Virus record (IMG/VR): IMGVR_UViG_3300045988_015843
Source of the DNA: a virus
Reading direction: 5' to 3' (one strand)
Length of the DNA: 64,000 nt
Position numbers and translations under genes: made by a program. Below the pieces are notes generated by a model. The model made no database searches, had not been told where the DNA came from, and saw only the letters and a list, made by a program, of their open reading frames with translations. Positions 1 to 64,000 of the stretch are shown here, in pieces. Within the stretch, counting starts at the first letter, position 1. Every line of letters begins with the position of its first letter.

Positions 1-2
1 AC

Positions 3-3000
3 TTCAGATAGACGTTGAACTATATGGATTAGTTGACATCTAGAGATATTAGTTCTTGGGATCCTGAATAGATTCTAGCTATTGGTAGGGACCTTATTGG
101 TCACTATGTCTCTTTGTTAACAATGCTTTATGATTCCGTGTTCGATAAACATTCTGCTATTGGTGCTTATAATGATATTATAACAGATCCAGATAGTAAA
201 CATTATGATGATTCAGCTATCAACATAAAGAATCATCTTAAGCAAACGATGTAGAGCATAACAGCTATTCAACGTAAGTATAATAAAGAAATTAGTATTC
301 CATATGCTCGTTGGTTCTTACATCGTGCTATTGACGATCTCGATAGACAAGGTAAGATTAAAGATATCGATGCTTTTAAACGTAGAGCTGATCAGTTCTT
401 AGACGGAGGTTTTGAAAATGGTGGACTTTCTGCTGGCGAAATAATGGTTGGCTTTGCTACAAAATCTAATAGTAATATTGTACGAGTTATAACTGATATT
501 ATACAAAACATAGAAGGTACTCGTGATCGTAAGACATTATCGAAAGGAATGGCCTTGATGAATTTGTATAACAAACTTAGACCAAAGGGTTCTCAAATAA
601 GTCCCGTAAACTGGTAGAAATAGTTCTTAGAGACTGATAAACAAGGCGTTCCTACTGGATATTTCATTAGAGAGATAAACTCCGGTTTGTTCTTTAAAGA
701 ACGTGACTAGGTTATAGAGGAACTTAATGATAAGTATAGTAATACTGAAAAATACGGTGGTGCAGCTATTACGTTTGATGATGGCAAACCCGTATTTCAT
801 GATGACGATACTACTGCAAACGATTCTGTATATAACCAGTATTATGACGAACTTGATGAATGGCTATCTCAGCATGCAGAGCGTAGATACACACTTGACT
901 ATTACAAGAATAGGCGTAGATACTTAAGTCAAGATACTCAACGTGCTATGAATCGTATTCAACGTTAGATTCAGCTTCTTAGAAGTATGCCAGATGCTAT
1001 AGATGAAGACGGATGGTTTGATAAATCAAAATTAAGTACACAAGATAGACGCCTATATGATGCTATTATGACTCAGAAGCGAGAACTTGGTAGTCATTAT
1101 TACTTCTCAACAGACAACGGTATACTTTCGTTAAAAGAAAAGACTGGTAATGCATTACGTATGGCTGATGAGATATCTGCTTGGAATGAGTTTCTTACTA
1201 AACATGTTAGATATTCTAAGAATATCGAATTGTATAACAAGAAACGTTCTGAAATACCTGCCAATAAACTACTTGAGTTTGATAGAGAAAATACTGTTAC
1301 GTCATTTACCCCTCAATTCTATGAGTTACTGGATGAACTTGGACACTTACAAAGCCCTGAATTAACAAGGTTACAAAAACGTCAACGTGAGATTATTAGT
1401 AAGCTTAAGAATTATCAAGAAGGTATCATACAACCAGATCTTACACAACTTGGAACTGGTATTGATTAGACTACACGTAGTATATATAAAGAGTTAAATC
1501 GTATTGAAACTCAAATAGCTTAGGAAAAAGCTAGTCTTAAAGGTACTGCGCAAAAAGGTCCTGATGCATAGCTTGCATCAAAGATAATGGCTACGTTCTT
1601 GATGAATAAGAATGTACGTAATAACAATACTAATAGTACGTTCTGGAATTATCTCATAGGTGAATGGGATGTTGTGTTAAAGGCAAATAAGGCCAATTCA
1701 TCTGCTATACGTAAGTAGTTCGAAGACTTGTTTACGATAAAGCTTCCAGGTGCATTATCTAGAAGTAAGCTTAGTTTGTTTACTATATTAGATGCTCCTT
1801 CTGGATAGCTACATGATCCTAAAACTGGTGAACCTTTATATTTTCATGGAGAACCTCTTATTTTAAAAGACGACTTGCCTAGTCAAAACTTTTCAGAATT
1901 AGATATGACATCTGACTTCGTAAACATACATTACGATGTTAAAAATAAGTATTCAACACAACCTAAAGAATCTTTATATCGTAATTAGAAGTACTTTGAT
2001 CTAATAGCTGATCCGAATAAACTTCAACTCTTAAAAGCTATGAAGAATATGATGACTGAAGCACGATCTATGATTCCAAACACATCTATATACAAGGAAG
2101 ATGAAGTTTGTTAGATGACTGGATCAACACACGATCTTATTATGCGTAATGCTAAGAGCGAGATTGGTACAATGCTTAAGTATCATATATAGAAAACGTT
2201 TACTGGTAAGTATGGTGAACAAACAGATGATGTTGAAACAAACTTTGATCTTCCAAGGCGTCCTAACGGAGAGGTTGTTCAAAATATTCCAATACGATGG
2301 GTTCAACGTTTAAAAGACTAGAGATTGTTAACAACAGATCTTATAGGATCAACTATAGCGTTCTATAATATGGCTGAGAACTATGCTCTTAAGAGTGACG
2401 TGATAGCTCCATTAGAGCTTGTTAGAAACGCATTGTTACAAGCTCCTACAGGTGAAAACCCGTTAGCTCGTACTGATAATGGAAACCAAGCTAAAAAGCT
2501 CCAATCATTGTACGATATACATATGTATGGTCATGAGACATCTACAACTAACCATATAACAAAAAGATCTGATACACAGGCTACTATTATATAGAATGCT
2601 AAGCTTGTTAGAAAGATGGCACAGAAAGCAATGCTTGGTGCAAACTTTCTAGTTCAGAATGTTGGTTATGTTGATGCAATGCTATCTGCAATGACTGATG
2701 CCATTGGAGGTAGGTATATGACAAAACGTGATTTGTTCTGGGCCATATTCAATGCTAATAAAGACATGATAAATAATGTTCGTCATTTTGGTAACCCAAA
2801 TACTAATAACAAGCTTGGTGCGTTGATGCAACTAAATCAATTATCTCGTAAGAACTCTGAAATATTTTCAGATACGCACAAAAGTAGACTCACACGTATG
2901 CGTAAAGGTTTAGGTATAATGGCTGGTTATTCTATCACTGATTATATGGTAAACAGTGTTATTCTTGAGGCTTTTTACAAAAACTATCACCTTATGGATG

Positions 3001-4202
3001 ATTTAAATGGGCGTAAGAGGTTTATGAATAGCGACGATGCTATACGTATATACGAAAAACATGGTTATTCAAGAAAAGAAGCTCTTAAAGTTTGGGAAAA
3101 CGCATCTAAAGATAATTTGTTCAACGCATATACGTAGGAAGATGGTATTGCCGTAGTCAAAGAAAAGTATAAACAGTATGTCACAGAAGATTTATAGAAT
3201 ACTGTGATGAAAAAGCTCAAAACTAGAACTGCATCATACAATGGTATGCTACCAGATATAGAAAAGGCTAAGATGGCTTAGAATATATGGGGTTCATATT
3301 TTACTATGATGCGTGGTTTCTTGATGGATACGTACTGGGCTCGTTTTAATAAGATCAATGATTACGCTGCATAGAATGAAGATGGCGGTACTAATTACGG
3401 ATATGCTGTAAAACATGATGACGGTGGTTTTGAAAACTTAGCTACTGGTGTTCTTGAAGGATCTTTGTATCAAGATGGAATGTGTGCTGTTGGCAAATAT
3501 ATATCAGGTTTAAAGAATGTTATAAAAGGCAAAGGTTTTCATACAAATCTTACAGATAATCAACGATATGCTGTACGTAAACAGGTTGCTGAAATTGCTA
3601 TAATTCTAGGATTGGCTATTGGTACAAACTTATTTACCAAGTTATTATACTCATTATTCCCAAGTTGGGATGATGATGACAAAGATCCTAACTGGACAAT
3701 CAACGTATTTGATCCAGAAGATGAAGATAGGAATTTAATTGATTTCCGTGACGATGTTGAAAGTTATAGTAAAGATTATTAGAAGTTGGTTTTATGGGAT
3801 ACTGCAGCATTATTAACAAAATTGACATTTGAGCGTACTACACCGTATTGGTATGGAACTATTATAGATATTATCAAATCTCCTACTCCTGTAACTTCGT
3901 ATATAGATCAGCTTGAGGGATTATATAATATTATACCAGACTCGTTCAACGGTAAGCTTCGTGACCCAATAACCACTGGTGGATATAGAGGTATGACTCG
4001 TGGTACTAAAGACATTTGTAATGTACTATCTGCAACAGGTCTTAATAATATTGTAAAAGCATGGCATGTTGCCGGACGTAAATCATCATTCAACTTCTAT
4101 TCTCAACAAGGTCTTAATAGATTCTTTGTACAAAGCCAAAGTGATTACGAAGATCAACTGCAAGATGATTTATACGGCCCTTCTGATGAATATTACGAAT
4201 AA
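3..4202 (+). CDS. C-terminal ~1400 codons of a giant virion-associated protein (5' end outside window); translated with TAG as sense
   Basis: Frame 3 is open from nt 3 to TAA 4200-4202 apart from 23 in-frame TAG codons, with no TAA/TGA. ORF-track pieces 987-1469, 2325-2594, 2616-3137, 3465-3782 and 3786-4202 all lie in this frame. Function is inferred only from size and position at the end of the structural strand. Confidence 0.8.
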
Positions 4203-4271
4203 TATACATACATAAATATAATAACTCGACGAACCTATCTTCCGTGTTATTATATTAACACCCCAAAACGC

Positions 4272-4325
4272 AAGAGGCGCATGTTACCTGGTGTTATCCA
4301 AGTAGCATACGCCTCTTTTATTTTT
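4272..4325 (+). terminator. Hairpin plus T-run between convergent genes
   Basis: AAGAGGCG (4272-4279) pairs with CGCCTCTT (4310-4317) and is followed by TTTTATTTTT. It sits between the stop of the giant ORF and the stop of 4318-4782(-). Confidence 0.45.
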
Positions 4326-4782
4326 CCTGTATCTCTCTTGCGAAATCATTTCCATCAGAAACATTTGTTTCTAACGGAATTGATTCGCCATCATCGTTCA
4401 AATACTCATGATTCATCACACGACTCACAAGTTTTGTATCACGACCGTAATAGAAACTTACGATTTTTGCACCATTAGAACCATCAGCATATGGCATACG
4501 CAATAAGTTCTTTTGGTTCTTATTCAACGATATTGTATATACGATATACGTATTACCATCATTGTTTCTTAACGTTTGATCAAACACCCACTTAAGATTG
4601 TCAAGCTTCTTACGAAGCGCATCTGAAATAGTTGTCACATCGTACATTAAGAATAAATGATTATCTAGATAAGGACGGTCCGCGTCATTCAACGCAGCAT
4701 CCTTAAATCCAGATTCATCACTTATATCTTCGTAAAGCAATCCATCCGTAAGAGCAATACAGGCTTTCGTTAATTGACTCAT
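4318..4782 (-). CDS. hypothetical protein
   Basis: 154-aa ORF with a 4-nt ATGA-type overlap with the upstream gene; TAA stop. Confidence 0.7.
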   Translation of the reverse strand: MSQLTKACIALTDGLLYEDISDESGFKDAALNDADRPYLDNHLFLMYDVTTISDALRKKLDNLKWVFDQTLRNNDGNTYIVYTISLNKNQKNLLRMPYADGSNGAKIVSFYYGRDTKLVSRVMNHEYLNDDGESIPLETNVSDGNDFAREIQEK

Positions 4783-5759
4783 AGGTTCAGTTTTTCAGCA
4801 CCATCAGACTCATAGTAAGATCTATAATAATCCCACTGATTTGTCTCTTGATGCCATTTGATTTCTTGAAGAGCATTAATTATAGTATTTTCTCTACTAC
4901 AGACCTGATCAGATGTGAATTCAAACACTCTCACCTGATTAGACCAATCGTTGGAAATTCCTACAATATACCACTTGAAAGCCCAGTCACAAGGATCATC
5001 ATTTAATTCATTCTCAATATACCAGTTAAGAGCCATCGTATAGAAACATAATTGTCTCAAATAGTCAAACTCTTTCATGCTATCTTCAAATGAGTATAGA
5101 TGTGATGTTGTTTTAATGTCCATCAATGTTATTGTTTTATGATCGATGTCAAATTTGACACAATCTAACAGTGATTTACATGCAACACCATATGCACACC
5201 AGTTGATGTGAAACTCATGATATGTTTTTACATCCGAATTAGTTACATTCTCAAGAAGCTCTTTTGCTTTCTTGTGTTTGTTACATATTTCAGACAGTTC
5301 CATGAGCTTATTCATCGTATATGGGCTTATCTTAATACGCTTATCGTTCTCCTTAATGCTTTGGATATACAAATTAAGCGTAGAGGCCTTTTTTAGGCCT
5401 TCTGAGAGCATTTTACTCTCACTCTGGCCAGTTGTCCTGTATGCGGCTTTATATGCGCTTAGAACGGCTTTATCAGGCTCTATTTCAGTGGTTGTAGCTA
5501 GCTCTTCGCAGAACTTTGTTTCTTGTGAGGATTTTGGTTGCGGAGCATCCCATACAACGTAGTCTTTTTGGAACTCTTCAGGTTGAAGAAGGTATTCGTG
5601 TATCATTGTACCCTTAGCTAATTGTGGTAAGCTTAAACCTTCTTCTTTCCCATCAAGCATATTACGCAAATAGGCTGGCCCTTTCTTTAGGAACCAGCCT
5701 ATGTTGCTATTGCTTATTCGAGTCATATCCTCATAATACGGGATCTTAGTCTTTTCCAT
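4779..5759 (-). CDS. PD-(D/E)XK family (RecB/Cas4-like) exonuclease
   Basis: 326-aa ORF. The motif ITLMDIKTT (D-x-K) preceded by acidic residues is typical of PD-(D/E)XK phage exonucleases. Lies in the replication/recombination neighbourhood. Confidence 0.6.
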   Translation of the reverse strand: MEKTKIPYYEDMTRISNSNIGWFLKKGPAYLRNMLDGKEEGLSLPQLAKGTMIHEYLLQPEEFQKDYVVWDAPQPKSSQETKFCEELATTTEIEPDKAVLSAYKAAYRTTGQSESKMLSEGLKKASTLNLYIQSIKENDKRIKISPYTMNKLMELSEICNKHKKAKELLENVTNSDVKTYHEFHINWCAYGVACKSLLDCVKFDIDHKTITLMDIKTTSHLYSFEDSMKEFDYLRQLCFYTMALNWYIENELNDDPCDWAFKWYIVGISNDWSNQVRVFEFTSDQVCSRENTIINALQEIKWHQETNQWDYYRSYYESDGAEKLNL

Positions 5760-5869
5760 TGGATCGATGTCTCAAACCCTTATGCCTACGTATTATTTCT
5801 AACGCAAGCTTAGGATCATGGTTTTTAAATGCAATCTCGAATTGCTTTTTCAGTTCGTATGACTCTTTA

Positions 5870-6625
5870 TTACTCATTTTTGAGTGCTATGTTCATGAAT
5901 CTGAGAATATCTTCTTTCGAATCATTGGAATGATTTAACTCATCCAAGAAAGACATTATATTGTCGTAAGACAACACTTTGAACTTGCTGAATATAAAAT
6001 TAGCTAATTCTTTATCCTCTTTTCCGCAAACATTAGTGACCAGCTTGTTGACTATGTCTTCATCAACACCATAGAATTCTCGTTGATAACGTATACGAGA
6101 ACAGCGGTCAAACAAATAATCAGACAAACCTTTCTTATCATTACAAGTCATAAGCACTAATCGCTTACAACCGTCTTGGACTCCATCCAAAAGAGTTAGT
6201 ACCTCAGAAGAATCCCACTCCTTCTCAAACTCATCAAATATTATACAAACAGCTTGATGAATCTTTGCACAAAACTCTTTCAAACGATTTATCCTGATAC
6301 AGGGATTTCCAATCAGCACAGGCATTCCTGACTTCTTAGCTATATGTTTAGCCATAGCAGTCTTGCCTGAACCCTTTAGACCACACAGTAGTACACCAGT
6401 AGTCTTCTCACTTCGAGATGCATGGTTTAGGACACAATTAATAAACTTCTTGTCATCTTGTGTAAAATATAGCGCTTGATCCTTAATAGGATCTCGTTCT
6501 ACAAGATATATTTCACCACTATATGGATCATATTGCATCTCATACACATGATCACAATTAAGCTCATAATCAATACCCTGAGGTGACGGAATAATTTTGT
6601 CACCCATTTTAGCAAATTCTTTCAT
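5870..6625 (-). CDS. AAA-type ATPase
   Basis: Walker A GLKGSGKT and Walker B CIIFDEFE read in the 251-aa ORF. Confidence 0.7.
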   Translation of the reverse strand: MKEFAKMGDKIIPSPQGIDYELNCDHVYEMQYDPYSGEIYLVERDPIKDQALYFTQDDKKFINCVLNHASRSEKTTGVLLCGLKGSGKTAMAKHIAKKSGMPVLIGNPCIRINRLKEFCAKIHQAVCIIFDEFEKEWDSSEVLTLLDGVQDGCKRLVLMTCNDKKGLSDYLFDRCSRIRYQREFYGVDEDIVNKLVTNVCGKEDKELANFIFSKFKVLSYDNIMSFLDELNHSNDSKEDILRFMNIALKNE

Positions 6626-7019
6626 TGTTTCTGGATTTAATCTCTTGAATCATTGAATCTACCTCTTTGTGATTATGTACGATGTACGCCTTTCGTTCTA
6701 AGCCTTTCAGCTTAAAGTTGTATAAAAACATCTTCCAACGAAGGGGGAAGTCTCGTTGCACCCTCCCTTTACATTCGCACACAAACCCATCTCCAATAAA
6801 GTCTGGAGTATACTTTATGTTGCGATAGCGTTTCCCGAGGTATTCGAACTTAGGTTGTAGTTCAAAATGTTGAGGCTCATATTGTACTGGAATATTATGT
6901 TTTTTGAATTCGTTCCAAGTATAAGCCTCTAATGGACTTTTAAATTCATAGCCATCTTGAATTACATGTTTTAACCTAGTTCCTTTAGGAATCGCTTTGT
7001 TAGCCTTAACTTTCGACAT
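6609..7019 (-). CDS. DUF1064-like endonuclease (PD-(D/E)XK fold, resolvase-like)
   Basis: ELQPKFEY...YTPDFIGDGFVCECKG...KMFLY matches the YTxDF...E-x-KG pattern of DUF1064 phage proteins. Confidence 0.6.
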   Translation of the reverse strand: MSKVKANKAIPKGTRLKHVIQDGYEFKSPLEAYTWNEFKKHNIPVQYEPQHFELQPKFEYLGKRYRNIKYTPDFIGDGFVCECKGRVQRDFPLRWKMFLYNFKLKGLERKAYIVHNHKEVDSMIQEIKSRNNERIC

Positions 7020-8007
7020 TTTGTATCATAGTATCTTTATATCTACTTAACGTTTTGGTTAACCATTGTTTTACTTTATCAAAGCCGTTGTCTCTAACGG
7101 CATCTGATATATCTTTGGCTTTAAAGCTCTTATGGATGAAAAATGCATCATATCCATACTTCTTACTTAACTTACGAGCATTTGACATTCCTGTCGCATC
7201 TCGATCGTACAGTATTAGTATTTTAGACCACTTGGTACTCAAAGTAGCCAATATATCTTCAGGTATGAATGTTGTCTCACTTGCTGCAGCAATAGCATTA
7301 AATCCCATCTCATGTAGTACCATCACATCTTTAAGAGACTTTGTGATAATGAGAATACTCCCACCCTCCTTGGGCAATTCAGATAATCCCTGTACGTCCT
7401 CATTTGTCAGATTAGAACGCCATTTAGTATACTTAGAGGCTAAAGGTCGGTATATTTTAAATTTGTTACCAACCTTATACGCATACATAGGATTACACTC
7501 TTTGTAGATTCCACGAACGATTCTATTACAAAGAAAATATTTAATGCTAAACACTTGATACAAGTTTAACGTAGACATAGATATTGAAAACTGTTTCCAG
7601 TAATCTCGATCTACGCTAGTAAACGGTTGTCGAACTATTCCGAAATCCATATCATGGTACGTAGAGTAATCGTATGTGGAGATATGATAGGATTGAGAAG
7701 GATTAACCCTTCTTATTATACGAAGTAGTTCTTTTTCAAGCTCTGGTCTCGTGTTGATGTTTCGATATCGCTTGATAAAATCAATGGCGTTACCTCCATC
7801 ACCAGTGCCGTGATCTTTATACAACAACCCTCCAGTTCTGCTTCTAAATACAGCAAACGATGGGTTCTTGTCATCAGATCGAAGTGGACTATTCATTAGC
7901 TTGTTGATCTTAAAATCACCAAGATAATACGAGAAAATAGCATAATCATCCAACTTATCCAATAAGTCTTTTAAACTCATTGTTTTAGCTGTTCTTGTGC
8001 TATACAT
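7006..8007 (-). CDS. DNA primase (Toprim domain)
   Basis: The C-terminal half has a Toprim-like signature: ILIITKSLKDVMVLHE ... ILILYDRDATG. The start is placed at ATG 8007 (alternative 7980), because the longer track ORF runs into a tRNA-like element. Confidence 0.65.
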   Translation of the reverse strand: MYSTRTAKTMSLKDLLDKLDDYAIFSYYLGDFKINKLMNSPLRSDDKNPSFAVFRSRTGGLLYKDHGTGDGGNAIDFIKRYRNINTRPELEKELLRIIRRVNPSQSYHISTYDYSTYHDMDFGIVRQPFTSVDRDYWKQFSISMSTLNLYQVFSIKYFLCNRIVRGIYKECNPMYAYKVGNKFKIYRPLASKYTKWRSNLTNEDVQGLSELPKEGGSILIITKSLKDVMVLHEMGFNAIAAASETTFIPEDILATLSTKWSKILILYDRDATGMSNARKLSKKYGYDAFFIHKSFKAKDISDAVRDNGFDKVKQWLTKTLSRYKDTMIQNVES

Positions 8008-8030
8008 TTGACTTATAAGTTCTATGTTAG

Positions 8031-8097
8031 TCTCGTGGAGAGGAATCGAACCTCTCTTCCTTATTAAACACACAAACTAAGGAAAACCGTTCACGAG
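8031..8097 (-). ncRNA. D-arm-less tRNA-like element (acceptor + one hairpin + canonical T arm)
   Basis: Minus-strand read: CTCGTGA ACGGTTTT CCTTA-(14 nt)-TAAGG AAG AGAGG TTCGATT CCTCT CCACGAG A. Acceptor pairs 6/7 and the T arm is perfect, but there is no D arm and no 7-nt anticodon loop. Confidence 0.4.
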
Positions 8098-8164
8098 TTG
8101 TCGGATTGTTTAAAGCACAATCCGGTAAGCTTAGGGTTTAGGATTCATTCCACCACTGACCATT

Positions 8165-8764
8165 TTAGAATGGAAGGTCGTCAGCACCTTTCCCAGTATC
8201 CGGAGTACTCTTACCAGTAAGCGGGTCGTTAGAAGTCTCCTTGTCGGCAACAATTGTACGTTCAAAATTATCACGACTAAACTTCTTTATCTGGGAATCT
8301 TTCTTGTCCACAGTCATCGGCTCTACAAAGATACCGTTCTTTGAGACTGTTACATAATTGTTCTTATCGAACACGGCCTTGAGACGAAGCGCCTTTTGCG
8401 TAGCGATCATGGGATCAAGTTTGTTCTTAACCCAAGTGATCATCTCCTTGAATGAGTTAAGCTCAACATCCTCGATTGTCGGATAGAAACAATTGATGAT
8501 CTGAATCAAACGACCAAACTGGCGATCATCAGCACGCTGAAGATCCTCATCGGTCTTTGTATACAAACCCTTTTTGTTCTGCCACTCACTCATACTAACT
8601 GTCTGACCATCTTTGTTCTCAAAGACAATCTCCAGGAAGTCTAGACCAGTAGGAGATACATTTACGTTAACCTCCTTCAAATGCACATTCTCATTGATAC
8701 CGGCAGGCATGTAGTTGCCGTTACTCTCTGTATTTGTAATAACTGCGTTCTTCGTATTAAACAT
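8165..8764 (-). CDS. ssb: single-stranded DNA-binding protein
   Basis: 199-aa ORF ending in the acidic SSB-type tip ...GADDLPF. Sits between the primase and the recombination ATPase. Confidence 0.7.
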   Translation of the reverse strand: MFNTKNAVITNTESNGNYMPAGINENVHLKEVNVNVSPTGLDFLEIVFENKDGQTVSMSEWQNKKGLYTKTDEDLQRADDRQFGRLIQIINCFYPTIEDVELNSFKEMITWVKNKLDPMIATQKALRLKAVFDKNNYVTVSKNGIFVEPMTVDKKDSQIKKFSRDNFERTIVADKETSNDPLTGKSTPDTGKGADDLPF

Positions 8765-8785
8765 AATTTCTTGACTTTATAGTTC

Positions 8786-9526
8786 TTAATCGTTCTTGTA
8801 CACTTTATCCCAATACGTGGTTATCGTACTATCATCATTACCTGTTGCAATAATAATGTCTTTTCCACGCAAATGGGGAGCTCGTGCTTCCTTTGTTGTA
8901 CCATCTCCTCCAACAAAACTGACATGTGTTTCGTTACCTTTACGATATACGAGTCCAACAGCATCAGATTCGCCACAGATGATGGTTCCAAGTTTTCCCA
9001 CTAAATCGAGGGCCATCTGGCTAAGTTCTTCACCATTCTGTTCAATCTGTATGTCTTTTACATGACCTACTAGAATGAACTCATCACACAATTCACGGAA
9101 CATATCAATAACTTTGCGGACGGCTTGGCGAATATATAAATACCCGGATCCGTTCGGAAGAGTTTTGACGTCTGTTCCTTCCCACTTCTTACCAAGTGGA
9201 GTTTTCTTGTATAATGTAGCGGCGTAACCTAGGCAGATTTCTTCTAAACGAGTGGCATTATCAATAGTGATATGCCTGTAGAAATTATGCCCCACTTCAG
9301 TGTTCTTAGCTCTAATGGCTTGAGCAATCTCTCCAAGATCACTAACGCTTCTGGCCTGTACAGCCATCGCATCAATGAACGTACTTCCTCCCTCCAGATC
9401 GATTATTAGATTGTCATCTAATTGGGCAAGAGCGGACGTTTTTCCGCATTTGGGGCGCCCATAAAGAATCAAAAATTTGGGATTCGTGGATGTTGCCGGA
9501 ACCTTACTTGTAGGTAGTGTTATCAT
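8786..9526 (-). CDS. RecA-fold ATPase (AAA_24 / Sak4-like)
   Basis: N-terminal Walker A LILYGRPKCGKTS and Walker B-like FILVGH. Size and context are typical of phage Sak4-like proteins. Confidence 0.55.
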   Translation of the reverse strand: MITLPTSKVPATSTNPKFLILYGRPKCGKTSALAQLDDNLIIDLEGGSTFIDAMAVQARSVSDLGEIAQAIRAKNTEVGHNFYRHITIDNATRLEEICLGYAATLYKKTPLGKKWEGTDVKTLPNGSGYLYIRQAVRKVIDMFRELCDEFILVGHVKDIQIEQNGEELSQMALDLVGKLGTIICGESDAVGLVYRKGNETHVSFVGGDGTTKEARAPHLRGKDIIIATGNDDSTITTYWDKVYKND

Positions 9527-9550
9527 GCTTCTTGAGTCTATTTTTATATA

Positions 9551-9997
9551 TTAGAACTTGAAATTGATCACGAAATCAATTATCAACTTCTGTGTTGACG
9601 GCTTCAGCAACTTGAGAATGGCTGCAGAATCATCGAGACTCAAAAGAGTATCGTTGATCTGAACCTCATCGTCACCGAAGATACGAATAATCGTACCGTC
9701 AGAAAGCTTAATCTTCGTATAATCACCGCAATAGTTGTTGGGGTGATAGTCGTTTGCAAGATAGTTGATTGCCTCCAACAAGCCAATCTCCTTGGTCGGC
9801 TTCGTTGTCTTCGCAGGCTTATTGTTGAACACAAAACTAAACAAACTCTTCTTCTTGGGCTTCTGCTGCTGCATAGAAGAGTTCTTTGCAATCACAGAAG
9901 ACAAAATAAGAGAAGTGAGATCCTCAGAATAGTTGTCATACGTATTGTAATTGTTATTGGTGTTAGTCTTGTCAACGATAAAAGTATTCTTAATCAT
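9551..9997 (-). CDS. hypothetical protein
   Basis: 148-aa ORF, same strand, tightly packed. Confidence 0.6.
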   Translation of the reverse strand: MIKNTFIVDKTNTNNNYNTYDNYSEDLTSLILSSVIAKNSSMQQQKPKKKSLFSFVFNNKPAKTTKPTKEIGLLEAINYLANDYHPNNYCGDYTKIKLSDGTIIRIFGDDEVQINDTLLSLDDSAAILKLLKPSTQKLIIDFVINFKF

Positions 9998-10039
9998 AAT
10001 ATTCAGCCTATAAAATGTGTTAAACGTCTTCTCAGATGC

Positions 10040-10969
10040 TTAGCACTCAATCAGATTGTTGAACTTAAGATCGTTCTCGAATTCGATGATGCACGGCTTA
10101 CCTGCATCTCTGTTTTTTAAGATATGCATGTAAACCTTATTCTCTGTTGGTAACTTCATGGGTCCGTACTCCCTTATTCCCAACAATTCCGGTCGATGCA
10201 TTGCCAAAACATAATCACTGCCTTGGAATACAGCATCTGATGATGATAAATCACTTCTCATCGGGAAATGTCCCGATGGGTTGTTAATCCTTTCTGGCTG
10301 TTCTATGTTTCTATTCATTTGCGTAAGAAGTATAACACTCGTAAGAGGTAGCTTCTTAGCTTGTATGAAGACTTGAAGCAGGTTGCTTATTGTCTCCAAT
10401 ACTGAACCATCACGCGTTGTTAGAAGTGCGTGATCGTACATTATAATGAAATGTTTTCCAGTACCTTTTACATACTTTTCATAGAATGCCATAATTGTAT
10501 TCTTAACTTGCGTAGAAGTACCAGGATTGTCTACAAAGTAGATTGGATACTTCTTTAGCTTGGAAGCTACTGATACGACACTAGCGAAGGTTTTGTCGTC
10601 CAGGTCCTTTTCAGAACTATACAGGTCAGAAGTCGTTCTCTTAAGCTTGTTTGAGAGCGTCCTTCCGACCTGCCTAAAGCCAACCATTTCTAACGAAAAA
10701 TTAAGAATCACAATGTCTTCACTCGGATTAAGATCAATAATGTCCGTTGCGATAAGATTTGCAAGAGAGCTCTTACCTGTTCCTGAAATTCCAGTAAACG
10801 TATAAACAGTGTTTGGCTCTATACCTCCCATGCACTGAGAGTTGAGCTTATCCCATCTTGTTCTTAGAGACACAACACTGTGTTCCTTCCTACCACGTAT
10901 ATAGTCAATAGCTTCTTGAGCTACTATAGACATTGGTCGTATCTTAAGATTAGATGAGTTCTGTTCCAT
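10040..10969 (-). CDS. DnaB-like replicative helicase (RecA-like C-terminal domain)
   Basis: Walker A TGISGTGKSS, Walker B IIMYDHALL, and the LTQMNR motif typical of DnaB-family helicases. Confidence 0.75.
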   Translation of the reverse strand: MEQNSSNLKIRPMSIVAQEAIDYIRGRKEHSVVSLRTRWDKLNSQCMGGIEPNTVYTFTGISGTGKSSLANLIATDIIDLNPSEDIVILNFSLEMVGFRQVGRTLSNKLKRTTSDLYSSEKDLDDKTFASVVSVASKLKKYPIYFVDNPGTSTQVKNTIMAFYEKYVKGTGKHFIIMYDHALLTTRDGSVLETISNLLQVFIQAKKLPLTSVILLTQMNRNIEQPERINNPSGHFPMRSDLSSSDAVFQGSDYVLAMHRPELLGIREYGPMKLPTENKVYMHILKNRDAGKPCIIEFENDLKFNNLIEC

Positions 10970-11519
10970 AACTTTGTTGTTTTGTTTCGTTCACTTGGTC
11001 TTGCATTTCTTCCTCAGATTCTTCCCACTGATGGTCAACTAACCATCGCCACATTGTCTTCATATACATCAACTTTCCTGTTCTACTCTTTTTATCGAGT
11101 TCAAACTTAAGACAGTCAATGAGATGTTGGGCCATTGCTGAGCTTTTTCCAACATTTGAATTAAACATGCGTCTACATTTGTTTACATTTGCTCTAAGAT
11201 AGGTTTTTACACCATCTGGTCGCATAATATAGACGGGGTACATATCGTAAAACTGATCAAACCAATCCTTTTCAGGTTTTAAATGGTTTTTAAGCTGATC
11301 AGTTGCTTGATACGTAATTGAATTACCTTTCTCTATCGAGGTTATAAGTCCCTGAGAAACTAAGTATGATATTTCATCGTCCGTAATTAGGCTGACAATT
11401 TTTTGGACGTCTTGATTATTTTTGTGATTGTCGTCTAATACCATACTTAGGAACACCAACTGGTTCATATTGAGTTGTTGCGGTAAATCCGCAAGTTTTG
11501 TATCTAATTCAATAATCAT
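10950..11519 (-). CDS. hypothetical protein (replication module)
   Basis: 189-aa ORF overlapping the helicase start by 20 nt. Confidence 0.6.
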   Translation of the reverse strand: MIIELDTKLADLPQQLNMNQLVFLSMVLDDNHKNNQDVQKIVSLITDDEISYLVSQGLITSIEKGNSITYQATDQLKNHLKPEKDWFDQFYDMYPVYIMRPDGVKTYLRANVNKCRRMFNSNVGKSSAMAQHLIDCLKFELDKKSRTGKLMYMKTMWRWLVDHQWEESEEEMQDQVNETKQQSYGTELI

Positions 11520-11550
11520 CTCTTATACTCAAAGGTTAACAAGTTGGTTA

Positions 11551-13455
11551 CTAAAAGAGTTCTAACTGTCGACATTTTAGATCATTTATAATCTTACGAG
11601 CTTCTGATATATAATAGCTGTAGTTGATCTTTCTGTCTTCAATTGGTTTGGAATCTAACTTGTTCAAGATCGTTATGCCGGATTTTGTTAGCATGTTCGA
11701 ATAATGAGGACCATCATCCTCATATTTGACCTTAAACAAGTAGTGTCCATTTGTTGATGCATAGAAGCGGTTGATTCGCTGAATATACTTATCTGCGTAT
11801 TCAACCTTGAACTTCTTATCAACGCGTTGTGTCATTAAAAAATCATCAATGTTATTAGCATTTTTGATAAACTCTGACACATCTTGTTTTGTAAGGAAAT
11901 AGTTAATCACAGCTTTAGGTATGATCAATGGTGCGAGACCTTTACCTAGTTTGGCATCTGTGATAAACATTCCCTTTTTCTCTATCAATTTTGGATTCTT
12001 AGATTGAGAATACCCTTTAACGACACCGAAATAATCGTTAACAGCGTACTGATAAAACGCTTCGTAGTCATCAGTTTCGAAACCTAAACGTGTAAGTTGC
12101 TCTACTTCATGGATTGCTGATTGGACACCACTCCTATCTGCCTCCTTAGCAACATACATGACACCATCTGTATTGACCTGCACAATCCTACAGCCCAACT
12201 GGAGCAATCTATCTACAAGCATAAGAAGTACCAATTGTCCATTGATACGAATCTTAAACACTGAAAATGGATCATACATCCATGAGGTTTCTTGCTGCAT
12301 TTTCCCTGTTACTGAGTTCAGTACAAGCTTTAGAGCTGTCGACTTGACTGATTCTCCACTACGTTTGGCAGCTATACGTTCATGATATACATGCTTATAC
12401 AACTCCCAAAATTCTTTTCCTAAGTGACGGGGTACCCACTTATATTGTACAATAAAAGATGGATACATTGAGGTGACATCTGCATGCCCTATGTACTCAC
12501 CTTCACTTGGAACGAAGATCTCTGGTTTGTTTAAGGAATGAATTCCTCCAACGCCCACAGAGTAGCGCGTTTTCGAGATAACAAAACACTTCTCGTATGC
12601 TTTTTGGCCTTTTGGAATAAGCTCTTTTCTGGTAGGAACGACTTGTCGTTTCATATCTTCCAAAACGTCTTGTAATATCGGATTTTTATATGTAATGAAC
12701 GGTAAGATAACGTCTTTCAGAGGTACGTAATCCATTGGAGATCTTTGTTCACTGACTATACTCTCCCTTTGGTGTGTACGTTTACAATACTCCTTAAGAA
12801 GCATCGTTTCTCCGAATTTGACGCTATCCATGGATAATGCGTTGATATTATACTCATCTTCCATGAATAACCGTACATCGATCTCTCCTTTCTTTTGTAA
12901 CGTATTCAGCAACTGTTCAGTTGAATCTACGTCGTTGATGTTATACGCTATCATTTTGTCAATCTGGTTAAGTGGAAGAAATTCATTGAAATCTCCATCG
13001 TACTCTTGGACATTATGATAGAACATCGTTATTTGCATTTCTTTCAAACCTACACGTAATTTACTACTAAACAACATTGTTAGTAGATCCATAGATTCGA
13101 AATAGTTTGCGAACATCCATCGTCTAAATGCTTTAGTATCTCCGTCTTTGGATAATACAACTGTTTGAGACAGCTTGTAGATACTATCCGTACATCTCCA
13201 TATAGGAGATTTGGATAATGGTTCTCGATACATGATAATATAGTTGATTACAACATCATCGTAGCGTTTATTGTTGTATCCACAAAAGAGATAATCTCTA
13301 TTGAAGAACTCAACCAAACTATCAATATCAATTCTACGTTGCGAAATCTCGAACTTGTTATACTTTCCAGTTTCAGTGTTTTTGCAAGTGCAATGAAACA
13401 CATTCGGAAACACCTCAATATCGTAGACAATAACTGGTTTGTTATGTATTACCAT
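11551..13455 (-). CDS. family B DNA polymerase
   Basis: Exo I VYDIEVFPN, Exo II YNINDVDST, motif A DVTSMYPS, motif B KLVLNSVTGK, motif C VNTDGV. The start is set at MVIHNKP (ATG 13455). The stop is TAG 11551-11553, followed immediately in frame by TAA 11548-11550. Confidence 0.85.
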   Translation of the reverse strand: MVIHNKPVIVYDIEVFPNVFHCTCKNTETGKYNKFEISQRRIDIDSLVEFFNRDYLFCGYNNKRYDDVVINYIIMYREPLSKSPIWRCTDSIYKLSQTVVLSKDGDTKAFRRWMFANYFESMDLLTMLFSSKLRVGLKEMQITMFYHNVQEYDGDFNEFLPLNQIDKMIAYNINDVDSTEQLLNTLQKKGEIDVRLFMEDEYNINALSMDSVKFGETMLLKEYCKRTHQRESIVSEQRSPMDYVPLKDVILPFITYKNPILQDVLEDMKRQVVPTRKELIPKGQKAYEKCFVISKTRYSVGVGGIHSLNKPEIFVPSEGEYIGHADVTSMYPSFIVQYKWVPRHLGKEFWELYKHVYHERIAAKRSGESVKSTALKLVLNSVTGKMQQETSWMYDPFSVFKIRINGQLVLLMLVDRLLQLGCRIVQVNTDGVMYVAKEADRSGVQSAIHEVEQLTRLGFETDDYEAFYQYAVNDYFGVVKGYSQSKNPKLIEKKGMFITDAKLGKGLAPLIIPKAVINYFLTKQDVSEFIKNANNIDDFLMTQRVDKKFKVEYADKYIQRINRFYASTNGHYLFKVKYEDDGPHYSNMLTKSGITILNKLDSKPIEDRKINYSYYISEARKIINDLKCRQLELF

Positions 13456-13470
13456 GGTTCTAAGACTCGT

Positions 13471-13521
13471 TTGGTTATAGAGGGCAGTTGGGAGTCGAAC
13501 CCTTTCTCGAATCTCCGAGAC
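13471..13521 (-). ncRNA. tRNA-like minihelix (acceptor + short hairpin + T-loop)
   Basis: GGGCAG A GTGG TCTCG-GAGATT-CGAGA AA GGG TTCGACT CCC AA CTGCCC T. The acceptor has 6 bp. The T stem is weak (3 bp). Confidence 0.3.
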
Positions 13522-13745
13522 CACTCTGCCCTGCAACTTAAACTATAGCGAGTTGCCAACTGCAGCCTACGTTCTGCGCCATTGCTTGGATTCAGAGGCT
13601 CTGGCTTTACGATCTATACGTCTATAGCCGTTATGTGTCACGAACAATCATATTTATCAGTCCATGAAGGCTAAATACTTTAAAGTAAGCTTGCCACGAC
13701 TTACTGCTTATATTCAAAGCACATATTTCAGCTGTTCGTGTTGTG

Positions 13746-13818
13746 TGGGCCATACAGGGCTTGAACCTGTGATCTTCTGATTATGAGTCAGCTGCTTTAA
13801 CCACTAAGCTAAAGGCCC
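13746..13818 (-). tRNA. tRNA-Met (or Ile2) anticodon CAT
   Basis: Hand-folded cloverleaf: GGGCCTT TA GCTT..AAGC A GCTGA CTCATAA TCAGA ... ACAGG TTCAAGC CCTGT ATGGCCC A. Confidence 0.85.
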
Positions 13819-13904
13819 AGGTCTCATACTATCTTCACAGACCGTATGAGAAATAAATGGAAAAAAACTACATGTTGTAACTAATGGAAAAACAAAATAA
13901 CACG

Positions 13905-13988
13905 TAGTGGAAGAGGGACTCGAACCCTCACGCTCTTATAAGCACCGGGACTTAAATCCGATGTGTCTACCTATTTCACCATTCCACC
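13905..13988 (-). tRNA. tRNA-Leu anticodon TAA (type II)
   Basis: GGTGGAA TG GTGAAATAGGTAGACAC, anticodon loop TTTAAGT, long variable arm, T arm GAGGG TTCGAGT CCCTC, acceptor TTCCACT. Confidence 0.8.
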
Positions 13989-14049
13989 AATAATAAGCCA
14001 CCCCTTAAAGGAGTGGCGAGCCTTAGCTTTTTCCATCTAAGGTGGTTAG

Positions 14050-14122
14050 AGCCTCTTGTCGGACTCGAACCGACAACCTCATGATTACAAATCAAGTGCT
14101 CTACCAATTGAGCTAAAGAGGC
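14050..14122 (-). tRNA. tRNA-Thr anticodon TGT
   Basis: GCCTCTT TA GCTCAATTGGTAGAGC A CTTGA TTTGTAA TCATG ... GTCGG TTCGAGT CCGAC AAGAGGC T. Confidence 0.85.
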
Positions 14123-14251
14123 AAAAACACCAACCGCTGTTGGTGCTAAAACATAGCTGTTTCACAGCAACTATGTTTTTGTGGTATCATCAAATCATTG
14201 CAGAACCTTAATTTAAAGTAAAAATGCTAATAAAAAGACAATTAACCAAAG

Positions 14252-14324
14252 TGATCCCTATGGGACTCGAACCCATGACCCCAACATTAAAAGTGTTGTA
14301 CTCTACCAACTGAGTTAAGAGATC
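14252..14324 (-). tRNA. tRNA-Lys anticodon TTT
   Basis: GATCTCT TA ACTCAGTTGGTAGAGT A CAACA CTTTTAA TGTTG ... ATGGG TTCGAGT CCCAT AGGGATC A. Confidence 0.9.
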
Positions 14325-14435
14325 AAGATACTCATATGTTCACACACCTGAGTATTTTTGTCACACGCTTGTGACACAGACTTGTTTATGAGAAATTCCA
14401 ATAACTAAAAACTTAAAATCAATCAATATGCATTG

Positions 14436-14516
14436 TACGAATGACAGGACTCGAACCTGCACGCTATTTAGCATAACATCCTAAGTGTTACGTGTCTACC
14501 GTTCCACCACATTCGC
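14436..14516 (-). tRNA. tRNA-Leu anticodon TAG (type II; reads CUN, not a suppressor)
   Basis: GCGAATG TG GTGGAACGGTAGACAC G TAACA CTTAGGA TGTTA, variable arm, then GCAGG TTCGAGT CCTGT CATTCGT A. Confidence 0.85.
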
Positions 14517-14560
14517 AAAAGACCTATTCAACACCATTATAGTGCTAAATAGGTCTCACG

Positions 14561-15481
14561 TTAGGCAGCAATCTGATGAATCATGTCCATCGTCAATGTA
14601 CGACCCAACGTCTGAGTTCGATTCTGTATGTACCCGCATACAACATTTTTGTTCATGGAATATGACAGGAGATCTTTTGCTCCTGTACGAACTAACGAGT
14701 TGTTTGCGTAGTCGTCATTGTTTATACGACTGATATTGTTATGCGGATCACTGATCCAACTCACAATCTCATTCTTGTACGTACCATCATAGTTCTTGAC
14801 TCGTGCGATACACGGTACAGATGATTTGTCATACTTTTCTTTCACAAGATTACGTATGTAGTTACGTGCGTCACTTTCTCGATTCTTCCATGCTGCTGTT
14901 AGCATCTCAGGGAAGAAGTCTTGTTTCAGCATCGTATCCGTAGGACGTGGGTGCTTACGCTCCCAACGCTCCATCTTATGTTTCTCAAGAAGTTTCGTAT
15001 AATCACGATAATACTCATATCGCCAATAAATACGCTTATTCTCCAACAATCCTATGTCAGAGATATCACGATACTTGATGTCCCAACCATAATCTTCAAC
15101 CTTCTTAGTGTGCGGAAAACGCCTATAAACGGCCGTATGGATCGTTTTAATGGGCTGACGTCCACTTGTAAGGTACATGGGATAATCTGGCTTCTCAGGT
15201 ACATCCCAGGGCTTGTACGGGGCTCCTGGAGTAGGTTTCATATTACACAGATCAATCGCCTTATCGATGATTGTATATACATTCCTACTGTTGTTAATAG
15301 TCATGAGGTTTATGCCATACATCATGCCCAACTCTTTCAAAGAGAATTTGTGCAGGTTGTTAACGAACGATTGGCCCCTTTTGGTTTCCAAAAAACACAT
15401 TATTTTCCACAACAATGCGCTCTTTGCATGACTAATCTTCCAAAACTTCTTAAACTGCTTGTCAATATTATATGTGTTCAT
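14561..15481 (-). CDS. hypothetical protein
   Basis: 306-aa ORF. The antisense ORF 14921-15505(+) is judged a shadow. Confidence 0.65.
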   Translation of the reverse strand: MNTYNIDKQFKKFWKISHAKSALLWKIMCFLETKRGQSFVNNLHKFSLKELGMMYGINLMTINNSRNVYTIIDKAIDLCNMKPTPGAPYKPWDVPEKPDYPMYLTSGRQPIKTIHTAVYRRFPHTKKVEDYGWDIKYRDISDIGLLENKRIYWRYEYYRDYTKLLEKHKMERWERKHPRPTDTMLKQDFFPEMLTAAWKNRESDARNYIRNLVKEKYDKSSVPCIARVKNYDGTYKNEIVSWISDPHNNISRINNDDYANNSLVRTGAKDLLSYSMNKNVVCGYIQNRTQTLGRTLTMDMIHQIAA

Positions 15482-15662
15482 TTTGATAATGTCTTTAGTG
15501 TGTGATACATTCGATTTAAGGCCTCATACAGGCCTTCTAAGCGCATCTAACACGTCTCATGGTTAGTTGTTAAGCCGTGCTGATTAAACGCTCTCTGTGA
15601 GCTTTTTCTGCATCGATCAGAATCCCCTCTGGGCAGTCCAAAACACTAAGCTCTATCTTGTT

Positions 15663-16196
15663 TTATGCCGCAAGAACGGCATCGAGACTGTTGTCAATTA
15701 TCTCAATCTGCGTCTCGTCATTATACTTGGCAATTGCACTCTTGCAAGATGCCACCATCAACTCAAGCTTGTTGATGATAGATGAAATCTTCTCATGGGT
15801 AAACACCTCGTTATAACCGAGTGCCTTCTTACCCTTCTGAGCCTTCAACTGAGGTGTAAGACAGCGTTTACGAATCTCATTAAGCTTCGTAATCTGCTCT
15901 TGGCACTCCTGAAGACGGAAAATGTTATAGTAATGAGACTTCATAAACTCAGAACTACTAAAACTAAGCTTGTCGTTGTTAAGATTATTGAGCAAACCCT
16001 TAATTAGGATTCGGTGCTCAATCTTCTGCGTAATCTGGTTATATAGCTCCAGAAGATTGTGTGTACGAAACTTCAGAGCGTTATTACGCAATGTGTTCTC
16101 GGCCTTGATAAAAGACCAATAGGTGGCAATCTCACTATCGAGACGCTTACGAGTGCTGATAATATCATTGGCATTCAACTTCTTATTCTTCTTCAT
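15663..16196 (-). CDS. hypothetical protein
   Basis: 177-aa ORF, same-strand context. Confidence 0.6.
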   Translation of the reverse strand: MKKNKKLNANDIISTRKRLDSEIATYWSFIKAENTLRNNALKFRTHNLLELYNQITQKIEHRILIKGLLNNLNNDKLSFSSSEFMKSHYYNIFRLQECQEQITKLNEIRKRCLTPQLKAQKGKKALGYNEVFTHEKISSIINKLELMVASCKSAIAKYNDETQIEIIDNSLDAVLAA

Positions 16197-16253
16197 ATTT
16201 GATATCTTTAAAGTAAAACATAGTTGAATTCGAGTGCCTCGTAAGTTACCTAG

Positions 16254-16325
16254 TTATCCCGCATGGGTTCGAACCATGAATGACAGAACCAAAATCTGTT
16301 GTGTTTCCATTTACACCACGGGACA
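16254..16325 (-). tRNA. tRNA-Gln anticodon TTG
   Basis: TGTCCCG TG GTGT AAATGGAA ACAC A ACAGA TTTTGGT TCTGT CATT CATGG TTCGAAC CCATG CGGGATA A. Confidence 0.85.
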
Positions 16326-16350
16326 GTGTGAACTGCGTAAGCTTGACTTG

Positions 16351-16660
16351 TAAGATACGCATTGATCTTACAAAGGCGTATGACTACAGCATACGGAGCG
16401 CAAATGCAGTTCTTTAGGGGTGATTGTTGTTGTTTGGAGTTAGCTCTTAGTTCATTGAACATACAAACTTTGCTCTTAAGATACGCATTGATCTTAAGAT
16501 TGCATATGACTACAGCATATGGAACATAAGTTGTTCATAGAACATTTTGGCTTATAATGTAGGAAGTCTATTGGTTTAATGATACGATATGTTACGAGCT
16601 CACATAAAGGTATGTTACAGATACGCATTGATCTGCAACTACAGATGACTGTAGCATCTG
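16351..16660 (-). repeat. Three copies of a two-hairpin module (16351-16395, 16475-16521, 16618-16660)
   Basis: Invariant core AGATACGCATTGATCT. Its flanking stem bases covary: TAAGAT/ATCTTA, TTAAGAT/ATCTTAA, CAGAT/ATCTG. A second hairpin also covaries: CGTATG/CATACG, CATATG/CATATG, CAGATG/CATCTG, with 7-nt loop ACTACAG or ACTGTAG. Confidence 0.7.
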
Positions 16661-16671
16661 GTTAGCCCAAG

Positions 16672-17244
16672 TTAATCGTCCACATGCCGTACCTTATATC
16701 CAGTAGGTTCCATGTAAAGTGTCACGAGAATGTCGCCTCGGGAGTCGTATACAGGAAGATCGGCTCCTCCAGTGAATTTTAGTTTGCTAAGGATATCCTC
16801 AGCAGACTCACGCCGTAAGGGAGTCCCCTTAGACGCCATGGGGCTAGATTCGATTGCGAAGCGCAGCGTATCGAACAAACGATCCACCACGATATTCACA
16901 TCTTTCGTAGCTATCAGCGCAGTAAGAATGTCTTTATTCAAACCACGCATGATTGTCTTTTGGGTATCGGAGCCCTCTGCACCAGCCATCTGGGCAATAG
17001 CCTCGTATACTCGCATACAGAACGTCTCAAATGAGATCTCCTTACTAAGGTTGAACAGATTGTTCCACCACTCATAAGAAGTCTCACCGAGATAAATTGA
17101 TCCGTCGTTTCGGATCCGTGTAAGCTTATAGGTTTTACCCTTCTTTACATCAGAATACACAGTCTCACTGATCTGAGGAGTGAGAAGCATCTCCTGAATG
17201 TGGAGCTTACTGTTTTCGGTTATACAATTGGATGTCACACTCAT
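16672..17244 (-). CDS. hypothetical protein
   Basis: 190-aa ORF, richer in GC than its neighbours. Confidence 0.65.
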   Translation of the reverse strand: MSVTSNCITENSKLHIQEMLLTPQISETVYSDVKKGKTYKLTRIRNDGSIYLGETSYEWWNNLFNLSKEISFETFCMRVYEAIAQMAGAEGSDTQKTIMRGLNKDILTALIATKDVNIVVDRLFDTLRFAIESSPMASKGTPLRRESAEDILSKLKFTGGADLPVYDSRGDILVTLYMEPTGYKVRHVDD

Positions 17245-17246
17245 AG

Positions 17247-17927
17247 TTACTCGACGCTAATGGATCCAACGATCGATGCGGATGTCACGGTCTTGCTACT
17301 GTCCCGTAACTCCTTCTTGTACTCCATGGCACGCTTGTTGTTGTTCTCGATCGTCTGAACGATGTTGTTCTTAGCCTTGGTGAGCTGCTGAATGAGGCTA
17401 TCGATTCGTGCCATCTCATTCTGGTTATAGCGGTTTACGATATCCACCACACCATCGGGATCGGCAAAGATAAGATCCCGTCGCTGAGACTCGATAGCCT
17501 CGCCAATACTCTCCTCGGAAGCCTCCGTGAACGGTCGGTTGCGATTGCCTACAGGACACACTGCGCTCATGTCCTCACCACGAGAGTTCTTGTCACCCTC
17601 GTTGATAAAGACGCACGGCGTGCCGTCACCTGCGTTCTTGAACTCGATACGATGAATATCGAAGCCCTGGATTGCATACCGGTTGATGCCTCGGTTGAGG
17701 CACAACTCCTTGTTGCCCGTGTTACGAATCTGTGCGATGAGATTACCATACTCATCGTCAATTGCGTGCTTGTTAAGGCGGAAGAACCGTCCACCAAGCG
17801 TTCCACCAATGTTACTCAACTCCATACGATTACCCCGCAGAACTGCTGCGTCAATTTTTACTTTATTCTCCATGTTCGTATCCTCTTTGAGATCGTCAGT
17901 GATTGACCAACGATACGAATTATACAA
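17247..17927 (-). CDS. hypothetical protein
   Basis: 226-aa ORF, 2 nt upstream of the next gene. Confidence 0.65.
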   Translation of the reverse strand: MYNSYRWSITDDLKEDTNMENKVKIDAAVLRGNRMELSNIGGTLGGRFFRLNKHAIDDEYGNLIAQIRNTGNKELCLNRGINRYAIQGFDIHRIEFKNAGDGTPCVFINEGDKNSRGEDMSAVCPVGNRNRPFTEASEESIGEAIESQRRDLIFADPDGVVDIVNRYNQNEMARIDSLIQQLTKAKNNIVQTIENNNKRAMEYKKELRDSSKTVTSASIVGSISVE

Positions 17928-17943
17928 TGTTATTTATCTCTGA

Positions 17944-19998
17944 AATGGTTTATTTGTTTTAAGTCATACGTTCAAAGGATGCACACATGGTGTGCCGCTT
18001 TTATCTTCTATAGCCTACACCTTTATATTCCTTTAAGAAGCTCAATCAGTGTATTTGGGAATCCAACGGTAGGATTAGCTAAGCCCTTACTCTATAGTCA
18101 CCTTCAGGAAAGCTTTGAATGATCCTTGACACTTCTGTGTATACGTATAACTCTTGAAGGTCTGGTTCAGGGACTCTTCTAGACCTCCAATAGTTTTTGT
18201 ATTTATGATTCTTACTAACAACCAAATCGTCTCGACTAATGCTCATAGTATAAATACGTTGACAAAATTTCGATTCAATATGGCTTAACCAACGAAAATT
18301 GAAAGATCGGATATATTTTGTGTTTCCATCCGAGTTGCTTGCATAAAAGGCTAAAAGCAACAAAAGCCTATTGTTTCCTCAAGATGATTATAGTAGAGAC
18401 ATAAATCATCCGTCTTACTCGAAAACCTACCCTGCTCTCTTCCAGTAGAGAGTACGCGAGGAGTGCGTTTCATTATCGAACATACTAAGCGTATCTACGG
18501 CTTTTTTGCCCTGACTTTGCTGTCAGTTCTTCTTTTTCATGAAATATTACTTGGGACTTCAACCCTATCGCTATTACTAATTATCACCCACTTCTTGCTT
18601 ATCACAACATCCCGAGACAGGGGAGTGTGATTATGGCCGCGTTACCGAACCAAACCTGCATACGCTTTTGCACTGCGTCTCATGGGCTACGAAGCTGCCT
18701 ACTAGGTTCACGATATATGTTCTATAGACTCGATACACGCATATTTGCTGTATGCGCTTTACCTATCTATTCGACATAGTGTATTCCATTAGTAACTTTC
18801 CGGGAGGTACAGGCAGTGTCTATCTTACAACGATAGCTTATCCATTCTCGTTCACATACTTACAACGTATGATATAGTGAGCGTTACTTCCATCCGGAGG
18901 ACATACTGTTAAACATGTTAATTAACTCTATAAATGCGTCTACGACTGTCGGTTGATTTCGTGTCAAGGAGACTGATATGATAAGTTAAAAGCATTCTGC
19001 TACGACTTGTAGGCGTTTATTCTACATTTTTACTGGCTCCAAACCATTCGCATCATAGTCTTAAAAAGTACCATATATACTTAACACTACTAAAACTTAT
19101 TCGTATTAACAACTGACGGAGGTCCTTCCAACTTGGCATGTTGGTTTTCGAATCGATCAGTTCTTCTGTTTTTTATTTGCTACTTATCCTGTAGCCCAGG
19201 CTGACTATCCGGCGTCACCCTACTCGCTTTCGCTTGAATACAACATTGCTTGCTAAGGGCTAGTTGTAAACTTAACATCAGACTTATGAACCCGGTCTCG
19301 TGTCGGGTAAGGCTTTCACTCCTACTACTCTCCTGCATCGAGAGTCTGGTCATTTTACTTTTATATACCGCATAAACGACCAAAGCCTGGCGGTCTCACT
19401 CTGTACTATTGCACCCCATCCCCGGTCTCCCATTCAACTGAGATCACTGGAATCGAACCAGTGGGATTTCCGTACGGCTATCCTAATGGTCACCCTATGA
19501 GTAGTACTCTCATAGTCTTCGTGAAATTCTTCGTTCCTCAATGCACGCTTTGGAGGCGTGTGACACTAAACTAAGCTATTGATACTTACATACAGGTTGG
19601 AATTGTATGTATGTCAACTCGTGTACGTTAATGCACAACTTAGTATCATTGTTGTACTTATCGATACGGTTCGTTTTGCTCTTCTTGAGACTTATGCGTC
19701 TTTTCATATACACACATCGCCAGACGGTTCTCATGTATGTACAGAGTAGGGTTGATACAACGCTGACCCTACTTACTATGAGTTTTTCACATTCATAGCA
19801 TTTCATCCTACCTTTTGAGTTTCTCACCCTTTGAGAGGGCTAACATATTCTCGGATCAAGTTTGTTGGTTGTCGTTTAACGGTTGATTATCCTCGACCGT
19901 GTCTAATTCATCGGATTCAGTGACAAGCTGTGGTCTTACCGATATAGTACCTATGCTAATGAGACATAACTAAAATGTACTGACCGAAGGAGACCTCG
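17944..19998. other. ~2.05 kb ORF-free region (candidate structured RNA or origin)
   Basis: All six frames are broken by frequent TAA/TGA as well as TAG, and only 60-94 aa chance-size ORFs occur. Contains a T-arm-like hairpin at 19445-19463, a 7-bp hairpin at 19494-19514, and a GAGACCG motif three times on the minus strand. Confidence 0.6.
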
Positions 19999-20487
19999 TC
20001 AATCCCTCGCTAAGCTTTTTACGTTTTTCGACCCTACACATGTCAGTTCTGATATGCGCATAGTACTGTCCGCCAGTACTGAGTCGAGGGAGAGCTTTGC
20101 ACGATCCCGTGGTGTTGCTATGAACAGATAAGACTTGTTGCGAGTACGATACTTAATCTGTTTGCGTTTGGGTGCCACAACCGTCACGCTCATTGGTGTT
20201 GAACTTTGCTTTGATTCAACGTATACTGTATCACGTACAGTATCTCGCTGTTGAGTCAAGGCGTTAGTGCGCAAATGGTTTATGTCAAAACCAGGTGCAC
20301 GTGGCTGACTTGCAGACACTGTCTGAGTTGGGCCACTGATCGTCAAGTTACTGCGCATACCCTTGATTCCTAAGAATAAGAATATTACACAGAACGACAA
20401 AACTGATATTTTACCCATAGCTTTGATAGCTTTTTTGTTTTTTACGAAAACAACTCTTTGAAAGCGACTGCTATCTTTGTTGCGCAT
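19999..20487 (-). CDS. hypothetical secreted/membrane protein
   Basis: 162-aa ORF with a hydrophobic segment ISVLSFCVIFLFLGI near the N-terminus. Confidence 0.55.
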   Translation of the reverse strand: MRNKDSSRFQRVVFVKNKKAIKAMGKISVLSFCVIFLFLGIKGMRSNLTISGPTQTVSASQPRAPGFDINHLRTNALTQQRDTVRDTVYVESKQSSTPMSVTVVAPKRKQIKYRTRNKSYLFIATPRDRAKLSLDSVLADSTMRISELTCVGSKNVKSLARD

Positions 20488-20491
20488 GTAC

Positions 20492-22117
20492 TTATTTTTT
20501 GCGCGAAAGACCGAGCTTCTTCGCAGCCTTCTTCATCTTGCGCGACATCTTCGGAGTCATTTTTTTTTCTTCCTTAGATGGTTCCTCTGCAGGCGTCTCC
20601 TCAGCAGTCTCGTCAGACTCTTTGGAATCCTGTGAAAACTCGTCAGCCTTCTCAGGATTGTTTGCCTCAGAAGTCTCCTTAGACTCCTCAGAAGACTCGT
20701 CAGTCTTCTCAGTAGTCTCAGTAGGCTTCTCCTCGTCCTTCGGAGCTTCAATGAGCTCCTGATCGAGATTTGCGATGTTGAAGTTACTAAGCGGACTCAT
20801 CGGATCTCGGAAGAGATTCGTGATGATTCCGGCAAGTTGCTTTACGTTGTCCGCAAGGTTGGTGTAACGCTTGCGGAGGTCAGTGCCTGGATAGTAGCAC
20901 TTAGCGATGATTCCGAACGCCTCTTGAGCGTGCTTAACAACGATTGCATCATCGCTCTTGAGGTTATCAAGAACGTTGTCAGCAAAGTCGCTGTTCGGGT
21001 TATCGAGCATTGAGATAACGTCCTCAATGGCCTTGATGTCAGCATTGACACCATCGATGGCTTCCTTGTTGCGCTTCTTGTCTGCGCTAAGAACCTCAAT
21101 GTTCTTCTTCTTCTCAGAGATACGAGCATTAGCTGCCCAATTGACAACTGCATAGCAGATGTCGGCAATCTCCTGCTCGTCACATGTCGTCTTTCCGGTC
21201 ACCTTGTCACGCACCGTATTACGCATAATACAGAATGCGGGAACAATACTATTGTGAGTCATCGTAAGACGCAGCAGATAACCACCAACACCCTTCAGAA
21301 CGAAAGGACATGCGTTAGTGAAGTCTGCAATGTCGAGGATGATATCCTTGACAGTACGTGCATTGATGCGGTCCTTCTCGGCCTGATCATCCTTAGCTTG
21401 GATGAGAAGCCATGAACGATAGAAGTTCACAGCGGCCTTGATGTTGCTGTAGACAGCACCCTTGTTCGTAAGAAGATACTGGACGGTCTTAAAGACCTCA
21501 GTCTTGTTGTGAATCTTCGTGGGGTCGAGCTCAATCTCTTCCTGCTGGAGCTTGTTCTCGGCCTTCATCTGGTCCTTCACGGTCTTAGGAATCTGAACAT
21601 CCTTAGACGTGACGGTCGTAGTACCGTCAGATGAAGACGGCAAGGCGAGAATCTTGTCTGCCTTGATACCGAGTTCCTTAAGAGCACTTGCCATCTCAGG
21701 CAGCACTGCGGTACGCAGCTTTCCTGCGAACGGGGTCTTAGAGAATGTCATCTCATTGGCCCATGCTGCGGCAATGGCGATCATGTTGACATGATTCATG
21801 TTGTCAACAACACCCTGCGAAATGTCGAACTTCTGAATAAGATCAGGAGAGTTCTTGAAGTACTCGTGCGTCATCCTGATCAGGTCTACCTGATGGTTAG
21901 GATCGAGGCCGTTTGCCTGCACATCAGTACTCGGCATGAGCGGCAAATCGAGCTGAGGTGTAACCATCGGAGTCTCCACCTTGGTATCAGCATTCTGCTC
22001 AGCATCCTGCTCGTTATCCACCTGGACATTCGTGTCCTTAACCTCACTCTCCTCCTGCTTAGTCTCAACTACGGGAGGTGTCACAACTTTGTTGTTCTTC
22101 TTGTTCTTCTTGCTCAT
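20492..22117 (-). CDS. hypothetical protein with acidic/lysine-rich termini
   Basis: 541-aa ORF. The several antisense ORFs over it are judged shadows. Confidence 0.7.
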   Translation of the reverse strand: MSKKNKKNNKVVTPPVVETKQEESEVKDTNVQVDNEQDAEQNADTKVETPMVTPQLDLPLMPSTDVQANGLDPNHQVDLIRMTHEYFKNSPDLIQKFDISQGVVDNMNHVNMIAIAAAWANEMTFSKTPFAGKLRTAVLPEMASALKELGIKADKILALPSSSDGTTTVTSKDVQIPKTVKDQMKAENKLQQEEIELDPTKIHNKTEVFKTVQYLLTNKGAVYSNIKAAVNFYRSWLLIQAKDDQAEKDRINARTVKDIILDIADFTNACPFVLKGVGGYLLRLTMTHNSIVPAFCIMRNTVRDKVTGKTTCDEQEIADICYAVVNWAANARISEKKKNIEVLSADKKRNKEAIDGVNADIKAIEDVISMLDNPNSDFADNVLDNLKSDDAIVVKHAQEAFGIIAKCYYPGTDLRKRYTNLADNVKQLAGIITNLFRDPMSPLSNFNIANLDQELIEAPKDEEKPTETTEKTDESSEESKETSEANNPEKADEFSQDSKESDETAEETPAEEPSKEEKKMTPKMSRKMKKAAKKLGLSRKK

Positions 22118-22192
22118 TTTGATAATGATTTAAACTGTTAAACTTAATTTAATGAATGAACTTATCATCTATCCGCATGGAAGACTCTAGGT

Positions 22193-22597
22193 TCATGATG
22201 TGTCAAAGTACTTAAACACTAATCCTGGGTTTAAGAGATTGACGAAATTTCCCCTGACAGTAATGTCAGAGCTACTTGCAGCATGAGATACTGGAATGAT
22301 GTCATAGTGATAAGATTGCTTCTGACTCATCGAAGGCTGCTCAAAGAGAGCAATGTACACTGGGGCAATGTCTGCAACAATGGCTGACTTCTGCACCCCA
22401 GCGTTCATCGACGTGAAAGCTTTCTTCTCAACATCATCAGTCCCCTTAACCTTCTCACACGAAGAGAAGATAGCTGCACCAATGGCACCAATACCGAAAC
22501 AGGTAATGAGCAGCCAAAAAAGCTTTGCTGAACGCTTTGATCGACCAATGGCGAAAGCGAGAAGCACAGCTACGATGCAATAAATAAGTAGACTCAT
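22193..22597 (-). CDS. membrane protein (possible anti-sigma partner)
   Basis: 134-aa ORF with two N-terminal hydrophobic helices, immediately downstream of the sigma-factor gene. Confidence 0.5.
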   Translation of the reverse strand: MSLLIYCIVAVLLAFAIGRSKRSAKLFWLLITCFGIGAIGAAIFSSCEKVKGTDDVEKKAFTSMNAGVQKSAIVADIAPVYIALFEQPSMSQKQSYHYDIIPVSHAASSSDITVRGNFVNLLNPGLVFKYFDTS

Positions 22598-22601
22598 TTT
22601 G

Positions 22602-23156
22602 TTAATGTTTAAAAAGTTTACGTAATTCCTTACGTGTCCTAAATAGGACTGATTTTACAGTACCTAGAGGCACGAATAAGGCTTTGGAAATCTCATCAAC
22701 TGTGTAACTATTACAATAATATAGCTCGTTTATACGACCTTGAGGATGTGGTAGGGTTTTGAAGTAATCCACAGATTCCTGATAAATCAACCGATTGATC
22801 AGATCGGTCTCATTAACTTCTTTCTGTTTCGGTACAACCCAGTCCTTTTCAACATCTTCTGTAAATCGGTGTTTCGAACGTAATCGTAAATAATCCACAG
22901 CAACTCGATTTGAGATAACTCTTAACCATCCACCAAATGATTTATATTCAGTGAAGCTTGGGAGTTTCTGGTAGACCTTAAGAAATACAACATTTGTTAA
23001 ATCACGTGCCTCGTCCATGTCTTTTACATATTCGTAAAGCACATGATCTACAAAATGTTTATATCTCTTGAATAGAGCAGTGAAGGAATGCGGTTTTCCT
23101 TCTTTCGCGTTCTTAACCAGAGTTATTTCTTCTGGAGTAATGTCTGGTAAGTTCAT
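22602..23156 (-). CDS. ECF-type sigma-70 family RNA polymerase sigma factor
   Basis: Region 2-like FLKVYQKLPSF...GGWLRVISNRVAVDYLR and region 4 HTH YTVDEISKALFVPLGTVKSVLFRTRKEL. Start taken at MNLPDITPEE; the track ORF extends to 23201. Confidence 0.7.
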   Translation of the reverse strand: MNLPDITPEEITLVKNAKEGKPHSFTALFKRYKHFVDHVLYEYVKDMDEARDLTNVVFLKVYQKLPSFTEYKSFGGWLRVISNRVAVDYLRLRSKHRFTEDVEKDWVVPKQKEVNETDLINRLIYQESVDYFKTLPHPQGRINELYYCNSYTVDEISKALFVPLGTVKSVLFRTRKELRKLFKH

Positions 23157-23228
23157 ACACAATCTGCACTTTTGTGTGCATTGTAAACAGGAGGGCCTCA
23201 ATCTGCCTACTCCCTCCTGTCTTCAGGG

Positions 23229-23612
23229 TTAGAATGGAAGTTCTTCATTCTCTATTCTGTAGAATTCATTCCATATATTTCTAGTCATATTCGTATGAAT
23301 TAAGAGCTTTTCTTCTTTAGTTAAATCAAGCTTATTCAGCTTAGATGTTGCTATACGAAGTAATACTCCTATTGTGAGATAGCTGGCTCTTCCAAGTTCA
23401 CACAGGATATTCCCGAGTATCCATTGGTTGAAGTCCCACATCTCTGCAAACATATGATTAGTAATAAAGGTTGGTGGATACGGTCCGAACGTCTCATATC
23501 GATTTATCGCCACTAAGTGAGAATGTTGCTTCACAAACGGCAAGAGTAGTTCGTAACGATCTCGTAATGAGTTGTTCTTGTCCTTGATAGTAAAGGTATG
23601 ACCTATTAACAT
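23229..23612 (-). CDS. hypothetical protein
   Basis: 127-aa ORF with a 7-nt overlap with the upstream gene. Confidence 0.6.
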   Translation of the reverse strand: MLIGHTFTIKDKNNSLRDRYELLLPFVKQHSHLVAINRYETFGPYPPTFITNHMFAEMWDFNQWILGNILCELGRASYLTIGVLLRIATSKLNKLDLTKEEKLLIHTNMTRNIWNEFYRIENEELPF

Positions 23613-24049
23613 AGAGCTTGCCTATCAAATCCGTTTATTAAATCACAGATGGTATCCACCGAAACCTTAAATTCTTGTACAAGAGCTCGAATAATCTTGG
23701 TACTAGACACTCCCTGCTGAGTGAGCAAGTAGTACTGTTCCTTGATATCGGTCTCCCTATCCATCGGGAGTTCGAGCTTTCCTGTTGTATGGAATTCGTT
23801 CTTTGCAAAAACAGAATAGTTCATGCCACGCATAGGTGTAAAGGTCCACATCTCAGGGAACAGCTCAATATTAGCCAGTATCTCTTTCGATGCTTCTCTT
23901 AGTTTGCGCTTCTTGAGGAAATATCCCAAGTCAAAACCTCCGTCTAATTGTAACGTAGGAAACAGACCTTTCACCACGATTATGATGAGGTCCGTGTCGC
24001 GTTGACACATATATGTGCCTGCGCTCAATGGGAATTGATTACGTACCAT
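23606..24049 (-). CDS. hypothetical protein
   Basis: 147-aa ORF in an overlapping gene chain. Confidence 0.6.
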   Translation of the reverse strand: MVRNQFPLSAGTYMCQRDTDLIIIVVKGLFPTLQLDGGFDLGYFLKKRKLREASKEILANIELFPEMWTFTPMRGMNYSVFAKNEFHTTGKLELPMDRETDIKEQYYLLTQQGVSSTKIIRALVQEFKVSVDTICDLINGFDRQALC

Positions 24050-24572
24050 GTTTTATATGCTTTAGAATTATTTTTACTACATCTTGAGTTAATTTGTATT
24101 TCGATTCCAGCTCTTCGATAGTGTCTTTTTCTGATTTGTATAGCACATTATGATTTATATCATATATGTTTTGAAAAACAGGATACATTTTTTGTAGATA
24201 TTGTACCCATTTATCAGCTATTTTGAATCTTTCAAAGACATCTTTATCTAAATCTGGAAAATTAATACTTGTCCAAAACGTATGGAAAAACATTCTTTTC
24301 GGTATGTTGTGAATACTGTATCCGTGTTGTTTGAGTATGTTTGCATGTTTCCATGACCATACTCTCACGTCTTCAGCAGTCACAGCCTGTTTTAAACCAA
24401 GAGCTTGCTTTACAGCAAGACTTCTTTGTTCTACAGGCACATGTTTTACAAACTTGTTATATATGTGCTCAATATAATTATTTTTGCACTTACAAATTTG
24501 TAAAGCAATATCAACATGTACAGGTAATCTGTCACGTATCATTCCTCGGAAACCTTTTGATGAATATTTCAT
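24039..24572 (-). CDS. hypothetical protein
   Basis: 177-aa ORF, first gene after the 0.8 kb ORF-free region. Confidence 0.6.
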   Translation of the reverse strand: MKYSSKGFRGMIRDRLPVHVDIALQICKCKNNYIEHIYNKFVKHVPVEQRSLAVKQALGLKQAVTAEDVRVWSWKHANILKQHGYSIHNIPKRMFFHTFWTSINFPDLDKDVFERFKIADKWVQYLQKMYPVFQNIYDINHNVLYKSEKDTIEELESKYKLTQDVVKIILKHIKHGT

Positions 24573-24588
24573 ATTGATTCTGTTTTAG

Positions 24589-24633
24589 TTGGGCGTGGGG
24601 GATCGAACCCCATACAGTCCTATTACTCGCCCA
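24589..24633 (-). ncRNA. tRNA-like minihelix (acceptor + T arm only)
   Basis: TGGGCG AGTAATAGGACTGTA TGGGG TTCGATC CCCCA CGCCCA A. Confidence 0.35.
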
Positions 24634-24861
24634 TGACACTTTGGTAGTCGAACCTGATTAGCACTTACGCTACGTGAGTGTAATCTACGATATTATAATC
24701 GCCAGTTGATGTTTAATGCGCAGTTAACGGATTTACTTCCTCATACAATCAAAACCAGTTAGGCCCATAAAATGAGTAACTATTCTCACGAACCGTTACC
24801 CTATGAGTTACGATAATAAACAATAATTAAAAAACATCAATTAAAAAACTTATGGAATTCG

Positions 24862-24922
24862 TGGACCTAGTGGGATTCGAACCCACGTCTTGTATGATTA
24901 ACTCATCCCCACACATAGTTCC
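24862..24922 (-). ncRNA. D-arm-less tRNA-like element
   Basis: GGAACTA TGTGTGGGG ATGA-GTTAA-TCAT ACAAGAC GTGGG TTCGAAT CCCAC TAGGTCC A. Acceptor pairs 6/7 and the T arm is perfect. Confidence 0.4.
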
Positions 24923-25354
24923 ATAGAGAATGGCCAAACTCCCTATGGATGCAGCACGCTACGAAATACTGCGATAGTTAGAGATTCCAAAACTGATTCA
25001 AGATTCTGTTTGGGCTAACTATATTCTTTTTGATAAAACACACTTCAAGACAGAACCTACACGCATATGTAGGGGCCTTAAAGACTTATAGTTCTTGCAT
25101 GTTCGATCATTTGATACGACAGTAGTTTATCCACCCCTGTTAGAGTGTTTTCGTCCCACATTGGCTCATGGCTCTGTGTGATAAGTCAATTCTTATGCTT
25201 TTAAAATACGTTTCTACGGCTCCAAACAATCATGATCCATCTGCGGTCATATTGAGTAATACATCGGGTTATTAGTGTTTCAAAAGCGCTCATGGCTCTT
25301 AGGCTCTTGAGTTGGACTTTGTAGTTCTATTTACAGATACTATCTGATGATAGA

Positions 25355-25924
25355 TTACCACTTGTAGTACTCGCCAAACGCGAGGCGCACCTTGTTCATC
25401 TCCTTGTCGAACTGATCATCGCACTTGCGACGGAGCTCGTAGATGTCGTCGTTGATCTTGCCCTCCCAGACGTCGTAGTCGGTGATGTCGATACACGGCT
25501 CGAACTTGTCGCCAAGTTTGACCTTCTTGTCCTCAAGCTTGTTGTCCTTGCCAGGCATCTTGAGAGTCATCTCATCGCCCTTGACCTTGTGATGATCGAG
25601 GAACTCACGTGTGACCTCGAAGCCCATCAGGAACTTCACGAAGTCTGAACGACGGACCAACTCCTCCTTGGTGATCTCCATCTCGCGCTTGCGACGACGA
25701 ACATCGATGAGAGTCTTTGCCTCCTTGAACGAGGCGCGCGAGAAGCGCGCCTTCTTCATCTCCTTGATGCGCTCGTCCTGCTCGTTCCTGAGCTCTTCCT
25801 GGATCTTCGTCGCCATCTCAGAGCTACCGAGATTCTTGGCGTTGATCACGTCCATCACGTTGTCGCTGGTCATTACTACCGGGGTTGTTGCCTTTGCAGG
25901 CTTTACACTGTTCTTGTTTGCCAT
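25355..25924 (-). CDS. hypothetical protein (Lys/Glu-rich)
   Basis: 189-aa ORF, relatively GC-rich. Confidence 0.65.
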   Translation of the reverse strand: MANKNSVKPAKATTPVVMTSDNVMDVINAKNLGSSEMATKIQEELRNEQDERIKEMKKARFSRASFKEAKTLIDVRRRKREMEITKEELVRRSDFVKFLMGFEVTREFLDHHKVKGDEMTLKMPGKDNKLEDKKVKLGDKFEPCIDITDYDVWEGKINDDIYELRRKCDDQFDKEMNKVRLAFGEYYKW

Positions 25925-25948
25925 TTTTGATAAATGTTTAAAAGTTAA

Positions 25949-26086
25949 TTAATACACATATTTGTCTAAATCTTCATCAAACACTGTGCTATGTCTGAAG
26001 GATCTGTTGTACGGCGTCATTTGTTTATGACGTTTTGCCTTTACAGGCTGACTATCTTTACGATAGTCCTTGTACGATCTACTCAT
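25949..26086 (-). CDS. small basic hypothetical protein
   Basis: The MSRSYKDYRK... ATG at 26086 lies 1 nt after the TAG stop of the upstream gene. The longer track ORF overlaps that gene. Confidence 0.4.
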   Translation of the reverse strand: MSRSYKDYRKDSQPVKAKRHKQMTPYNRSFRHSTVFDEDLDKYVY

Positions 26087-26087
26087 A

Positions 26088-26609
26088 CTAACGAAGCTGG
26101 TGTATCTTTGCCAGATCACGGATGATGTTGATAACCTCTTTCGTGATGTTGTACTTCTCACGAAGTTCAAGAGGTATCTTGATGAACACGTTGTCTCTGC
26201 TGAGCACCACGAATGCGCTTCGTAATGCTCTCGACACGTCAGTGTTACTGTTCAAGTGCTTCACCAGTGCTGCGTTAAACGCAAGTGTGATTACAGCAGG
26301 GTTGCCACTTTCGAGTTTGCTCTCAAAAGCCGTACCAATGACCTTTGCGGCAGCGGCTTCGGGCGTTATCGCCACTTCAGGCTGCTCAAATCGATCATTA
26401 GACTCAACAATGTGCTTGACAACAATCTTCGTGATGTCATCTGCGTTGAGAACAGACACGTTTGGATAGTTCACCAATCCGTCAGCACAAAGATCGACGA
26501 ATGCTTCGACAATCTTACGCTGATCTTCAATACTCGGCATCTTACCGTTGTACTCCACAACGACAATATACTTTGCCGGTTTGCGGAGGAGCTCTACTCT
26601 TTTACTCAT
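26088..26609 (-). CDS. hypothetical protein (terminates at TAG)
   Basis: 173-aa ORF. Its stop codon is TAG 26088-26090. Confidence 0.65.
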   Translation of the reverse strand: MSKRVELLRKPAKYIVVVEYNGKMPSIEDQRKIVEAFVDLCADGLVNYPNVSVLNADDITKIVVKHIVESNDRFEQPEVAITPEAAAAKVIGTAFESKLESGNPAVITLAFNAALVKHLNSNTDVSRALRSAFVVLSRDNVFIKIPLELREKYNITKEVINIIRDLAKIHQLR

Positions 26610-27045
26610 AGCGAGAAGTGTTTATAAGTTGGACTTTGACACCATCAATGATAGTGTCTTTTGTATCACATACTATAGAATCTGTCGTGTGTTTCCCTCG
26701 CAAGGCGGAATAAACATCCTTACGATCGAGGAACTCTCGTACAATATCCTTTTTAGTGAATGATTCGCTCTTTGACGAAACAACAGTTGCAACATTGTAC
26801 AAGTCTTCAGGCGACATTGCCTTAAAGATGATGCTGTCGCAATAATTGCTGTTGGCCTCGTCGTTGACCCAACTCAAGAAGTCCGTCACTCTGGACCACT
26901 GTTCAGCCGGTTTTGAAACCACTGTCGTGGTATCAACCGGTGTTACGTCGGGCTTATGTTCGCATGATGACGTTGACAACGCCATACTCACGACAACAGC
27001 CCACACTACCGCTACAATGAGCGATGCTTTGATGAAATGTTTCAT
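26602..27045 (-). CDS. hypothetical exported protein
   Basis: 147-aa ORF with an N-terminal signal-like helix and a Cys (STSSC). Confidence 0.6.
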   Translation of the reverse strand: MKHFIKASLIVAVVWAVVVSMALSTSSCEHKPDVTPVDTTTVVSKPAEQWSRVTDFLSWVNDEANSNYCDSIIFKAMSPEDLYNVATVVSSKSESFTKKDIVREFLDRKDVYSALRGKHTTDSIVCDTKDTIIDGVKVQLINTSRYE

Positions 27046-27140
27046 TTTGATAATGAATTAAATTAAACATATATGTTCGTTCACTCTGTATTTATAGAGG
27101 CTTGTGACTCTCATCTTTCGATGGCTACATTAAACGAAAT

Positions 27141-27170
27141 CCCCTATAGAGTGGGAAAGCTCTATAGGGG
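27141..27170 (-). promoter_or_regulatory. Perfect 11-bp inverted repeat hairpin
   Basis: CCCCTATAGAG-TGGGAAAG-CTCTATAGGGG, in the gap between 27177(-) and 27045(-). Confidence 0.5.
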
Positions 27171-27176
27171 ATAATG

Positions 27177-27530
27177 TTAATCAGTTAAAAACTGAGTTGG
27201 TTTGAGACGTAGATCTCCAAACATATTTGTTAGTTCTCTAAGTCTATTCTTGGTTACTTTACGTACATACAGTCTGTATTTGGTCTGTCCAGCCACTATG
27301 ACATTTTTATACGCATGTACTTCGAGAAGTTCTGACCGGTCATGATTGTATGGAACTATTAGTTTCAACAACATGGTTTTATCTTCTACGAAGTCTTTTT
27401 GTAACCACTCACGCATACTTTTCACAGGATTTACATAAATCTCAATTTCTTGAGATCCAATGTGCTCAGCAACGGCTTTGTTTGCTGCTGCACATATGAT
27501 CCGACTTACGCTTAAATAATGTACTCGCAT
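27177..27530 (-). CDS. hypothetical protein
   Basis: Start moved to MRVHYLS (ATG 27530), 1 nt after the TAA of the upstream small gene. Confidence 0.55.
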   Translation of the reverse strand: MRVHYLSVSRIICAAANKAVAEHIGSQEIEIYVNPVKSMREWLQKDFVEDKTMLLKLIVPYNHDRSELLEVHAYKNVIVAGQTKYRLYVRKVTKNRLRELTNMFGDLRLKPTQFLTD

Positions 27531-27531
27531 A

Positions 27532-27720
27532 TTATTGGACCGTGTATAAATGTCCGTTAATTTTTGAACCTGTTTCCTTCGTATACTTCTCAATCTGCTT
27601 TTTCAACAACACAGCTTGTATAACTGTTAGTTTACTTGCGATTAGGATAGAGCTACCACCTATTCGTAAGAATAGTTTTGATGTTGGGTTGCCCTGTTTG
27701 TCCGTCTTAGCTATTTTCAT
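27532..27720 (-). CDS. small hypothetical protein
   Basis: MKIAKTDKQ... Its ATG overlaps the TGA of the upstream gene (ATGA) and it fills an otherwise empty 120-nt gap. Confidence 0.5.
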   Translation of the reverse strand: MKIAKTDKQGNPTSKLFLRIGGSSILIASKLTVIQAVLLKKQIEKYTKETGSKINGHLYTVQ

Positions 27721-28082
27721 TGCATTTGACTCATTATTGCGTCTAGTTCTTGATTTGCCTCTACGCAATCACACATGATACCTTGTAATAATGACATTAA
27801 CTGTTCAATATCACTCGATATGTTAGTAATCTCCTTAACTGAAAGTTCTTTATCAGGCAATGGGATCTCAAGATGAAGTTCTGTGTCTGTTATCCAGAAA
27901 CGAGCACCTTCACGTTTCATGAGCATATTCATGAAGTAGGAAAGATTTTCTTTTCTGTATGCGTCGCTAATCAGATTCAGATTGTGTACTATTTTACAGT
28001 ACAGTTTATCCTGATGGATAACGGTTTCTGGATTGTAGTTTATAGAACTCTTATACAGTTCTTGATCTTTTTCATCACTCAT
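27717..28082 (-). CDS. hypothetical protein
   Basis: ORF 27717-28106. The internal ATG at 28082 gives an 8-nt overlap with the upstream gene. Confidence 0.55.
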   Translation of the reverse strand: MSDEKDQELYKSSINYNPETVIHQDKLYCKIVHNLNLISDAYRKENLSYFMNMLMKREGARFWITDTELHLEIPLPDKELSVKEITNISSDIEQLMSLLQGIMCDCVEANQELDAIMSQMQ

Positions 28083-28395
28083 GACACTTGGTTTTATTGT
28101 AATCATTTATGATGTTGCTTATGCGATTGAATTTCGCATACACATCGATCAACAACTTAGCCAGCACAGTGCACATCTCCTTATCATTGATCACATGCTG
28201 CATTTTCTGACGCGTGTGATAACTTACTTCAATGACAATTTGATTGTTGTCTGCACCCTTAATCTCGATGTTCGTGTTTTTTACGAGTACATCGTTGATT
28301 GCGCCGATCACAGGTCTCAGCAAACCTGGGTCTTTGATGTCTTTGTCTCTTGTGACATCGACCATCTTCTTCAAATCGACAAGCGTCTCGTTCAT
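28075..28395 (-). CDS. hypothetical protein
   Basis: MNETLVDLKK. ATGA overlap with the stop of 28392-28739. Confidence 0.55.
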   Translation of the reverse strand: MNETLVDLKKMVDVTRDKDIKDPGLLRPVIGAINDVLVKNTNIEIKGADNNQIVIEVSYHTRQKMQHVINDKEMCTVLAKLLIDVYAKFNRISNIINDYNKTKCHE

Positions 28396-28739
28396 CGCAC
28401 AACCCTCCCTGATTCTGCTACAAGGCACAGATTCTGTCCTCTGTAGATGTTCATTACTATGACAATGTCCTCCTTGTAAAAAGGAGTTTTGTCAAGACCA
28501 GCTTCTACGATGAAGCCTTCATTCACACCACAGATGTTGTCATTCTTGTCTGCGATGAATGACACATCTATCTCATCACTAAAGGGAGTTTCGTAACGTA
28601 ACAGAGGTGCAATAAAACCACTGACCTCTGTGGCACCAAACTTATGGCCAAAGAACTCACGTGGTTGGTGTTTGTTCATCACACCATGATTTCCGTTACG
28701 ACGCTTGCTATACGTCTTTTTTTTGCTTTCGATTTCCAT
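28392..28739 (-). CDS. hypothetical protein
   Basis: 115-aa ORF. Confidence 0.55.
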   Translation of the reverse strand: MEIESKKKTYSKRRNGNHGVMNKHQPREFFGHKFGATEVSGFIAPLLRYETPFSDEIDVSFIADKNDNICGVNEGFIVEAGLDKTPFYKEDIVIVMNIYRGQNLCLVAESGRVVR

Positions 28740-28759
28740 GTTTTATTGATTAAAACTTG

Positions 28760-29098
28760 TTAGTATGAAGTGACTGGGGTTATTCCACAAGATTTTGATA
28801 TCTTGTTGAAAGCTTCGCAATACTTATTGTATGCGACACCTTTTCTACGTTTCATCTCATCAGGTCCGTTATAGTACGGATCGAAGTTGTCGTAGAATTG
28901 GGACTCGCTGAGCAGATTCTCCGTTGCTGCTACATACTGTTTGTATGCATCAAGAGTGTCTTTGTACTGACTCTTGTAGTAACGACTCATCTCTGCGATT
29001 TCCCGGTTCATATCACCGCTCATGTTCATCTGTCCAGCAGAACAGCCAATAAATACACTGATTATGGCTGTTACGATTACTATAACCGCTTTGTTCAT
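28760..29098 (-). CDS. putative lipoprotein (AT-rich paralog of 29953-30312)
   Basis: Signal plus lipobox-like FIGC. Shares DPYYNGPDE...AYNKYCEAFNKI with DPFYDGDDA...AYRRFCDAYNKL of the other copy. Confidence 0.6.
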   Translation of the reverse strand: MNKAVIVIVTAIISVFIGCSAGQMNMSGDMNREIAEMSRYYKSQYKDTLDAYKQYVAATENLLSESQFYDNFDPYYNGPDEMKRRKGVAYNKYCEAFNKISKSCGITPVTSY

Positions 29099-29164
29099 TG
29101 TTTTGAGTGTTTAAATGTTGTGCAGTCCTATTTAGAACGCCGGACTGCTTAGGCGTGTACATCA

Positions 29165-29554
29165 TTATCGTCTTCTTTTAACAATGTATTTGGTTTTGTA
29201 TCGTATCAAACCAACAATGATGCCGTTCTTAAGACGGATAGCTAATGATGGTTCAATTTGATTCTGTTTACATGCATTGATGTACGAGAGAACAGTCTTA
29301 GAAACAGGGATTAGTTCTGAGATATTCTCTTGCTTATCGTTGTAAACTGCGTAGTAACGAACTGCACCTTTGTCTGTTGTCTGAGATACAATTCGTTCGA
29401 TATTCTGATACTTCACGATAGCTGTGTCATATTGTGCTGTTTGAGCACATGCACGAGTCACGAAAAGCATGAATATGAATAATAGGATCAAGAGTCCTAT
29501 TTTATGACCAGGATCTAACCGATCATGATCATCTATTGGTTTTTTCGGTTCCAT
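29165..29554 (-). CDS. hypothetical membrane-anchored protein
   Basis: 129-aa ORF with the hydrophobic segment IGLLILLFIFMLFV. Confidence 0.55.
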   Translation of the reverse strand: MEPKKPIDDHDRLDPGHKIGLLILLFIFMLFVTRACAQTAQYDTAIVKYQNIERIVSQTTDKGAVRYYAVYNDKQENISELIPVSKTVLSYINACKQNQIEPSLAIRLKNGIIVGLIRYKTKYIVKRRR

Positions 29555-29877
29555 ATTGCTAATGCTATTATGTCATATACCTGTTGATCTGTAAGTCCAA
29601 AAGCACGCGGTGCCATGTGGTTTAAGATATACAATTCCTCCGCACCTATGGTCTGGTGATCATCTGATACGAAGAACTTTGTTCCACGTGGTATGTACGC
29701 ACTGACATGACTGATACTAAACGGTTCTGTTTGAAAACCGTCGTATGGTGCAAAACGACGTTGTGTATATGCATGTATCAAACCTTTACTAAGGCGCTGC
29801 GTAATACGATCTTTGTCAAAATCGTTTACCCATTCTCTACCAGACTTTTCACTATCTTGGTAGGCCTTCTTTATCAA
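29533..29877 (-). CDS. hypothetical protein (terminates at TAG)
   Basis: 114-aa ORF. Stop is TAG 29533-29535. Confidence 0.55.
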   Translation of the reverse strand: MIKKAYQDSEKSGREWVNDFDKDRITQRLSKGLIHAYTQRRFAPYDGFQTEPFSISHVSAYIPRGTKFFVSDDHQTIGAEELYILNHMAPRAFGLTDQQVYDIIALAIWNRKNQ

Positions 29878-29952
29878 CTTTGAATTTGACTATCTGCAAT
29901 ATTATACGAATAGGCCCCGCAGGGATGGCCTTTCGGCCGTTCCCCGAGGCGA

Positions 29953-30312
29953 TCAGCGTGCTTCCGTGCGCGTTTGCGCAGGAGGCAGCTGTTGCAAGCT
30001 GTCGATGCCAGCAAGCTTGTTGTAGGCGTCGCAGAAGCGTCGGTATGCGCTTGAGACTGCGTATGCCTTGGCGTCGTCGCCGTCGTAGAAGGGATCGACT
30101 GAGTCGTCATCGATGCCGAGAGCTTCGAGCAGTGTGAGTGCTCGGTCAGCGAATTCTCGGTAGATAGCGAGAGAGTCTTCGGCGGTTACGCATCGCTTTT
30201 GGTAGGAGTAAGCGGCTGTGTTTCCGTCAGTTGTGCCAATAGCATGGCCAGCTACGAAGCCTACGAATAGGCAAATAGCTATGATTGCTGTAAGAGCAAG
30301 GGAGTTCTTCAT
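29953..30312 (-). CDS. putative exported protein (GC-rich paralog of 28760-29098)
   Basis: 119-aa ORF inside the GC-rich island, with an N-terminal hydrophobic helix and the conserved C-terminal motifs listed for the paralog. Confidence 0.6.
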   Translation of the reverse strand: MKNSLALTAIIAICLFVGFVAGHAIGTTDGNTAAYSYQKRCVTAEDSLAIYREFADRALTLLEALGIDDDSVDPFYDGDDAKAYAVSSAYRRFCDAYNKLAGIDSLQQLPPAQTRTEAR

Positions 30313-30384
30313 TGTCGTGAGTGTTTAAGAAGATGAATGAGGTCGTATTTGGAACGCCCGACCTCGATAGGCGTGATGGAGTGG

Positions 30385-30918
30385 TTATGCAGGAAGATCG
30401 TCGCTGTCAGCCGGTGCAATGCTGTCAGCTTCGTACTTCTTGTAGAAACCTGCGTGCAACAGTGAAGTTACGCGCTCGGTGGGAGAGAAACCTCTGCGAT
30501 AGTTCTGATCCATGTCTTTCCAGCTCACGACCGTGAACTTGGATTGAGGAACAGCGTTCTCACGGGGCTGACCGTTGTCATTGCAAGCGATGTACTGGTC
30601 CGGCATCTCAATCTCTTCGACGAAGACATTGGGAAGAACGTCGGCAGGGAACGGCTTGGACGCGTCTTTCAGCTGTGCAGGCTTCCATTGAGGACGACCC
30701 CATGCATCTGGGACGTCAGGAGCGCTGTCTGCATAGTGCTGACAGAACAGGTCGACAAGGTCCTTGTCGTAGCGGTTTGGTACGAGAACCATCTCGATGG
30801 TTTGTCCGAAGATTGGGTCACGTTCGTCCTTCAGCTTAACGCGGACTACTTTGTTACCTTTGGCTTTGCCTTCCTTCGTTACCGTGGTGATGATCACCGA
30901 TGTGATTTTTCCGTTCAT
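30385..30918 (-). CDS. hypothetical protein
   Basis: 177-aa ORF in the GC-rich island. The antisense ORF 30544-31008(+) is judged a shadow. Confidence 0.6.
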   Translation of the reverse strand: MNGKITSVIITTVTKEGKAKGNKVVRVKLKDERDPIFGQTIEMVLVPNRYDKDLVDLFCQHYADSAPDVPDAWGRPQWKPAQLKDASKPFPADVLPNVFVEEIEMPDQYIACNDNGQPRENAVPQSKFTVVSWKDMDQNYRRGFSPTERVTSLLHAGFYKKYEADSIAPADSDDLPA

Positions 30919-30965
30919 GATTTTGTGTGTTTAGCTGGGCAACGACCTCGCTGCCCTTCTTGCTG

Positions 30966-31023
30966 TGAGTACCGCAGGAATCGAACCTGCGAGTCATCAT
31001 CACGATGACGTACCATAGTACCC
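30966..31023 (-). ncRNA. D-arm-less tRNA-like element
   Basis: GGGTACT ATGGTAC GTCAT-CGTGATG-ATGAC TC GCAGG TTCGATT CCTGC GGTACTC A. The acceptor has 7 bp including two G-U pairs. Confidence 0.4.
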
Positions 31024-31254
31024 GAATACGGCCCCGAAGGGCCATATATTAATTTACATCCTTCGACGCCATTCTTTTGGGATGGGCAATATAAATACTG
31101 CCGGAAGAGTTTCTCGTCGAAGATTAATAGCAGAGTGTGCAAGTGCCCTGCTATACACCTTTCATGATCCTCATGCTCATGAAGGTCTTCCGCGCCATGC
31201 ACATCGCGTGAGCCTATATTATAAATAAATATAATTATGGCTAATCCACAGAAA

Positions 31255-31324
31255 AGAACGGGGTTGGATAAGGAGACCGAAGGTCGACCAAGAACGGGTT
31301 TGGATAAGGAGCTCGAAGAGCGAC
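31255..31324 (-). repeat. Two tandem copies of the GGGTTGGATAAGGAG + 4-bp hairpin + GAC motif
   Basis: 31255-31288 reads AGAACGGGGTTGGATAAGGAG-ACC GAA GGT-CGAC. 31291-31324 reads AGAACGGGTTTGGATAAGGAG-CTC GAA GAG-CGAC. The stems covary. Confidence 0.6.
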
Positions 31325-31399
31325 AGAGGTCCTAAAAACAGCAAGGTGTGTCCGCCAAGCTGTTAAAAGAAGAAGCAAGCGGCCGAAGCCGCCTGCCTG

Positions 31400-31591
31400 T
31401 TAGAAGTCGGATCTAACAACGAGTGGTTCGATGAACCAGTTCTGATGCTCACGCATCCAATCGCCGTACTTGTCCAGAAGTTCGTCCACAATCATAGGTG
31501 CAGAACGTCTGTAATTATATCCGAGGATCGGAGTGTCATGTTCTGTCTTACCCTTCATGTACTCAATCTTAATTACCAGTCTAACTATCAT
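31400..31591 (-). CDS. small hypothetical protein
   Basis: Start taken at MIVRLVIKIEYMKG, because the longer track ORF runs over the repeat motif at 31631-31661. Confidence 0.5.
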   Translation of the reverse strand: MIVRLVIKIEYMKGKTEHDTPILGYNYRRSAPMIVDELLDKYGDWMREHQNWFIEPLVVRSDF

Positions 31592-31630
31592 AATCGTAAA
31601 TTTTAAGTTAATGCTAATCAGAAGAAAGGT

Positions 31631-31661
31631 ACAGGGTTGGATAAAGAGGACGAAGTCCGAC
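31631..31661 (-). repeat. Third copy of the GGGTTGGATAA(A)GAG + hairpin + GAC motif
   Basis: ACAGGGTTGGATAAAGAG-GAC GAA GTC-CGAC, about 40 nt upstream of the ATG at 31591 on the minus strand. Confidence 0.55.
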
Positions 31662-31714
31662 CCCCGGGGGTACCTTGGGTGCACCGGACCATGGGGGAGG
31701 TGCTATGGGAGACT

Positions 31715-31795
31715 TTCCCGTTTAAATATGTTCAAAATAAAATTTTAAATTATCACATTCCCGTTTAAATACATATGAAATAAAAATTTTATTAT
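31715..31795 (-). repeat. ~40-bp tandem direct repeat in an AT-rich promoter-like gap
   Basis: TTCCCGTTTAAATA occurs at 31715-31728 and 31758-31771. Each copy is followed by ATG..AAATAAAATTTT-like sequence. Confidence 0.5.
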
Positions 31796-31799
31796 TTTT

Positions 31800-31840
31800 A
31801 AACAAAAATAAAATAAAAAATCCAACCCGAAGGCTGGATT
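31800..31840 (-). terminator. Rho-independent terminator of the 36350-31846 minus-strand block
   Basis: Minus-strand read: AATCCAGCC-TTCG-GGTTGGATT followed by TTTTTATTTTATTTTT, directly after the TAA of 31846-32052. Confidence 0.7.
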
Positions 31841-31845
31841 TCTTA

Positions 31846-32052
31846 TTAATTCAGTCTGACATTAAATCCCTGAAGATAATCGTGTTGATAAGTATTTAGC
31901 ATATTTAATGCATTCTCAGCAGCATCATCATCGGCTCCAAAACTGTGCATAAAAAACTTTTTAACAATTTTTTTGTTTGTGGGCGACAGATCACTCACAG
32001 GAACTACTTTGCCAGTCAATCTATTTACGATATTGCTGTATTCGCAAACCAC
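31846..32052 (-). CDS. small hypothetical protein
   Basis: 68-aa ORF, last gene before the terminator. Confidence 0.5.
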   Translation of the reverse strand: MVCEYSNIVNRLTGKVVPVSDLSPTNKKIVKKFFMHSFGADDDAAENALNMLNTYQHDYLQGFNVRLN

Positions 32053-32981
32053 TCTTCAGGATTAGACATCCATTTTTTACTGTAATACGGACTTTTCATA
32101 TCCGTCAAGTTTATCAAATGTTCAGTGTATGGGTTTATTTTTTCGAGAGATCCGTTATGCAGAAAATCGTTCACTATATCAGTCTCATCTCTAAATAACT
32201 CGGGATTAACATTGTAATAATGGATATTATCGTTATATACACTAAGTGGCTTCATAGTATTCCAAACTGTATGCTCATGCCCATCGGGATAGACCGTTGC
32301 GCCATAGTTATATTCATTAGCTCTGTTAATAACAGCATGTGTAGTTTCATGTGCGAGCTAACCTTTCCTATACATATCGAACGGATACATCATTCTAGTG
32401 TCAGGTCCACGAAACACCTTAGTTACTACACTATTATTATACGGCTAAAACTCTGCTTCGCTGCCATAATAATGCCTAACCGGTTTAATAGATGGTTTGA
32501 CATCATTAAAGCCAGGATACAACTTTTTACCAATATAATTATGTACAAGGTCATCATACACGTAATTCATGTAATCAGATTCTTTCTTTGTACGACGTTG
32601 TATAGCACGGTCTATTGGACCAAATGCGTAGTTTCCTCTAAACATTTCACGTATAGATGTTGCTGGATACTTCAACATATCATTCAAGAACGGACTTTTT
32701 ATATTTAGATTTTTCGCATATTTATTAAGCGCGTGGCCACCGGCACCACCAGCTATACCAGCTAGCATCACTGTGGGATATTTAACATAATCTGGAAGAT
32801 TTTGGTCTTTCATAAGCGCATACGCTCCGGCCTCAGAACCGACACCAACAACCGCAGGATGTAGTATAGAATCTAAATTGTTAAGAGGCTTTAGTTCTGG
32901 AAGCGTCTGTATACTCATCAACTAGTCCATATCATGAACCGGAGTGCTACGTTTAAATAACCATGGCTTTAAATAATTCAT
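32025..32981 (-). CDS. HExxH zinc metallopeptidase-like protein (3 in-frame TAG)
   Basis: Track ORFs 32445-32921 and 32025-32255 and the gap between them are a single frame joined by TAG at 32922-32924, 32445-32447 and 32358-32360. The motif LAHETTHAV lies in the bridged part. The start at ATG 32981 is uncertain. Confidence 0.6.
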
Positions 32982-33064
32982 CGCAGGGACATAATATCCA
33001 GGGTTCAATGCATTACCAATGAGTTGACTTGTATAATCAGCTGTGTTCTCACTCAACCCAATTC

Positions 33065-33553
33065 TTATAGAGGATTACTAAACAACCTCTAACCTGCTTC
33101 TGAATAATCGTAACCAGTTGTTGCTTTCAATGCTGCATCAGCACCTAATCCGTACAATACCTGATTTGTAAACTATTGCACAGCTGGATTACCACCAAGT
33201 ACCAACCCGGCTCCGTATATCTCAGGTAGCCATAGCGGTGCTGTAGCAGCTCCGACAGTACCCATTATAACTTTGTCAACATTCCCAGCAGTCTATTGCA
33301 TTCTACGCTGACCATATTGTCTCCAATAATCTGGTGCGGCTTTATTGATCTACCCACCTGTTTTAGGATCGTATTTAACAGTTACTTCATCTAATGGATG
33401 TTCAACGTTGTACGTATTACCAGATGCATCAGCCCACTGACCTGAATCATTCATATACGTATATGTTGGAGATCCATTGACACTGTTTAAGAAAGCTGGC
33501 AACCACTAATTACCAACCTTCATTACTTTATTTGTTTGTCTTATTTTAGGCAT
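33065..33553 (-). CDS. hypothetical Gly-rich protein (5 in-frame TAG)
   Basis: ATG 33553 to TAA 33065-33067 was checked triplet by triplet. The only in-frame stops are TAG, at 33506, 33350, 33293, 33173 and 33089. The gene is invisible in the standard-code ORF track. Confidence 0.6.
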
Positions 33554-33623
33554 AATAAAAAAGAGCCTACTTAACGTAGGCCCTGAATAAATTTGTTTAA
33601 GTATTATAGATCTAATATATTTG

Positions 33624-34310
33624 TTATGCCCTCATCTTCATGGGACTTTTTGTTATCTCCAGAGGAAGCATTTGATCTACGAAATCAATTAGATAAAGAT
33701 GTTCTTTTCCGTATATCTGATCTTTTGGAACAGTATTCATAATCTTTCTGTTGTACTTTTTAGCTTGAGACTCAAGAGATCCTTTGAAGTAATTCTTGAA
33801 AGACATTGTACCGTGTAACTCGTGGCAATTACCACTCCAAGGAGCATCCTTAGCGAATAGATAACCTCTGTTGTATAAACTATCATTGTTGTTACAAATA
33901 CCATTCGTCCATTCTTTATACGACTTTATTCCAACTCTCCATAAGTTAGGATAAAAGTCACATAGAGAACAATGACAATAATCATTTACACTCTCAGCTA
34001 TGAATCTTTTCTCAACAGCCTTTGAGCCTTTTTCAAGCCATATACGATAAATAGCGTCTGGATATAGTCTATCGAAGAAGTCACATATGCACTGTATTGA
34101 TGCGAATGTTTCATCAAACTCTGCAGCACCATGACATACTCTCCATTTATTTCCATCTCTACAAACACGTACATCAAACATACGAACTCCATGCTCATAC
34201 TGTTCAGCTATGTTCATGTTCTGAGCTTTCCATGTTCTACGCACTAAAGACTTATTGTATATACCCTTAGTAGCTTTATGGAACGTATAACTATCATGTG
34301 ATCCTATCAT
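33624..34310 (-). CDS. PI-PLC X-domain-like phosphodiesterase
   Basis: N-terminal GSHDSYT ... RMFDVRV ... CHG resembles the PI-PLC X-box catalytic signature. Confidence 0.5.
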   Translation of the reverse strand: MIGSHDSYTFHKATKGIYNKSLVRRTWKAQNMNIAEQYEHGVRMFDVRVCRDGNKWRVCHGAAEFDETFASIQCICDFFDRLYPDAIYRIWLEKGSKAVEKRFIAESVNDYCHCSLCDFYPNLWRVGIKSYKEWTNGICNNNDSLYNRGYLFAKDAPWSGNCHELHGTMSFKNYFKGSLESQAKKYNRKIMNTVPKDQIYGKEHLYLIDFVDQMLPLEITKSPMKMRA

Positions 34311-34567
34311 ACCTCAGTCGCTTTTAACAGTTCGATATATTTGTTTCGTAACTCATCATCTTTAACTGGATCTAAGATCTTATCCCAATCCAACACAGAT
34401 GGCTCATCTTTTGTTTCAGCCTCATATTTAGCAATAATAGCTTGTTTCGTATCTTCATCAAGCTTATCATTATCAGCTGATATAATTGATGCAAATGCTA
34501 TATACATAAGCTGTTTAGACAACGAAGTATTTACATCAATGTTATTTGTATGTTCTATATTATCCAT
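34307..34567 (-). CDS. small acidic hypothetical protein
   Basis: 86-aa ORF. Its ATG overlaps the TAA of the upstream read-through ORF (ATGGATAA). Confidence 0.55.
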   Translation of the reverse strand: MDNIEHTNNIDVNTSLSKQLMYIAFASIISADNDKLDEDTKQAIIAKYEAETKDEPSVLDWDKILDPVKDDELRNKYIELLKATEV

Positions 34568-35012
34568 GATTTTTATTTTTAGATTTTTTCAATGGTACAA
34601 ACGCATATTCACACGCATATGATGATATCATTTTTTTCTTTTTGTTTTTATTTTTATCTGCAGCTGGATATTTGCCAACCTCAAACAGGTTATCTGATGT
34701 ATATAACTTACCTATTGGCACTAACTCTATTGGTTTACCAGTGTACCAAACCTCGCCTGTTATATGAGCATCTGGACATTGTTTTTTCGTAGGTTTATGA
34801 ACCTTTATCTTCTAATTAACTGGCACATATACTACGTATGAATAATTAAAGCGAAGTGTGCCTTGCGCAGCCAAACATCCTATCAACGAGTCACTGAAGC
34901 ATAATCTAGGAGTTTTGTTATCTTCATGACCATTCTCGGTGAGACCATTGATAGGAATGGTTGGTGTCATCGTTATCTTATCTGCATAAAAACTATCAAT
35001 CCTGTATAACAT
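34560..35012 (-). CDS. hypothetical protein (1 in-frame TAG)
   Basis: Track ORF 34812-35012 stops at TAG 34812-34814. The same frame stays open to TAA 34560-34562 and then overlaps the next start codon in the usual way. Confidence 0.6.
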
Positions 35013-35808
35013 CGTTTAGTATATCTGATATTTGATGTGCTATTAGTTGAGCATCTGGATGAGCTCCTTTAGCTAATCTTAACTTTAACATTTTATCCCA
35101 ATCATCTATGAATCCTGTCATAACAAACTCAGTCTTAATTCCACAAGGGAGAAGATCTCTAGCTCGTTCAGCTTTCAAACCTTTAGATAACAAGGTCTTA
35201 TATACGGATTCAGATGCTGTTATATGATCTTTAAACAGCTTCTTTGTTTCAGCATCATACGTATTCCAGTCAGACGGATAGATATATTCAAGATCTCCGT
35301 TATACGTAACATACCTTGTACTTTCTTGCAGGAATGAAAATACTCTATGTCTCATGAATGATTGAGAGTTAATCCTGTTGCACGTAATCCTGAATGAATA
35401 ACGCTTTACGTGAAGCTTATGGGGCTCTGTGAGATATTTGAGATCGTAAGTCCAACCATTCTCGATAACCATTCGATAGTTTGTTGTTATGTATGCATTT
35501 CCATCAAACTCGATAACTCTAGAATACTTGTTTTGTTGATACATCTTAACCATCCCTTTGTACAACTTCTCGGTTTTAGGTATTGTCAAATAGATCGTAG
35601 CATGCTCTAATGCTGCACCATGGTTGTACGATATGAGTTTATTAGTAAATGCCTCAGCTGTTGTAGAACGCCCATTCTCATCAAAAGACATATTCTTCTC
35701 TGATTTGTACGAAGTTCTACCAGCAAGCTCAACCATTTCGAATATTCCAAGTTTGTCGTACTGCTGAGTAAGTAATTCAACATGTGGTTTAATCATCTTC
35801 ATAATCAA
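34996..35808 (-). CDS. thyX: flavin-dependent thymidylate synthase
   Basis: ThyX signature RHRVFSFLQESTRY (RHRxxSxxxxSxR) in a 270-aa ORF. Confidence 0.85.
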   Translation of the reverse strand: MIMKMIKPHVELLTQQYDKLGIFEMVELAGRTSYKSEKNMSFDENGRSTTAEAFTNKLISYNHGAALEHATIYLTIPKTEKLYKGMVKMYQQNKYSRVIEFDGNAYITTNYRMVIENGWTYDLKYLTEPHKLHVKRYSFRITCNRINSQSFMRHRVFSFLQESTRYVTYNGDLEYIYPSDWNTYDAETKKLFKDHITASESVYKTLLSKGLKAERARDLLPCGIKTEFVMTGFIDDWDKMLKLRLAKGAHPDAQLIAHQISDILNDVIQD

Positions 35809-35873
35809 CGTTGTTATATATTCTTAATAACTTCTTCTATGCTTGTATCATGCGATCAACAGATTTTACATAT

Positions 35874-36350
35874 TCAGGATCTGTTGCTGTTGATTTTAGC
35901 CTAGACGTGCGCTACATATTTTGTGCACTCTTTTGTTTCTGGTCCGTGTTCTCCTTGTGTGACATAGTGATATGATTGATTCTATTTAAACTCGTTGTAT
36001 TTTCTATATGCTTTGCTTCGTATGTATCTATCACTATCTCGATGTATGTGTTTTAACATAGACTCTCCTGTAACGCATCCTGAGACTCCTAGGTTGCAAA
36101 TATTGTCTAAAAAAGATAAAATTCCATCTTCTCCAAACTATTTTTTTAATATTCCATATGTCTCTGTTGCTTGTACAACATAAGGATTGTGTTTATCGTA
36201 CATTGGATCAACACCAGCTATATACGAAATATTCATAGGAATCTTGTGTATATAGAAATATTTGCATGTATCTGTTACAGGAACTGATTTCTACTACATA
36301 GATAAGAAATCCGCATAATACAAAATAGCACTTAATTCAAACTTATTCAT
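35874..36350 (-). CDS. hypothetical protein (5 in-frame TAG)
   Basis: ATG 36350 to TGA 35874-35876 was checked triplet by triplet. In-frame TAG occurs at 36294, 36291, 36138, 35982 and 35901, with no TAA/TGA. The N-terminus is MNKFELSAILYYADFLSM. Confidence 0.6.
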
Positions 36351-36353
36351 GTT

Positions 36354-36550
36354 ATCTAATATAATCTAATTAGTCTCATGAGTCTATGTAGGGACGTAAG
36401 AAGTAATATTATATAGTCTTACTTTCCTAAGGAGACTCATGTTATATTATATATAGTCTTACTTATTATCATGAGACTCATGTATATATTATTAGTCTTA
36501 CTATTCTACTTAGACTCATGTTATTATATTAGCTAATATAATCTAATATA
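36354..36550. repeat. Iteron-like repeats in the divergent intergenic region
   Basis: TAGTCTTACT-(8-11 nt)-(G)AGACTCATGT units start at 36414, 36454 and 36493 (spacing 40 and 39 bp), plus a related TAGTCTCATGAGTCTA at 36371. They are bracketed by direct repeats CTAATATAATCTAAT at 36356-36370 and 36533-36547. Confidence 0.65.
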
Positions 36551-36659
36551 GTTTATATATAATATAATATTCCCCCGAAGCTCTCGTGGCTGTAACGTAT
36601 TAACTAAGCGTTTTGGTTTCACAAGCTATGAAAAAATTTATAAAAAAATAAATTTTTAA

Positions 36660-36667
36660 TATTTTTG
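36660..36667 (+). promoter_or_regulatory. Possible Bacteroidota-type -7 box (TAnnTTTG)
   Basis: TATTTTTG lies 59 nt upstream of ATG 36726 in an AT-rich leader. This is a single-motif match only. Confidence 0.25.
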
Positions 36668-36725
36668 CAACCAAAATGCGCACTTCATACGTTACTGCCC
36701 CAGTAATTTAAAACAACAGATTGCT

Positions 36726-37130
36726 ATGACAAAGAAATTAGAAGTGATTGAACCGTTCTTCGGACTTGAACTTGGTGATGTTATGAATCTCTCTGATGAC
36801 GAAAAGTCTTATGTTGCAGAGTATAATTCTGCATACAAGGAGAATGACGATGATGATTCTTCTGTAAAGGCTACCTATTCGTCCAAGTGCTCTATCTCTG
36901 TCGATTATGCAAAAGAGCTTATTGACGAGGGCATGCTTAAGGAGCTCATTGATAAATCAGAGCCGTTTATAAATGTGTTTGATGAGATCGATTCATTGAT
37001 TGAGAAGTATACGTATGACCTGAACAAGGTTGATACACAGGATATGCCTGAGTGTATGAAGGTCGAACAACGTACAGTGATGCTTAATCTCATCAAAGTT
37101 CTTAACTATTTAAAGGGTCTTAAGAAGTAA
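36726..37130 (+). CDS. acidic hypothetical protein
   Basis: 134-aa ORF, first gene of the plus-strand block. TAG-free. Confidence 0.65.
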   Translation: MTKKLEVIEPFFGLELGDVMNLSDDEKSYVAEYNSAYKENDDDDSSVKATYSSKCSISVDYAKELIDEGMLKELIDKSEPFINVFDEIDSLIEKYTYDLNKVDTQDMPECMKVEQRTVMLNLIKVLNYLKGLKK

Positions 37131-37546
37131 TGCAAGAGAAGATTAATCAGAAACCTTTAGCTGAGGATGTAAGTAATAAGATCAAATATGAGTTCTTTGA
37201 CAGCTTTTTAGTAAAGCCGCTTACACCAGTAAAGGTCAAGAAGGAATTCAGTACACCGATTGCGACAGATAAGCCTAAGGCTGATAAGAACGGAATCGAG
37301 GCAACTGATTATGATAAAGTAAAGAAAGAAGTTAAAGAGGTTGATTCAGACTATTTAACAGGTATTGTACTTAAGGTTCCATACAGATATACTAAATGGA
37401 TGGGTAATGAGAAGAGTTATGATCTTCCTCCGATACATGTTGGAGATACGATTTTCTATAAAGCCAGACACTTTGAGTACTTCGATCTTGTTAAAGACTC
37501 TCATCTAGTACGACAATTTGACATTATCGGAAAGGTCCATGATTGA
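37130..37546 (+). CDS. hypothetical protein
   Basis: 138-aa ORF. Its start overlaps the previous stop (TAATG). Confidence 0.65.
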   Translation: MQEKINQKPLAEDVSNKIKYEFFDSFLVKPLTPVKVKKEFSTPIATDKPKADKNGIEATDYDKVKKEVKEVDSDYLTGIVLKVPYRYTKWMGNEKSYDLPPIHVGDTIFYKARHFEYFDLVKDSHLVRQFDIIGKVHD

Positions 37547-37748
37547 TGTTAATAGTTTGAGCAATCAAATATCTAAAGAACTCAATATTGATAAAAACAT
37601 TGTCAATGATGTTATACACCAGGTATTTGATTGTACAGCAACGATTATGAAAGACCCGAATGATCAAAGAGATATATTGTTTGCTAAGTTATTTAAATTT
37701 AAATTAAAACCAAGATTTAAACATGAAAACGATTGCAGCGACGTATAA
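37539..37748 (+). CDS. HU/IHF-like DNA-binding protein (short)
   Basis: MIDVNSLSNQISKELNIDKNIVNDVIHQVFDCTATIMK...LFKFKLKPR follows the HU/IHF helix-helix-beta-arm pattern. Confidence 0.4.
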   Translation: MIDVNSLSNQISKELNIDKNIVNDVIHQVFDCTATIMKDPNDQRDILFAKLFKFKLKPRFKHENDCSDV

Positions 37749-38052
37749 TTCAGATGTACTTATTGTCGATACAGAAACCGCTAATATCGAACCGCTTGAT
37801 GTACAAAGGAATGCGTGCAACAGAGTATACATGGCTCCTGAAGATATGCATTTCAAGTTCATAGATCGCGACAGGAGTGTTGAAGAGTTCGATGTTAAAG
37901 CTGGCGATATTATACTTGCGTTTTGGGATACAGATTTTCCGCACAAGTATATAAAGATAACATCTGACGAGTGGAAAGAAAACCTCGATAACTATAATAA
38001 ACGAATGAAAGAACTTAAAACAATTAACGATGAAGTCAATGAAGCCTGTTAA
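37723..38052 (+). CDS. hypothetical protein
   Basis: 109-aa ORF. Confidence 0.55.
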   Translation: MKTIAATYNSDVLIVDTETANIEPLDVQRNACNRVYMAPEDMHFKFIDRDRSVEEFDVKAGDIILAFWDTDFPHKYIKITSDEWKENLDNYNKRMKELKTINDEVNEAC

Positions 38053-38392
38053 GAAATATGTGATCGTAGATCTTACAAACGTTGAGAGCCCCAGTGATGT
38101 ATATGCAGCTTTTGTAGAGGCTAAGTGTGGTGTAGAGCCTATCACTAAAGAGGAGATGTTCAACTACGCTATGCACGTCACAGAGCTGATGAATTCAAAC
38201 ATCGTCAAGTCATGCGCTTATCTAGTAGATTATATTGATGCACTGATTGATACAATTGAGAGTGTTTATGATAATGATGATTCTGATGACGCTGAGAATG
38301 CCGTAAAGAAGCGAGAGGGTGAGGAGAATGAGGTTGAGAAGAAGCCTAATATCTTCAAGCGTTTCTGGAACTGGATTACACGTAAGAAATAA
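38030..38392 (+). CDS. hypothetical protein (acidic C-terminus)
   Basis: 120-aa ORF. Confidence 0.55.
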   Translation: MKSMKPVKKYVIVDLTNVESPSDVYAAFVEAKCGVEPITKEEMFNYAMHVTELMNSNIVKSCAYLVDYIDALIDTIESVYDNDDSDDAENAVKKREGEENEVEKKPNIFKRFWNWITRKK

Positions 38393-38439
38393 ATAGTTGG
38401 TTACTAAAAACTATCTGCAGTGACACACAACACTGCAAT

Positions 38440-38530
38440 GCGGGAGTAGCTTATGAGGTAGAGCAGTGTGAAGTCTGGAATAATATCAGATGAGATCCTC
38501 ATGGAAGCAGGTTCGAGTCCTGCCCCTGCG
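38440..38530 (+). ncRNA. Aberrant ~91-nt tRNA-like RNA
   Basis: GCGGGAG TA GCTTATGAGGTAGAGC (canonical 5' acceptor and D arm) ... CAGG TTCGAGT CCTG CCCCTGC G. Acceptor pairs 6/7. The 43-nt middle has no canonical anticodon arm. ATGAGG (38453-38458) can pair with CCTCAT (38497-38502). It is preceded by a 7-bp hairpin at 38417-38438. Confidence 0.4.
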
Positions 38531-38544
38531 CAAAAAACTACAAT

Positions 38545-38763
38545 ATGCGGCTAAAAGAATCTAATAGACCAAAACATTTGTTGTACGCTATTCCTGCAGC
38601 ATTTGTTGGTACGATATTATTCAGTACAGGTCTAGCGTTTGGAATGGAGTTTAAAGACAAACAATGGGGAGGTAAGTTCGATTGGCTTGATATAGCTGCT
38701 ACAGAAATAGGTGGTTTAATCGGACAAGCACTTCAAATAGGAGTGATTTCATTATTTGTTTAA
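38545..38763 (+). CDS. small membrane protein
   Basis: 72-aa ORF with two hydrophobic helices, followed by the hairpin AACCTC-CTTAAGAAA-GAGGTT. Confidence 0.55.
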   Translation: MRLKESNRPKHLLYAIPAAFVGTILFSTGLAFGMEFKDKQWGGKFDWLDIAATEIGGLIGQALQIGVISLFV

Positions 38764-38830
38764 TTAATTAACCTCCTTAAGAAAGAGGTTAACACTGCCC
38801 TATGGTGTAGCGATTAGCACAAGAGGCTCT

Positions 38831-39809
38831 TTTATCCAATGAATAATTGAATATATGGAAAATAAAATATATAAGCTCTCAGACGAACAGTTTGTTGAGC
38901 TGCTCAAGAATAGTTCGACTATATCTGAAGTGTTATTTAAATTAGGTTATAGTGTAAAGGGTAATTCTTGGGGGTTTGCTAAAGTTAAACAAAGAATGTC
39001 TGATTTAAATTTAGACGGAAGTATATTTAAAGGTAAATCTCCAATTACGAAATATGGTACTTTACACAAAGTAAATGCTTCAGATATATTAAAACCTAAT
39101 TGTAAACATGCTCGTTCTGTTTTAAGACGATATGTCATAAAAAATAATCTAATCCCATATCGATGTGCGATTTGCGGATGTGTTGAATGGCAAGGTCGTA
39201 CATTAAGCTTAGAGCTTGATCATATAAACGGAATCAACAACGATAATCGTATAGAAAATCTACGATTTCTATGTCCGAATTGTCATAGTCAGACAACTAC
39301 TTATGGTAGTAGAAATCAACAAAGAAATGATTCTGAATATGAAATTACAGACGATCTTAGAAATTTAGTTGAAGCTGAGTATCAAAAACGTCGTAATATA
39401 AAACAAGTTTCTTCAGCACTTGGTGTTCGTAGACATGTTGTAAACAGGATTGTTAGCGAAAGCGGTTTGAAAAAATCTAATCAAAAATATGTGATTCGAT
39501 ACGATGAGAACTGGAACGAAATTGCACGATATGGTTCTTTGATAGAGACTGCAAAGCAACTTATTCTCAACAACGAAGTTAAAACAAAACGAATTAAAAC
39601 ATGTACTCGTACGATCATGTACAATAAGGATAATTTTTGGTTGAACAGTCATTGGAAAATATTGGATGGTAGCGGGATAATAAATAATCCGCTATTAGAA
39701 TCTTCTCTAATTGACTCGGAAGACAATGTTGACGAGGCGCAAGCGAAAGCAGCGTGACAGACTGAACGAGAAGACTGGTCTTAGGACTGGATGCAACAGT
39801 CGATTTATG
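38831..39809 (+). mobile_element. Group I-like intron carrying an HNH homing endonuclease
   Basis: 979 nt inserted in the anticodon loop. P7-like pairing: C39758-G39802, bulged A39759, G39760-C39801, A-T, C-G, T-A. GNRA hairpins GCGCAAGC and GCGAAAGC lie at 39737-39750. The terminal nucleotide is G. P1/IGS was not identified by eye. Confidence 0.6.
38855..39757 (+). CDS. HNH homing endonuclease (intron-encoded)
   Basis: LELDHINGINNDNRIENLRFLCPNCHS is an HNH motif with a CxxC pair (CAICGC ... CPNCH). TAG-free, TGA stop. Confidence 0.85.
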   Translation: MENKIYKLSDEQFVELLKNSSTISEVLFKLGYSVKGNSWGFAKVKQRMSDLNLDGSIFKGKSPITKYGTLHKVNASDILKPNCKHARSVLRRYVIKNNLIPYRCAICGCVEWQGRTLSLELDHINGINNDNRIENLRFLCPNCHSQTTTYGSRNQQRNDSEYEITDDLRNLVEAEYQKRRNIKQVSSALGVRRHVVNRIVSESGLKKSNQKYVIRYDENWNEIARYGSLIETAKQLILNNEVKTKRIKTCTRTIMYNKDNFWLNSHWKILDGSGIINNPLLESSLIDSEDNVDEAQAKAA

Positions 39810-39861
39810 AACCCTCCTGGTCCGGGTTTGACTCCTGGTAGGGCTACTAAAATATAATAAG

Positions 39862-40425
39862 ATGGAAATTAAATTCAAGAAACTTTCTCATAAGGCTGTA
39901 ATGCCTTCAAAAGCACATAAGACAGATGCTGGTTTTGATCTAACTACTACGGGTATAACGACAGAGTTGAATGAGTGTGGTCAGTTGGTGATCGTATATC
40001 ATACAGATCTTGCATTAGAGATTCCTGAAGGATACTTTGCTCTGGTGATGCCAAGATCATCTATTGCAAAGAAGTCATTACGTCTTACGAATAGTTGTGG
40101 TGTGATCGATTCAGGCTATCGTGGTGAAATACTTGGTAAATTTATCGCAACTACAGATGTTGTTCCTGCCGTATACAAGGTTGATGATAAATTTGCTCAG
40201 CTGGTGATCTTGCCTGTTCCTGATGTAGAGTTTGTTGAGTCTGATAATTTTTCAGAATCTGATCGAGCTGATGGTGGTTACGGATCTTCTGATAAGGCAC
40301 AGACTGCTGTAGACTCTGATACTAATACATCTGGCAACGACGAAAATATTTCAGTGCGAAGTGCACGACCGACAGATTGGCAGTCTGCAGTAACTGAGGA
40401 CAATCAGTGCGAGTCTGCAGCATAA
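39862..40425 (+). CDS. dut: dUTP diphosphatase with C-terminal extension
   Basis: KTDAGFDL, PRSS, VIDSGYRGEI and the DRADGGYGSS motif are typical of trimeric dUTPases. Confidence 0.85.
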   Translation: MEIKFKKLSHKAVMPSKAHKTDAGFDLTTTGITTELNECGQLVIVYHTDLALEIPEGYFALVMPRSSIAKKSLRLTNSCGVIDSGYRGEILGKFIATTDVVPAVYKVDDKFAQLVILPVPDVEFVESDNFSESDRADGGYGSSDKAQTAVDSDTNTSGNDENISVRSARPTDWQSAVTEDNQCESAA

Positions 40426-40453
40426 TAACACATGACAACCATCAAGGTTGTTT

Positions 40454-40528
40454 GGAAGTTTAGCTCAGTTGGTTTAGAGCGTCTGCCTTACAAGCAGAAG
40501 GTCGATGGTTCGAATCCACCAACTTCCA
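40454..40528 (+). tRNA. tRNA-Val anticodon TAC
   Basis: GGAAGTT TAGCTCAGTTGGTTTAGAGC G TCTGC CTTACAA GCAGA AGGTC GATGG TTCGAAT CCACC AACTTCC A. Confidence 0.85.
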
Positions 40529-40612
40529 CCTTCATTTTTTTCATACTGACTTTTTGAATTTGCGTTACTCCAACTTCGGTTGGAGTAATTGCGTATATAC
40601 GTATATATAAAT

Positions 40613-41104
40613 ATGATTTATTCAAAGCTTAGACGTACAAATATACAGAATGCGGCAGGTACTCCTGTCACACCTCGTATTTTACATATGCAAGAGCCTG
40701 ATAAATTGAAAATCGTGGATAGCTCTCAGTTTCAATTCGGAGATGTTCTCGATGCAAAATCTACAATGGAACTTATCGGAAAGGGCGGTGGTTCTGGTGT
40801 AGATATGAAAATGCTCTAGGCATATGTGAACAAAATGACGATTGAGTATGATCCAGCAACTAAATCTGTAAAACTAATCTCTCCAGATGGGATTGTTATT
40901 GGATCTGCTGATATGTCATCTATTGCAACAGAGGGTGGTGTTGCAATTGAATCTGGTTCTTACGATAAGGGTAGTGATAAACAGAACGTGCTGCGTCTGA
41001 AAATGACTGACGGATCTTCTAAGGAGATCTTGATGAACGATGTTATGGACTCTAATGACGATTATTCTATCGACACAAAAGACATCGCATCAATCTTAAA
41101 TTAA
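40613..41104 (+). CDS. hypothetical virion protein (1 in-frame TAG); first TAG-containing plus-strand gene
   Basis: Track ORFs 40589-40819 and 40826-41104 share a frame and are joined by TAG 40817-40819. Start taken at ATG 40613. Confidence 0.6.
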
Positions 41105-41185
41105 TCACTTAAATTTTTAAATTATGGAAGAGATTAACAAAATTTATACGAGTGACACGGCTAATAGCTTTAGCAATGGTGCTTG

Positions 41186-41869
41186 ATGGGCGCAATGCTT
41201 GGTAATAATGACCGCAACGATGCCTTGACAGCTATGTTAGCTAATGGTGGTAATCAGCAGATGTGGAATAACCCGTTTGCATATCTGATATGGTTGATAT
41301 TTACCGGTCAGTTCGGTGGCTTCGGCAATAACGCAAATAATTGCATTGGTGATCAAATCCAGAATTTACAAAATCAGATTCAAGACAACCATAATAGTGA
41401 TCTCACTATGCAGGCTGTCAATGGTAACACTGGTGCTATTGCACAACTATCTCAGACATTGAATGTCGGATTCGATCAGGTACAGTCAGCTGTTAACCAG
41501 ATGACTACGATGATGTAGGGTGGTATGAACAATATTAATACATCCATTTTATCTCAGGGTTACCAGAATCAACTGAACAATTGTCAACAGACAAATACTA
41601 TTCTGATGCAGAGTCAGGCGCTTCAGAATGCTGTTCAGAACGGTTTCGCACAGGTAGGTTTCCAGGCTGAGCGAAACGCATGTGATGCTAAGGAAACAAG
41701 TACACAGAATACACAGAAGATCATTGATACCCTGACTAATCATTGGAATCTGGAACAGCAGACTACGATTCAGCAACTACGCGATGAGATTGGTAGATTA
41801 AATCAAACCAATGCTCTAATCTCAGTTCTTAAACCGAGCTCTGCTGTCACAACAACTACAACAGTTTAA
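41186..41869 (+). CDS. Gln/Asn-rich hypothetical protein (1 in-frame TAG)
   Basis: 41183-41518 and 41525-41869 are in the same frame, joined by TAG 41516-41518. Confidence 0.6.
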
Positions 41870-41880
41870 TAAAATAATAA

Positions 41881-43191
41881 ATGCAATATTTAGATCTATT
41901 AGGCCTTCAGCAACTTTGGACGTCTGCTAAGGCCAAGTTTGCTACAAAAGGTACTCTTGCAAATAGTGGTATTACAGACGGTTACTCAAGCATTGAGACC
42001 GGTACTGTTGTCCCTATTAGGAATCTTGATAATGGTATTCTCGCAGATATTATCACTGGAAGTGATAATCATAAACTTAAGACTCAGTATGTCACAGTTG
42101 ACGCCACTGGTGGTCTTGCTACAACGAACTATGTTGACACCAAGGTTGGTGCTGTAAAGGTTCCCGCTTATACGCTCACCAAGTCTACATCTACTGATTA
42201 TGCTGCCGTATATCACCTCCAGAAGGATGGTGCTAATGTTGGTGAAGCCATCAACATTCCGAAGGATATGGTTGTTGAGTCAGGTAAGGTTGTTTGGGGT
42301 TCTTATGTTGATGGTGTGTTCACTCCCGCAACGGATAAGAAGAATGCTACTCCGTATGTTGAGTTGACTCTGGCTAACAGTACAGCTAACAAGATTTATA
42401 TCGCTGTTGCTGATCTTGTCAATGAGCATAAGGCTGGTACTGGTATTAGTATTACGAATAACACTGATGGTACTCGTACGATTGAACTTGGAGCTGATGT
42501 TAATGCAAAGATCAACTAGAGTGTGATTGAATTCAGCGTACCTAAAGAGGGCAATAAATTGCTATGCCATAAAAACAACAACGACTCAGTGGCGATATTG
42601 GCGGGTGATGGAACAAATGTTATTATAGGTGAAAATTCGGATGGAATAGCTGAGCTCACTATTAATGCGAATATTCTAAATGATGTCAATGCCGCAAAGT
42701 CTCAGTCAAGCACTAACAAGACCAATCTTGACGCACTAACTAAGCGTGTTGATGGTATTGTTGCAACGGGTGGTGAGGCCAACCAGGATGCTTATTCTAA
42801 CATTAAGGTTGGTTCTACTACGCTTGCTGCTACAAGCAAGACTGATACTGTATAGTTTGCTGGTGCTGGTCTGATTTCTGTAACTGGTTCTACTGCAGAC
42901 AAGAAGGTTACGATCGGCCACTCTAATCCGACTGGTGCCGCTGTTAAGGCAGCTGGTTTCTATAAGTTTGCTACGGATGCTGCTGGTCACGCTACTGGTT
43001 TGACTGCTGTTGCTGCTAGCGATATTACGGCACTCATCGGTGCTCATGGCCTTACGCTGAGCAAGACGAATGCTGCGAACGATACTGCTGCTATCACGAT
43101 TGGTAGCACTTCTTACACGGTTGGTCCGATTCCTCTTGGTGATGAGACTAATCCTGCTAAGGACACTGTTCGTTATATTCTGAATCATTAA
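41881..43191 (+). CDS. tail fiber protein (2 in-frame TAG)
   Basis: 41881-42519, 42523-42855 and 43000-43191 form one frame through TAG 42517 and TAG 42853. The N-terminal MQYLDLLGLQQLW...KFATKG motif is shared with 44200-45753. Confidence 0.65.
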
Positions 43192-43200
43192 TATTGGATT

Positions 43201-43236
43201 GGTACGGGGTTATCTCGTACCCAATCCATTTTTTAA
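43201..43236 (+). terminator. Rho-independent terminator after the tail fiber gene
   Basis: GGTACG-GGGTTATCT-CGTACC followed by CAATCCATTTTTT. Confidence 0.6.
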
Positions 43237-43246
43237 CAACATACAT

Positions 43247-43669
43247 ATGCTATTTAAAGATTTGAAACAAGGATGTTCTGTCTACATGTTTGACAGGAAC
43301 AACATTGAGGTACACACTGTACAAGTTGTAACAGTCTCAACACCTCATATGGATAAGTACAATAACCAATTTGATATGGTGGTTGATGTCGCAGTTTTAG
43401 ATGCCGGTAAGACCCAAACGTATACGTTTAAAGATAGCAATGAAGTTGGGTATACCGGTCAACTTATGATAACTCCTAACAAAGAGTGTGTTATAAAAGA
43501 ACTCCAGTTACTTAAATCTCAATCGCAGACTATACTTGATAACATCGATCAACATAGAAATAATGTTGAAAAGTGTAATGCACTTATTCAAGAGTTTGAC
43601 CCTGCTATAAAAGCAAAGCAGGAAAACGATGCTCGATACGAAGAGCTAAAACAATCTTAGAGAGTTTGA
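43247..43669 (+). CDS. hypothetical protein (TAG three codons before TGA)
   Basis: ATG 43247 lies downstream of the terminator hairpin. TAG 43658 is followed by AGA GTT TGA. Confidence 0.55.
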
Positions 43670-43702
43670 AACAAATGATTATTGATTCTAATAAACCTAA
43701 CG

Positions 43703-44191
43703 ATGGAAACTCTTGATAAGATATTTAAAGATTATGGATACGATAAACAAACATCGGTAATTCATAAAGCGATCACAAACATATCTGAATATTTACAGAA
43801 GGTTTTGGATAAAGACCAGTATTGTAAAGTGATCAAAGATACATATTGTACGTTTGTTGGTGGACATTACAATGAACCGTTTGCTGATGATCAGGTATCT
43901 AAGATGTATTACGAAAAAGATGGGTCTAAATACACAGGACCATTTTTGAACAAGAATCTCGTACTAAATAAGTATAAAGAGATACGTGGCGTAATACCTG
44001 ATTATAATGAGTGGGATTATTATGTAACTGTACAGATGATATATTCAGATAACTATAATCTCATACATGAGTGGTTTCCGAACATATCAGAAGATGAGTT
44101 CAATCAAAAGATTTATCAACTTGCTACCAACTGGTTGAACGATAAGGATAACCCGTTTGGTAATAGTAAAACATGGTGTTATTTTAACTAA
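43703..44191 (+). CDS. hypothetical protein
   Basis: METLDKIFKDYGYD..., TAG-free. Confidence 0.55.
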   Translation: METLDKIFKDYGYDKQTSVIHKAITNISEYLQKVLDKDQYCKVIKDTYCTFVGGHYNEPFADDQVSKMYYEKDGSKYTGPFLNKNLVLNKYKEIRGVIPDYNEWDYYVTVQMIYSDNYNLIHEWFPNISEDEFNQKIYQLATNWLNDKDNPFGNSKTWCYFN

Positions 44192-44199
44192 TATAAATA

Positions 44200-45753
44200 A
44201 TGAAATTTTTAGATCAATCAGGTTTAGTAATTGTTCAATCTTGGATCAACAATAGCTTTGCAAAAGTTGATCAAGCGTTCGGTACTATAAGTTATGCAGG
44301 AAACATATCCGGTATAACTGTTAGTCAAGTCAGTACAACAACAAACGGTAGTCCTTCAACTGTTTATTACGACACAACTGGTGGACAATTTGTATTGAAA
44401 GCTGGTAACAACGTATATTACAACAACTGGCCGAACAAATATGTATGGGTTGTTCCTGGCATTAATGAGCCTTGGGGTTGTGTAATCTATAAAGATCTGA
44501 GCTTAAATAAGCTATATAAATATCTTCCCGAGGAAGGTAGTATGACAGCGTGTGACGTAACAGATTATCCTGCAATGCGTCTTCGTGATCTGCTTGCTGA
44601 TATTGAGATGTATATTGCTCAGAAAAGTATATATGCTCCGTCACAGCATACTCACTCTATTGCAAATGTTACTGGACTTCAGGCCAAGCTTGACACTATA
44701 AACAAGGGTTTGACCGTACTTGGACTTGATCAATGGGGTGCTGTTAAAGTAGATGGTGTTCTGACCAATTCTATTAATGCTGCACAAGGTGGTGTTGGAA
44801 ATCCGACCGATATATATATTGCACAGTCTATCTCAAGTCCGTCTGGTACGATATCTGGAATTGTTGGTAGGATTGGATCTGCATATTATACGACATGGAG
44901 TGGTACTAATGTACCAACCAATTTGTATATGAAGACAAATGGTAGTCCTTATTACAGCAAGTATTATTATACTATGGGTTCTAATGGTCTGCCAAACGCG
45001 GTATACAGATGGAACGGTCAGAAGTTTACGATCGATGAGGATTATTCAGATCATTCGATTTCTGATGGATTCGGCAAAGACCTTGAGGATGCAATACAGC
45101 CGGCATTGGATTATATTGATACAGTATCTGCTGAGTCGGTATCCAGAACAGATGCTGTTACTCATAGTGCTATTAGCAGTACATCTAGCACAGTAAGATT
45201 AGCTTATGTACTTTCGTCAGCAAGTACACATGGTAATATTAAGAATGCTAGTGCTTCAGAGCTCGGCCTTGTCAATGGTGTAAGTTCATCAGGTACAGGT
45301 AATGTTGTAACAAGTATGTCAAAAGCTGCTAACTCAAGTAGTATTACATGGGAACGTAATTGGGTTGAGCCGTGGACAGCTAATGCTTATCATAAACAGG
45401 CATCTGCAACAGCTCGTATTTCAGCTACTGAAGGTGAGTTCTCGGTCCTTGACTTCAGATCAGGTTCAGGCATGTATCTTGGTTTTGCATCTCCGTATAG
45501 TTTGACTAACGGCATGAACCATCATTGGAGAGGTTTGATTATGAAGAAAGCTAATCAGCCTATTAATATTGCAAAGCCTTCAATGCTCAAAACAGATTCT
45601 GTAATCCTGTGTAACCTTCCACAAACTCAGATTGTTAGTGGTACGAATTTCTATTTTGACGCATATACTACGACAAATACATCATCACTATCACATGATA
45701 CTTTGGTACTAATACTGTATCCGGTTACAAACGTATTAGAGTTTTCAGCTTAA
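44200..45753 (+). CDS. tail fiber / receptor-binding protein
   Basis: 517-aa TAG-free ORF. N-terminal MKFLDQSGLVIVQSWINNSFAK resembles the N-terminus of 41881-43191. Confidence 0.6.
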   Translation: MKFLDQSGLVIVQSWINNSFAKVDQAFGTISYAGNISGITVSQVSTTTNGSPSTVYYDTTGGQFVLKAGNNVYYNNWPNKYVWVVPGINEPWGCVIYKDLSLNKLYKYLPEEGSMTACDVTDYPAMRLRDLLADIEMYIAQKSIYAPSQHTHSIANVTGLQAKLDTINKGLTVLGLDQWGAVKVDGVLTNSINAAQGGVGNPTDIYIAQSISSPSGTISGIVGRIGSAYYTTWSGTNVPTNLYMKTNGSPYYSKYYYTMGSNGLPNAVYRWNGQKFTIDEDYSDHSISDGFGKDLEDAIQPALDYIDTVSAESVSRTDAVTHSAISSTSSTVRLAYVLSSASTHGNIKNASASELGLVNGVSSSGTGNVVTSMSKAANSSSITWERNWVEPWTANAYHKQASATARISATEGEFSVLDFRSGSGMYLGFASPYSLTNGMNHHWRGLIMKKANQPINIAKPSMLKTDSVILCNLPQTQIVSGTNFYFDAYTTTNTSSLSHDTLVLILYPVTNVLEFSA

Positions 45754-45766
45754 TCAATAACCAGCC

Positions 45767-47008
45767 ATGATAAACAATAAACTATTATATTATAAAACAA
45801 AGGATGGTTATGTTAAAGATGCGTCAAACATCTCTTCTGAATCAATAGTTTTCATCGAAGATGATGGTACAATACGCACACATAACAAAACATTCGGACA
45901 GCCGTTGACGGCTGACGAGGACAACCTTACTGTGAAAAACAATGTGATTACAGTTAAGAATCGTATATCGGATCATGGTCGTGGCTATGTTGTTCTCAAG
46001 AAAGACGATGATTTTGTATCATCTGTTGTAGACCAAAATACAACGTATGTTATCAAATATGATTATGTACTAAATGAAGGTCTTAATCTACCTAAGGATG
46101 TAACCCTTAAGTTTGAAGGTGGCTCTCTTACAGGTGGTAGTATCGTTGGTCATGGAGCGTATATAGACGCTCCAACTGATCATCAGATATTTAATAATGT
46201 ACTTGTTGGAGGAAGCTTCTACAATCGTTACTTACCTATCGAATGGTTCGGGCTCCAGAGAGGTACAATAGTGGGTGTAAACTCATTTAATCTAAAAGGT
46301 ACTAAATCTGTAGACAATCTTCCTCAAGATCCTGAAGAGTATGATGCATATGCCGTAGGTCATGATGTATACGTATATTATAAGGACAGAGGTTGGATTA
46401 AGCATGAGAATATTATATCAAGCAAAGCTCTTGATATACAAGCATCACAACCTTCTGAGAGCATATCTATAACTAGTACGAGTATTGATTACGCTGTATC
46501 AGAAGATGGTCAGAATGCTCCAGCAACTGGATGGGCTAAAGAAATACCTACTATAACAATAACACATCGATATGTATGGACTCGTACGATTGTGAATTAT
46601 TCTGATGGTACGAATACAACATCTTATTCTGTAGCATACTCTGGTAAAGATGGTAAGAACGCTTCTGCACTCACTATAAAGGGTCGTGCTGGTAACCATT
46701 TTGCAACAGTAGATGATTTAAAGGCTAGCAATCCTCCTCAGATTTCAGGAACTGTTATATATCTAGTCGATAAACCTTCTGCACACATTACAATAGTAAA
46801 GGATGGAAATGTATTAGCTGGTACTGATGAGCAGGTTAATGATGGTGATGCATACATTATAGCAACAGCTGATAATTCTGGTTCAACAAATGATGTTGTT
46901 TGGATTGCTACAACAAATGGTTGGATTGAGTACCACGGAGGTATCGGATCTGATTCTGAAGTAGATGTTATAACAGATAAAGACCTGTCTGATATGGGTA
47001 TTAAATGA
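45767..47008 (+). CDS. tail fiber/spike-like protein
   Basis: 413-aa TAG-free ORF adjacent to the tail fiber genes. Confidence 0.5.
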   Translation: MINNKLLYYKTKDGYVKDASNISSESIVFIEDDGTIRTHNKTFGQPLTADEDNLTVKNNVITVKNRISDHGRGYVVLKKDDDFVSSVVDQNTTYVIKYDYVLNEGLNLPKDVTLKFEGGSLTGGSIVGHGAYIDAPTDHQIFNNVLVGGSFYNRYLPIEWFGLQRGTIVGVNSFNLKGTKSVDNLPQDPEEYDAYAVGHDVYVYYKDRGWIKHENIISSKALDIQASQPSESISITSTSIDYAVSEDGQNAPATGWAKEIPTITITHRYVWTRTIVNYSDGTNTTSYSVAYSGKDGKNASALTIKGRAGNHFATVDDLKASNPPQISGTVIYLVDKPSAHITIVKDGNVLAGTDEQVNDGDAYIIATADNSGSTNDVVWIATTNGWIEYHGGIGSDSEVDVITDKDLSDMGIK

Positions 47009-47009
47009 T

Positions 47010-47525
47010 ATGTTTGACATACAAGGAAATAAAATAAAACTAAGTACTGAGGATTTAGCAATACCCCCATTTAAAGATTACTACAACAATGCTGAAGATA
47101 AGACGTATGCATTAAAGGCTATTGAATACGTCATATGGAATAAGAAATGGAATAGTCCATATAATGCATATCCAGAAAAAGATAGAGCGTCTAAGATAGC
47201 TTATGATGTGTTTGGAGATGCTAATTATATTCCAGATGATACAGTTAAAGATTTGATGCAGCGATTTACAGAATTTCAAGAAACTCCTGGAACAAGATTG
47301 CTAACAGCATCTAGATCTGCTGCAGAAGGACTTATTGAAGCATTGAGTAGTTATTCTGAAGATGGTATGGATATTGACACAGCTATCAAAGTTACTCGTA
47401 TCCTCAAGGATGTTGGTAATATAGTCAAGTCTCTTGATATAGCTGAAAAACAAACTAAAGCTGAACAATAGGAGACTGGTAGAATTAAAGGCGGTGGTAC
47501 ACTCAGCGCTTTTGAAATTGCTTAA
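47010..47525 (+). CDS. hypothetical protein upstream of TerL (small terminase candidate; 1 in-frame TAG)
   Basis: The frame continues past TAG 47469 for 17 codons to TAA 47523. The functional suggestion is by position only. Confidence 0.45.
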
Positions 47526-47527
47526 AC

Positions 47528-49594
47528 ATGATTGATTTTAATAAGAAAATAGTTAACTCAGATAAGTTTAGACAAGCTGCTTTATTCTTCGAAAAGAACG
47601 GATGTTATACGTTTGCTCCAGAAGGTACGACAGACTACTTCAATTATTGGAAACAAGAACAACAAAGATGTTTAAATGGATACACAGCTCCTGATGGAGA
47701 TTAGATAACTGGGTATCATTACTTTTATCTCAACTATAGTCCTATTATGAAGCTTGTTGAAACAGAATACACAGATCGTAATGGAACTAAGAGAACTAGA
47801 CGAGAGCGTTTGTTTAGATTTCCTGATTTTTGGGATTACGATTGGTTCTATTATAATGCTATAGAACAGGCTGAAGATGAAGGTAAACATATGGTTGTAC
47901 TTAAAGCTCGTGCTCGTGGATACTCATTCAAAGGTGCGTCTATGTTATGTAGAAACTATTTTCTTATTCCAAAATCAAAGAATTTTGCTGTTGCATCGGA
48001 ACAAAAGTTTCTAACAGGTGATGGTTTGTTAACAAAAGCTTGGCAAATCATGGACTTCTTAGATAAGCACTCTGGATGGGCTAAACGAAGATTGAGAGCA
48101 ACTTCTTTAGAACGTACATCTGGATTTAAGGTTAAAGATGAGATAACAGGTAAAGAGGTTGAAGATGGTTATCTATCTAGCGTAACAGGTATAACACTTA
48201 AGAATGATCCAGAACGTATTCGTGGTACTCGTGGTAGATTGTTCTTATGGGAGGAGTCTGGTAAATTTCCAGACATTAAACAAGCTTGGCAAATAGCAAG
48301 ACCTTCTGTAGAAACAGATGACGGTGTTGCGTTCGGATTGATGATTGCATTTGGTACTGGCGGATCTGAGGGTGCAAACTTTGAAGGTTTGTCAGATATG
48401 TTTTATCATCCAGAAGGCTTTAATTGTTTAGACTTCGATAATATTTGGGATGAGGGTATGGCTGATAAGAAGTGTGGATTCTTTGTTCCAGCATGGTCTA
48501 ATCTGCAATCAGATGAACATCCTGAATGTATGGATTCTGATGGTAATACGAATAGATCTGCATCTGTATAGGTAATATTAGAACAAAGAAGAATCGTAAG
48601 AGATAGTCAGCCTGATGAAACTGTAACAGATAGATATATTGCAGAGCACCCCAACACACCTTAGGAAGCAATTCTTGAGGTTGGTAAAAACATATTTCCA
48701 AAAAAGCAATTACAAATGCAGCTTAACAAACTAAGGACGAACACGAAATTAGCTAATATGAAACATGTTGTTGACTTGGTTTGGGAAGGGGATGGTACTG
48801 TAAAAGCCATTGAAAAGAAGGGTGGTGATATAACACACTACCCACTAAAGAAAGGAGAGTAGCCAACAGGATCTGTTGTTATATACGAATATCCTGTTAA
48901 AGATCCTCCTTACGGATTATACATAGCTGGTCAGGACCCTTATGATCAAGATGGTTCTCTTACAAATTCATTAGGATCTACGTTTATATATAAACGATTC
49001 TAGCCAGGAGAAGCTTGGTCAGATGTGATAGTTGCTGAATATAGTGGAAGACCTGATACAGCTGAAGAATATTATGAGAATGTTCGTAAGCTATTGACTA
49101 TGTATAATGCGAAATTATTGTTCGAGAATGAACGTAAAGGTATATACCCGTACTTTACAAATAAGCATTGTGATTATATGCTAGCAGACCAACCAGATAA
49201 GGTTATAAGTGAAATATTCAAAGACTCTAAAGTACAACGTAAGAAAGGTTGTCATATGACAAAACAAATTAGATCATATGCAGAGGGTCTTATAAAAGAA
49301 TGGTTACTTGAAGAATATGAACCGGGTCATCCAAATCTCGAACGTATATATAGTGAGCCATTGATAGAAGAGTTGTTGTTAGATGATGGTGTACGAAATG
49401 TAGACCGTGTAATAGCTCTATGTATGGTCATGCTATATAGAGAAGAATTATATCAAGTAAAGATTGCAGCAGCAAAAGAGTAGAATAAACAAATAGATTT
49501 CTTTGAAACGCCATTGTTTAGTAACCAATGGTTTGACGAAGATAGTTCGTACGATAATTAGTACGACAATAACATTCCGACATTTACGTTTTAA
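47528..49594 (+). CDS. terL: terminase large subunit (7 in-frame TAG)
   Basis: ATG 47528. Track pieces 47747-48571 and 49025-49483 are in the same frame. TAG occurs at 47700, 48569, 48662, 48860, 49001, 49481 and 49559. ATPase-like VLKARARGYSFKG and LFLWEESGKF. Directly precedes the portal. Confidence 0.8.
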
Positions 49595-49596
49595 CA

Positions 49597-52500
49597 ATGA
49601 TAAGAGTAGAAGATAATTTATATAATGCGAACTTTCCGCAACAGAAACTACCTCTAAAGAAAAAAGATGAGTAGTGGTAGCATGACTGCGTGAATTACAT
49701 TATCGGAGAAGGTAATGTTGTATCTGGCGGAATGTAGAAGACTCGGTTTAGCGAACTTCAAACATATTACGATCTATATAATAGTATCTTTGATGAAAAG
49801 GACTTTAAACGTATAACCAACCCGTTTAAAGTATCAGACGGATTTCCTGCTACACCACAAGACTTCAACATAATTAGGCCTAAGGTAGACCTCCTTATAG
49901 GTGAAGAGACAAAGAGGCCGTTTAATTTCAGAGTTGTACGTACATCACAGGAGGCAACATCTGACTTAATGGATTAGGAGAAAGAAATGCTAATCCAATA
50001 TATGATGAGTGCTATTATGGGCAGAATGAGTCCTGAAGAGCAACAATAGTTCCAACAACAACTTTAGAGTGGTGAGATAATGCCGCCTGAAGAGATTGGA
50101 AAGTATATGCGTAGGGATTACAAAGATGTTATAGAAAACACAGCCTATCATTCTCTGATGTATATACGCGAGAAGTGTGGTATAGATAACGAGTTTATCA
50201 AAGGTTGGAAAGACGGTTTGATAGCGGGACAAGAGGTATACTATGTTGGTGTACAAAATGGAGATCCTTACATGGAACGTGTGAATCCTGTATATTTTTC
50301 ATTCGATCAGTCACCAGACCTTGAGTTTATAGAAGATGCGTCATGGTGTTGTAGAAAAATGAGACTCCCTGTAGCTGAAGTATACGACAGATATCATGAT
50401 AAGTTGTCTGAGAAAGATTTAGACAAATTAAACGAGATGTTAACAGGTCGTCCATCAAATGATCTTGGAGAAAAAGACCCTGTTGATAATTTCAATCATA
50501 TACAAATGCATATATACGATAATCCTGTTTTTGATCAGAAGACAAGACATAACATTAATGTATGGCATTGTTGTTGGAAATCGTTTAAGAAGATTAAGTA
50601 TGTTACGTTTCAAGATGAAAACGGAGATGCTTAGATTGAAATCGTAGACGAATTCTATAAACCTGTTGGAACAGAGATAGGTATTGATGAGGATTGGATT
50701 GTTGAAGTATGGGAAGGATATAGAGCCGGATCAGATTTGTATTTTGGTATACAACCGGTTGCTTATCAACATATAAGCATTGATCAACCAGATAGTCAGA
50801 AGTTACCTTATTGTGGTGCTATATATAGTAACACTAACAGTAAGCCAAGATCCCTTGTAAGCATCCTCAAGCCTTTGCAGTATATGTACATTGTATTGTG
50901 GTATAGACTTGAATTAGCAATAGCTAGGGATAAAGGTAAGGTTATCAATATGGATATTACGTAGATACCTAAATCTATGAATATTACACCAGATCGATGG
51001 ATGCATTATTTATCAAGCGTTGGTGTAAACTTCATAAATCCTTATGAGTGCTTTGATCCAGATACAGAGGTGTTGATGTACGACAGATCTGTTCGTAAGA
51101 TTAAAGATATTCATATTGGTGATAAGGTACTTGGTCCAGATGGAACTCCACGTACTGTATTGGATGAGTGTGAGGGTATCGACAAGATGTATAGAATACA
51201 CAGTGGCACAGGATGTGATGATTAGATTGTAAACAGTAGACATAAAATTTATTATACTGAATATAATCACTTTAAAAAAACATACACTGACAAGTTGGCA
51301 ACTCCATTGGAGTTGATGAAAGAGGATCTACATAAGTCGTATATAAAACAAAATCGATATTTGAAACGAGTACATCCTACTGACAATAATGTTTCTTCAA
51401 ATTTACTATTAGATCCGTATTATCTTGGATTATGGTTGGGCGATGGTTTTACAAACAGTCCTGCAATAATAAACGAAGATATAGAGGTGATTAAGTGGTT
51501 GTCAGAATATGCCGAGTCTAATGGTATGACAACAACAATCCTTTCTGATAAAAACGTTCCTGTTATATATCTTAAAAATAAGGTGTATAATCATAAGAAC
51601 CCAATAAAAGACACACTTCAATATTATGGAATCTTAAATCAAAAAGATATCCCAGATGATTACCTACATGGTAGTGTTGAAGATAAACTACAGTTAATGG
51701 CAGGTCTTATTGATACTGATGGGCATTTTTCAAAGCGTGATCGCATTTATACATTTAGCCAATGTGAATCTAGAAAACATATTGTAGACAAACTTGCTTT
51801 TATAGCAAGATCTTTAGGATTTAAATGTAGTCTACACATGTACAAAACCGCTGGTACAAAACACATATGTGGTAATAAGAGCACATGTCAAAATACATAC
51901 ACGTTACGAATAATTGATGGATTGTACGATATTCCATGTAAAATTGCTCGTAAGAAACATCATTGGGTTCAAAAGCGTACAAAACGAAGTTTGACAAATT
52001 TCAAGGTTTCGTACAGCCATATTGGAAAATACAAAGGTATCACTACAGATGGAGATCACTTCTTTGTGTTAAAAGACTTTACAGTAGTACATAACTGTCA
52101 ATGGGGTATTCCTGGCAGAGAGGGTGGTAAACCAGCTACGTTTAATCAAATAACATCACTTGATCTTACGATGAGTAATGTTATTGCGGAGTATATTCAA
52201 CTCATGGATAAGATTGAACAATTAGCTGGAACAATCACTGGTATCACAGAGCAACGTCAAGGAGCTATTAGCACATCAGAACTTGTTGGAAACGTAGAAC
52301 GATCTGTATTACAATCATCTCATATCACAGAACCCTTGTTCTGGGTACACAACCAATGTAAGAAGCACGTGTTAACAATGCTTCTTAATACAGCAAAAGG
52401 TGTCTGGGAAGAGTCTGGTAAGAAAAAGCTTCAATACGTATTTGATAATGGAGAAAGAGCATTCTTAGCAATAACAAAACAATTCTATTATGAAGATATG

Positions 52501-53130
52501 GATGTATTCGTTAGTGACACATCTAAGGATGCTGAGAACATAGCAAAACTTCAACAGCTTATTCAACCTGCAATGCAAAATGGAGCAAGCTTGTTAGAAG
52601 CAGCAGAGGTTCTTACGAATGATAACTTTAACATTATCAAACAGAAGCTTAAAGATATGCAAGATCGTCAAGATCAACTTTAGCAGCAGCAACAAGAGGC
52701 TCAGCAGCAACAAGCAATGCAACTTCAGCAGATGCAGAATGAGGCTAAAGAGCAAGAACTCATGCTTAAGGAAGCTGAAATGGATCTTCAGAGGTATAAG
52801 ATTGATGCTGATAATCAAACCAAGATTGCTGTGGCTGAAATTAGCACATATAGAGGTACTGAGGATAAGGATATCAATATGAATGGTATTCCAGATCCGA
52901 TGGAGATAGCTAAGGATGCTACACAGCAACGTAAGATAGATTCAGAAGCATATACTAAGCGTTATGAAGCTCGTCAGAAAAAGGAGATTGAAGATAAGAA
53001 GATCAGTCTTGCTAAAGAACAGATGAAACATGAAAGTGAACTTTAGAAGTAGAAAGACGACGCTGCTATGTAGAGAGAAGAGCTTAAGGCTAAGACCGCA
53101 TTGAAAAACAAAGTAGCTGGTGAACGATGA
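49597..53130 (+). CDS. portal protein interrupted by an intein (13 in-frame TAG)
   Basis: A single frame runs from ATG 49597 to TGA 53128-53130, linking track ORFs 50080, 50737, 50977, 51295 and 52717. About 828 codons remain without the intein. Position is immediately after TerL. Confidence 0.75.
51049..52095 (+). mobile_element. Intein with LAGLIDADG homing endonuclease (349 codons, 1 in-frame TAG)
   Basis: Begins NPYE|CFDPDTEVLM and ends FTVVHN|CQWG. Block B-like VNSRHKI. LAGLIDADG motifs YYLGLWLGDGF and LMAGLIDTDGHF. Confidence 0.85.
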
Positions 53131-53330
53131 ATAAGGATTATATAAAACCTTCTGAACTTCTACAAAGACAACGACAAACAGGTGAGTCTTATTGGGACAT
53201 GGTTGGAAAACCGTTGACTAATAAGACTCAGTCTGATCGTCAGTTAGATTCAGAGCTTGCTAAGATAGAATATCTAGCTAACAAGTGGAAGGAAGAAGCT
53301 GAAGCAGATTTGTAGGACTATGATTATTAA
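53127..53330 (+). CDS. small hypothetical protein
   Basis: ATGA overlap with the portal stop. TAG 53313 is followed by 4 codons and TAA. Confidence 0.5.
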
Positions 53331-54033
53331 TTACTTACCAGAATATAGAAAAGGCAAATCTAAAGTAAACCAAACATCTAAATAGTTTGTTGATAAAATG
53401 GGACCTCTGGTTTATGACAAGATGCATCAAATGGGTATCTACTCAGATAGAACGTTTGATTATCTCATGCGTCAATTAGCATTTGAGTCAGCAAACGGAA
53501 CATCGAATGTTGCGAGAAAATATAACAACTACGGTGGTGTTCGTGTACCAGGAAAGACACAATATCAATCATATAAAAACGATTAGGCATTTGTTGATTA
53601 CTGGCTCCCTATGATGAATCGTAAATATGCAAAAGCATTGAAGGCTCGTAATATTGATGAGTATGGCGCAGCATTGAAGAGTCTTGGTTATTATGAAGCT
53701 CCTGTGTTACAATATACATCAGGTTTAAAGAGTTCTACAAGCGTTGGATCTGCTGCTGCAGCTTATGCTACAAGTAGAAACAAGGCTAATAAACCAATGC
53801 CTATGCAGACATAGCCTGTATTAAAACCTGTAATAAATCTAATGCCTGATTATATGAAAAATCAGACGCCTATTTGGCAACCAACATCTGATATTCAAGA
53901 TGTCCCTGTACAGCAGGAACCTACACAACAGACATTATAGTTTACTTTACCTCCAATAGAGAATCTATATGCAAAATTGGTTAACGATCAGCCATGGATT
54001 CCTGGAGAAGTTCCAATGAATGGATTATTATAA
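53320..54033 (+). CDS. glucosaminidase/FlgJ-like peptidoglycan hydrolase (4 in-frame TAG)
   Basis: One frame runs from ATG 53320 through TAG 53383, 53584, 53812 and 53938 to TAA 54031. QLAFESANGTSNVARKYNNYGGVR resembles the ESgwG...NNlFGi glucosaminidase motif. Confidence 0.5.
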
Positions 54034-54073
54034 ACAGTTATATTGAACTGAAATCAATAACATAAATATATTT

Positions 54074-55234
54074 ATGGCAGAAAAACAAACAAAAGAGACA
54101 GCATCATTGAATGATGTGTTGAGCATCTTCAGTGAACCTGACACTGCGTCAGGACGTACTAATATGGATACTAGAGTACTGGATGCTGATAGTAAGAATG
54201 CACAAGACCCTGTGTCTTAGGATGGCAATAACGCGGATGATAATTCAGATATTCCGCAGGATGTGATGGATCGTATGAACGGAAAGTCAGACGATACATC
54301 ATCGCAAGATAATATACCTAGTGGCAACAATGTTCCAGCGGGCGACATTAATACTAATAACAATGACAATGAGCCTTCAGCAGAGGATGTTGCTGAAGCA
54401 GAACAGGTCACAGCGCTATTTGACGCCATTGTTGAATCACTTGGTTATAATCCAAACGATATCGACGGAGATAGAAAGCCTTTAACAGTTGATGATCTTA
54501 CGACATCTCTTGGTAATATTGTAAAAGAGAATAGTAAGCCTCAGTACGCTGATGAACGAATTGCTAAGCTTGACGATTATGTTAAGAACGGTGGTAAGTT
54601 TGAGGATTTCTATGGAGTACAGCGTGATTCGTTGAATCTTGATGATATTGATTTGGATGATGAGAGTAATCAAAAAAGAGTGGTCAGAGAGCTTCTTAAG
54701 CTCGATGGTTATTCTGATGATCGCATCAATAAGAGAATTGAACGATTTGAAGATGCTGATATGTTGTACGATGAAGCAGAGGATGCAGTTGATCGTCTTA
54801 AGGAGATTAAGAAACAACAGGCCGAGCAGCTTCAGAAAGAGCAAGAGGCTTATCGTCAACAGCAGGAGTAGGACGCTCAAAAGTTTTTCACAGACGTTAG
54901 AACTCAGATTGATAGTTTGAGTACTATTAGAGGCGTAGCTGTTCCTAAAGAAGATCGTAAAGCGTTGTTCGATTATATCTTCAGACAAGATGCCAATGGA
55001 GTAACTCAATATCAAAAAGACTTTAGTAAAAACTTGTCTAAGAATCTTATTGAATCAGCTTATTTCACAATGAAAGGTGATTCTCTCATCAATGAAGCAC
55101 AGCGGGATGGACAAACATCCGCAGCGCAGAAACTTAGAAATATGTTAAGAGATAGTTCTCGTAATCATAGCAGTAGAACTATCGATGATGGTAAACAACC
55201 TCAGGCATGGGATATTGCGTCAAAGTTCCTATGA
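54074..55234 (+). CDS. acidic coiled-coil protein, scaffold candidate (2 in-frame TAG)
   Basis: ATG 54074, with TAG at 54218 and 54869 joining 54263-54871 and 54917-55234. Lies immediately upstream of the MCP. Confidence 0.5.
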
Positions 55235-55259
55235 TGAGAAAGATTATTAATAAAATTTT

Positions 55260-56783
55260 ATGAATAACGGTTTGTTAAACAACCTTCAGCTTTATCGCGG
55301 ACGTCGTTTCAGCGATCTTGTTGATGAGAATATGATTTCTAACGCATTGCTGACTAAGCCTCATGAGGTATCTGGTCTGCTTTCACTTGTCTTTGGTACC
55401 AAGGATGATGGTGTTTCTACAGCAATCGACTTGATTACCGGTGGTCTTGGTAAAACAATGATCATTGAGAATCGTGAGTATGAGTGGTCTGTTATGATTG
55501 ACGCTGATCACGCAGTAAATATTCGTTGGGCTAAGGCTAATGGTCAGGAGATTACTTCAGCTAATTTCGCTGATGCAACTGCTGGTCTTAACGGTGCTCC
55601 GATTTATATCGCACTTGAAGAGAAGTTCTTCGGTCCTGGTGCTATTCTTTCTTTTGACAACTATAATTTCCAGGTTCGTGTAAGCGGTCAGCCTTACCAG
55701 GACGGTAGTGCTTGGGTATACGAGTGCTATGTTGTCGATGGTTTCTCTGGTTCTTACATTCCTGGTGAGTACTTGCTTCCTGGTCGTCAGGTTAGCCGCA
55801 TGGCTTCTGCATACGAGGAGTACAGTGATGAGGAGGATATCATCAACTATCAGACCCCGTTTAAGATGCGTAATAACCTCATGACGCTTCGTCTTGGTTA
55901 TGACATCACGGGTGATGCTTATAGCACGGTATTGGCTATTGCATTGAAGGATCCTGAGACTGGTAAGACATCTTATCTGTGGTCTGATTATCAGTATTGG
56001 CTCGCTCTTCGTGAGTGGAAGAGACGCGAGGAGAAGGCTCTTCTGTTTGGTAAGTCTAATCGTAACTCTGATGGTACGTATAACCTCAAGGGTTCTAATG
56101 GTCGTCCTGTTGCCGTATCAGCTGGTCTGTTCGAGCAGGTTGCTCCGGCTAATGTACGTTATTACACGACTCTCACCGCTGAGTTGCTTGAGGATTATCT
56201 GTTTGATCTTTGCTACAATATGCTTGGTACTCAGGAGCGTAAGTTTATGGCTCTTACTGGAGAGATGGGTATCAGAGAGTTCGATCGTATTTTGAAGGAG
56301 AAGGTTGCTTCTTTCAATATGATTGATACGCACTTTGTAACTGGTTCTGGTCAGGATCTCGTTCTTGGTGGTCAGTTCACAACCTACAAGATGACTAACG
56401 GCATTGAGCTTACGCTTAAGCGTTGTGCAATGTTTGATAACATGGAGCTGTTCCGTCAGTTGCACCCGCTCACGGGTAAACCTCTGATGTCTTACACGTT
56501 CCTGTTTGTTGATCTTGGTAACCGTGATGGTCAGCCGAACATCGTTAAGGTTTGCCGTAAGGGTCGTGAGTTCGTACAGTGGTGCACTGGTGGTTCTGTA
56601 GTTCCTAGTGGCTATGCTAACAGCATCAATACGCTTCGTTCTAATAGCCGTGATGGTTATCAGGTTCACTTCCTCGGTGAGGAGGGCATTATGCTCCGTA
56701 ACCCGCTGTCTTGCGGTATCCTGTATTGCGATGCTGAGGATTCTGAGCACACGAACAACGGTGGTATCAAGAAAGGTGCCTAA
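55260..56783 (+). CDS. major capsid protein candidate
   Basis: 507-aa TAG-free ORF with distinct GC3-rich codon usage, downstream of portal and scaffold, and followed by a cluster of strong hairpins. Confidence 0.65.
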   Translation: MNNGLLNNLQLYRGRRFSDLVDENMISNALLTKPHEVSGLLSLVFGTKDDGVSTAIDLITGGLGKTMIIENREYEWSVMIDADHAVNIRWAKANGQEITSANFADATAGLNGAPIYIALEEKFFGPGAILSFDNYNFQVRVSGQPYQDGSAWVYECYVVDGFSGSYIPGEYLLPGRQVSRMASAYEEYSDEEDIINYQTPFKMRNNLMTLRLGYDITGDAYSTVLAIALKDPETGKTSYLWSDYQYWLALREWKRREEKALLFGKSNRNSDGTYNLKGSNGRPVAVSAGLFEQVAPANVRYYTTLTAELLEDYLFDLCYNMLGTQERKFMALTGEMGIREFDRILKEKVASFNMIDTHFVTGSGQDLVLGGQFTTYKMTNGIELTLKRCAMFDNMELFRQLHPLTGKPLMSYTFLFVDLGNRDGQPNIVKVCRKGREFVQWCTGGSVVPSGYANSINTLRSNSRDGYQVHFLGEEGIMLRNPLSCGILYCDAEDSEHTNNGGIKKGA

Positions 56784-56790
56784 GAAATAA

Positions 56791-56910
56791 CAAGCCTCGA
56801 TCTCGGCTTGATTTCAACCTAACGGTTGAAATAACAAGCCTCGGGGCTCGTAATAAATGTATATATAAAAAACCGCTCGCATCTAGATAAGATGCTCGCG
56901 GTTTCTTATA
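56791..56910 (+). terminator. Cluster of terminator-like hairpins after the MCP
   Basis: CAAGCC-TCGATCTC-GGCTTG, TTTCAACC-TAAC-GGTTGAAA, AGCC-TCGG-GGCT, and AAACCGC..GCATC-TAGATAA-GATGC..GCGGTTT followed by CTTATATAT. Confidence 0.6.
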
Positions 56911-56947
56911 TATAATTTATTATAGGTGACAACACTAATTTAATATT

Positions 56948-57700
56948 ATGGTAGTTGAATTAAAAATTAAAAAGAAAAATCCCTGGGCTGGACTGTTAAA
57001 GTATAAGCATTGTTTTGATTACATTGCCCCTTATTACACTAGATCCGGGTCGATATATACAGGATTGACTCCTGAAGATGAAAAATATTTTGAGGAAGCT
57101 ATGGGCCTTCCTGAAGGTAAGTTGTCTAAGACAAGTGATTATTGGACAACGTTTTGTGTAAAGGTTGGTGCTAGAGGATTGCTCCTTGATGATCAGTTCC
57201 CGACACAGGCTATGCAAATTAAATTTCTAAGTAATCACAAGCGTGTTGCAACGTCTCTTGATAAGCTGACTGCTGGTAAGGATTATTTGCTAATCAATAG
57301 TGAGGCAGAGGCTGAGCAGAAGAATAAGGCTAATAAAGTACGTAGAGAAGCTATTAAAGCGTATGACACTATGTCTATGGATGACATGCGCAAGTGTCTT
57401 AGATTATTTGGTGTTCGTTCAGACAATATGTCTAACCAACTTATAGAATCAACAATGTTCGATATTGTTGACAAAAAGAGCGATCAGTACTTGACCAAAT
57501 GGGTTAATAATAAGAAGAAGGATACCGAGTTTATCATTGAAGAGGCTGTGGCCAAGGGTGTACTTCGTAAGGAGCGTACACAATATTATTATGGTACTGA
57601 GATGATTGCCGACTCACTTTCAGACGCTGTTGCATATCTTGATAACAAGAAGAACCAAGACCTAAAGCTTTCTATTATAAACGAGATTAAGAATAAGTAA
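56948..57700 (+). CDS. hypothetical virion protein
   Basis: 250-aa TAG-free ORF. Confidence 0.6.
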   Translation: MVVELKIKKKNPWAGLLKYKHCFDYIAPYYTRSGSIYTGLTPEDEKYFEEAMGLPEGKLSKTSDYWTTFCVKVGARGLLLDDQFPTQAMQIKFLSNHKRVATSLDKLTAGKDYLLINSEAEAEQKNKANKVRREAIKAYDTMSMDDMRKCLRLFGVRSDNMSNQLIESTMFDIVDKKSDQYLTKWVNNKKKDTEFIIEEAVAKGVLRKERTQYYYGTEMIADSLSDAVAYLDNKKNQDLKLSIINEIKNK

Positions 57701-57718
57701 TCTTAATACACGACAAAT

Positions 57719-58390
57719 ATGACGTATAAGGACATACATAAAAAATACATGATTGAATATGACAAAGAGAATGTTACTTCGTCATATCCGTCGCTAACAA
57801 CATACGAGATTGCTACTATATTAGATAAAGCTTATCTTGCACTTATTGCTCAAAAGTTAACTGGAAATCAACAAAGAGTTCCTTTTGAAGGAGACATTAA
57901 AGCCATAGAGGATGTTAGGAATCTCATAGCGTCTAAGAAAATTAGTAAGAGTAATACTACTTTACCAATAGATAACGCTGTGATATACAAGTTGTCTGAC
58001 ATCTTATACTTCTTAACTGCATTAGTACTGATTGATGGAAAACTTGTAACAACAAATCTTGTTAACCATGAGATTGCTAAGAATTTCATGCATACTGCGA
58101 CAAATAGACCGTGGATAAAGAACAGTGTTTGTTATATAGAAGGAGATAATCTAATTGTTTTATACGATGATTATTCTCATAAAAATGTCGGGGATCTACA
58201 ACTTACGTATATCAAATAGCCAGATAAGTTTGTAGATCATATAATCGGAAAAACATTTGATGACACTCAATTTGCATTGAATGATACTATGGTTGAAGAG
58301 CTAATAAGTCTTGCTATTATAATGTCTTTAGAGACTGTTGAATCTCCAAGATTACAAACAAAGTTGAACACTAAAGCACTAGAGTCATGA
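57719..58390 (+). CDS. hypothetical virion protein (1 in-frame TAG)
   Basis: The frame continues through TAG 58217 to TGA 58388-58390, which overlaps the next ATG (ATGA). Confidence 0.6.
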
Positions 58391-59121
58391 CGAAGAAACA
58401 AACGAGAATGCTTGGAATAGAGTTCGAACGCAGGCTCTAGACAATGGACCCAACCCTTATTTAGATTAACAAGATTGATACTGATGATATATATGCTTAT
58501 CTCAATGAGTATCAACAACTTTATGTAAAATAGTTGTATACAGCTGAAGATCAGGTCCCTATAGGTACTAATACGTCGATACGAATATCCGATCAGTTAA
58601 AACCGCTATTGTCCAATAAGATTCTAACAAAATCATCTATCACAGATACCACTTATGATGGAAGGTATATAATGTATAACTTACCCGATGATTATTATAT
58701 GTATGTCAGATCTACATCGTCTGCTGATATCGCGTATAACAATAAAAGTGGTTATAGTATTCCGAACGTATTGATTGATCAAAATAACGTACATAAAGTT
58801 ATAGAATCTGCGTACGACACGAATAAGATTATTAGAAACCCAATAGTAGTTTTATCAACGTCAGATGATAAACCTGTGTTACAGCTTATACATGACGTAT
58901 ATACCAATATTATAAAGGTTAGTCTTACATATATTAAACAGCCAAATAGGTTCGGAATAGATGACGATGACGATGCTTGCGAATTACCTATAGATTGTTT
59001 TGAGGATCTTGTTTCTGGTGCTGTTAATCTATATCTCACATATAAATATCCTGGATCTAATAGAAAATAGGATAATGATAAGAAAGATGAACGAAAGGAG
59101 GAAGTGAATGAGAAACATTGA
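58387..59121 (+). CDS. hypothetical virion protein (4 in-frame TAG)
   Basis: From ATG 58387, TAG at 58438, 58462, 58531 and 59068 join to track ORF 58534-59070. Ends at TGA 59119. Confidence 0.55.
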
Positions 59122-59812
59122 TATATTGATCGGTTTTGAACGTGAAATCAATAAGTTGAACAATAGTTTGGATAAACCGACAACAGATGATTCTTTGTAT
59201 TGGCTTAATCAAGCTGTTTCTAAATTCGTAAAAACAAGATTCAATGGAAATCTTCCACACCTTACATCTTACGAACAGACAGAGAAAAGATCGAAAGATC
59301 TGATTAACTTGTTGGTTGATAAAGAACTTCCTGTTGAACAAGATATTCATGGTATACGACCTGATTATGTAACTTATCATGTACAATATCCTGATGATTT
59401 CATGTTTGCATTAAACGAAGATGTTATGATATCAGATTTGTCTGGAGATCATAAAACAATGACTTCTGTGTTTGAATGCACAGCTGATAGTTTCATGTAT
59501 CGTGTAACAAACTCGTTAACAGATTTCCATTATCGTCATTATAAGGCAAGACCTTTAAGAGTACGTACAATGGTTGATGGATCATAGGGTTGTGATTTGT
59601 TAACTGACGGTAAGTATAAAATATTGAAATATAGATTAGGCTATCTACGTAATCCTAATAAAATATCTTTGGAAAAACCGCTTGGTGAGTATTCAGAGTT
59701 TCCAGAGATAATAATGCCTGAGATCATTAAAACTGCTGCTCAGATGTATATAGAAAATAAATCAGATCAGCGATATCAGACATTAACTAATGAAGTGAAT
59801 ACTCAAGAATAA
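59108..59812 (+). CDS. hypothetical virion protein (1 in-frame TAG)
   Basis: 59108-59587 and 59597-59812 are in the same frame through TAG 59585. Confidence 0.6.
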
Positions 59813-59883
59813 TTTTAACGTGGAAACCCCAGCTAGTTAGGTCTAGTATTATTATTTAGGGGGAGTAGAAGAAATTAAATAAT

Positions 59884-60936
59884 ATGATTACATTTGTAAA
59901 TACGGTTTTGGTATCTAATCTCAAAGCCGAGAATATTGCTACTGCAGCTCCTGCTGCTTGTGACAGCATGAATGCTGTATCTGCTGATTATGGCAAGTTT
60001 GTCATCATGGATATGGACAAGGGTACGTTTGTGACTGCAGATGAGGCTAAGAAGGCTGATCGTATTAAGATCGGTCTTGTTACAAACAAGAACACTGTTC
60101 GTCGTGGCCCGAAGGACATTAAGTACCTTCCGATCATAAAGTGGTCTAACGTAATCGCTATGGATGCTATTAAGAGCGTTAACGCTAGCGTTTATCCCAC
60201 TGGTGATGCTGAGACTGAGGATACGGTTACGATTGACTTTTCAAAGATTGATGCTACGACTCTTGCTAAGTTTGCAGAGGGTGGTAAGCGTTTGATCGTT
60301 CGTCTTACGTTTAAGGATCTGCCCACTCGTTATCGTAAGTGGACTGAGTCTTATGAGTACGTGACTGAGGTTGACGATACTGCTGAGACGATTGCTAAGA
60401 ACGTTGCTAACATGATCAATGCTCAGTGGAAGCGTGCTCGTGTACAGGCTTCTGATGCAGCTGGTGTTGTTACGCTCGTAGCACTTCCTTACGATGACGA
60501 CAATGCTTCTAACACGATCAACTGGGCAGGTAAGGTTCGTTTTACTGTAAATACGTATTACACGGATCCTGCTGCTGATGGTTGGGAGAGTAAGAATAAG
60601 AATTTCCCGAAGGGTGTTGTTATCTCAAAGACTGAGGGTAAGCAGTATCCTGCAATGGGTAAGCTTGTACGTGATGAAGAGTCTAAGGCAATGGGTTATC
60701 AGGGTATCCTGAACCAGGGCTGTTGCACGTGGCCGATCATTCGCCCCGAGCTCGAAGCACAGAATGATGGTAAGTACAACATGCTTACGATTGAGTTCCG
60801 CACTCCGTACCGTGCAGCTGACGACATTACTCGTTATACGCAGCAAACGCTGAACGTATATGCACAGGGTGATATTGCAGATCTTGCCGGTATCTTTGGT
60901 GTAACTCCTGAGGCTCTAACAGACGCCAAACCTTAA
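59884..60936 (+). CDS. abundant virion structural protein candidate
   Basis: 350-aa TAG-free ORF with MCP-like codon usage and its own terminator. Confidence 0.55.
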   Translation: MITFVNTVLVSNLKAENIATAAPAACDSMNAVSADYGKFVIMDMDKGTFVTADEAKKADRIKIGLVTNKNTVRRGPKDIKYLPIIKWSNVIAMDAIKSVNASVYPTGDAETEDTVTIDFSKIDATTLAKFAEGGKRLIVRLTFKDLPTRYRKWTESYEYVTEVDDTAETIAKNVANMINAQWKRARVQASDAAGVVTLVALPYDDDNASNTINWAGKVRFTVNTYYTDPAADGWESKNKNFPKGVVISKTEGKQYPAMGKLVRDEESKAMGYQGILNQGCCTWPIIRPELEAQNDGKYNMLTIEFRTPYRAADDITRYTQQTLNVYAQGDIADLAGIFGVTPEALTDAKP

Positions 60937-60948
60937 TAGTAACAACAA

Positions 60949-60987
60949 AGGTAGAGTAGAGGTATTCTCTACCCTACCTTTTTTTAT
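60949..60987 (+). terminator. Rho-independent terminator
   Basis: AGGTAGAGTAGAG-GTATT-CTCTACCCTACCT followed by TTTTTTT. Confidence 0.7.
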
Positions 60988-60997
60988 ATCAGTTCGT

Positions 60998-62428
60998 ATG
61001 AATAATAATATATTAAATCAAGATACATAGCTTGATAATATCAAAAGAATTCGTATAGGCAATGACATACGTTTACGTATTAATCTGCTTAATATGAAAG
61101 GTATTGATACAATCAACATCAAGTCTATTAAAGTATATATAATAAACACATCTCGCGAAAAAGAGAAGGCTGACAAGATAGCAAATTGTACTAAGTTTAT
61201 CAGCCGTTTTCCATGCGAACCACATCACCCAGCATTTGAGCCTTCTGCTTACGATTTGAATCTTGCAGGTCTTCCTAGATATTATGCATATCCTGAGCAT
61301 CATTGTCATTATTTTTATCATGGATTCGGACTTCATCCTGATTGGAGTCATATATATCCTGTTAAAGACTGTACTAATGATACAGAGTTTATTGCCCCTG
61401 TTCAAGCTACAGAATACAAAGATCAAGTTGATGCATACTTTCCTGCAAATAGCCAGCTGTATTGCGGCGTATATAAGATCGTAGTAGTAGCTCGCATATA
61501 TCAACCCGGTTATGGTTTGGATAATTTAAGAACTATCACAATGGATTATAATAACATATTTAGACTCGTAGATGACTCAACTGGTACTAATTCCGATGTA
61601 ACTATAGAGATTGGAGCAGCTTCTGAAGTTGGTGTTCAGGGCCTTGAGCTTAGTGGTTCAACAGAAATGACTGTTGGAGAAACTCAACTCATAAGTACTG
61701 TATTTACTCCGTCCAATGCTACCAATAAGCAAGTTACATGCACGACTAGTGGTAATAGTGTTGAGACCGTTGCACTTAGTACAGCAGGGGTTATGGTTCG
61801 TGCAACACAGCTTCCAAATCCTGCTGCTGGAGATACGTATGGTACTATAACAGCAACATCGTATGACAATAATTCTGTATCGGCATCTATTAAGATAAAG
61901 GTACATAATTATGCAATAGCTGTAACACTTGGAACGAATAATTCTATATCAATTCCTGCAAGAACGTCTGTTATAATAAATCCGTCTGTACTTCTAGAAA
62001 ACGCTGATATTGTATCTAATTATAAGATTGGTGGCAAAATACACAATGCTGCACAGTTTGTTGTAGATGGTGTTTATTTTAAAACACAGGATGGTGAGAC
62101 CTATGATCCTCATTATGGTAATTATGTTACAATCAACGAAGTTGGAGATATATCGAATCAGATCGTTATATCAAACAATGGTGCTAATACAATTCCTGCT
62201 ATATTGCGAGTAAGAATTGTTTCTAATATTGTTGACGAAAATAAAGACAATATCGAAAAAACATTTGATATTCAATTGCAACCGTCTACTAATGTTACGA
62301 CTGATGATAAGTATATACAGTCTGGTGTATACAACAAGCAGAATAATAACATTGAGTTGTCTAGGTCTGACAACACTATTGTTAATGTAGATCTTAGTGA
62401 TGAACTTGGTTGGTATGAAGGAGAGTAA
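60998..62428 (+). CDS. Ig-like (Big_2-type) domain virion protein (1 in-frame TAG)
   Basis: ATG 60998, with TAG 61028 joining to track ORF 61094-62428. VQGLELSGSTEMTVGETQLISTVFTPSNATNKQVTCTTSGNSV resembles a bacterial Ig-like group 2 domain. Confidence 0.55.
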
Positions 62429-62855
62429 TTTAAACATTTTAATAAAAAGAGTTGCACTAAAACCCACGTACACAATCGGTCATATGTATATTAACGGTAA
62501 ATATATGTGTGATACATTAGAAGACACTAACCGTGATTCAAATAAGAATGGTGTTTTCGATAATGGTGAGGTTAAGATTAAAGGACAAACAGCTATTCCA
62601 TATGGTACTTATGAGGTTGTTTGGGCATATTCTCCTAAATACAAACGATTCACTCCAAGATTGTTGAATGTACCTTCATTTGAAGGTATTCTGATACACT
62701 CTGGTAATACATCTAAGGATACTGAAGGTTGTATATTAGTCGGAGAAAACAAAAAGAAAGGTATGGTATTAAACTCAAGAGCCACTGTTAATAAGTTGTA
62801 TCCTATCATAAGGAACGCTTGTAAACAAGGTAAAGTGCATCTCACCATACAATGA
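62415..62855 (+). CDS. putative cell-wall-active enzyme (DUF5675/YkuD-like H...GC motif)
   Basis: GILIHSGNTSKDTEGCILVG. First gene of an apparent lysis cassette. Confidence 0.4.
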   Translation: MKESNLNILIKRVALKPTYTIGHMYINGKYMCDTLEDTNRDSNKNGVFDNGEVKIKGQTAIPYGTYEVVWAYSPKYKRFTPRLLNVPSFEGILIHSGNTSKDTEGCILVGENKKKGMVLNSRATVNKLYPIIRNACKQGKVHLTIQ

Positions 62856-62856
62856 T

Positions 62857-63147
62857 ATGAACAATTGGAAAGATGTGACGCAGTACGCTACAGCTGTTGC
62901 TTCGTTCTTATCTGGCGTAGCAATGGCTTTTGCGTCATTTATTAGAAATAATACAGTAGAAGGAGAAATCTTAGGATTCATCGGAGAGTGCTTCACTTTA
63001 ACTGGAGGTATATTTGGAATAGGTTTGTATGTACGACATAAGGCCGAATAGATGGGTGCAAGAATTCGACATACTATATTAAATGATCTTAAGAATGTGG
63101 ACAGCGATACTGAAGTGGCTGATGAGTCACAAAAAGATCGTCTATAA
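62857..63147 (+). CDS. holin-like two-TM protein (TAG at codon 65, then 31 more codons)
   Basis: Two hydrophobic helices, VASFLSGVAMAFASFI and ILGFIGECFTLTGGIFGIGLYV. TAG 63049 is followed in frame by ATG... and TAA 63145. Confidence 0.45.
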
Positions 63148-63772
63148 CGCTCTTGTAGGCTCTCTAATCGCATTTCTAACAGCGTTTGGTATAATTACTC
63201 ATAATAAGAATAAAATGCTCTCAGAAGAGCTTTTAGAGGCCTAGAATAACATTGAAGCCTATTAGGGAATGCTTAGTGGTTCCCAATAGGCTAACAATGT
63301 CTTAACGCTTAATATGAAGAAACTCGGATAGTCTAAAGATTCATTATTGGTTGAGATGGATCGTATAGCTAAGGAGAATAATATTAAGTCTAAAAATATC
63401 ATAACTGGTGCAACCAACCATGAGCAAATAGACGTTACCCTCGACAAGGGGGTGGAGAGGGTTGTTGAGAGAGATACTATTAGAGATCTGGTAACTATAT
63501 TAAAAGATACAGTATATACAGACTCTATACTATACAATCCTCAAACATCCGTACACTACACTATAGGTAGAGATACGGTATAGGTGAGACTTAAGTTAGA
63601 TAATACACAATACTTGTACATATATAAACGTAAGGAATACAAAAACAAAAAGAACTTCTTCTAGAGATTATTTACTCTTGATTGGAAGAAAGTAACTAAG
63701 TACAAGTATAAGATAATAAACACGAATGATCTTATAAACAATAAAGATGTTCGTATAGTAAACGCTTAGTAA
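63122..63772 (+). CDS. spanin-like N-terminally anchored coiled-coil protein (7 in-frame TAG)
   Basis: ATG 63122, TM segment ALVGSLIAFLTAFGII. In-frame TAG occurs at 63242, 63263, 63287, 63329, 63581, 63662 and 63767. Ends with TAG TAA (63767-63772). Confidence 0.5.
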
Positions 63773-63773
63773 A

Positions 63774-64000
63774 ATGACATATACTTCACTTAAAGAGATT
63801 ATTGACGACATCCTATTGTTAGTCAGGAATAATAACATTAGTGAGAGTGAGGATTTATCAAGAGCTTAGATAGCATTATGGGTTCGTACATATAAGGCTG
63901 CTATAATCAAAGATAGGTTTGATAAATAGAAAGCTGGTCTGCTAGACGATGACGATGTAGTAAAGCTAATCGATAGCCTGTATATACGAGAGAAAGGCCC
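63774..64000 (+). CDS. hypothetical protein, 5' part (continues beyond window; 2 in-frame TAG so far)
   Basis: ATG 63774 lies 1 nt after the TAA. The frame is open to the window end apart from TAG codons. Confidence 0.5.

Follow-up and report, generated by a model that had tools for sequence, protein, structure and literature searches.

The window analysed here, a 64-kb stretch of the ~97-kb genome of a crAss-like phage of the gut, carries on its plus strand a tRNA gene split in two. The 5′ exon (38796..38830) supplies tRNA positions 1–35 and ends in C34 and U35, and the 3′ exon (39810..39846) supplies positions 36–73, beginning with A36, A37 and C38 and encoding no CCA; between them lies an insert of 979 nt (38831..39809). 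Neither the default nor the intron mode of ARAGORN, the latter a check suggested in the first-pass annotation of this DNA, reports a tRNA at the split site in the native window. Once 38831-39809 is excised in silico, ARAGORN calls a 72-nt tRNA with the anticodon CTA on the joined halves (38796-38830 plus 39810-39846), which bears out the earlier proposal of a complete cloverleaf belonging to an amber-suppressor tRNA(CUA) gene split in its anticodon loop. The description of the stems needs amendment: the cloverleaf holds, but the acceptor and anticodon stems contain a U1.U72 and an A27.C43 mismatch, respectively.

Eight junctions are possible within the 7-nt loop, and when all of them are enumerated, CTCT|AAC alone leaves a T as the last exon base (T38830, the U(-1) of the transcript) and a G as the last intron base (G39809), the very junction that had been singled out before. 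A brute-force ARAGORN run over all junction combinations proved too permissive to discriminate, and explicit stem and loop rules were used instead. The predicted spliced loop is CUCUAAC, and the predicted exon junction is GAGGCUCU|AACCCUCC. The same boundaries emerge from a natural allele: a related phage, L001 (IMGVR_UViG_3300029717_000007), has a contiguous tRNA gene (...AGAGGCTCTAACCCTCC...) without the intron. Its alignment covers window positions 33378-38830 at 93.4% identity and 39810-42484 at 94.2% and breaks exactly at T38830|A39810, so that the boundaries of the 979-bp insert are exact and no shifted placement is possible.

The split gene lies just upstream of a block of late genes with in-frame TAG codons (40589..63772, plus strand), which are the predicted targets of the spliced tRNA. 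Its location at the entry to the recoded genes was recognised correctly from the start: plus-strand ORFs from 40589 on carry many in-frame TAGs, among them 7 in TerL (47528-49594) and 13 in the portal gene (49573-53130). No other CUA tRNA was found in the window; the ~33 kb of the genome outside it might hold a second suppressor. A scan for promoters and terminators around the split gene yielded promoters no better than those of shuffled sequence and nothing usable on timing.

The suppressor is likely to accept glutamine, because, at three conserved columns of the TerL alignment, TAG codons of relatives stand opposite Q, and because published proteomics supports TAG=Q in such phages (bioRxiv 10.1101/2022.01.06.475225). 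The argument originally given for this identity, resemblance to the phage tRNA-Gln(UUG), does not survive: the two tRNAs agree at 39 of 72 positions, no more than the 39 to 46 shared with the other tRNAs of the window. U1 and the weak 1-72 pair are conserved among intron-bearing tRNA genes.

The ribozyme core and its group I assignment

Comparison of 36 distinct homologues revealed, near the 3′ end of the insert, helices in the order P3-P4-P5-P6-P7-P3′-P8-P7′ with a P3/P7 pseudoknot, which is the order of a group I core and is supported by covariation. Across P2–P8, pseudoknot included, 98.8% of the pair cells are paired, compared with 32–50% when the partners are slid, and 23 of the 41 pairs change on both sides, compared with 3–10 after sliding; the observed values are reached in 0 of 500 shuffles. 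RNAalifold, run independently, recovers P2, P3, P4, P5, P6 and P8.

All elements are on the plus strand. The P2 hairpin (39669..39695) pairs 39669-39678 with 39687-39695, leaving G39676 bulged; 98.8% of its cells are paired, and both-sided changes occur in 7 of 9 pairs. P3 joins UCUUCUC (39701..39707) to GAGAAGA (39768..39774), with both-sided changes in 6 of 7 pairs. P4 (39715-39718, CUCG, with 39733-39736, CGAG) is paired in all cells, and 2 of its 4 pairs change on both sides. It encloses a very short P5 (39722-39724 with 39728-39730), for which RNAalifold gives two pairs, 39722/39730 and 39723/39729, one of them changing on both sides in 11 sequences; the third, C39724-G39728, is a putative pair read from the sequence by eye. 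The junctions J4/5 (GAA) and J5/4 (GA) are invariant. P6 (39738..39754) consists of 39738-39740 with 39752-39754 and 39743-39744 with 39749-39750, closed by a GAAA loop (39745-39748); it is paired in 100% of cells, and 8 sequences show a both-sided change in the pair that closes the loop. Of the GNRA hairpins that had been placed at the 3′ end of the intron, this loop is the one that stands, and no second GNRA loop fits the supported structure.

The 5′ strand of P7 (39758..39764) comprises C39758, the bulged A39759 and GACUG, and forms the pseudoknot with P3. It pairs C39758 with G39802 and, past the bulge, G39760-C39801 through G39764-C39797, and 36 of 36 sequences are paired at all P7 positions. 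The first pair changes from C-G to A-U in 10 sequences and the last from A-U to G-C in 12, so the P7-like helix with a bulged A beside a G-C pair, noticed in the first reading, is real and covaries across homologues. G39760-C39801 is invariant in all 36 sequences and is the predicted guanosine-binding site; the adjoining bulge at 39759 can be A, C or U. P8 (39775..39790) is a hairpin of CUGGUC and GACUGG around a UUAG loop, with 3 of 6 pairs changing on both sides. J8/7 (AUGCAA) and the 3′ strand of P7 (CAGUCG) follow at 39791..39802; this stretch resembles the Rfam group I consensus UgAAGAUAUAGUCu. The intron closes with a 7-nt tail (39803..39809) ending in omega-G (G39809). There is no P9 hairpin in the lineage of the window, and distant homologues have one. 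With a P5 of 2–3 bp and P9 absent, the core of the window is minimal and may not self-splice efficiently without protein.

The Rfam covariance-model search, which the first-pass annotation had set beforehand as a test of its intron, was negative. RF00028 (Intron_gpI) matches neither the window nor the 191-nt core, at the gathering threshold or at E<=10, and it does not match 9 homologous loci even at E<=10; cmscan over 17 related loci returned no usable group I match on the intron family, compact complete relatives being missed as well. The sole weak Rfam match lies in another related locus (L029:2748-2958; 26.9 bits, E 0.0045), on the same stretch that our family covariance model R1 detects at 54 bits (L029:2755-2952; E 6e-10), and there the Rfam consensus shows the same P3/J3-4/P4, P7/P3′ and J8-7/P7′ motifs as the intron family. 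The family model scores 191.5 bits on the window at 39654-39812, in a single copy, and R1 links the intron to introns with long P9/P9.1 tails from environmental phages. When the core was compared with GenBank phages by BLAST, two records matched, both unannotated. Covariation over the 36 homologues supplies the positive evidence for a group I intron that Rfam did not. Judged by these sequence comparisons, the Rfam negative is a matter of model insensitivity to a whole subclass, not of the absence of a group I intron, and the insert is a genuine group I intron even though it stays below the curated threshold of RF00028.

A proposed guide sequence, the intron ORF and a proposed route of splicing

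Upstream of the core, the insert holds a 300-aa ORF (38855..39757, plus strand). As had been stated, it encodes an HNH endonuclease and contains no TAG: the Pfam HNH model (PF01844) matches residues 104-147, just over its cutoff (21.9 versus 21.4 bits), and PHROG 10822, ‘HNH endonuclease’, matches at E 2.6e-44. A stop-free ORF of 270-324 codons is present in 69 of 95 core-matching stretches, a count that takes in all copy types and includes duplicates. The last ~110 nt of the ORF also encode the 3′ strand of a P1 extension, the proposed guide sequence and P2–P6, and its UGA stop lies in J6/7.

The P1 extension closes the giant loop in which the ORF is held, pairing the 5′ strand UCCAAUGA (38835..38842) with the 3′ strand UCAUUGGA (39649..39656). 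With RNAduplex applied to all homologues, cognate strands pair at a mean of -11.5 kcal/mol, compared with -7.7 kcal/mol for non-cognate ones. The proposed internal guide sequence, UUGGA (39662..39666), follows; all 36 sequences have GGAUG, and nearly all have the two U's before it. It can pair with tRNA nucleotides 33-37 (UCU|AA) through 3 bp plus 2 bp: in the proposed P1, GGA (39664-39666) would pair with the exon UCU (38828-38830), G39664.U38830 being a wobble, and in the proposed P10, UU (39662-39663) would pair with A39810 and A39811 of the 3′ exon. RNAduplex picks the UCU/GGA pairing in most homologues, and U(-1) is present in every resolved copy. Both sides of this proposed pairing are invariant and so show no covariation. 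The guide sequence appears to read the anticodon itself.

From these elements, a route of splicing can be proposed. A precursor of ~1.05 kb would be transcribed from the split gene, and the last ~160 nt of the intron would fold into a compact core in which helices P2 through P8 form together with the P3/P7 pseudoknot. At the 5′ end of the intron, at least ~12 nt would pair just upstream of the guide, looping out the ORF and bringing the 5′ splice site to the core, where UUGGA would pair with the anticodon-loop UCU|AA, first as P1 with its U.G wobble and then as P10. An external guanosine would attack after U38830, G39809 would then take the same guanosine site, and ligation of the exons would yield the 72-nt tRNA with the loop CUCUAAC. 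The mature tRNA would decode the in-frame UAG codons of the late genes, and the HNH enzyme would cut uninterrupted suppressor genes of co-infecting relatives, so that the intron spreads by homing.

Distribution, mobility and alternative readings

The intron is not peculiar to one phage. Gut crAss-like phages yielded more than 90 distinct copies, each located in a CUA tRNA, and a scan of gut metagenomes returned at least 120 stretches of the intron family, which is common there. Every HNH-ORF copy in which both exons are resolved (~40 distinct IMG/VR loci and 53 distinct metagenome exon pairs) has a CUA junction; the host tRNAs of these copies have very different bodies and are always CUA. The acceptor and anticodon stems bring together strands encoded 1 kb apart, and over 34 distinct genes with the intron they are 96.8% paired, with both-sided changes in 12 of 12 pairs; the two exon halves have co-evolved as one tRNA.

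The site is also polymorphic for the presence of the element. Between the window and L001, the intron is present or absent at one exact position, the signature of homing, and IMG/VR holds at least 110 uninterrupted homologous Sup-CTA genes against about 50 interrupted ones. Given these uninterrupted homologues and the 93–94% identical intronless L001, the intron is therefore an optional mobile element. Taken together with its putative HNH homing enzyme, the comparison points to a selfish element rather than a required regulator, and the earlier suggestion that splicing adds a layer to the genetic-code switch finds no support. The reading that we hold with high confidence is that of a mobile HNH-bearing group I intron inserted at nt 35/36 of an amber-suppressor tRNA(CUA) that the phage itself encodes and that most likely accepts Gln.

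The last base of the intron varies. It is G in 46 of the 53 distinct metagenome exon pairs and in most of the ~40 distinct IMG/VR loci; an omega-A subgroup, ~10–25% of distinct copies, ends in A with the G-binding pair unchanged, a combination not predicted by classical group I chemistry. PV686213, a complete related genome with an omega-A copy at record positions 65190-66250, contains no other CUA tRNA, no UUA tRNA and no second copy of the intron. TAA recoding in this genome was considered and rejected: its TerL has 6 in-frame TAA codons, but relatives 96–97% identical have TAG at these positions and no in-frame TAA, and the TAAs are probably sequence errors in the record. A scan of PV686213 with TGA as the sole stop was too noisy in AT-rich DNA, and in a tblastn search of the late genes of omega-A loci for in-frame stops dUTPase alone aligned and was uninformative.

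A different view of the mechanism, which we regard as unlikely, is that the group I core is too reduced to act unaided and that splicing depends on a protein cofactor: the HNH protein might serve as a maturase, for instance, or an RNA chaperone of the phage or its host might assist. The reduction of P5 to 2–3 bp and the loss of P9 in the window lineage fit such dependence, as does the persistence of the omega-A subgroup in TAG-dependent phages, which suggests help beyond the canonical ribozyme. Nevertheless, P3–P8, J4/5, J6/7, J8/7 and the G-binding pair are all conserved, and no maturase-like domain was detected in the intron ORF with Pfam or PHROG. Small bacterial tRNA introns, of ~200 nt, self-splice (compare the Azoarcus intron, PMC13168695).

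Alternatively, the intron might be more than a passenger: the transcript could either be translated into endonuclease or yield the suppressor, not both, and this would set the timing or dose of the code switch, and the endonuclease would destroy the uninterrupted suppressors of co-infecting relatives. If this were so, the enzyme would block late-gene translation of rivals and would be a weapon in phage–phage competition. In a separate claim, the omega-A copies would represent a group I intron that, in nature, joins its exons with no G at its end. We consider this combination rather improbable.

Regulation alone could also be invoked, in that the intron was co-opted as a gate, with splicing timing the supply of mature suppressor and the translation of the TAG-containing late genes. 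This idea, compatible with the mobile-intron reading but very unlikely in our estimate, draws on the position of the split gene between a TAG-free block and the TAG-containing late block and on the architecture of the intron. Given that the HNH ORF overlaps the guide and P2–P6, its translation and the folding of the core should exclude each other, and ribosomes running through P2–P6 could possibly block ribozyme folding. In several homologues, moreover, the start codon of the ORF lies inside the P1-extension helix, and, according to RNAalifold, the guide region might be sequestered by an alternative pairing. Against a gate stands L001, with the same gene in intronless form, and the uninterrupted state of at least 110 homologous suppressor genes implies that the phage can complete its life cycle without the intron. 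The pattern of presence and absence, combined with an HNH gene, is the standard signature of selfish homing, and in other mobile introns an ORF overlaps the ribozyme core without a gating role.

That the endonuclease insertion simply destroyed the suppressor, leaving TAG to be decoded by another tRNA or factor, is scarcely credible: standard tools find no tRNA at the site and ~33 kb of the genome lies beyond the window, but the exon halves are intact and, over 34 distinct genes with the intron, covary as one cloverleaf, structural selection on the ribozyme core is strong, and no CUA tRNA that could stand in was found in the complete genome PV686213.

Known tRNA introns and the missing suppressors

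The four classical bacterial tRNA group I introns all belong to subgroup IC3, and 21 tRNA/site classes are given in Williams 2020 (bioRxiv 10.1101/2020.01.27.920355). The mobile intron described here shares with the classical ones a ribozyme in the anticodon loop, U(-1), omega-G and, as proposed here, a very short guide pairing to the anticodon loop, and is predicted, like them, to leave a normal tRNA. In contrast to them, it interrupts a phage-encoded stop-codon suppressor and is inserted after loop nt 4 (35/36), which corresponds to ‘Sup.4Ug’ in Williams's naming; a Sup class of bacterial genomes may stand in Williams's table. Furthermore, its core groups with environmental-phage introns and is invisible to RF00028, and the window copy lacks P9 and carries a 0.9-kb ORF in its P1 loop.

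Two further systems offer partial parallels. I-Ssp6803I targets the anticodon region of the intronless gene, and the intron encoding it, like ours, is an anticodon-loop group I intron with its own homing endonuclease, putative in our case. That intron resides in tRNA-fMet of Synechocystis PCC 6803 (cited in PMC3943268, PMC1995217). Its enzyme is of the PD-(D/E)XK type and belongs to a bacterial chromosome and an initiator tRNA, whereas the window combines an HNH enzyme, a phage and a suppressor tRNA. Phage group I introns with HNH enzymes and presence/absence polymorphism include those of I-HmuI (SPO1 DNA polymerase) and I-PfoP3I (cyanophage Pf-WMP3, PMC3428280); these introns, however, lie in mRNAs, belong to subgroup IA2 and contain P7.1/P7.2, whereas the present one lies in a tRNA and passes from P3′ straight into P8.

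As regards tRNA family, genomic role and proximity to late genes, the split gene is the same as the uninterrupted Sup-CTA genes of TAG-recoded crAss-like phages (PMC7886860; 10.1101/2021.08.26.457843), from which it differs in being split by 979 bp, and because of this split tRNA finders miss it. Such failures bear on a recognised gap. A Sup-CTA tRNA is detectable in 375 of 715 phages predicted to use code 15, that is, about half (PMC11210395), and several papers describe TAG-recoded crAss-like/Suoliviridae genomes without a suppressor, for which host suppressors or suppressors unrecognised by software have been speculated (PMC7886860; PMC12386605; 10.64898/2026.08.21.746148). Yutin 2021 (Supplementary Data 1; PMC7886860) enters two cMAGs, OJAR01000005 and OBCI01000009, as TAG|q and gives no Sup tRNA for either; both contain the split suppressor gene. 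For part of the missing-suppressor gap, the finding offers a concrete answer that can be checked: the genome does hold the suppressor gene, but it is interrupted by a group I intron of ~1 kb that escapes both Rfam and the tRNA finders. We found no description of an intron-split amber suppressor tRNA in the searchable literature, and the family covariance model and search pattern can be adopted by annotation pipelines.

The omega-A copies raise a puzzle for group I splicing. If splicing proceeds as predicted, a ribozyme would be an obligatory step in a viral genetic-code switch, a proposition that can be tested experimentally.

The split suppressor gene and its uninterrupted counterparts

The amber-suppressor tRNA(CUA) gene of this phage is indeed split, and the first-pass annotation read it essentially correctly. 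The sequence at 38796-39846 agrees with its description. Outside the split site, ARAGORN and Rfam detect seven ordinary tRNAs in the window; at the site itself they detect none, and ARAGORN in intron mode, a check which that annotation proposed, recovered no tRNA from the native region. When 38796-38830 is joined to 39810-39846, ARAGORN accepts the product as a tRNA with anticodon CTA. Enumeration of all eight possible junctions in the 7-nt anticodon loop left CTCT|AAC as the only one in which the 5′ exon ends in T and the intron in G, as had been claimed. Nature supplies the decisive control: the uninterrupted gene, ...AGAGGCTCTAACCCTCC..., is present in the IMG/VR contig IMGVR_UViG_3300029717_000007 (L001), which is 93.4% identical to window 33378-38830 and 94.2% identical to 39810-42484. 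This alignment breaks precisely at T38830|A39810, which places the 979-bp insert and its boundaries beyond interpretation.

The two exon halves appear to be used jointly. Among 34 distinct tRNAs spliced in silico, all from intron-bearing loci, 96.8% of cloverleaf positions are paired, as opposed to ~47% with partners slid, and all 7 acceptor-stem and all 5 anticodon-stem pairs change on both sides, the strands of these stems lying ~1 kb apart in the DNA. Such two-sided changes would be hard to explain without selection on the joined tRNA. In the lineage of the window, L001 and the related locus L003, the spliced tRNA lacks GG in its D loop (AGCGATTA), and its T loop reads TTTGACT. Relatives have the usual GG together with TTCGAAT, and the differences may compensate each other in the tertiary contact between D loop and T loop.

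The intron itself is optional rather than required. It is absent from L001, and the pattern of the uninterrupted homologue occurs in at least 120 IMG/VR stretches, at least 110 of which ARAGORN calls as an intact tRNA(CUA), compared with about 50 interrupted suppressor genes in IMG/VR; such a mix is typical of homing elements. It speaks against the earlier suggestion of splicing as a necessary layer of the early/late code switch. A modulatory role is conceivable, given that the intron ORF overlaps the ribozyme, so that translation and folding should compete.

Identity and anatomy of the intron

Comparison of homologues clearly identifies the insert as a group I intron, which the first-pass annotation had called group I-like. 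That annotation would have counted the lack of a group I covariance-model match against its reading, and Rfam Intron_gpI indeed has no match in the window at the gathering threshold; relaxing the cutoff to E<=10 brought up no match on 38700-39950 or on the 191-nt 3′ part by itself, and nine homologous loci likewise gave no match. The absent match is, however, no valid refutation of group I identity. We collected homologues with a search pattern based on conserved core sequence, which occurs in 70 IMG/VR stretches, at least 120 metagenome stretches and just 5 stretches, all from MAG contigs, among 185,579 species genomes. An alignment of 36 distinct cores was tested for covariation in P2, P3, P4, P6, P7, P8 and, in a subset, P9, the proposed structure having P7 and P3 in a pseudoknot; as controls, partners were slid by 1-3 columns and 500 shuffles were made. 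The pair cells of these cores are 98.8% paired (32-50% when slid), both partners change in 23 of the 41 pairs (3-10) and the covariation score is 0.356 (<=0.079), values reached by none of the 500 shuffles. With no structure supplied, RNAalifold recovered P2, P3, P4, a short P5, P6 and P8. Throughout the 36 cores, P7 retains an invariant G-C pair (G39760-C39801) adjoining a bulged base; in 10 sequences its first pair is A-U in place of C-G, and in 12 its last pair is G-C in place of A-U. The conserved junctions J3/4 (UAA), J4/5 (GAA), J6/7 (UGA) and J8/7 (AUGCAA) match, by eye, the Rfam group I consensus strings AAauCuGuCgAAUUGCGGgAAA, UUCAaAGACUAAAcGgCaGac and UgAAGAUAUAGUCu.

A covariance model built from this alignment, R1, has a single match in the window (39654-39812, 191.5 bits) and none in the intronless L001, and scores 37-85 bits on compact introns of environmental phage contigs. 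On one of these (L029:2755-2952) it gives 54 bits (E 6e-10); the same stretch is the sole one recognised by Rfam Intron_gpI, which gives just 26.9 bits (E 0.0045). The Rfam model is thus insensitive to the whole subclass that contains the window intron. Two or three such compact, ORF-less introns from the same core family lie within ~1.5 kb in the environmental contigs L029 (1934-3358), L046 (2394-3425), L067 (9058-9894) and L061 (155-1566), each set presumably within a single gene; among all of these, Rfam weakly recognises a single one.

From its sequence, the window intron is predicted to splice. P1 would pair exon UCU (38828-38830) with GGA (39664-39666), G39664.U38830 being the wobble pair, and P10 would pair UU (39662-39663) with A39810 and A39811. 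The UUGGA guide complements nucleotides 33-37 of the ligated anticodon loop (UCU|AA), one of the pairs being a wobble, and RNAduplex selects the UCU/GGA pairing in most homologues; because both partners are invariant, we infer the pairing of guide and exon but do not regard it as proven. A P1 extension (38835-38842 with 39649-39656) is supported by a computed swap test, in which strands of the same intron average -11.5 kcal/mol and strands of different introns -7.7. This extension closes a giant P1 loop, which therefore holds the HNH ORF (38855-39757, 300 aa). The last ~110 nt of the ORF also supply the extension's 3′ strand, the guide sequence and P2-P6, and its stop codon lies within J6/7. 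The core continues with P2 (39669-39678/39687-39695), P3 (39701-39707/39768-39774), P4 (39715-39718/39733-39736), P5 (39722-39724/39728-39730, two pairs supported by RNAalifold and the third read by eye), P6 with a GAAA loop (39738-39744/39749-39754), P7 (39758-39764/39797-39802), P8 (39775-39780/39785-39790) and a 7-nt tail (39803-39809) ending in omega-G39809. P9 is absent from the window lineage, and a co-varying P9 hairpin is found in more distant homologues. RNAalifold, which is unable to draw the P7 pseudoknot, instead places alignment columns 7-14 (window 39660-39667) opposite columns 164-171 (39791-39798), so that the guide region pairs with J8/7 and the first bases of the P7 3′ strand. 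One of these pairs co-varies to some extent; the pairing may represent an inactive alternative fold or only a phylogenetic correlation.

Restriction to CUA and the omega-A subgroup

Relatives of the HNH protein (54-98% identity) occur in 23 IMG/VR crAss-like contigs, every one within a tRNA anticodon loop. The interrupted tRNA bodies are diverse (acceptor stems TGCCCTA, TCCCCTA, TCTCCTA, TGGGGTA, TGGTCCA and others), and in every resolved intron-bearing copy the loop is CUCU|AA(C/A), that is, anticodon CUA. This restriction fits a guide sequence that reads the anticodon loop itself, and probably an endonuclease target that does likewise. In one lineage of split suppressors (L005, L006, L008-L012, L203, L218 and many metagenome loci) the T loop is GGCAGCA rather than TTCGAAT; ARAGORN does not call these tRNAs even after in-silico splicing, and intronless versions of them would probably go undetected too.

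One subgroup of this intron has A as its last nucleotide, where G is otherwise universal. Omega-A copies occur in a Bohxovirus-like set and, independently, in L068; the loci are L002 (PV686213), L026, L045, L051, L052, L055, L056, L077, L087 and L068, plus the metagenome loci L233 and L245, with contexts ...ACA|AAC, ...AUA|AAC and ...CUA|AAC and an unchanged G-binding pair in P7. These phages have 13-15 TAG codons in the gene for the large terminase (TerL), and the one complete genome among them, PV686213, contains neither another CUA tRNA nor a second intron copy. Unless there is another decoding route, omega-A must be tolerated. In PV686213 (Bohxovirus sp. 'endotrachealis'), the in-frame stop codons of TerL (L096, positions 47870-50324) are 6 TAA and 7 TAG, and the gene is annotated as six 'hypothetical protein' fragments. 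Recoding of TAA was rejected, given that IMG/VR relatives with 96-97% identity to it have 13-15 TAG codons in this gene and lack TAA; the TAAs are likely G-to-A sequence errors in the GenBank record.

Recoding context and missing suppressors

The window derives from a crAss-like phage, the best matches of its TerL (ORF 47528-49594, 7 in-frame TAGs) being ~69% identical proteins of Suoliviridae (Oafivirinae) phages. TerL genes of relatives also contain TAG, and in three conserved columns (KFRQAAL, LADQPDK, NKQ) the TAG of one phage stands opposite Q of another, which agrees with the published TAG-to-Gln code of such phages (PMC7886860; 10.1101/2022.01.06.475225). Plus-strand ORFs from 40589 onward contain many in-frame TAGs and the minus-strand block at 4.3-37 kb almost none; the split tRNA lies between the two, on the late-gene strand, followed by dUTPase, tRNA-Val and then TAG-containing genes, which bears out its proposed siting at the entry to the recoded late genes. 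The portal gene (49573-53130, plus strand, 13 in-frame TAGs) combines recoding with an intein (Pfam Hom_end_hint, E 5e-17; LAGLIDADG-type Hom_end domain, E 1e-7; ~aa 481-830) with boundaries of the C...HN|C type. An odd tRNA-like gene lies 265 nt upstream of the split suppressor (38439-38531, plus strand; a 93-nt 'tRNA-???' with a 4-letter anticodon in ARAGORN); its T arm is normal and its variable hairpin long, 8 extra nt follow the D arm, and position 33 of the anticodon-like arm TCTGG-AATAATA-TCAGA is A, not U. The gene is kept in L001 with compensatory changes in two stems. The permuted tmRNA called by ARAGORN at 24574-24951 (minus strand) is probably a false positive, because Rfam has no tmRNA match there at the gathering threshold.

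As a mobile group I intron residing in the anticodon loop of a tRNA, the element is of a known kind. For tRNA introns that carry a homing endonuclease there is a precedent in the Synechocystis tRNA-fMet gene. Classical tRNA group I introns comprise four IC3 cases, and Williams 2020 (bioRxiv 10.1101/2020.01.27.920355) gives 21 tRNA/site classes. In phages, group I introns with HNH enzymes have been described from protein-coding genes (PMC3428280); the window intron interrupts a tRNA. CrAss-like phages are known to have suppressor tRNAs and protein-coding genes dense with introns; we found no description of an intron inside a suppressor tRNA in the searchable literature. Several papers report recoded genomes without a detectable suppressor. 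In Supplementary Data 1 of Yutin et al. (PMC7886860), the cMAGs OJAR01000005 and OBCI01000009 are listed as 'TAG|q' with no Sup, and their tRNAs as fMet/Lys/Ile2/Ile and Lys/Ile/fMet, respectively. Both contain the same intron, 985 and 986 nt long and ending in omega-G, inside a split tRNA(CUA), a direct link to the missing-suppressor problem and of immediate value for the annotation of recoded phages. What is new and consequential is the host gene, the tRNA that implements a viral change of the genetic code.

What the first reader, a model, noticed from the sequence alone, without database searches (positions are those of the whole stretch)
40613..64000. TAG is a sense codon in the late/structural genes (also 3-4202)
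Seen in sequence:
- Every break between adjacent same-frame ORF fragments on the plus strand from 40613 onward, and in 3-4202, is a TAG.
- Reading TAG as sense gives full-length genes that end at TAA/TGA with normal ATGA/TAATG-type junctions.
- Counts of in-frame TAG: 23 in the giant ORF, 7 in TerL, 13 in the portal, 7 in the spanin-like gene.
- No TAA or TGA needs to be read through anywhere.

Established knowledge: amber reassignment (code 15-like, usually to Gln) is known in some gut phages, including crAss-like lineages.

Inference: the amino acid is Gln, based on the Gln-like CUA tRNA in the window.
Basis: partly seen in the sequence, partly recalled or inferred. Interest (0 to 1): 0.75.

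Follow-up and report, generated by a model that had tools for sequence, protein, structure and literature searches.

The report
Late-gene TAG-to-glutamine recoding, crAss-like phage
This gut crAss-like phage reads the stop codon TAG as glutamine in its late (virion and lysis) genes, which is already documented for this phage group, but the suppressor tRNA expected to do the reading is itself split by a roughly 1-kb mobile intron, which may explain why such tRNAs are often reported as missing.

Summary
On the + strand (3-4202 and 40613-64000) there are 72 in-frame TAGs and no in-frame TAA or TGA. Reading TAG as sense raises coding density in the late block from 76% to 95%; a TGA-sense control gives 77%. 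Codon alignments with about 80 relatives show TAG alternating with CAA/CAG, and several portal columns hold only Gln or TAG. Gln beats every other residue by at least 14 nats.

The window is a crAss-like phage (Crassvirales, near Suoliviridae/Oafivirinae). TAG-to-Gln recoding of late genes is published for this group and already annotated in RefSeq relatives, so the finding itself is known.

What I add:
- Replication genes have no internal TAG. TAG sits at the DNA polymerase stop position, backed by TAA.
- Four minus-strand genes (32025-36350) also carry sense TAGs.
- No intact tRNA(CUA) exists in the window. The gene is split at 38796-38830 and 39810-39847 by a 979-nt intron encoding an HNH endonuclease.
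- Joined in silico, the exons give a CUA cloverleaf with compensatory changes spanning the intron. Close strains carry an intronless copy at the same site.
- I found no published report of this split gene. Splicing is inferred, not shown.

The parts
3..4202 (+). C-terminal 1,399 codons of a giant virion-type protein, cut at its 5' end by the window edge. 23 in-frame TAGs; ends at TAA.
   Evidence: for the counts. In one search the homologous frames in relatives continue across the TAG sites, and Gln is the commonest non-TAG partner at codons 489-704.
40613..64000 (+). Late block of about 22 tiled genes carrying 49 in-frame TAGs and no in-frame TAA/TGA. It includes tail-like genes, TerL, portal, glucosaminidase, major capsid protein and lysis genes.
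   Evidence: coding density 75.9% to 94.7%. Synteny with the RefSeq phages cr130_1 and cr131_1.
47528..49594 (+). Large terminase subunit (TerL), 688 aa, 7 sense TAGs (codons 59, 348, 379, 445, 492, 652, 678).
   Evidence: 70% amino-acid identity over the full length to cr130_1 TerL. 67 of 69 relatives also carry 2-15 in-frame TAGs and none carries TAA/TGA. Codon table.
49597..53130 (+). Portal protein, 1,177 codons and 13 TAGs, carrying an intein.
   Evidence: weak P22_portal match at residues 860-1062. Gln/TAG-only or nearly Gln/TAG-only columns at codons 28, 151, 346, 456 and 1150.
51049..52074 (+). Intein inside the portal (residues 485-826). It starts with Cys, ends HN followed by Cys, has a homing-endonuclease domain with two LAGLIDADG-like motifs, and contains one sense TAG (codon 543).
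   Evidence: The cr130_1, cr131_1 and L083 portals lack this stretch. Pfam Hom_end_hint 5.7e-14 and Hom_end 1.1e-7. Motifs read by eye.
55260..56783 (+). Major capsid protein, with no TAG at all.
   Evidence: Pfam Crass_capsid E=1.5e-211. The cr130_1 and cr131_1 capsid genes also have no TAG.
53320..54033 (+). Glucosaminidase-type lysis or virion enzyme, 4 sense TAGs.
   Evidence: Pfam Glucosaminidase 1.5e-7; PHROG endolysin 1.7e-4.
63083..63772 (+). Spanin-like membrane protein. 7 TAGs against 4 CAA/CAG, so TAG makes up 64% of its Gln codons. The last sense codon is TAG, followed by TAA.
Evidence: Orthologs in cr130_1 and cr131_1 carry 8 and 7 TAGs and sit after the annotated holin.
38796..38830 (+). 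Exon 1 of the suppressor tRNA(CUA): acceptor 5' strand, D-arm, anticodon-stem 5' strand, and loop bases C-U-C-U.
   Evidence: Compensatory U6:A67 to C6:G67 change in strain L003.
38831..39809 (+). 979-nt intron in the anticodon, between anticodon bases 35 and 36. U precedes the 5' splice site and G is the last intron base. The core resembles a group I intron.
   Evidence: P3, P8 and a P2-like hairpin are predicted with compensatory changes; P7 (GACUG/CAGUC) was read by eye. Rfam gives no group I hit.
38855..39757 (+). Intron-encoded HNH homing endonuclease, 300 aa and free of TAG. Its 3' end overlaps the conserved RNA core.
   Evidence: PHROG HNH endonuclease 2.6e-44.
39810..39847 (+). Exon 2 of the suppressor tRNA(CUA): A36, A37, C38, anticodon-stem 3' strand, T-arm, acceptor 3' strand.
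   Evidence: The in-silico spliced 73-nt product is called tRNA(cta) by ARAGORN. The anticodon loop CUCUAAC is identical to the intronless ortholog in L004.
11548..13455 (-). DNA polymerase (early gene). No internal TAG. It ends with TAG (11551-11553) immediately followed by TAA (11548-11550).
   Evidence: 0 TAG in 45,267 aligned codons of 73 relatives. TAG is the first stop in 29 of 73, and TAG-TAA in 25 of those. Another 42 have TAA as their first stop (36 of 63 within a few codons of the same point).
4318..31600 (-). Early/replication block: PD-(D/E)XK nuclease, primase, DnaB helicase, AAA ATPase, DNA polymerase and six tRNAs. Internally free of TAG, with TAG used only at stop positions.
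35874..36350 (-). Minus-strand gene of unknown function with 5 sense TAGs. The start was corrected to Met31 of the longest ORF.
   Evidence: tblastn matches in 8 Oafivirinae-type phages span the TAG positions in one piece. Codon alignment to cr131_1.
32025..33553 (-). Two minus-strand ORFs: 33065-33553 with 5 TAGs, and 32025-32981 with 3 TAGs and an HExxH motif. In relatives they form one continuous ORF of about 570 codons when TAG is read as sense.
   Evidence: including TAG/CAA and TAG/CAG exchanges in L183.
34560..35012 (-). Minus-strand gene with one conserved sense TAG (codon 67).
16253..16325 (-). Ordinary phage tRNA-Gln(UUG). It shares U1, A73 and the U8-G9-GUGUA D-arm start with the suppressor tRNA.

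Best explanation
The window comes from a crAss-like phage (Crassvirales, close to Suoliviridae/Oafivirinae) that uses two readings of TAG during infection.

**Early genes.** The replication and nucleotide-metabolism genes on the minus strand are written to be read by an unmodified host ribosome. They have no internal TAG. TAG appears there only as a terminator, often backed by an adjacent TAA.

**Late genes.** The virion, packaging and lysis genes, plus a few minus-strand genes at 32-36 kb, contain TAG at about 0.8% of codons, roughly 17% of their Gln codons. They can be completed only when TAG is decoded as glutamine.

**Decoder.** The decoder is most likely a phage amber-suppressor tRNA with anticodon CUA. 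Its gene lies in a TAG-free stretch just upstream of the late block. In this phage the gene is interrupted in the anticodon by a 979-nt intron that resembles a group I intron and encodes an HNH homing endonuclease. The mature suppressor would therefore require RNA splicing.

**Shown versus inferred.**
- Shown from sequence: sense use of TAG, the Gln assignment by comparative evidence, the contrast between early and late genes, the split gene and its covariation, and the intronless alleles in close strains.
- Inferred: that the intron splices, that the product is charged with Gln, and that recoding delays late-protein synthesis (the Borges et al. model).
For: **Sense TAG**
- 72 in-frame TAGs and no TAA/TGA in tiled late genes.
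- Coding density 75.9% to 94.7%, against 76.8% for the TGA-sense control.
- Homology runs through the TAG sites in TerL, the portal and the giant ORF.

**Gln**
- Gln/TAG-only or nearly Gln/TAG-only portal columns; Gln is the majority residue at 17 of 41 sites.
- Likelihood +14 nats over Lys.
- TAG exchanges with CAG/CAA in close relatives.
- The TAG-free TerL relatives L007 and L022 have Gln in 25-26 of the 75 columns where other relatives have TAG.

**Lineage and precedent**
- Crass_capsid E=1.5e-211.
- Nearest annotated phages are cr130_1 and cr131_1, whose RefSeq CDSs already read through TAG.
- Yutin 2021 (PMC7886860), the Borges preprint (10.1101/2021.08.26.457843) and Peters 2022 (PMC9523058), read.

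**Early genes**
- At most 6 in-frame TAGs in about 215,000 aligned codons of early orthologs.
- TAG at the DNA polymerase stop position in 29 of 73 relatives, as TAG-TAA in 25.

**Split suppressor tRNA**
- ARAGORN calls tRNA(cta) only at the U|...G| junction.
- Same anticodon loop and acceptor stem as the intronless syntenic genes in L004, L036 and cr131_1.
- 13 of 16 in-silico spliced homologs fold as CUA tRNAs.
- 11 of 20 cloverleaf pairs show compensatory changes, including pairs that link the two exons.
- Intact and intron-bearing forms are mutually exclusive: 14 versus 7 of 38 loci, none with both.
- The intron core shows the order P3, internal hairpins, P7, P3', P8, P7', with covariation.
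Against: - There is no expression, peptide or tRNA-charging data for this phage.
- Rfam's group I model does not match, either across the whole region or in the 3' core alone.
- I found no convincing internal guide sequence. The only candidate is a 3-bp P1 (and by eye).
- In 8 related copies the base before exon 2 is A, not the universal terminal G.
- About 34 kb of the genome lies outside the window and could hold another suppressor tRNA.
- The tRNA's discriminator (A73) and its 3:70 pair differ from the E. coli tRNA-Gln identity set (from memory).
- Recoding is not strictly 'late block only': TAG-containing and TAG-free genes interleave at 32-36 kb on the minus strand.
Confidence: 0.85

Rival explanations
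1. TAG is read as sense in late genes, but the split tRNA gene is dead, having been inactivated by a homing-endonuclease insertion. Decoding would then rely on another suppressor: a tRNA elsewhere in the genome, a host tRNA, or near-cognate readthrough after RF1 is impaired.
For: - No Rfam group I hit.
- No clear internal guide sequence.
- Some copies end in A rather than G.
- About 34 kb of the genome is unseen.
- The literature accepts host-encoded or undetected suppressors as possibilities (PMC7886860).
Against: - Compensatory changes keep the acceptor and anticodon stems intact across the ~980-nt insert in 13 diverged copies.
- The anticodon loop CUCUAAC is conserved.
- The intron 3' core is conserved and shows covariation.
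- Intact and split forms never co-occur in 38 loci, as expected if each is the sole suppressor gene.
Confidence: 0.17
2. TAG is a sense codon but encodes a residue other than glutamine, for example Lys, Glu, Tyr, Trp or pyrrolysine.
For: - Several window TAG sites align mainly with Lys, Glu, Arg or Ala (TerL codons 59, 348, 445, 492).
- ARAGORN labels any CUA tRNA as 'Pyl'.
Against: - Gln beats Lys, Glu and Arg by at least 14 nats and every other residue by more.
- Strictly conserved columns hold only CAA, CAG or TAG.
- The commonest non-TAG partners in close relatives (codon identity 81-93%) are CAG and CAA.
- Peptides show Gln at TAG in other crAss-like phages (PMC9523058).
- The 'Pyl' label reflects the anticodon alone.
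Confidence: 0.05
3. TAG is still a stop everywhere. The fragmented late ORFs would be pseudogenes, assembly errors, or genes joined by frameshifting or introns.
For: Under table 11 the late block still shows 76% ORF coverage. Introns and an intein really are present in this lineage.
Against: - Every one of the 72 interruptions is TAG and is in frame. None is TAA or TGA.
- The same pattern holds in 67 of 69 TerL relatives from independent metagenomes.
- Protein homology continues immediately across each TAG.
- A 1,400-codon frame free of TAA/TGA has a chance probability of about 2e-30.
Confidence: 0.01
4. The whole system, host included, uses code 15 at all times. TAG would never be a stop for this phage, and the lack of TAG in early genes would be incidental.
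For: A few minus-strand genes interleaved with TAG-free genes do contain sense TAG.
Against: - TAG occupies the stop position of DNA polymerase in 29 of 73 relatives, where 42 others end at TAA, and it is usually backed by TAA.
- TAG is also the first stop in other early genes, for example 18 of 50, 7 of 44 and 5 of 53 relatives.
- Early orthologs have essentially no internal TAG in about 215,000 codons, although out-of-frame TAG is as common there as in late genes.
- Published host predictions for these phages are standard-code Bacteroidota.
Confidence: 0.03

Closest known systems
Amber-to-glutamine ('genetic code 15') recoding of late genes in crAss-like phages: Delta group/Suoliviridae in Yutin et al. 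2021 (PMC7886860), the model of Borges et al. (10.1101/2021.08.26.457843), and the proteomic proof of Peters et al. 2022 (PMC9523058).
   Same: - Only TAG is reassigned, and it aligns with Gln.
- Recoding is concentrated in structural, packaging and lysis genes, while replication genes remain compatible with the standard code.
- A spanin-like lysis gene is among the most heavily recoded: 64% of its Gln codons are TAG, matching the Borges et al. observation.
- The closest annotated relatives, cr130_1 and cr131_1, are already annotated with TAG read through.
   Different: Nothing essential differs for the recoding itself. The added details are TAG at the DNA polymerase stop position with a conserved TAG-TAA tandem, and sense TAGs in a few minus-strand genes.
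Phage-encoded suppressor tRNA(CUA) as the 'code-change module' upstream of the late or lysis genes (Borges et al.). One example is the intact tRNA in cr131_1, annotated tRNA-Gln in RefSeq (L002 850-922).
   Same: Same genomic position (between the small lipoprotein-like gene and dUTPase), same acceptor stem, and same CUCUAAC anticodon loop. It lies in a TAG-free segment just 5' of the recoded block.
   Different: Here the gene is split by a 979-nt intron carrying an HNH ORF, so standard tRNA finders miss it. The D-arm, anticodon stem and T-arm differ from the intronless allele through compensatory changes.
Group I introns in bacterial tRNA anticodon loops: cyanobacterial tRNA-Leu(UAA) and tRNA-fMet (the latter with an intron-encoded endonuclease, Bonocora & Shub 2001) and Azoarcus tRNA-Ile. 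Reviewed in PMC3984707.
   Same: - Insertion in the anticodon loop.
- U before the 5' splice site and G as the last intron base in the window's copy.
- Core order P3, hairpins, P7, P3', P8, P7'.
- Sequences resembling the classical R and S elements (by eye, from memory of the Tetrahymena consensus).
- A homing-endonuclease ORF.
   Different: - The host gene is a phage suppressor tRNA. The 2014 review states that all phage introns known then were in protein-coding genes.
- No Rfam match, and no clear P1/internal guide sequence.
- The ORF fills about 90% of the intron and overlaps the core.
- A subfamily ends in A instead of G.
Lak megaphages: TAG recoding with tRNA(CUA), RF2, and small introns in several tRNAs (10.1101/356790).
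   Same: A gut phage of Bacteroidota with sense TAG in structural genes, a suppressor tRNA, and a precedent for introns in phage tRNA genes.
   Different: - As described, the Lak tRNA introns are short, carry no ORF, and sit in ordinary tRNAs (Phe, Gly, Thr, Tyr), not in the suppressor.
- The Pfam/PHROG scans run here covered about 30 of roughly 84 ORFs, so they do not test whether RF2 is present.
E. coli supE, an amber suppressor derived from tRNA-Gln(CUG) (from memory).
   Same: A CUA-anticodon tRNA that starts with U1, has a weak or absent 1:72 pair, and inserts Gln at UAG in competition with RF1.
   Different: Discriminator A73 and C3:G70 here, against G73 and G3:C70 in E. coli. Charging by the host GlnRS is untested.

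Membership tests
Code-15-type amber-to-Gln recoding in phage late genes | In-frame TAG inside conserved genes, with homology continuing past each TAG | tested here: met
   TerL, the portal, the giant ORF and others align with relatives across all TAG sites.
Code-15-type amber-to-Gln recoding in phage late genes | TAG positions align with glutamine in homologs | tested here: met
   Gln is the majority residue at 17 of 41 sites. Some columns hold only Gln or TAG. Gln leads by 14 nats.
Code-15-type amber-to-Gln recoding in phage late genes | TAA and TGA remain terminators | tested here: met
   No in-frame TAA/TGA; all genes end at TAA or TGA. The TGA-sense control gives no gain in coding density.
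Code-15-type amber-to-Gln recoding in phage late genes | Recoding confined to late or lysis modules, with early genes readable in the standard code | tested here: met
   Early orthologs have at most 6 TAGs in about 215,000 codons, and TAG is used there as a stop. Exception: four minus-strand genes at 32-36 kb carry sense TAG.
Code-15-type amber-to-Gln recoding in phage late genes | Phage-encoded suppressor tRNA with anticodon CUA (frequent but not universal) | tested here: inconclusive
   No intact gene in the window. A split gene gives a CUA cloverleaf after in-silico splicing. Splicing has not been demonstrated.
Code-15-type amber-to-Gln recoding in phage late genes | Peptides with Gln at TAG positions | not testable with these tools
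   Shown only for other crAss-like phages (PMC9523058).
Crassvirales (crAss-like phages), near Suoliviridae/Oafivirinae | crAss-type major capsid protein, TerL and portal in conserved order | tested here: met
   Crass_capsid E=1.5e-211. TerL is 70%, the portal about 80% and the capsid protein 83% identical to cr130_1, with the same gene order.
Group I intron | U as the last exon-1 base and G as the last intron base | tested here: met
   The window reads ...GGCUCU|UUUAUCC...UUUAUG|AACCC. This is the only junction that gives a 7-nt anticodon loop. However, 8 related copies end in A.
Group I intron | Conserved core of P3-P8 with the P7/P3 pseudoknot | tested here: inconclusive
   RNAalifold predicts P3 (UCUUCUC/GAGAAGA), two internal hairpins, P8 and a P2-like hairpin; 8 pairs show compensatory changes. 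P7 (GACUG/CAGUC) was identified by eye and does not vary.
Group I intron | P1 formed by the exon-1 end and an internal guide sequence | tested here: not met
   No conserved 5-6-nt guide sequence complementary to the exon-1 end (the few GGGGU(U)-type hits lie inside the ORF, pair mostly through G-U, and occur in only 5 of 16 copies). The only candidate is GGA in the conserved UUGGAUGG, giving 3 bp (by eye).
Group I intron | Match to the curated covariance model (Rfam RF00028) | tested here: not met
   No hit at E<=10 in 38380-40560 or in 39560-39850. The 900-nt ORF insertion may be what prevents a match.
Group I intron | Self-splicing with a guanosine cofactor | not testable with these tools
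   Needs an in vitro transcription and splicing assay.
tRNA-Gln identity of the suppressor | Bacterial tRNA-Gln hallmarks: U1 with a weak 1:72 pair, G10, U35, A37; charged by GlnRS | tested here: inconclusive
   U1, a U1-U72 mismatch, G10, U35 and A37 are present. The D-arm start matches the phage tRNA-Gln(UUG). A73 and C3:G70 differ from E. coli. Overall identity to the phage tRNA-Gln(UUG) is only 55%. Charging cannot be tested here.
Intein (in the portal) | In-frame insertion absent from orthologs, Cys at position 1, C-terminal HN followed by Cys/Ser/Thr, and Hint plus homing-endonuclease domains | tested here: met
   Residues 485-826 are absent from the cr130_1, cr131_1 and L083 portals. 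Sequence reads C...VVHN|C. Hom_end_hint 5.7e-14 and Hom_end 1.1e-7.

The most novel reading that the evidence does not exclude
In this phage and at least 18 related viral contigs, the only amber-suppressor tRNA gene is interrupted in its anticodon by a mobile intron of about 980 nt that encodes an HNH endonuclease and resembles a group I intron. The decoder of the recoded late genes would then be produced only by RNA splicing.

If true, this would:
- explain part of the long-noted mismatch between evident TAG recoding and 'missing' suppressor tRNAs in Suoliviridae and other recoded phages;
- be the first group I intron reported in a phage tRNA gene that I could find;
- add a possible extra control point (splicing) to the switch between the two codes.
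Probability: 0.55. Interest if true: 0.65.

Novelty: already known. Interest (0 to 1): 0.4.

Why it matters
**The recoding itself.** It matters mainly for practice. Under table 11 the late third of this genome breaks into fragments, with TerL, the portal and the giant virion protein each split into many ORFs. Annotation must therefore use TAG=Gln. Biologically it is one more example of the published idea that a phage can hold back virion and lysis proteins until its own suppressor tRNA is present.

**The split suppressor tRNA.** This has wider use. Published surveys find a suppressor tRNA in only about 40% of TAG-recoded phages. An August 2026 preprint still lists the missing suppressor in Suoliviridae as unexplained. 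A search that allows for introns could close part of that gap. It would also overturn the generalisation in a 2014 review that phage introns avoid tRNA genes.

**TAG-TAA stops in early genes.** They suggest selection for genes that terminate correctly both before and after the code switch.

Tried and rejected
- **PHROGs on ten TAG-rich proteins.** Only the HNH endonuclease and a weak endolysin match came back; the rest were uninformative.
- **Rfam.** Searches at gathering threshold and at permissive E-values on 38380-40560 and 39560-39850 gave no group I, tmRNA or other relevant family.
- **Internal guide sequence.** A systematic search for a 5-6-nt sequence complementary to the exon-1 end, across 16 intron copies, found nothing conserved.
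- **Same core elsewhere.** A degenerate pattern for the intron's R/S-like core matched only the tRNA-intron copies, not the introns that split capsid genes in relatives. I could not tie it to an already accepted group I family.
- **tblastn of the 318-aa HExxH protein** against GenBank phages gave no match. Relatives were found only in IMG/VR, at 38% identity.
- **Sigma-70 promoter and terminator scan** around the tRNA region gave counts at or near shuffle expectation. crAss-like phages use other promoters anyway.
- **Folding the odd 93-nt tRNA-like element** gave a stability no better than shuffled sequence, z = -0.37.
- **Alternative splice junctions.** Those giving Ser, Lys or Leu anticodons were rejected because they break the U(-1)/terminal-G rule or the 7-nt loop, and because intronless orthologs read CUCUAAC.
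- **Pyrrolysine.** ARAGORN's 'Pyl' label was rejected because it reflects the anticodon alone, and the alignments point to Gln.
- **TGA recoding.** Rejected: no in-frame TGA and no density gain.
- **Literature.** Searches for an intron-split suppressor tRNA in phages found none. The Lak phage preprint reports small introns in other phage tRNAs.

Full report

Yes. Listing stop-to-stop frames with only TAA and TGA as stops gives a continuous tiling of the + strand from 40589 to the window end, plus one 1,400-codon frame at 3-4202.
- 23 in the giant ORF
- 7 in TerL (47528-49594)
- 13 in the portal (49597-53130)
- 7 in the spanin-like gene (63083-63772)

In total the late + strand genes hold 72 in-frame TAGs in 8,770 codons and no in-frame TAA or TGA. 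Neighbouring genes abut with ATGA overlaps or gaps of 1-13 nt.

Coding density of 40613-64000 rises from 75.9% under table 11 to 94.7% with TAG as sense. A TGA-sense control gives 76.8%. A 1,400-codon frame free of TAA/TGA has a chance probability of about 2e-30 at this composition. Out-of-frame TAG is about as frequent in early genes (1.45%) as in late genes (1.76%), so the contrast is specific to the reading frame and not a composition effect.

**2. What is the genome?**

Megablast of the late block finds only crAss-like phages (cr7_1, cr273_1, cr130_1, cr131_1, cr124_1, a Bohxovirus and Dulem virus 42) at about 75-80% nucleotide identity over parts of the query. cr130_1 and cr131_1 are classified as Crassvirales; Suoliviridae; Oafivirinae and share gene order with the window. 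The capsid gene matches Pfam Crass_capsid at E=1.5e-211.

The annotated CDSs of both RefSeq relatives contain many in-frame TAGs and no TAA or TGA, for example 8 and 12 TAGs in cr130_1 TerL and portal. Recoding is therefore already part of their annotation. IMG/VR holds strains with 98-99% TerL identity to the window.

**3. Which amino acid?**

I aligned window genes codon by codon with 85 related loci.

*TerL.* In a TerL alignment of 71 sequences (69 related loci, cr130_1 and the window), 67 of the 69 related loci carry 2-15 in-frame TAGs and none carries TAA or TGA. Across the 75 alignment columns that contain TAG in any sequence, CAA and CAG are the commonest partner codons, and Gln is the majority residue in 27 columns, ahead of Glu with 11 and Lys with 9. 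The two TAG-free relatives, L007 and L022, have Gln in 25-26 of those columns.

*The window's own TAG sites.* Of the 41 that have non-TAG residues aligned, Gln is the majority at 17, and the next is Lys at 5. Portal codons 456 and 1150 are strictly Gln/TAG-only columns across about 78 relatives, and codons 28, 151 and 346 hold at most 5 other residues. A BLOSUM62-based likelihood over these sites ranks Gln first, 14 nats ahead of Lys.

*Close relatives.* At 81-93% codon identity, TAG is usually conserved, and where it changes it changes mostly to CAG or CAA. The giant ORF behaves the same way wherever relatives cover it.

*Published context.* Yutin et al. [quoted passage not shown] Borges et al. 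give the regulatory model and note that the spanin and lysozyme genes are the most TAG-biased. Peters et al. 2022 detected peptides with Gln at TAG in two crAss-like phages (PMC9523058). In the window, TAG makes up 64% of the Gln codons in the spanin-like gene, against 17% for the late genes overall. The capsid gene and several other structural genes have no TAG at all.

**4. What happens in the early genes?**

The minus-strand block at 4.3-31.6 kb encodes a PD-(D/E)XK nuclease, a primase, a DnaB-type helicase, an AAA ATPase and the DNA polymerase. ThyX (34996-35802) lies just beyond it on the same strand.

In the window these genes have no internal TAG. In up to 77 relatives, their orthologs carry at most 6 in-frame TAGs in about 215,000 aligned codons. 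Examples are 0 in 45,267 codons for DNA polymerase, 0 in 22,568 for DnaB and 0 in 16,576 for primase.

TAG is not merely avoided there. It is used as a terminator:
- The window's DNA polymerase ends ...LELF-TAG-TAA.
- The first stop of this gene is TAG in 29 of 73 relatives, and 25 of those read TAG-TAA. Another 42 relatives have TAA as their first stop, 36 of 63 had TAA within a few codons of the same point.
- Other early genes also end in TAG in some relatives: 18 of 50, 7 of 44 and 5 of 53.

So this is a two-state code: TAG is a stop for early genes and Gln for late genes. The adjacent TAA would limit readthrough to one extra residue once the suppressor is active. That last point is my inference.

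**5.

Four minus-strand ORFs between 32025 and 36350 also contain sense TAGs, and they interleave with TAG-free genes such as ThyX.
- The gene at 35874-36350 matches eight related phages in a single tblastn piece that spans its TAGs. Its ortholog in cr131_1 starts at the window's Met31, which leaves 5 sense TAGs.
- The ORFs at 33065-33553 and 32025-32981 correspond to one continuous ORF of about 570 codons in relatives when TAG is read as sense. TAG/CAA and TAG/CAG exchanges are visible there.

**6. The suppressor tRNA**

ARAGORN and Rfam find seven ordinary tRNAs (ARAGORN also calls an odd 93-nt tRNA-like element and a doubtful tmRNA) but no CUA anticodon.

Reading 38200-40700 showed a 5' tRNA half at 38796-38830 and a 3' half at 39810-39847. 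They flank a 300-codon TAG-free ORF that is an HNH endonuclease (PHROG E=2.6e-44). Joining the halves gives a 73-nt cloverleaf with anticodon CUA. Among the nearby junctions I tried, this is the only one that both puts U before the 5' splice site and G at the intron end and yields a 7-nt loop.

Independent support:
- *Intronless orthologs.* cr131_1 and the 98%-identical strains L004 and L036 carry an intact tRNA(CUA) at the same place, between the small lipoprotein-like gene and dUTPase. It has the same acceptor stem and, in L004, the same CUCUAAC loop. RefSeq labels the cr131_1 copy tRNA-Gln.
- *Compensatory change in a near-identical strain.* Strain L003 (99% TerL identity) has the same intron plus a compensatory U6:A67 to C6:G67 change that spans the intron.
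- *Many copies.* A 22-nt motif from the intron's 3' part retrieves 18 IMG/VR contigs. In each, the motif is followed by a tRNA 3' half beginning AACC or AGCC.
- *Spliced products fold.* Of the 16 copies for which both exons were held (15 of those contigs plus the window), 13 give ARAGORN tRNA(CUA) calls after in-silico splicing.
- *Covariation.* RNAalifold recovers the cloverleaf from 13 sequences. Compensatory double changes occur at 11 of 20 pairs, including acceptor and anticodon-stem pairs that join exon 1 to exon 2.
- *Mutual exclusivity.* Among 38 TerL-centred loci of at least 20 kb, 14 have an intact CUA tRNA, 7 have the intron motif, and none has both.

*Gln identity.* The features that suggest Gln are U1, a mismatched 1:72 pair, G10, U35, A37, and a D-arm start identical to the phage's own tRNA-Gln(UUG). 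These are suggestive only. Overall identity to that tRNA is 55%, and A73 and C3:G70 differ from the E. coli identity set (the E. coli rules are from memory).

**7. What kind of intron?**

Evidence for a group I intron:
- The splice-site nucleotides in the window's copy follow the rule (U before the 5' site, G at the intron end).
- The insertion is in the anticodon loop, as in bacterial tRNA group I introns (PMC3984707).
- It carries a homing-endonuclease ORF.
- The 3' 145 nt form a conserved core. RNAalifold predicts, in order: a P2-like hairpin with several compensatory pairs; P3 (UCUUCUC/GAGAAGA); two internal hairpins; and P8. Eight pairs show compensatory changes.
- By eye, GACUG upstream of P3' pairs with CAGUC downstream of P8. 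This gives the P7/P3 pseudoknot order typical of group I cores.
- ACAGACUGAACG and GGAUGCAACAGUCG resemble the classical R and S elements. This comparison is from memory of the Tetrahymena consensus.

Evidence against, or unresolved:
- Rfam RF00028 does not match.
- No conserved internal guide sequence of 5 nt or more exists. The only candidate is a 3-bp P1 using GGA in the conserved UUGGAUGG (and by eye).
- Eight related copies have A, not G, before exon 2 while P7 is unchanged.

I therefore call it 'group I-like', with roughly 0.7 confidence that it is a true group I intron. Splicing is inferred.

*Literature.* I found no paper describing an intron-split suppressor tRNA in a phage. A 2014 review states that all phage introns known then were in protein-coding genes. 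The Lak megaphage preprint reports short introns in other phage tRNAs. Several papers, including an August 2026 preprint, list the missing suppressor tRNA in recoded Suoliviridae as unexplained.

**8. Verdict**

However, the phenomenon is already described for this phage group and is built into the annotation of its nearest RefSeq relatives. As a finding it is therefore already known.

The value added here is threefold:
- TAG is demonstrably used as a stop in early genes, with TAA backup at the DNA polymerase stop.
- Sense TAGs extend to a few minus-strand genes.
- The 'Gln-like CUA tRNA' is in fact a gene split by a mobile intron. If it splices, this explains why tRNA finders miss the suppressor in part of this family.

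**Confidence**
- TAG is sense in late genes: about 0.98.
- The residue is Gln: about 0.9.
- The split gene yields the functional suppressor: about 0.7.
- The intron is group I: about 0.7.
- Splicing acts as a regulatory gate: about 0.15.

Noticed in passing
window 38796-39847 (+): The only CUA-anticodon tRNA gene in the window is split in the anticodon by a 979-nt group I-like intron encoding an HNH endonuclease. Intronless alleles sit at the same site in 98%-identical strains, and 18 IMG/VR contigs share the intron.
   Followed up: yes
window 51049-52074 (+), inside the portal gene: A 342-residue intein with a homing-endonuclease domain (two LAGLIDADG-like motifs; C...HN|C). It is absent from the cr130_1, cr131_1 and L083 portals and contains one sense TAG.
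   Followed up: yes
window 11548-11553 (-): DNA polymerase ends with TAG immediately followed by TAA. The same TAG-TAA tandem occurs in 25 relatives, while 42 others end at TAA. This looks like a stop that works both before and after the code switch.
   Followed up: yes
window 32025-36350 (-): Four minus-strand ORFs of unknown function carry sense TAGs (3, 5, 1 and 5) and interleave with TAG-free genes such as ThyX. Recoding is gene-specific rather than strictly strand- or block-specific.
   Followed up: yes
window 32981-33074 (-): The ORFs 33065-33553 and 32025-32981 lie in different frames here but form one continuous ORF of about 570 codons in relatives L183-L186. The N-terminal part is 94-100% identical. 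The C-terminal part, which has an HExxH motif, is only 38% identical even in near-identical strains. This could be a swapped module, a frameshift or an assembly error.
   Followed up: partly
window 38439-38531 (+): A 93-nt tRNA-like element 265 nt upstream of the split suppressor. ARAGORN reports a '4-base anticodon ggaa'. Rfam tRNA scores 27.6 bits, below the 29-bit cut-off, with about 20 extra nt in the anticodon arm. It is conserved in L003, L004 and L036, but its fold is no more stable than shuffled sequence. It could be a tRNA with a small intron of the Lak phage type, or a tRNA-like RNA.
   Followed up: partly
loci L164, L168, L170-L173, L175, L177, L180 (3' end of the tRNA intron): In these copies of the tRNA intron the base before exon 2 is A instead of the terminal G expected of group I introns, although the P7 sequences are unchanged. 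Their splice site or splicing chemistry is unexplained.
   Followed up: partly
window 55260-56783, 44200-47008, 56948-57700, 59884-60936 (+): The capsid gene and several other large structural genes have no TAG although they sit inside the recoded block. The same holds for the capsid genes of cr130_1 and cr131_1. The most abundant virion proteins appear to avoid the recoded codon.
   Followed up: partly
window 24573-25354: A gap of about 780 nt without a credible gene, inside the early block. ARAGORN calls a permuted tmRNA at 24574-24951, but Rfam does not support it, so it is probably a false positive. The function of the gap is unknown.
   Followed up: no
L002 948-1727 (cr131_1) and L004 about 2090 onward: Where the suppressor tRNA is intact, a free-standing homing-endonuclease gene lies immediately downstream of it. 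It begins MIVRY..., which looks GIY-YIG-like by eye. The two tRNA alleles are thus each linked to a different endonuclease, which suggests competition between mobile elements for this site.
   Followed up: no
proteins P0002-P0014, P0046, P0078, P0079 (TerL homologs, 1,048-1,063 aa): Very close TerL relatives (92-98% identity for P0002-P0014) carry an intein (PF14528/PF14890). The window's TerL has none, while its portal does. Intein presence varies between near-identical strains.
   Followed up: no
window 17900-20000 (-): A stretch with only short ORFs (about 40-100 codons). Several of them end first at TAG and reach TAA or TGA 10-30 codons later. They may be small early genes that end in TAG. 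I did not test whether they are real genes.
   Followed up: no
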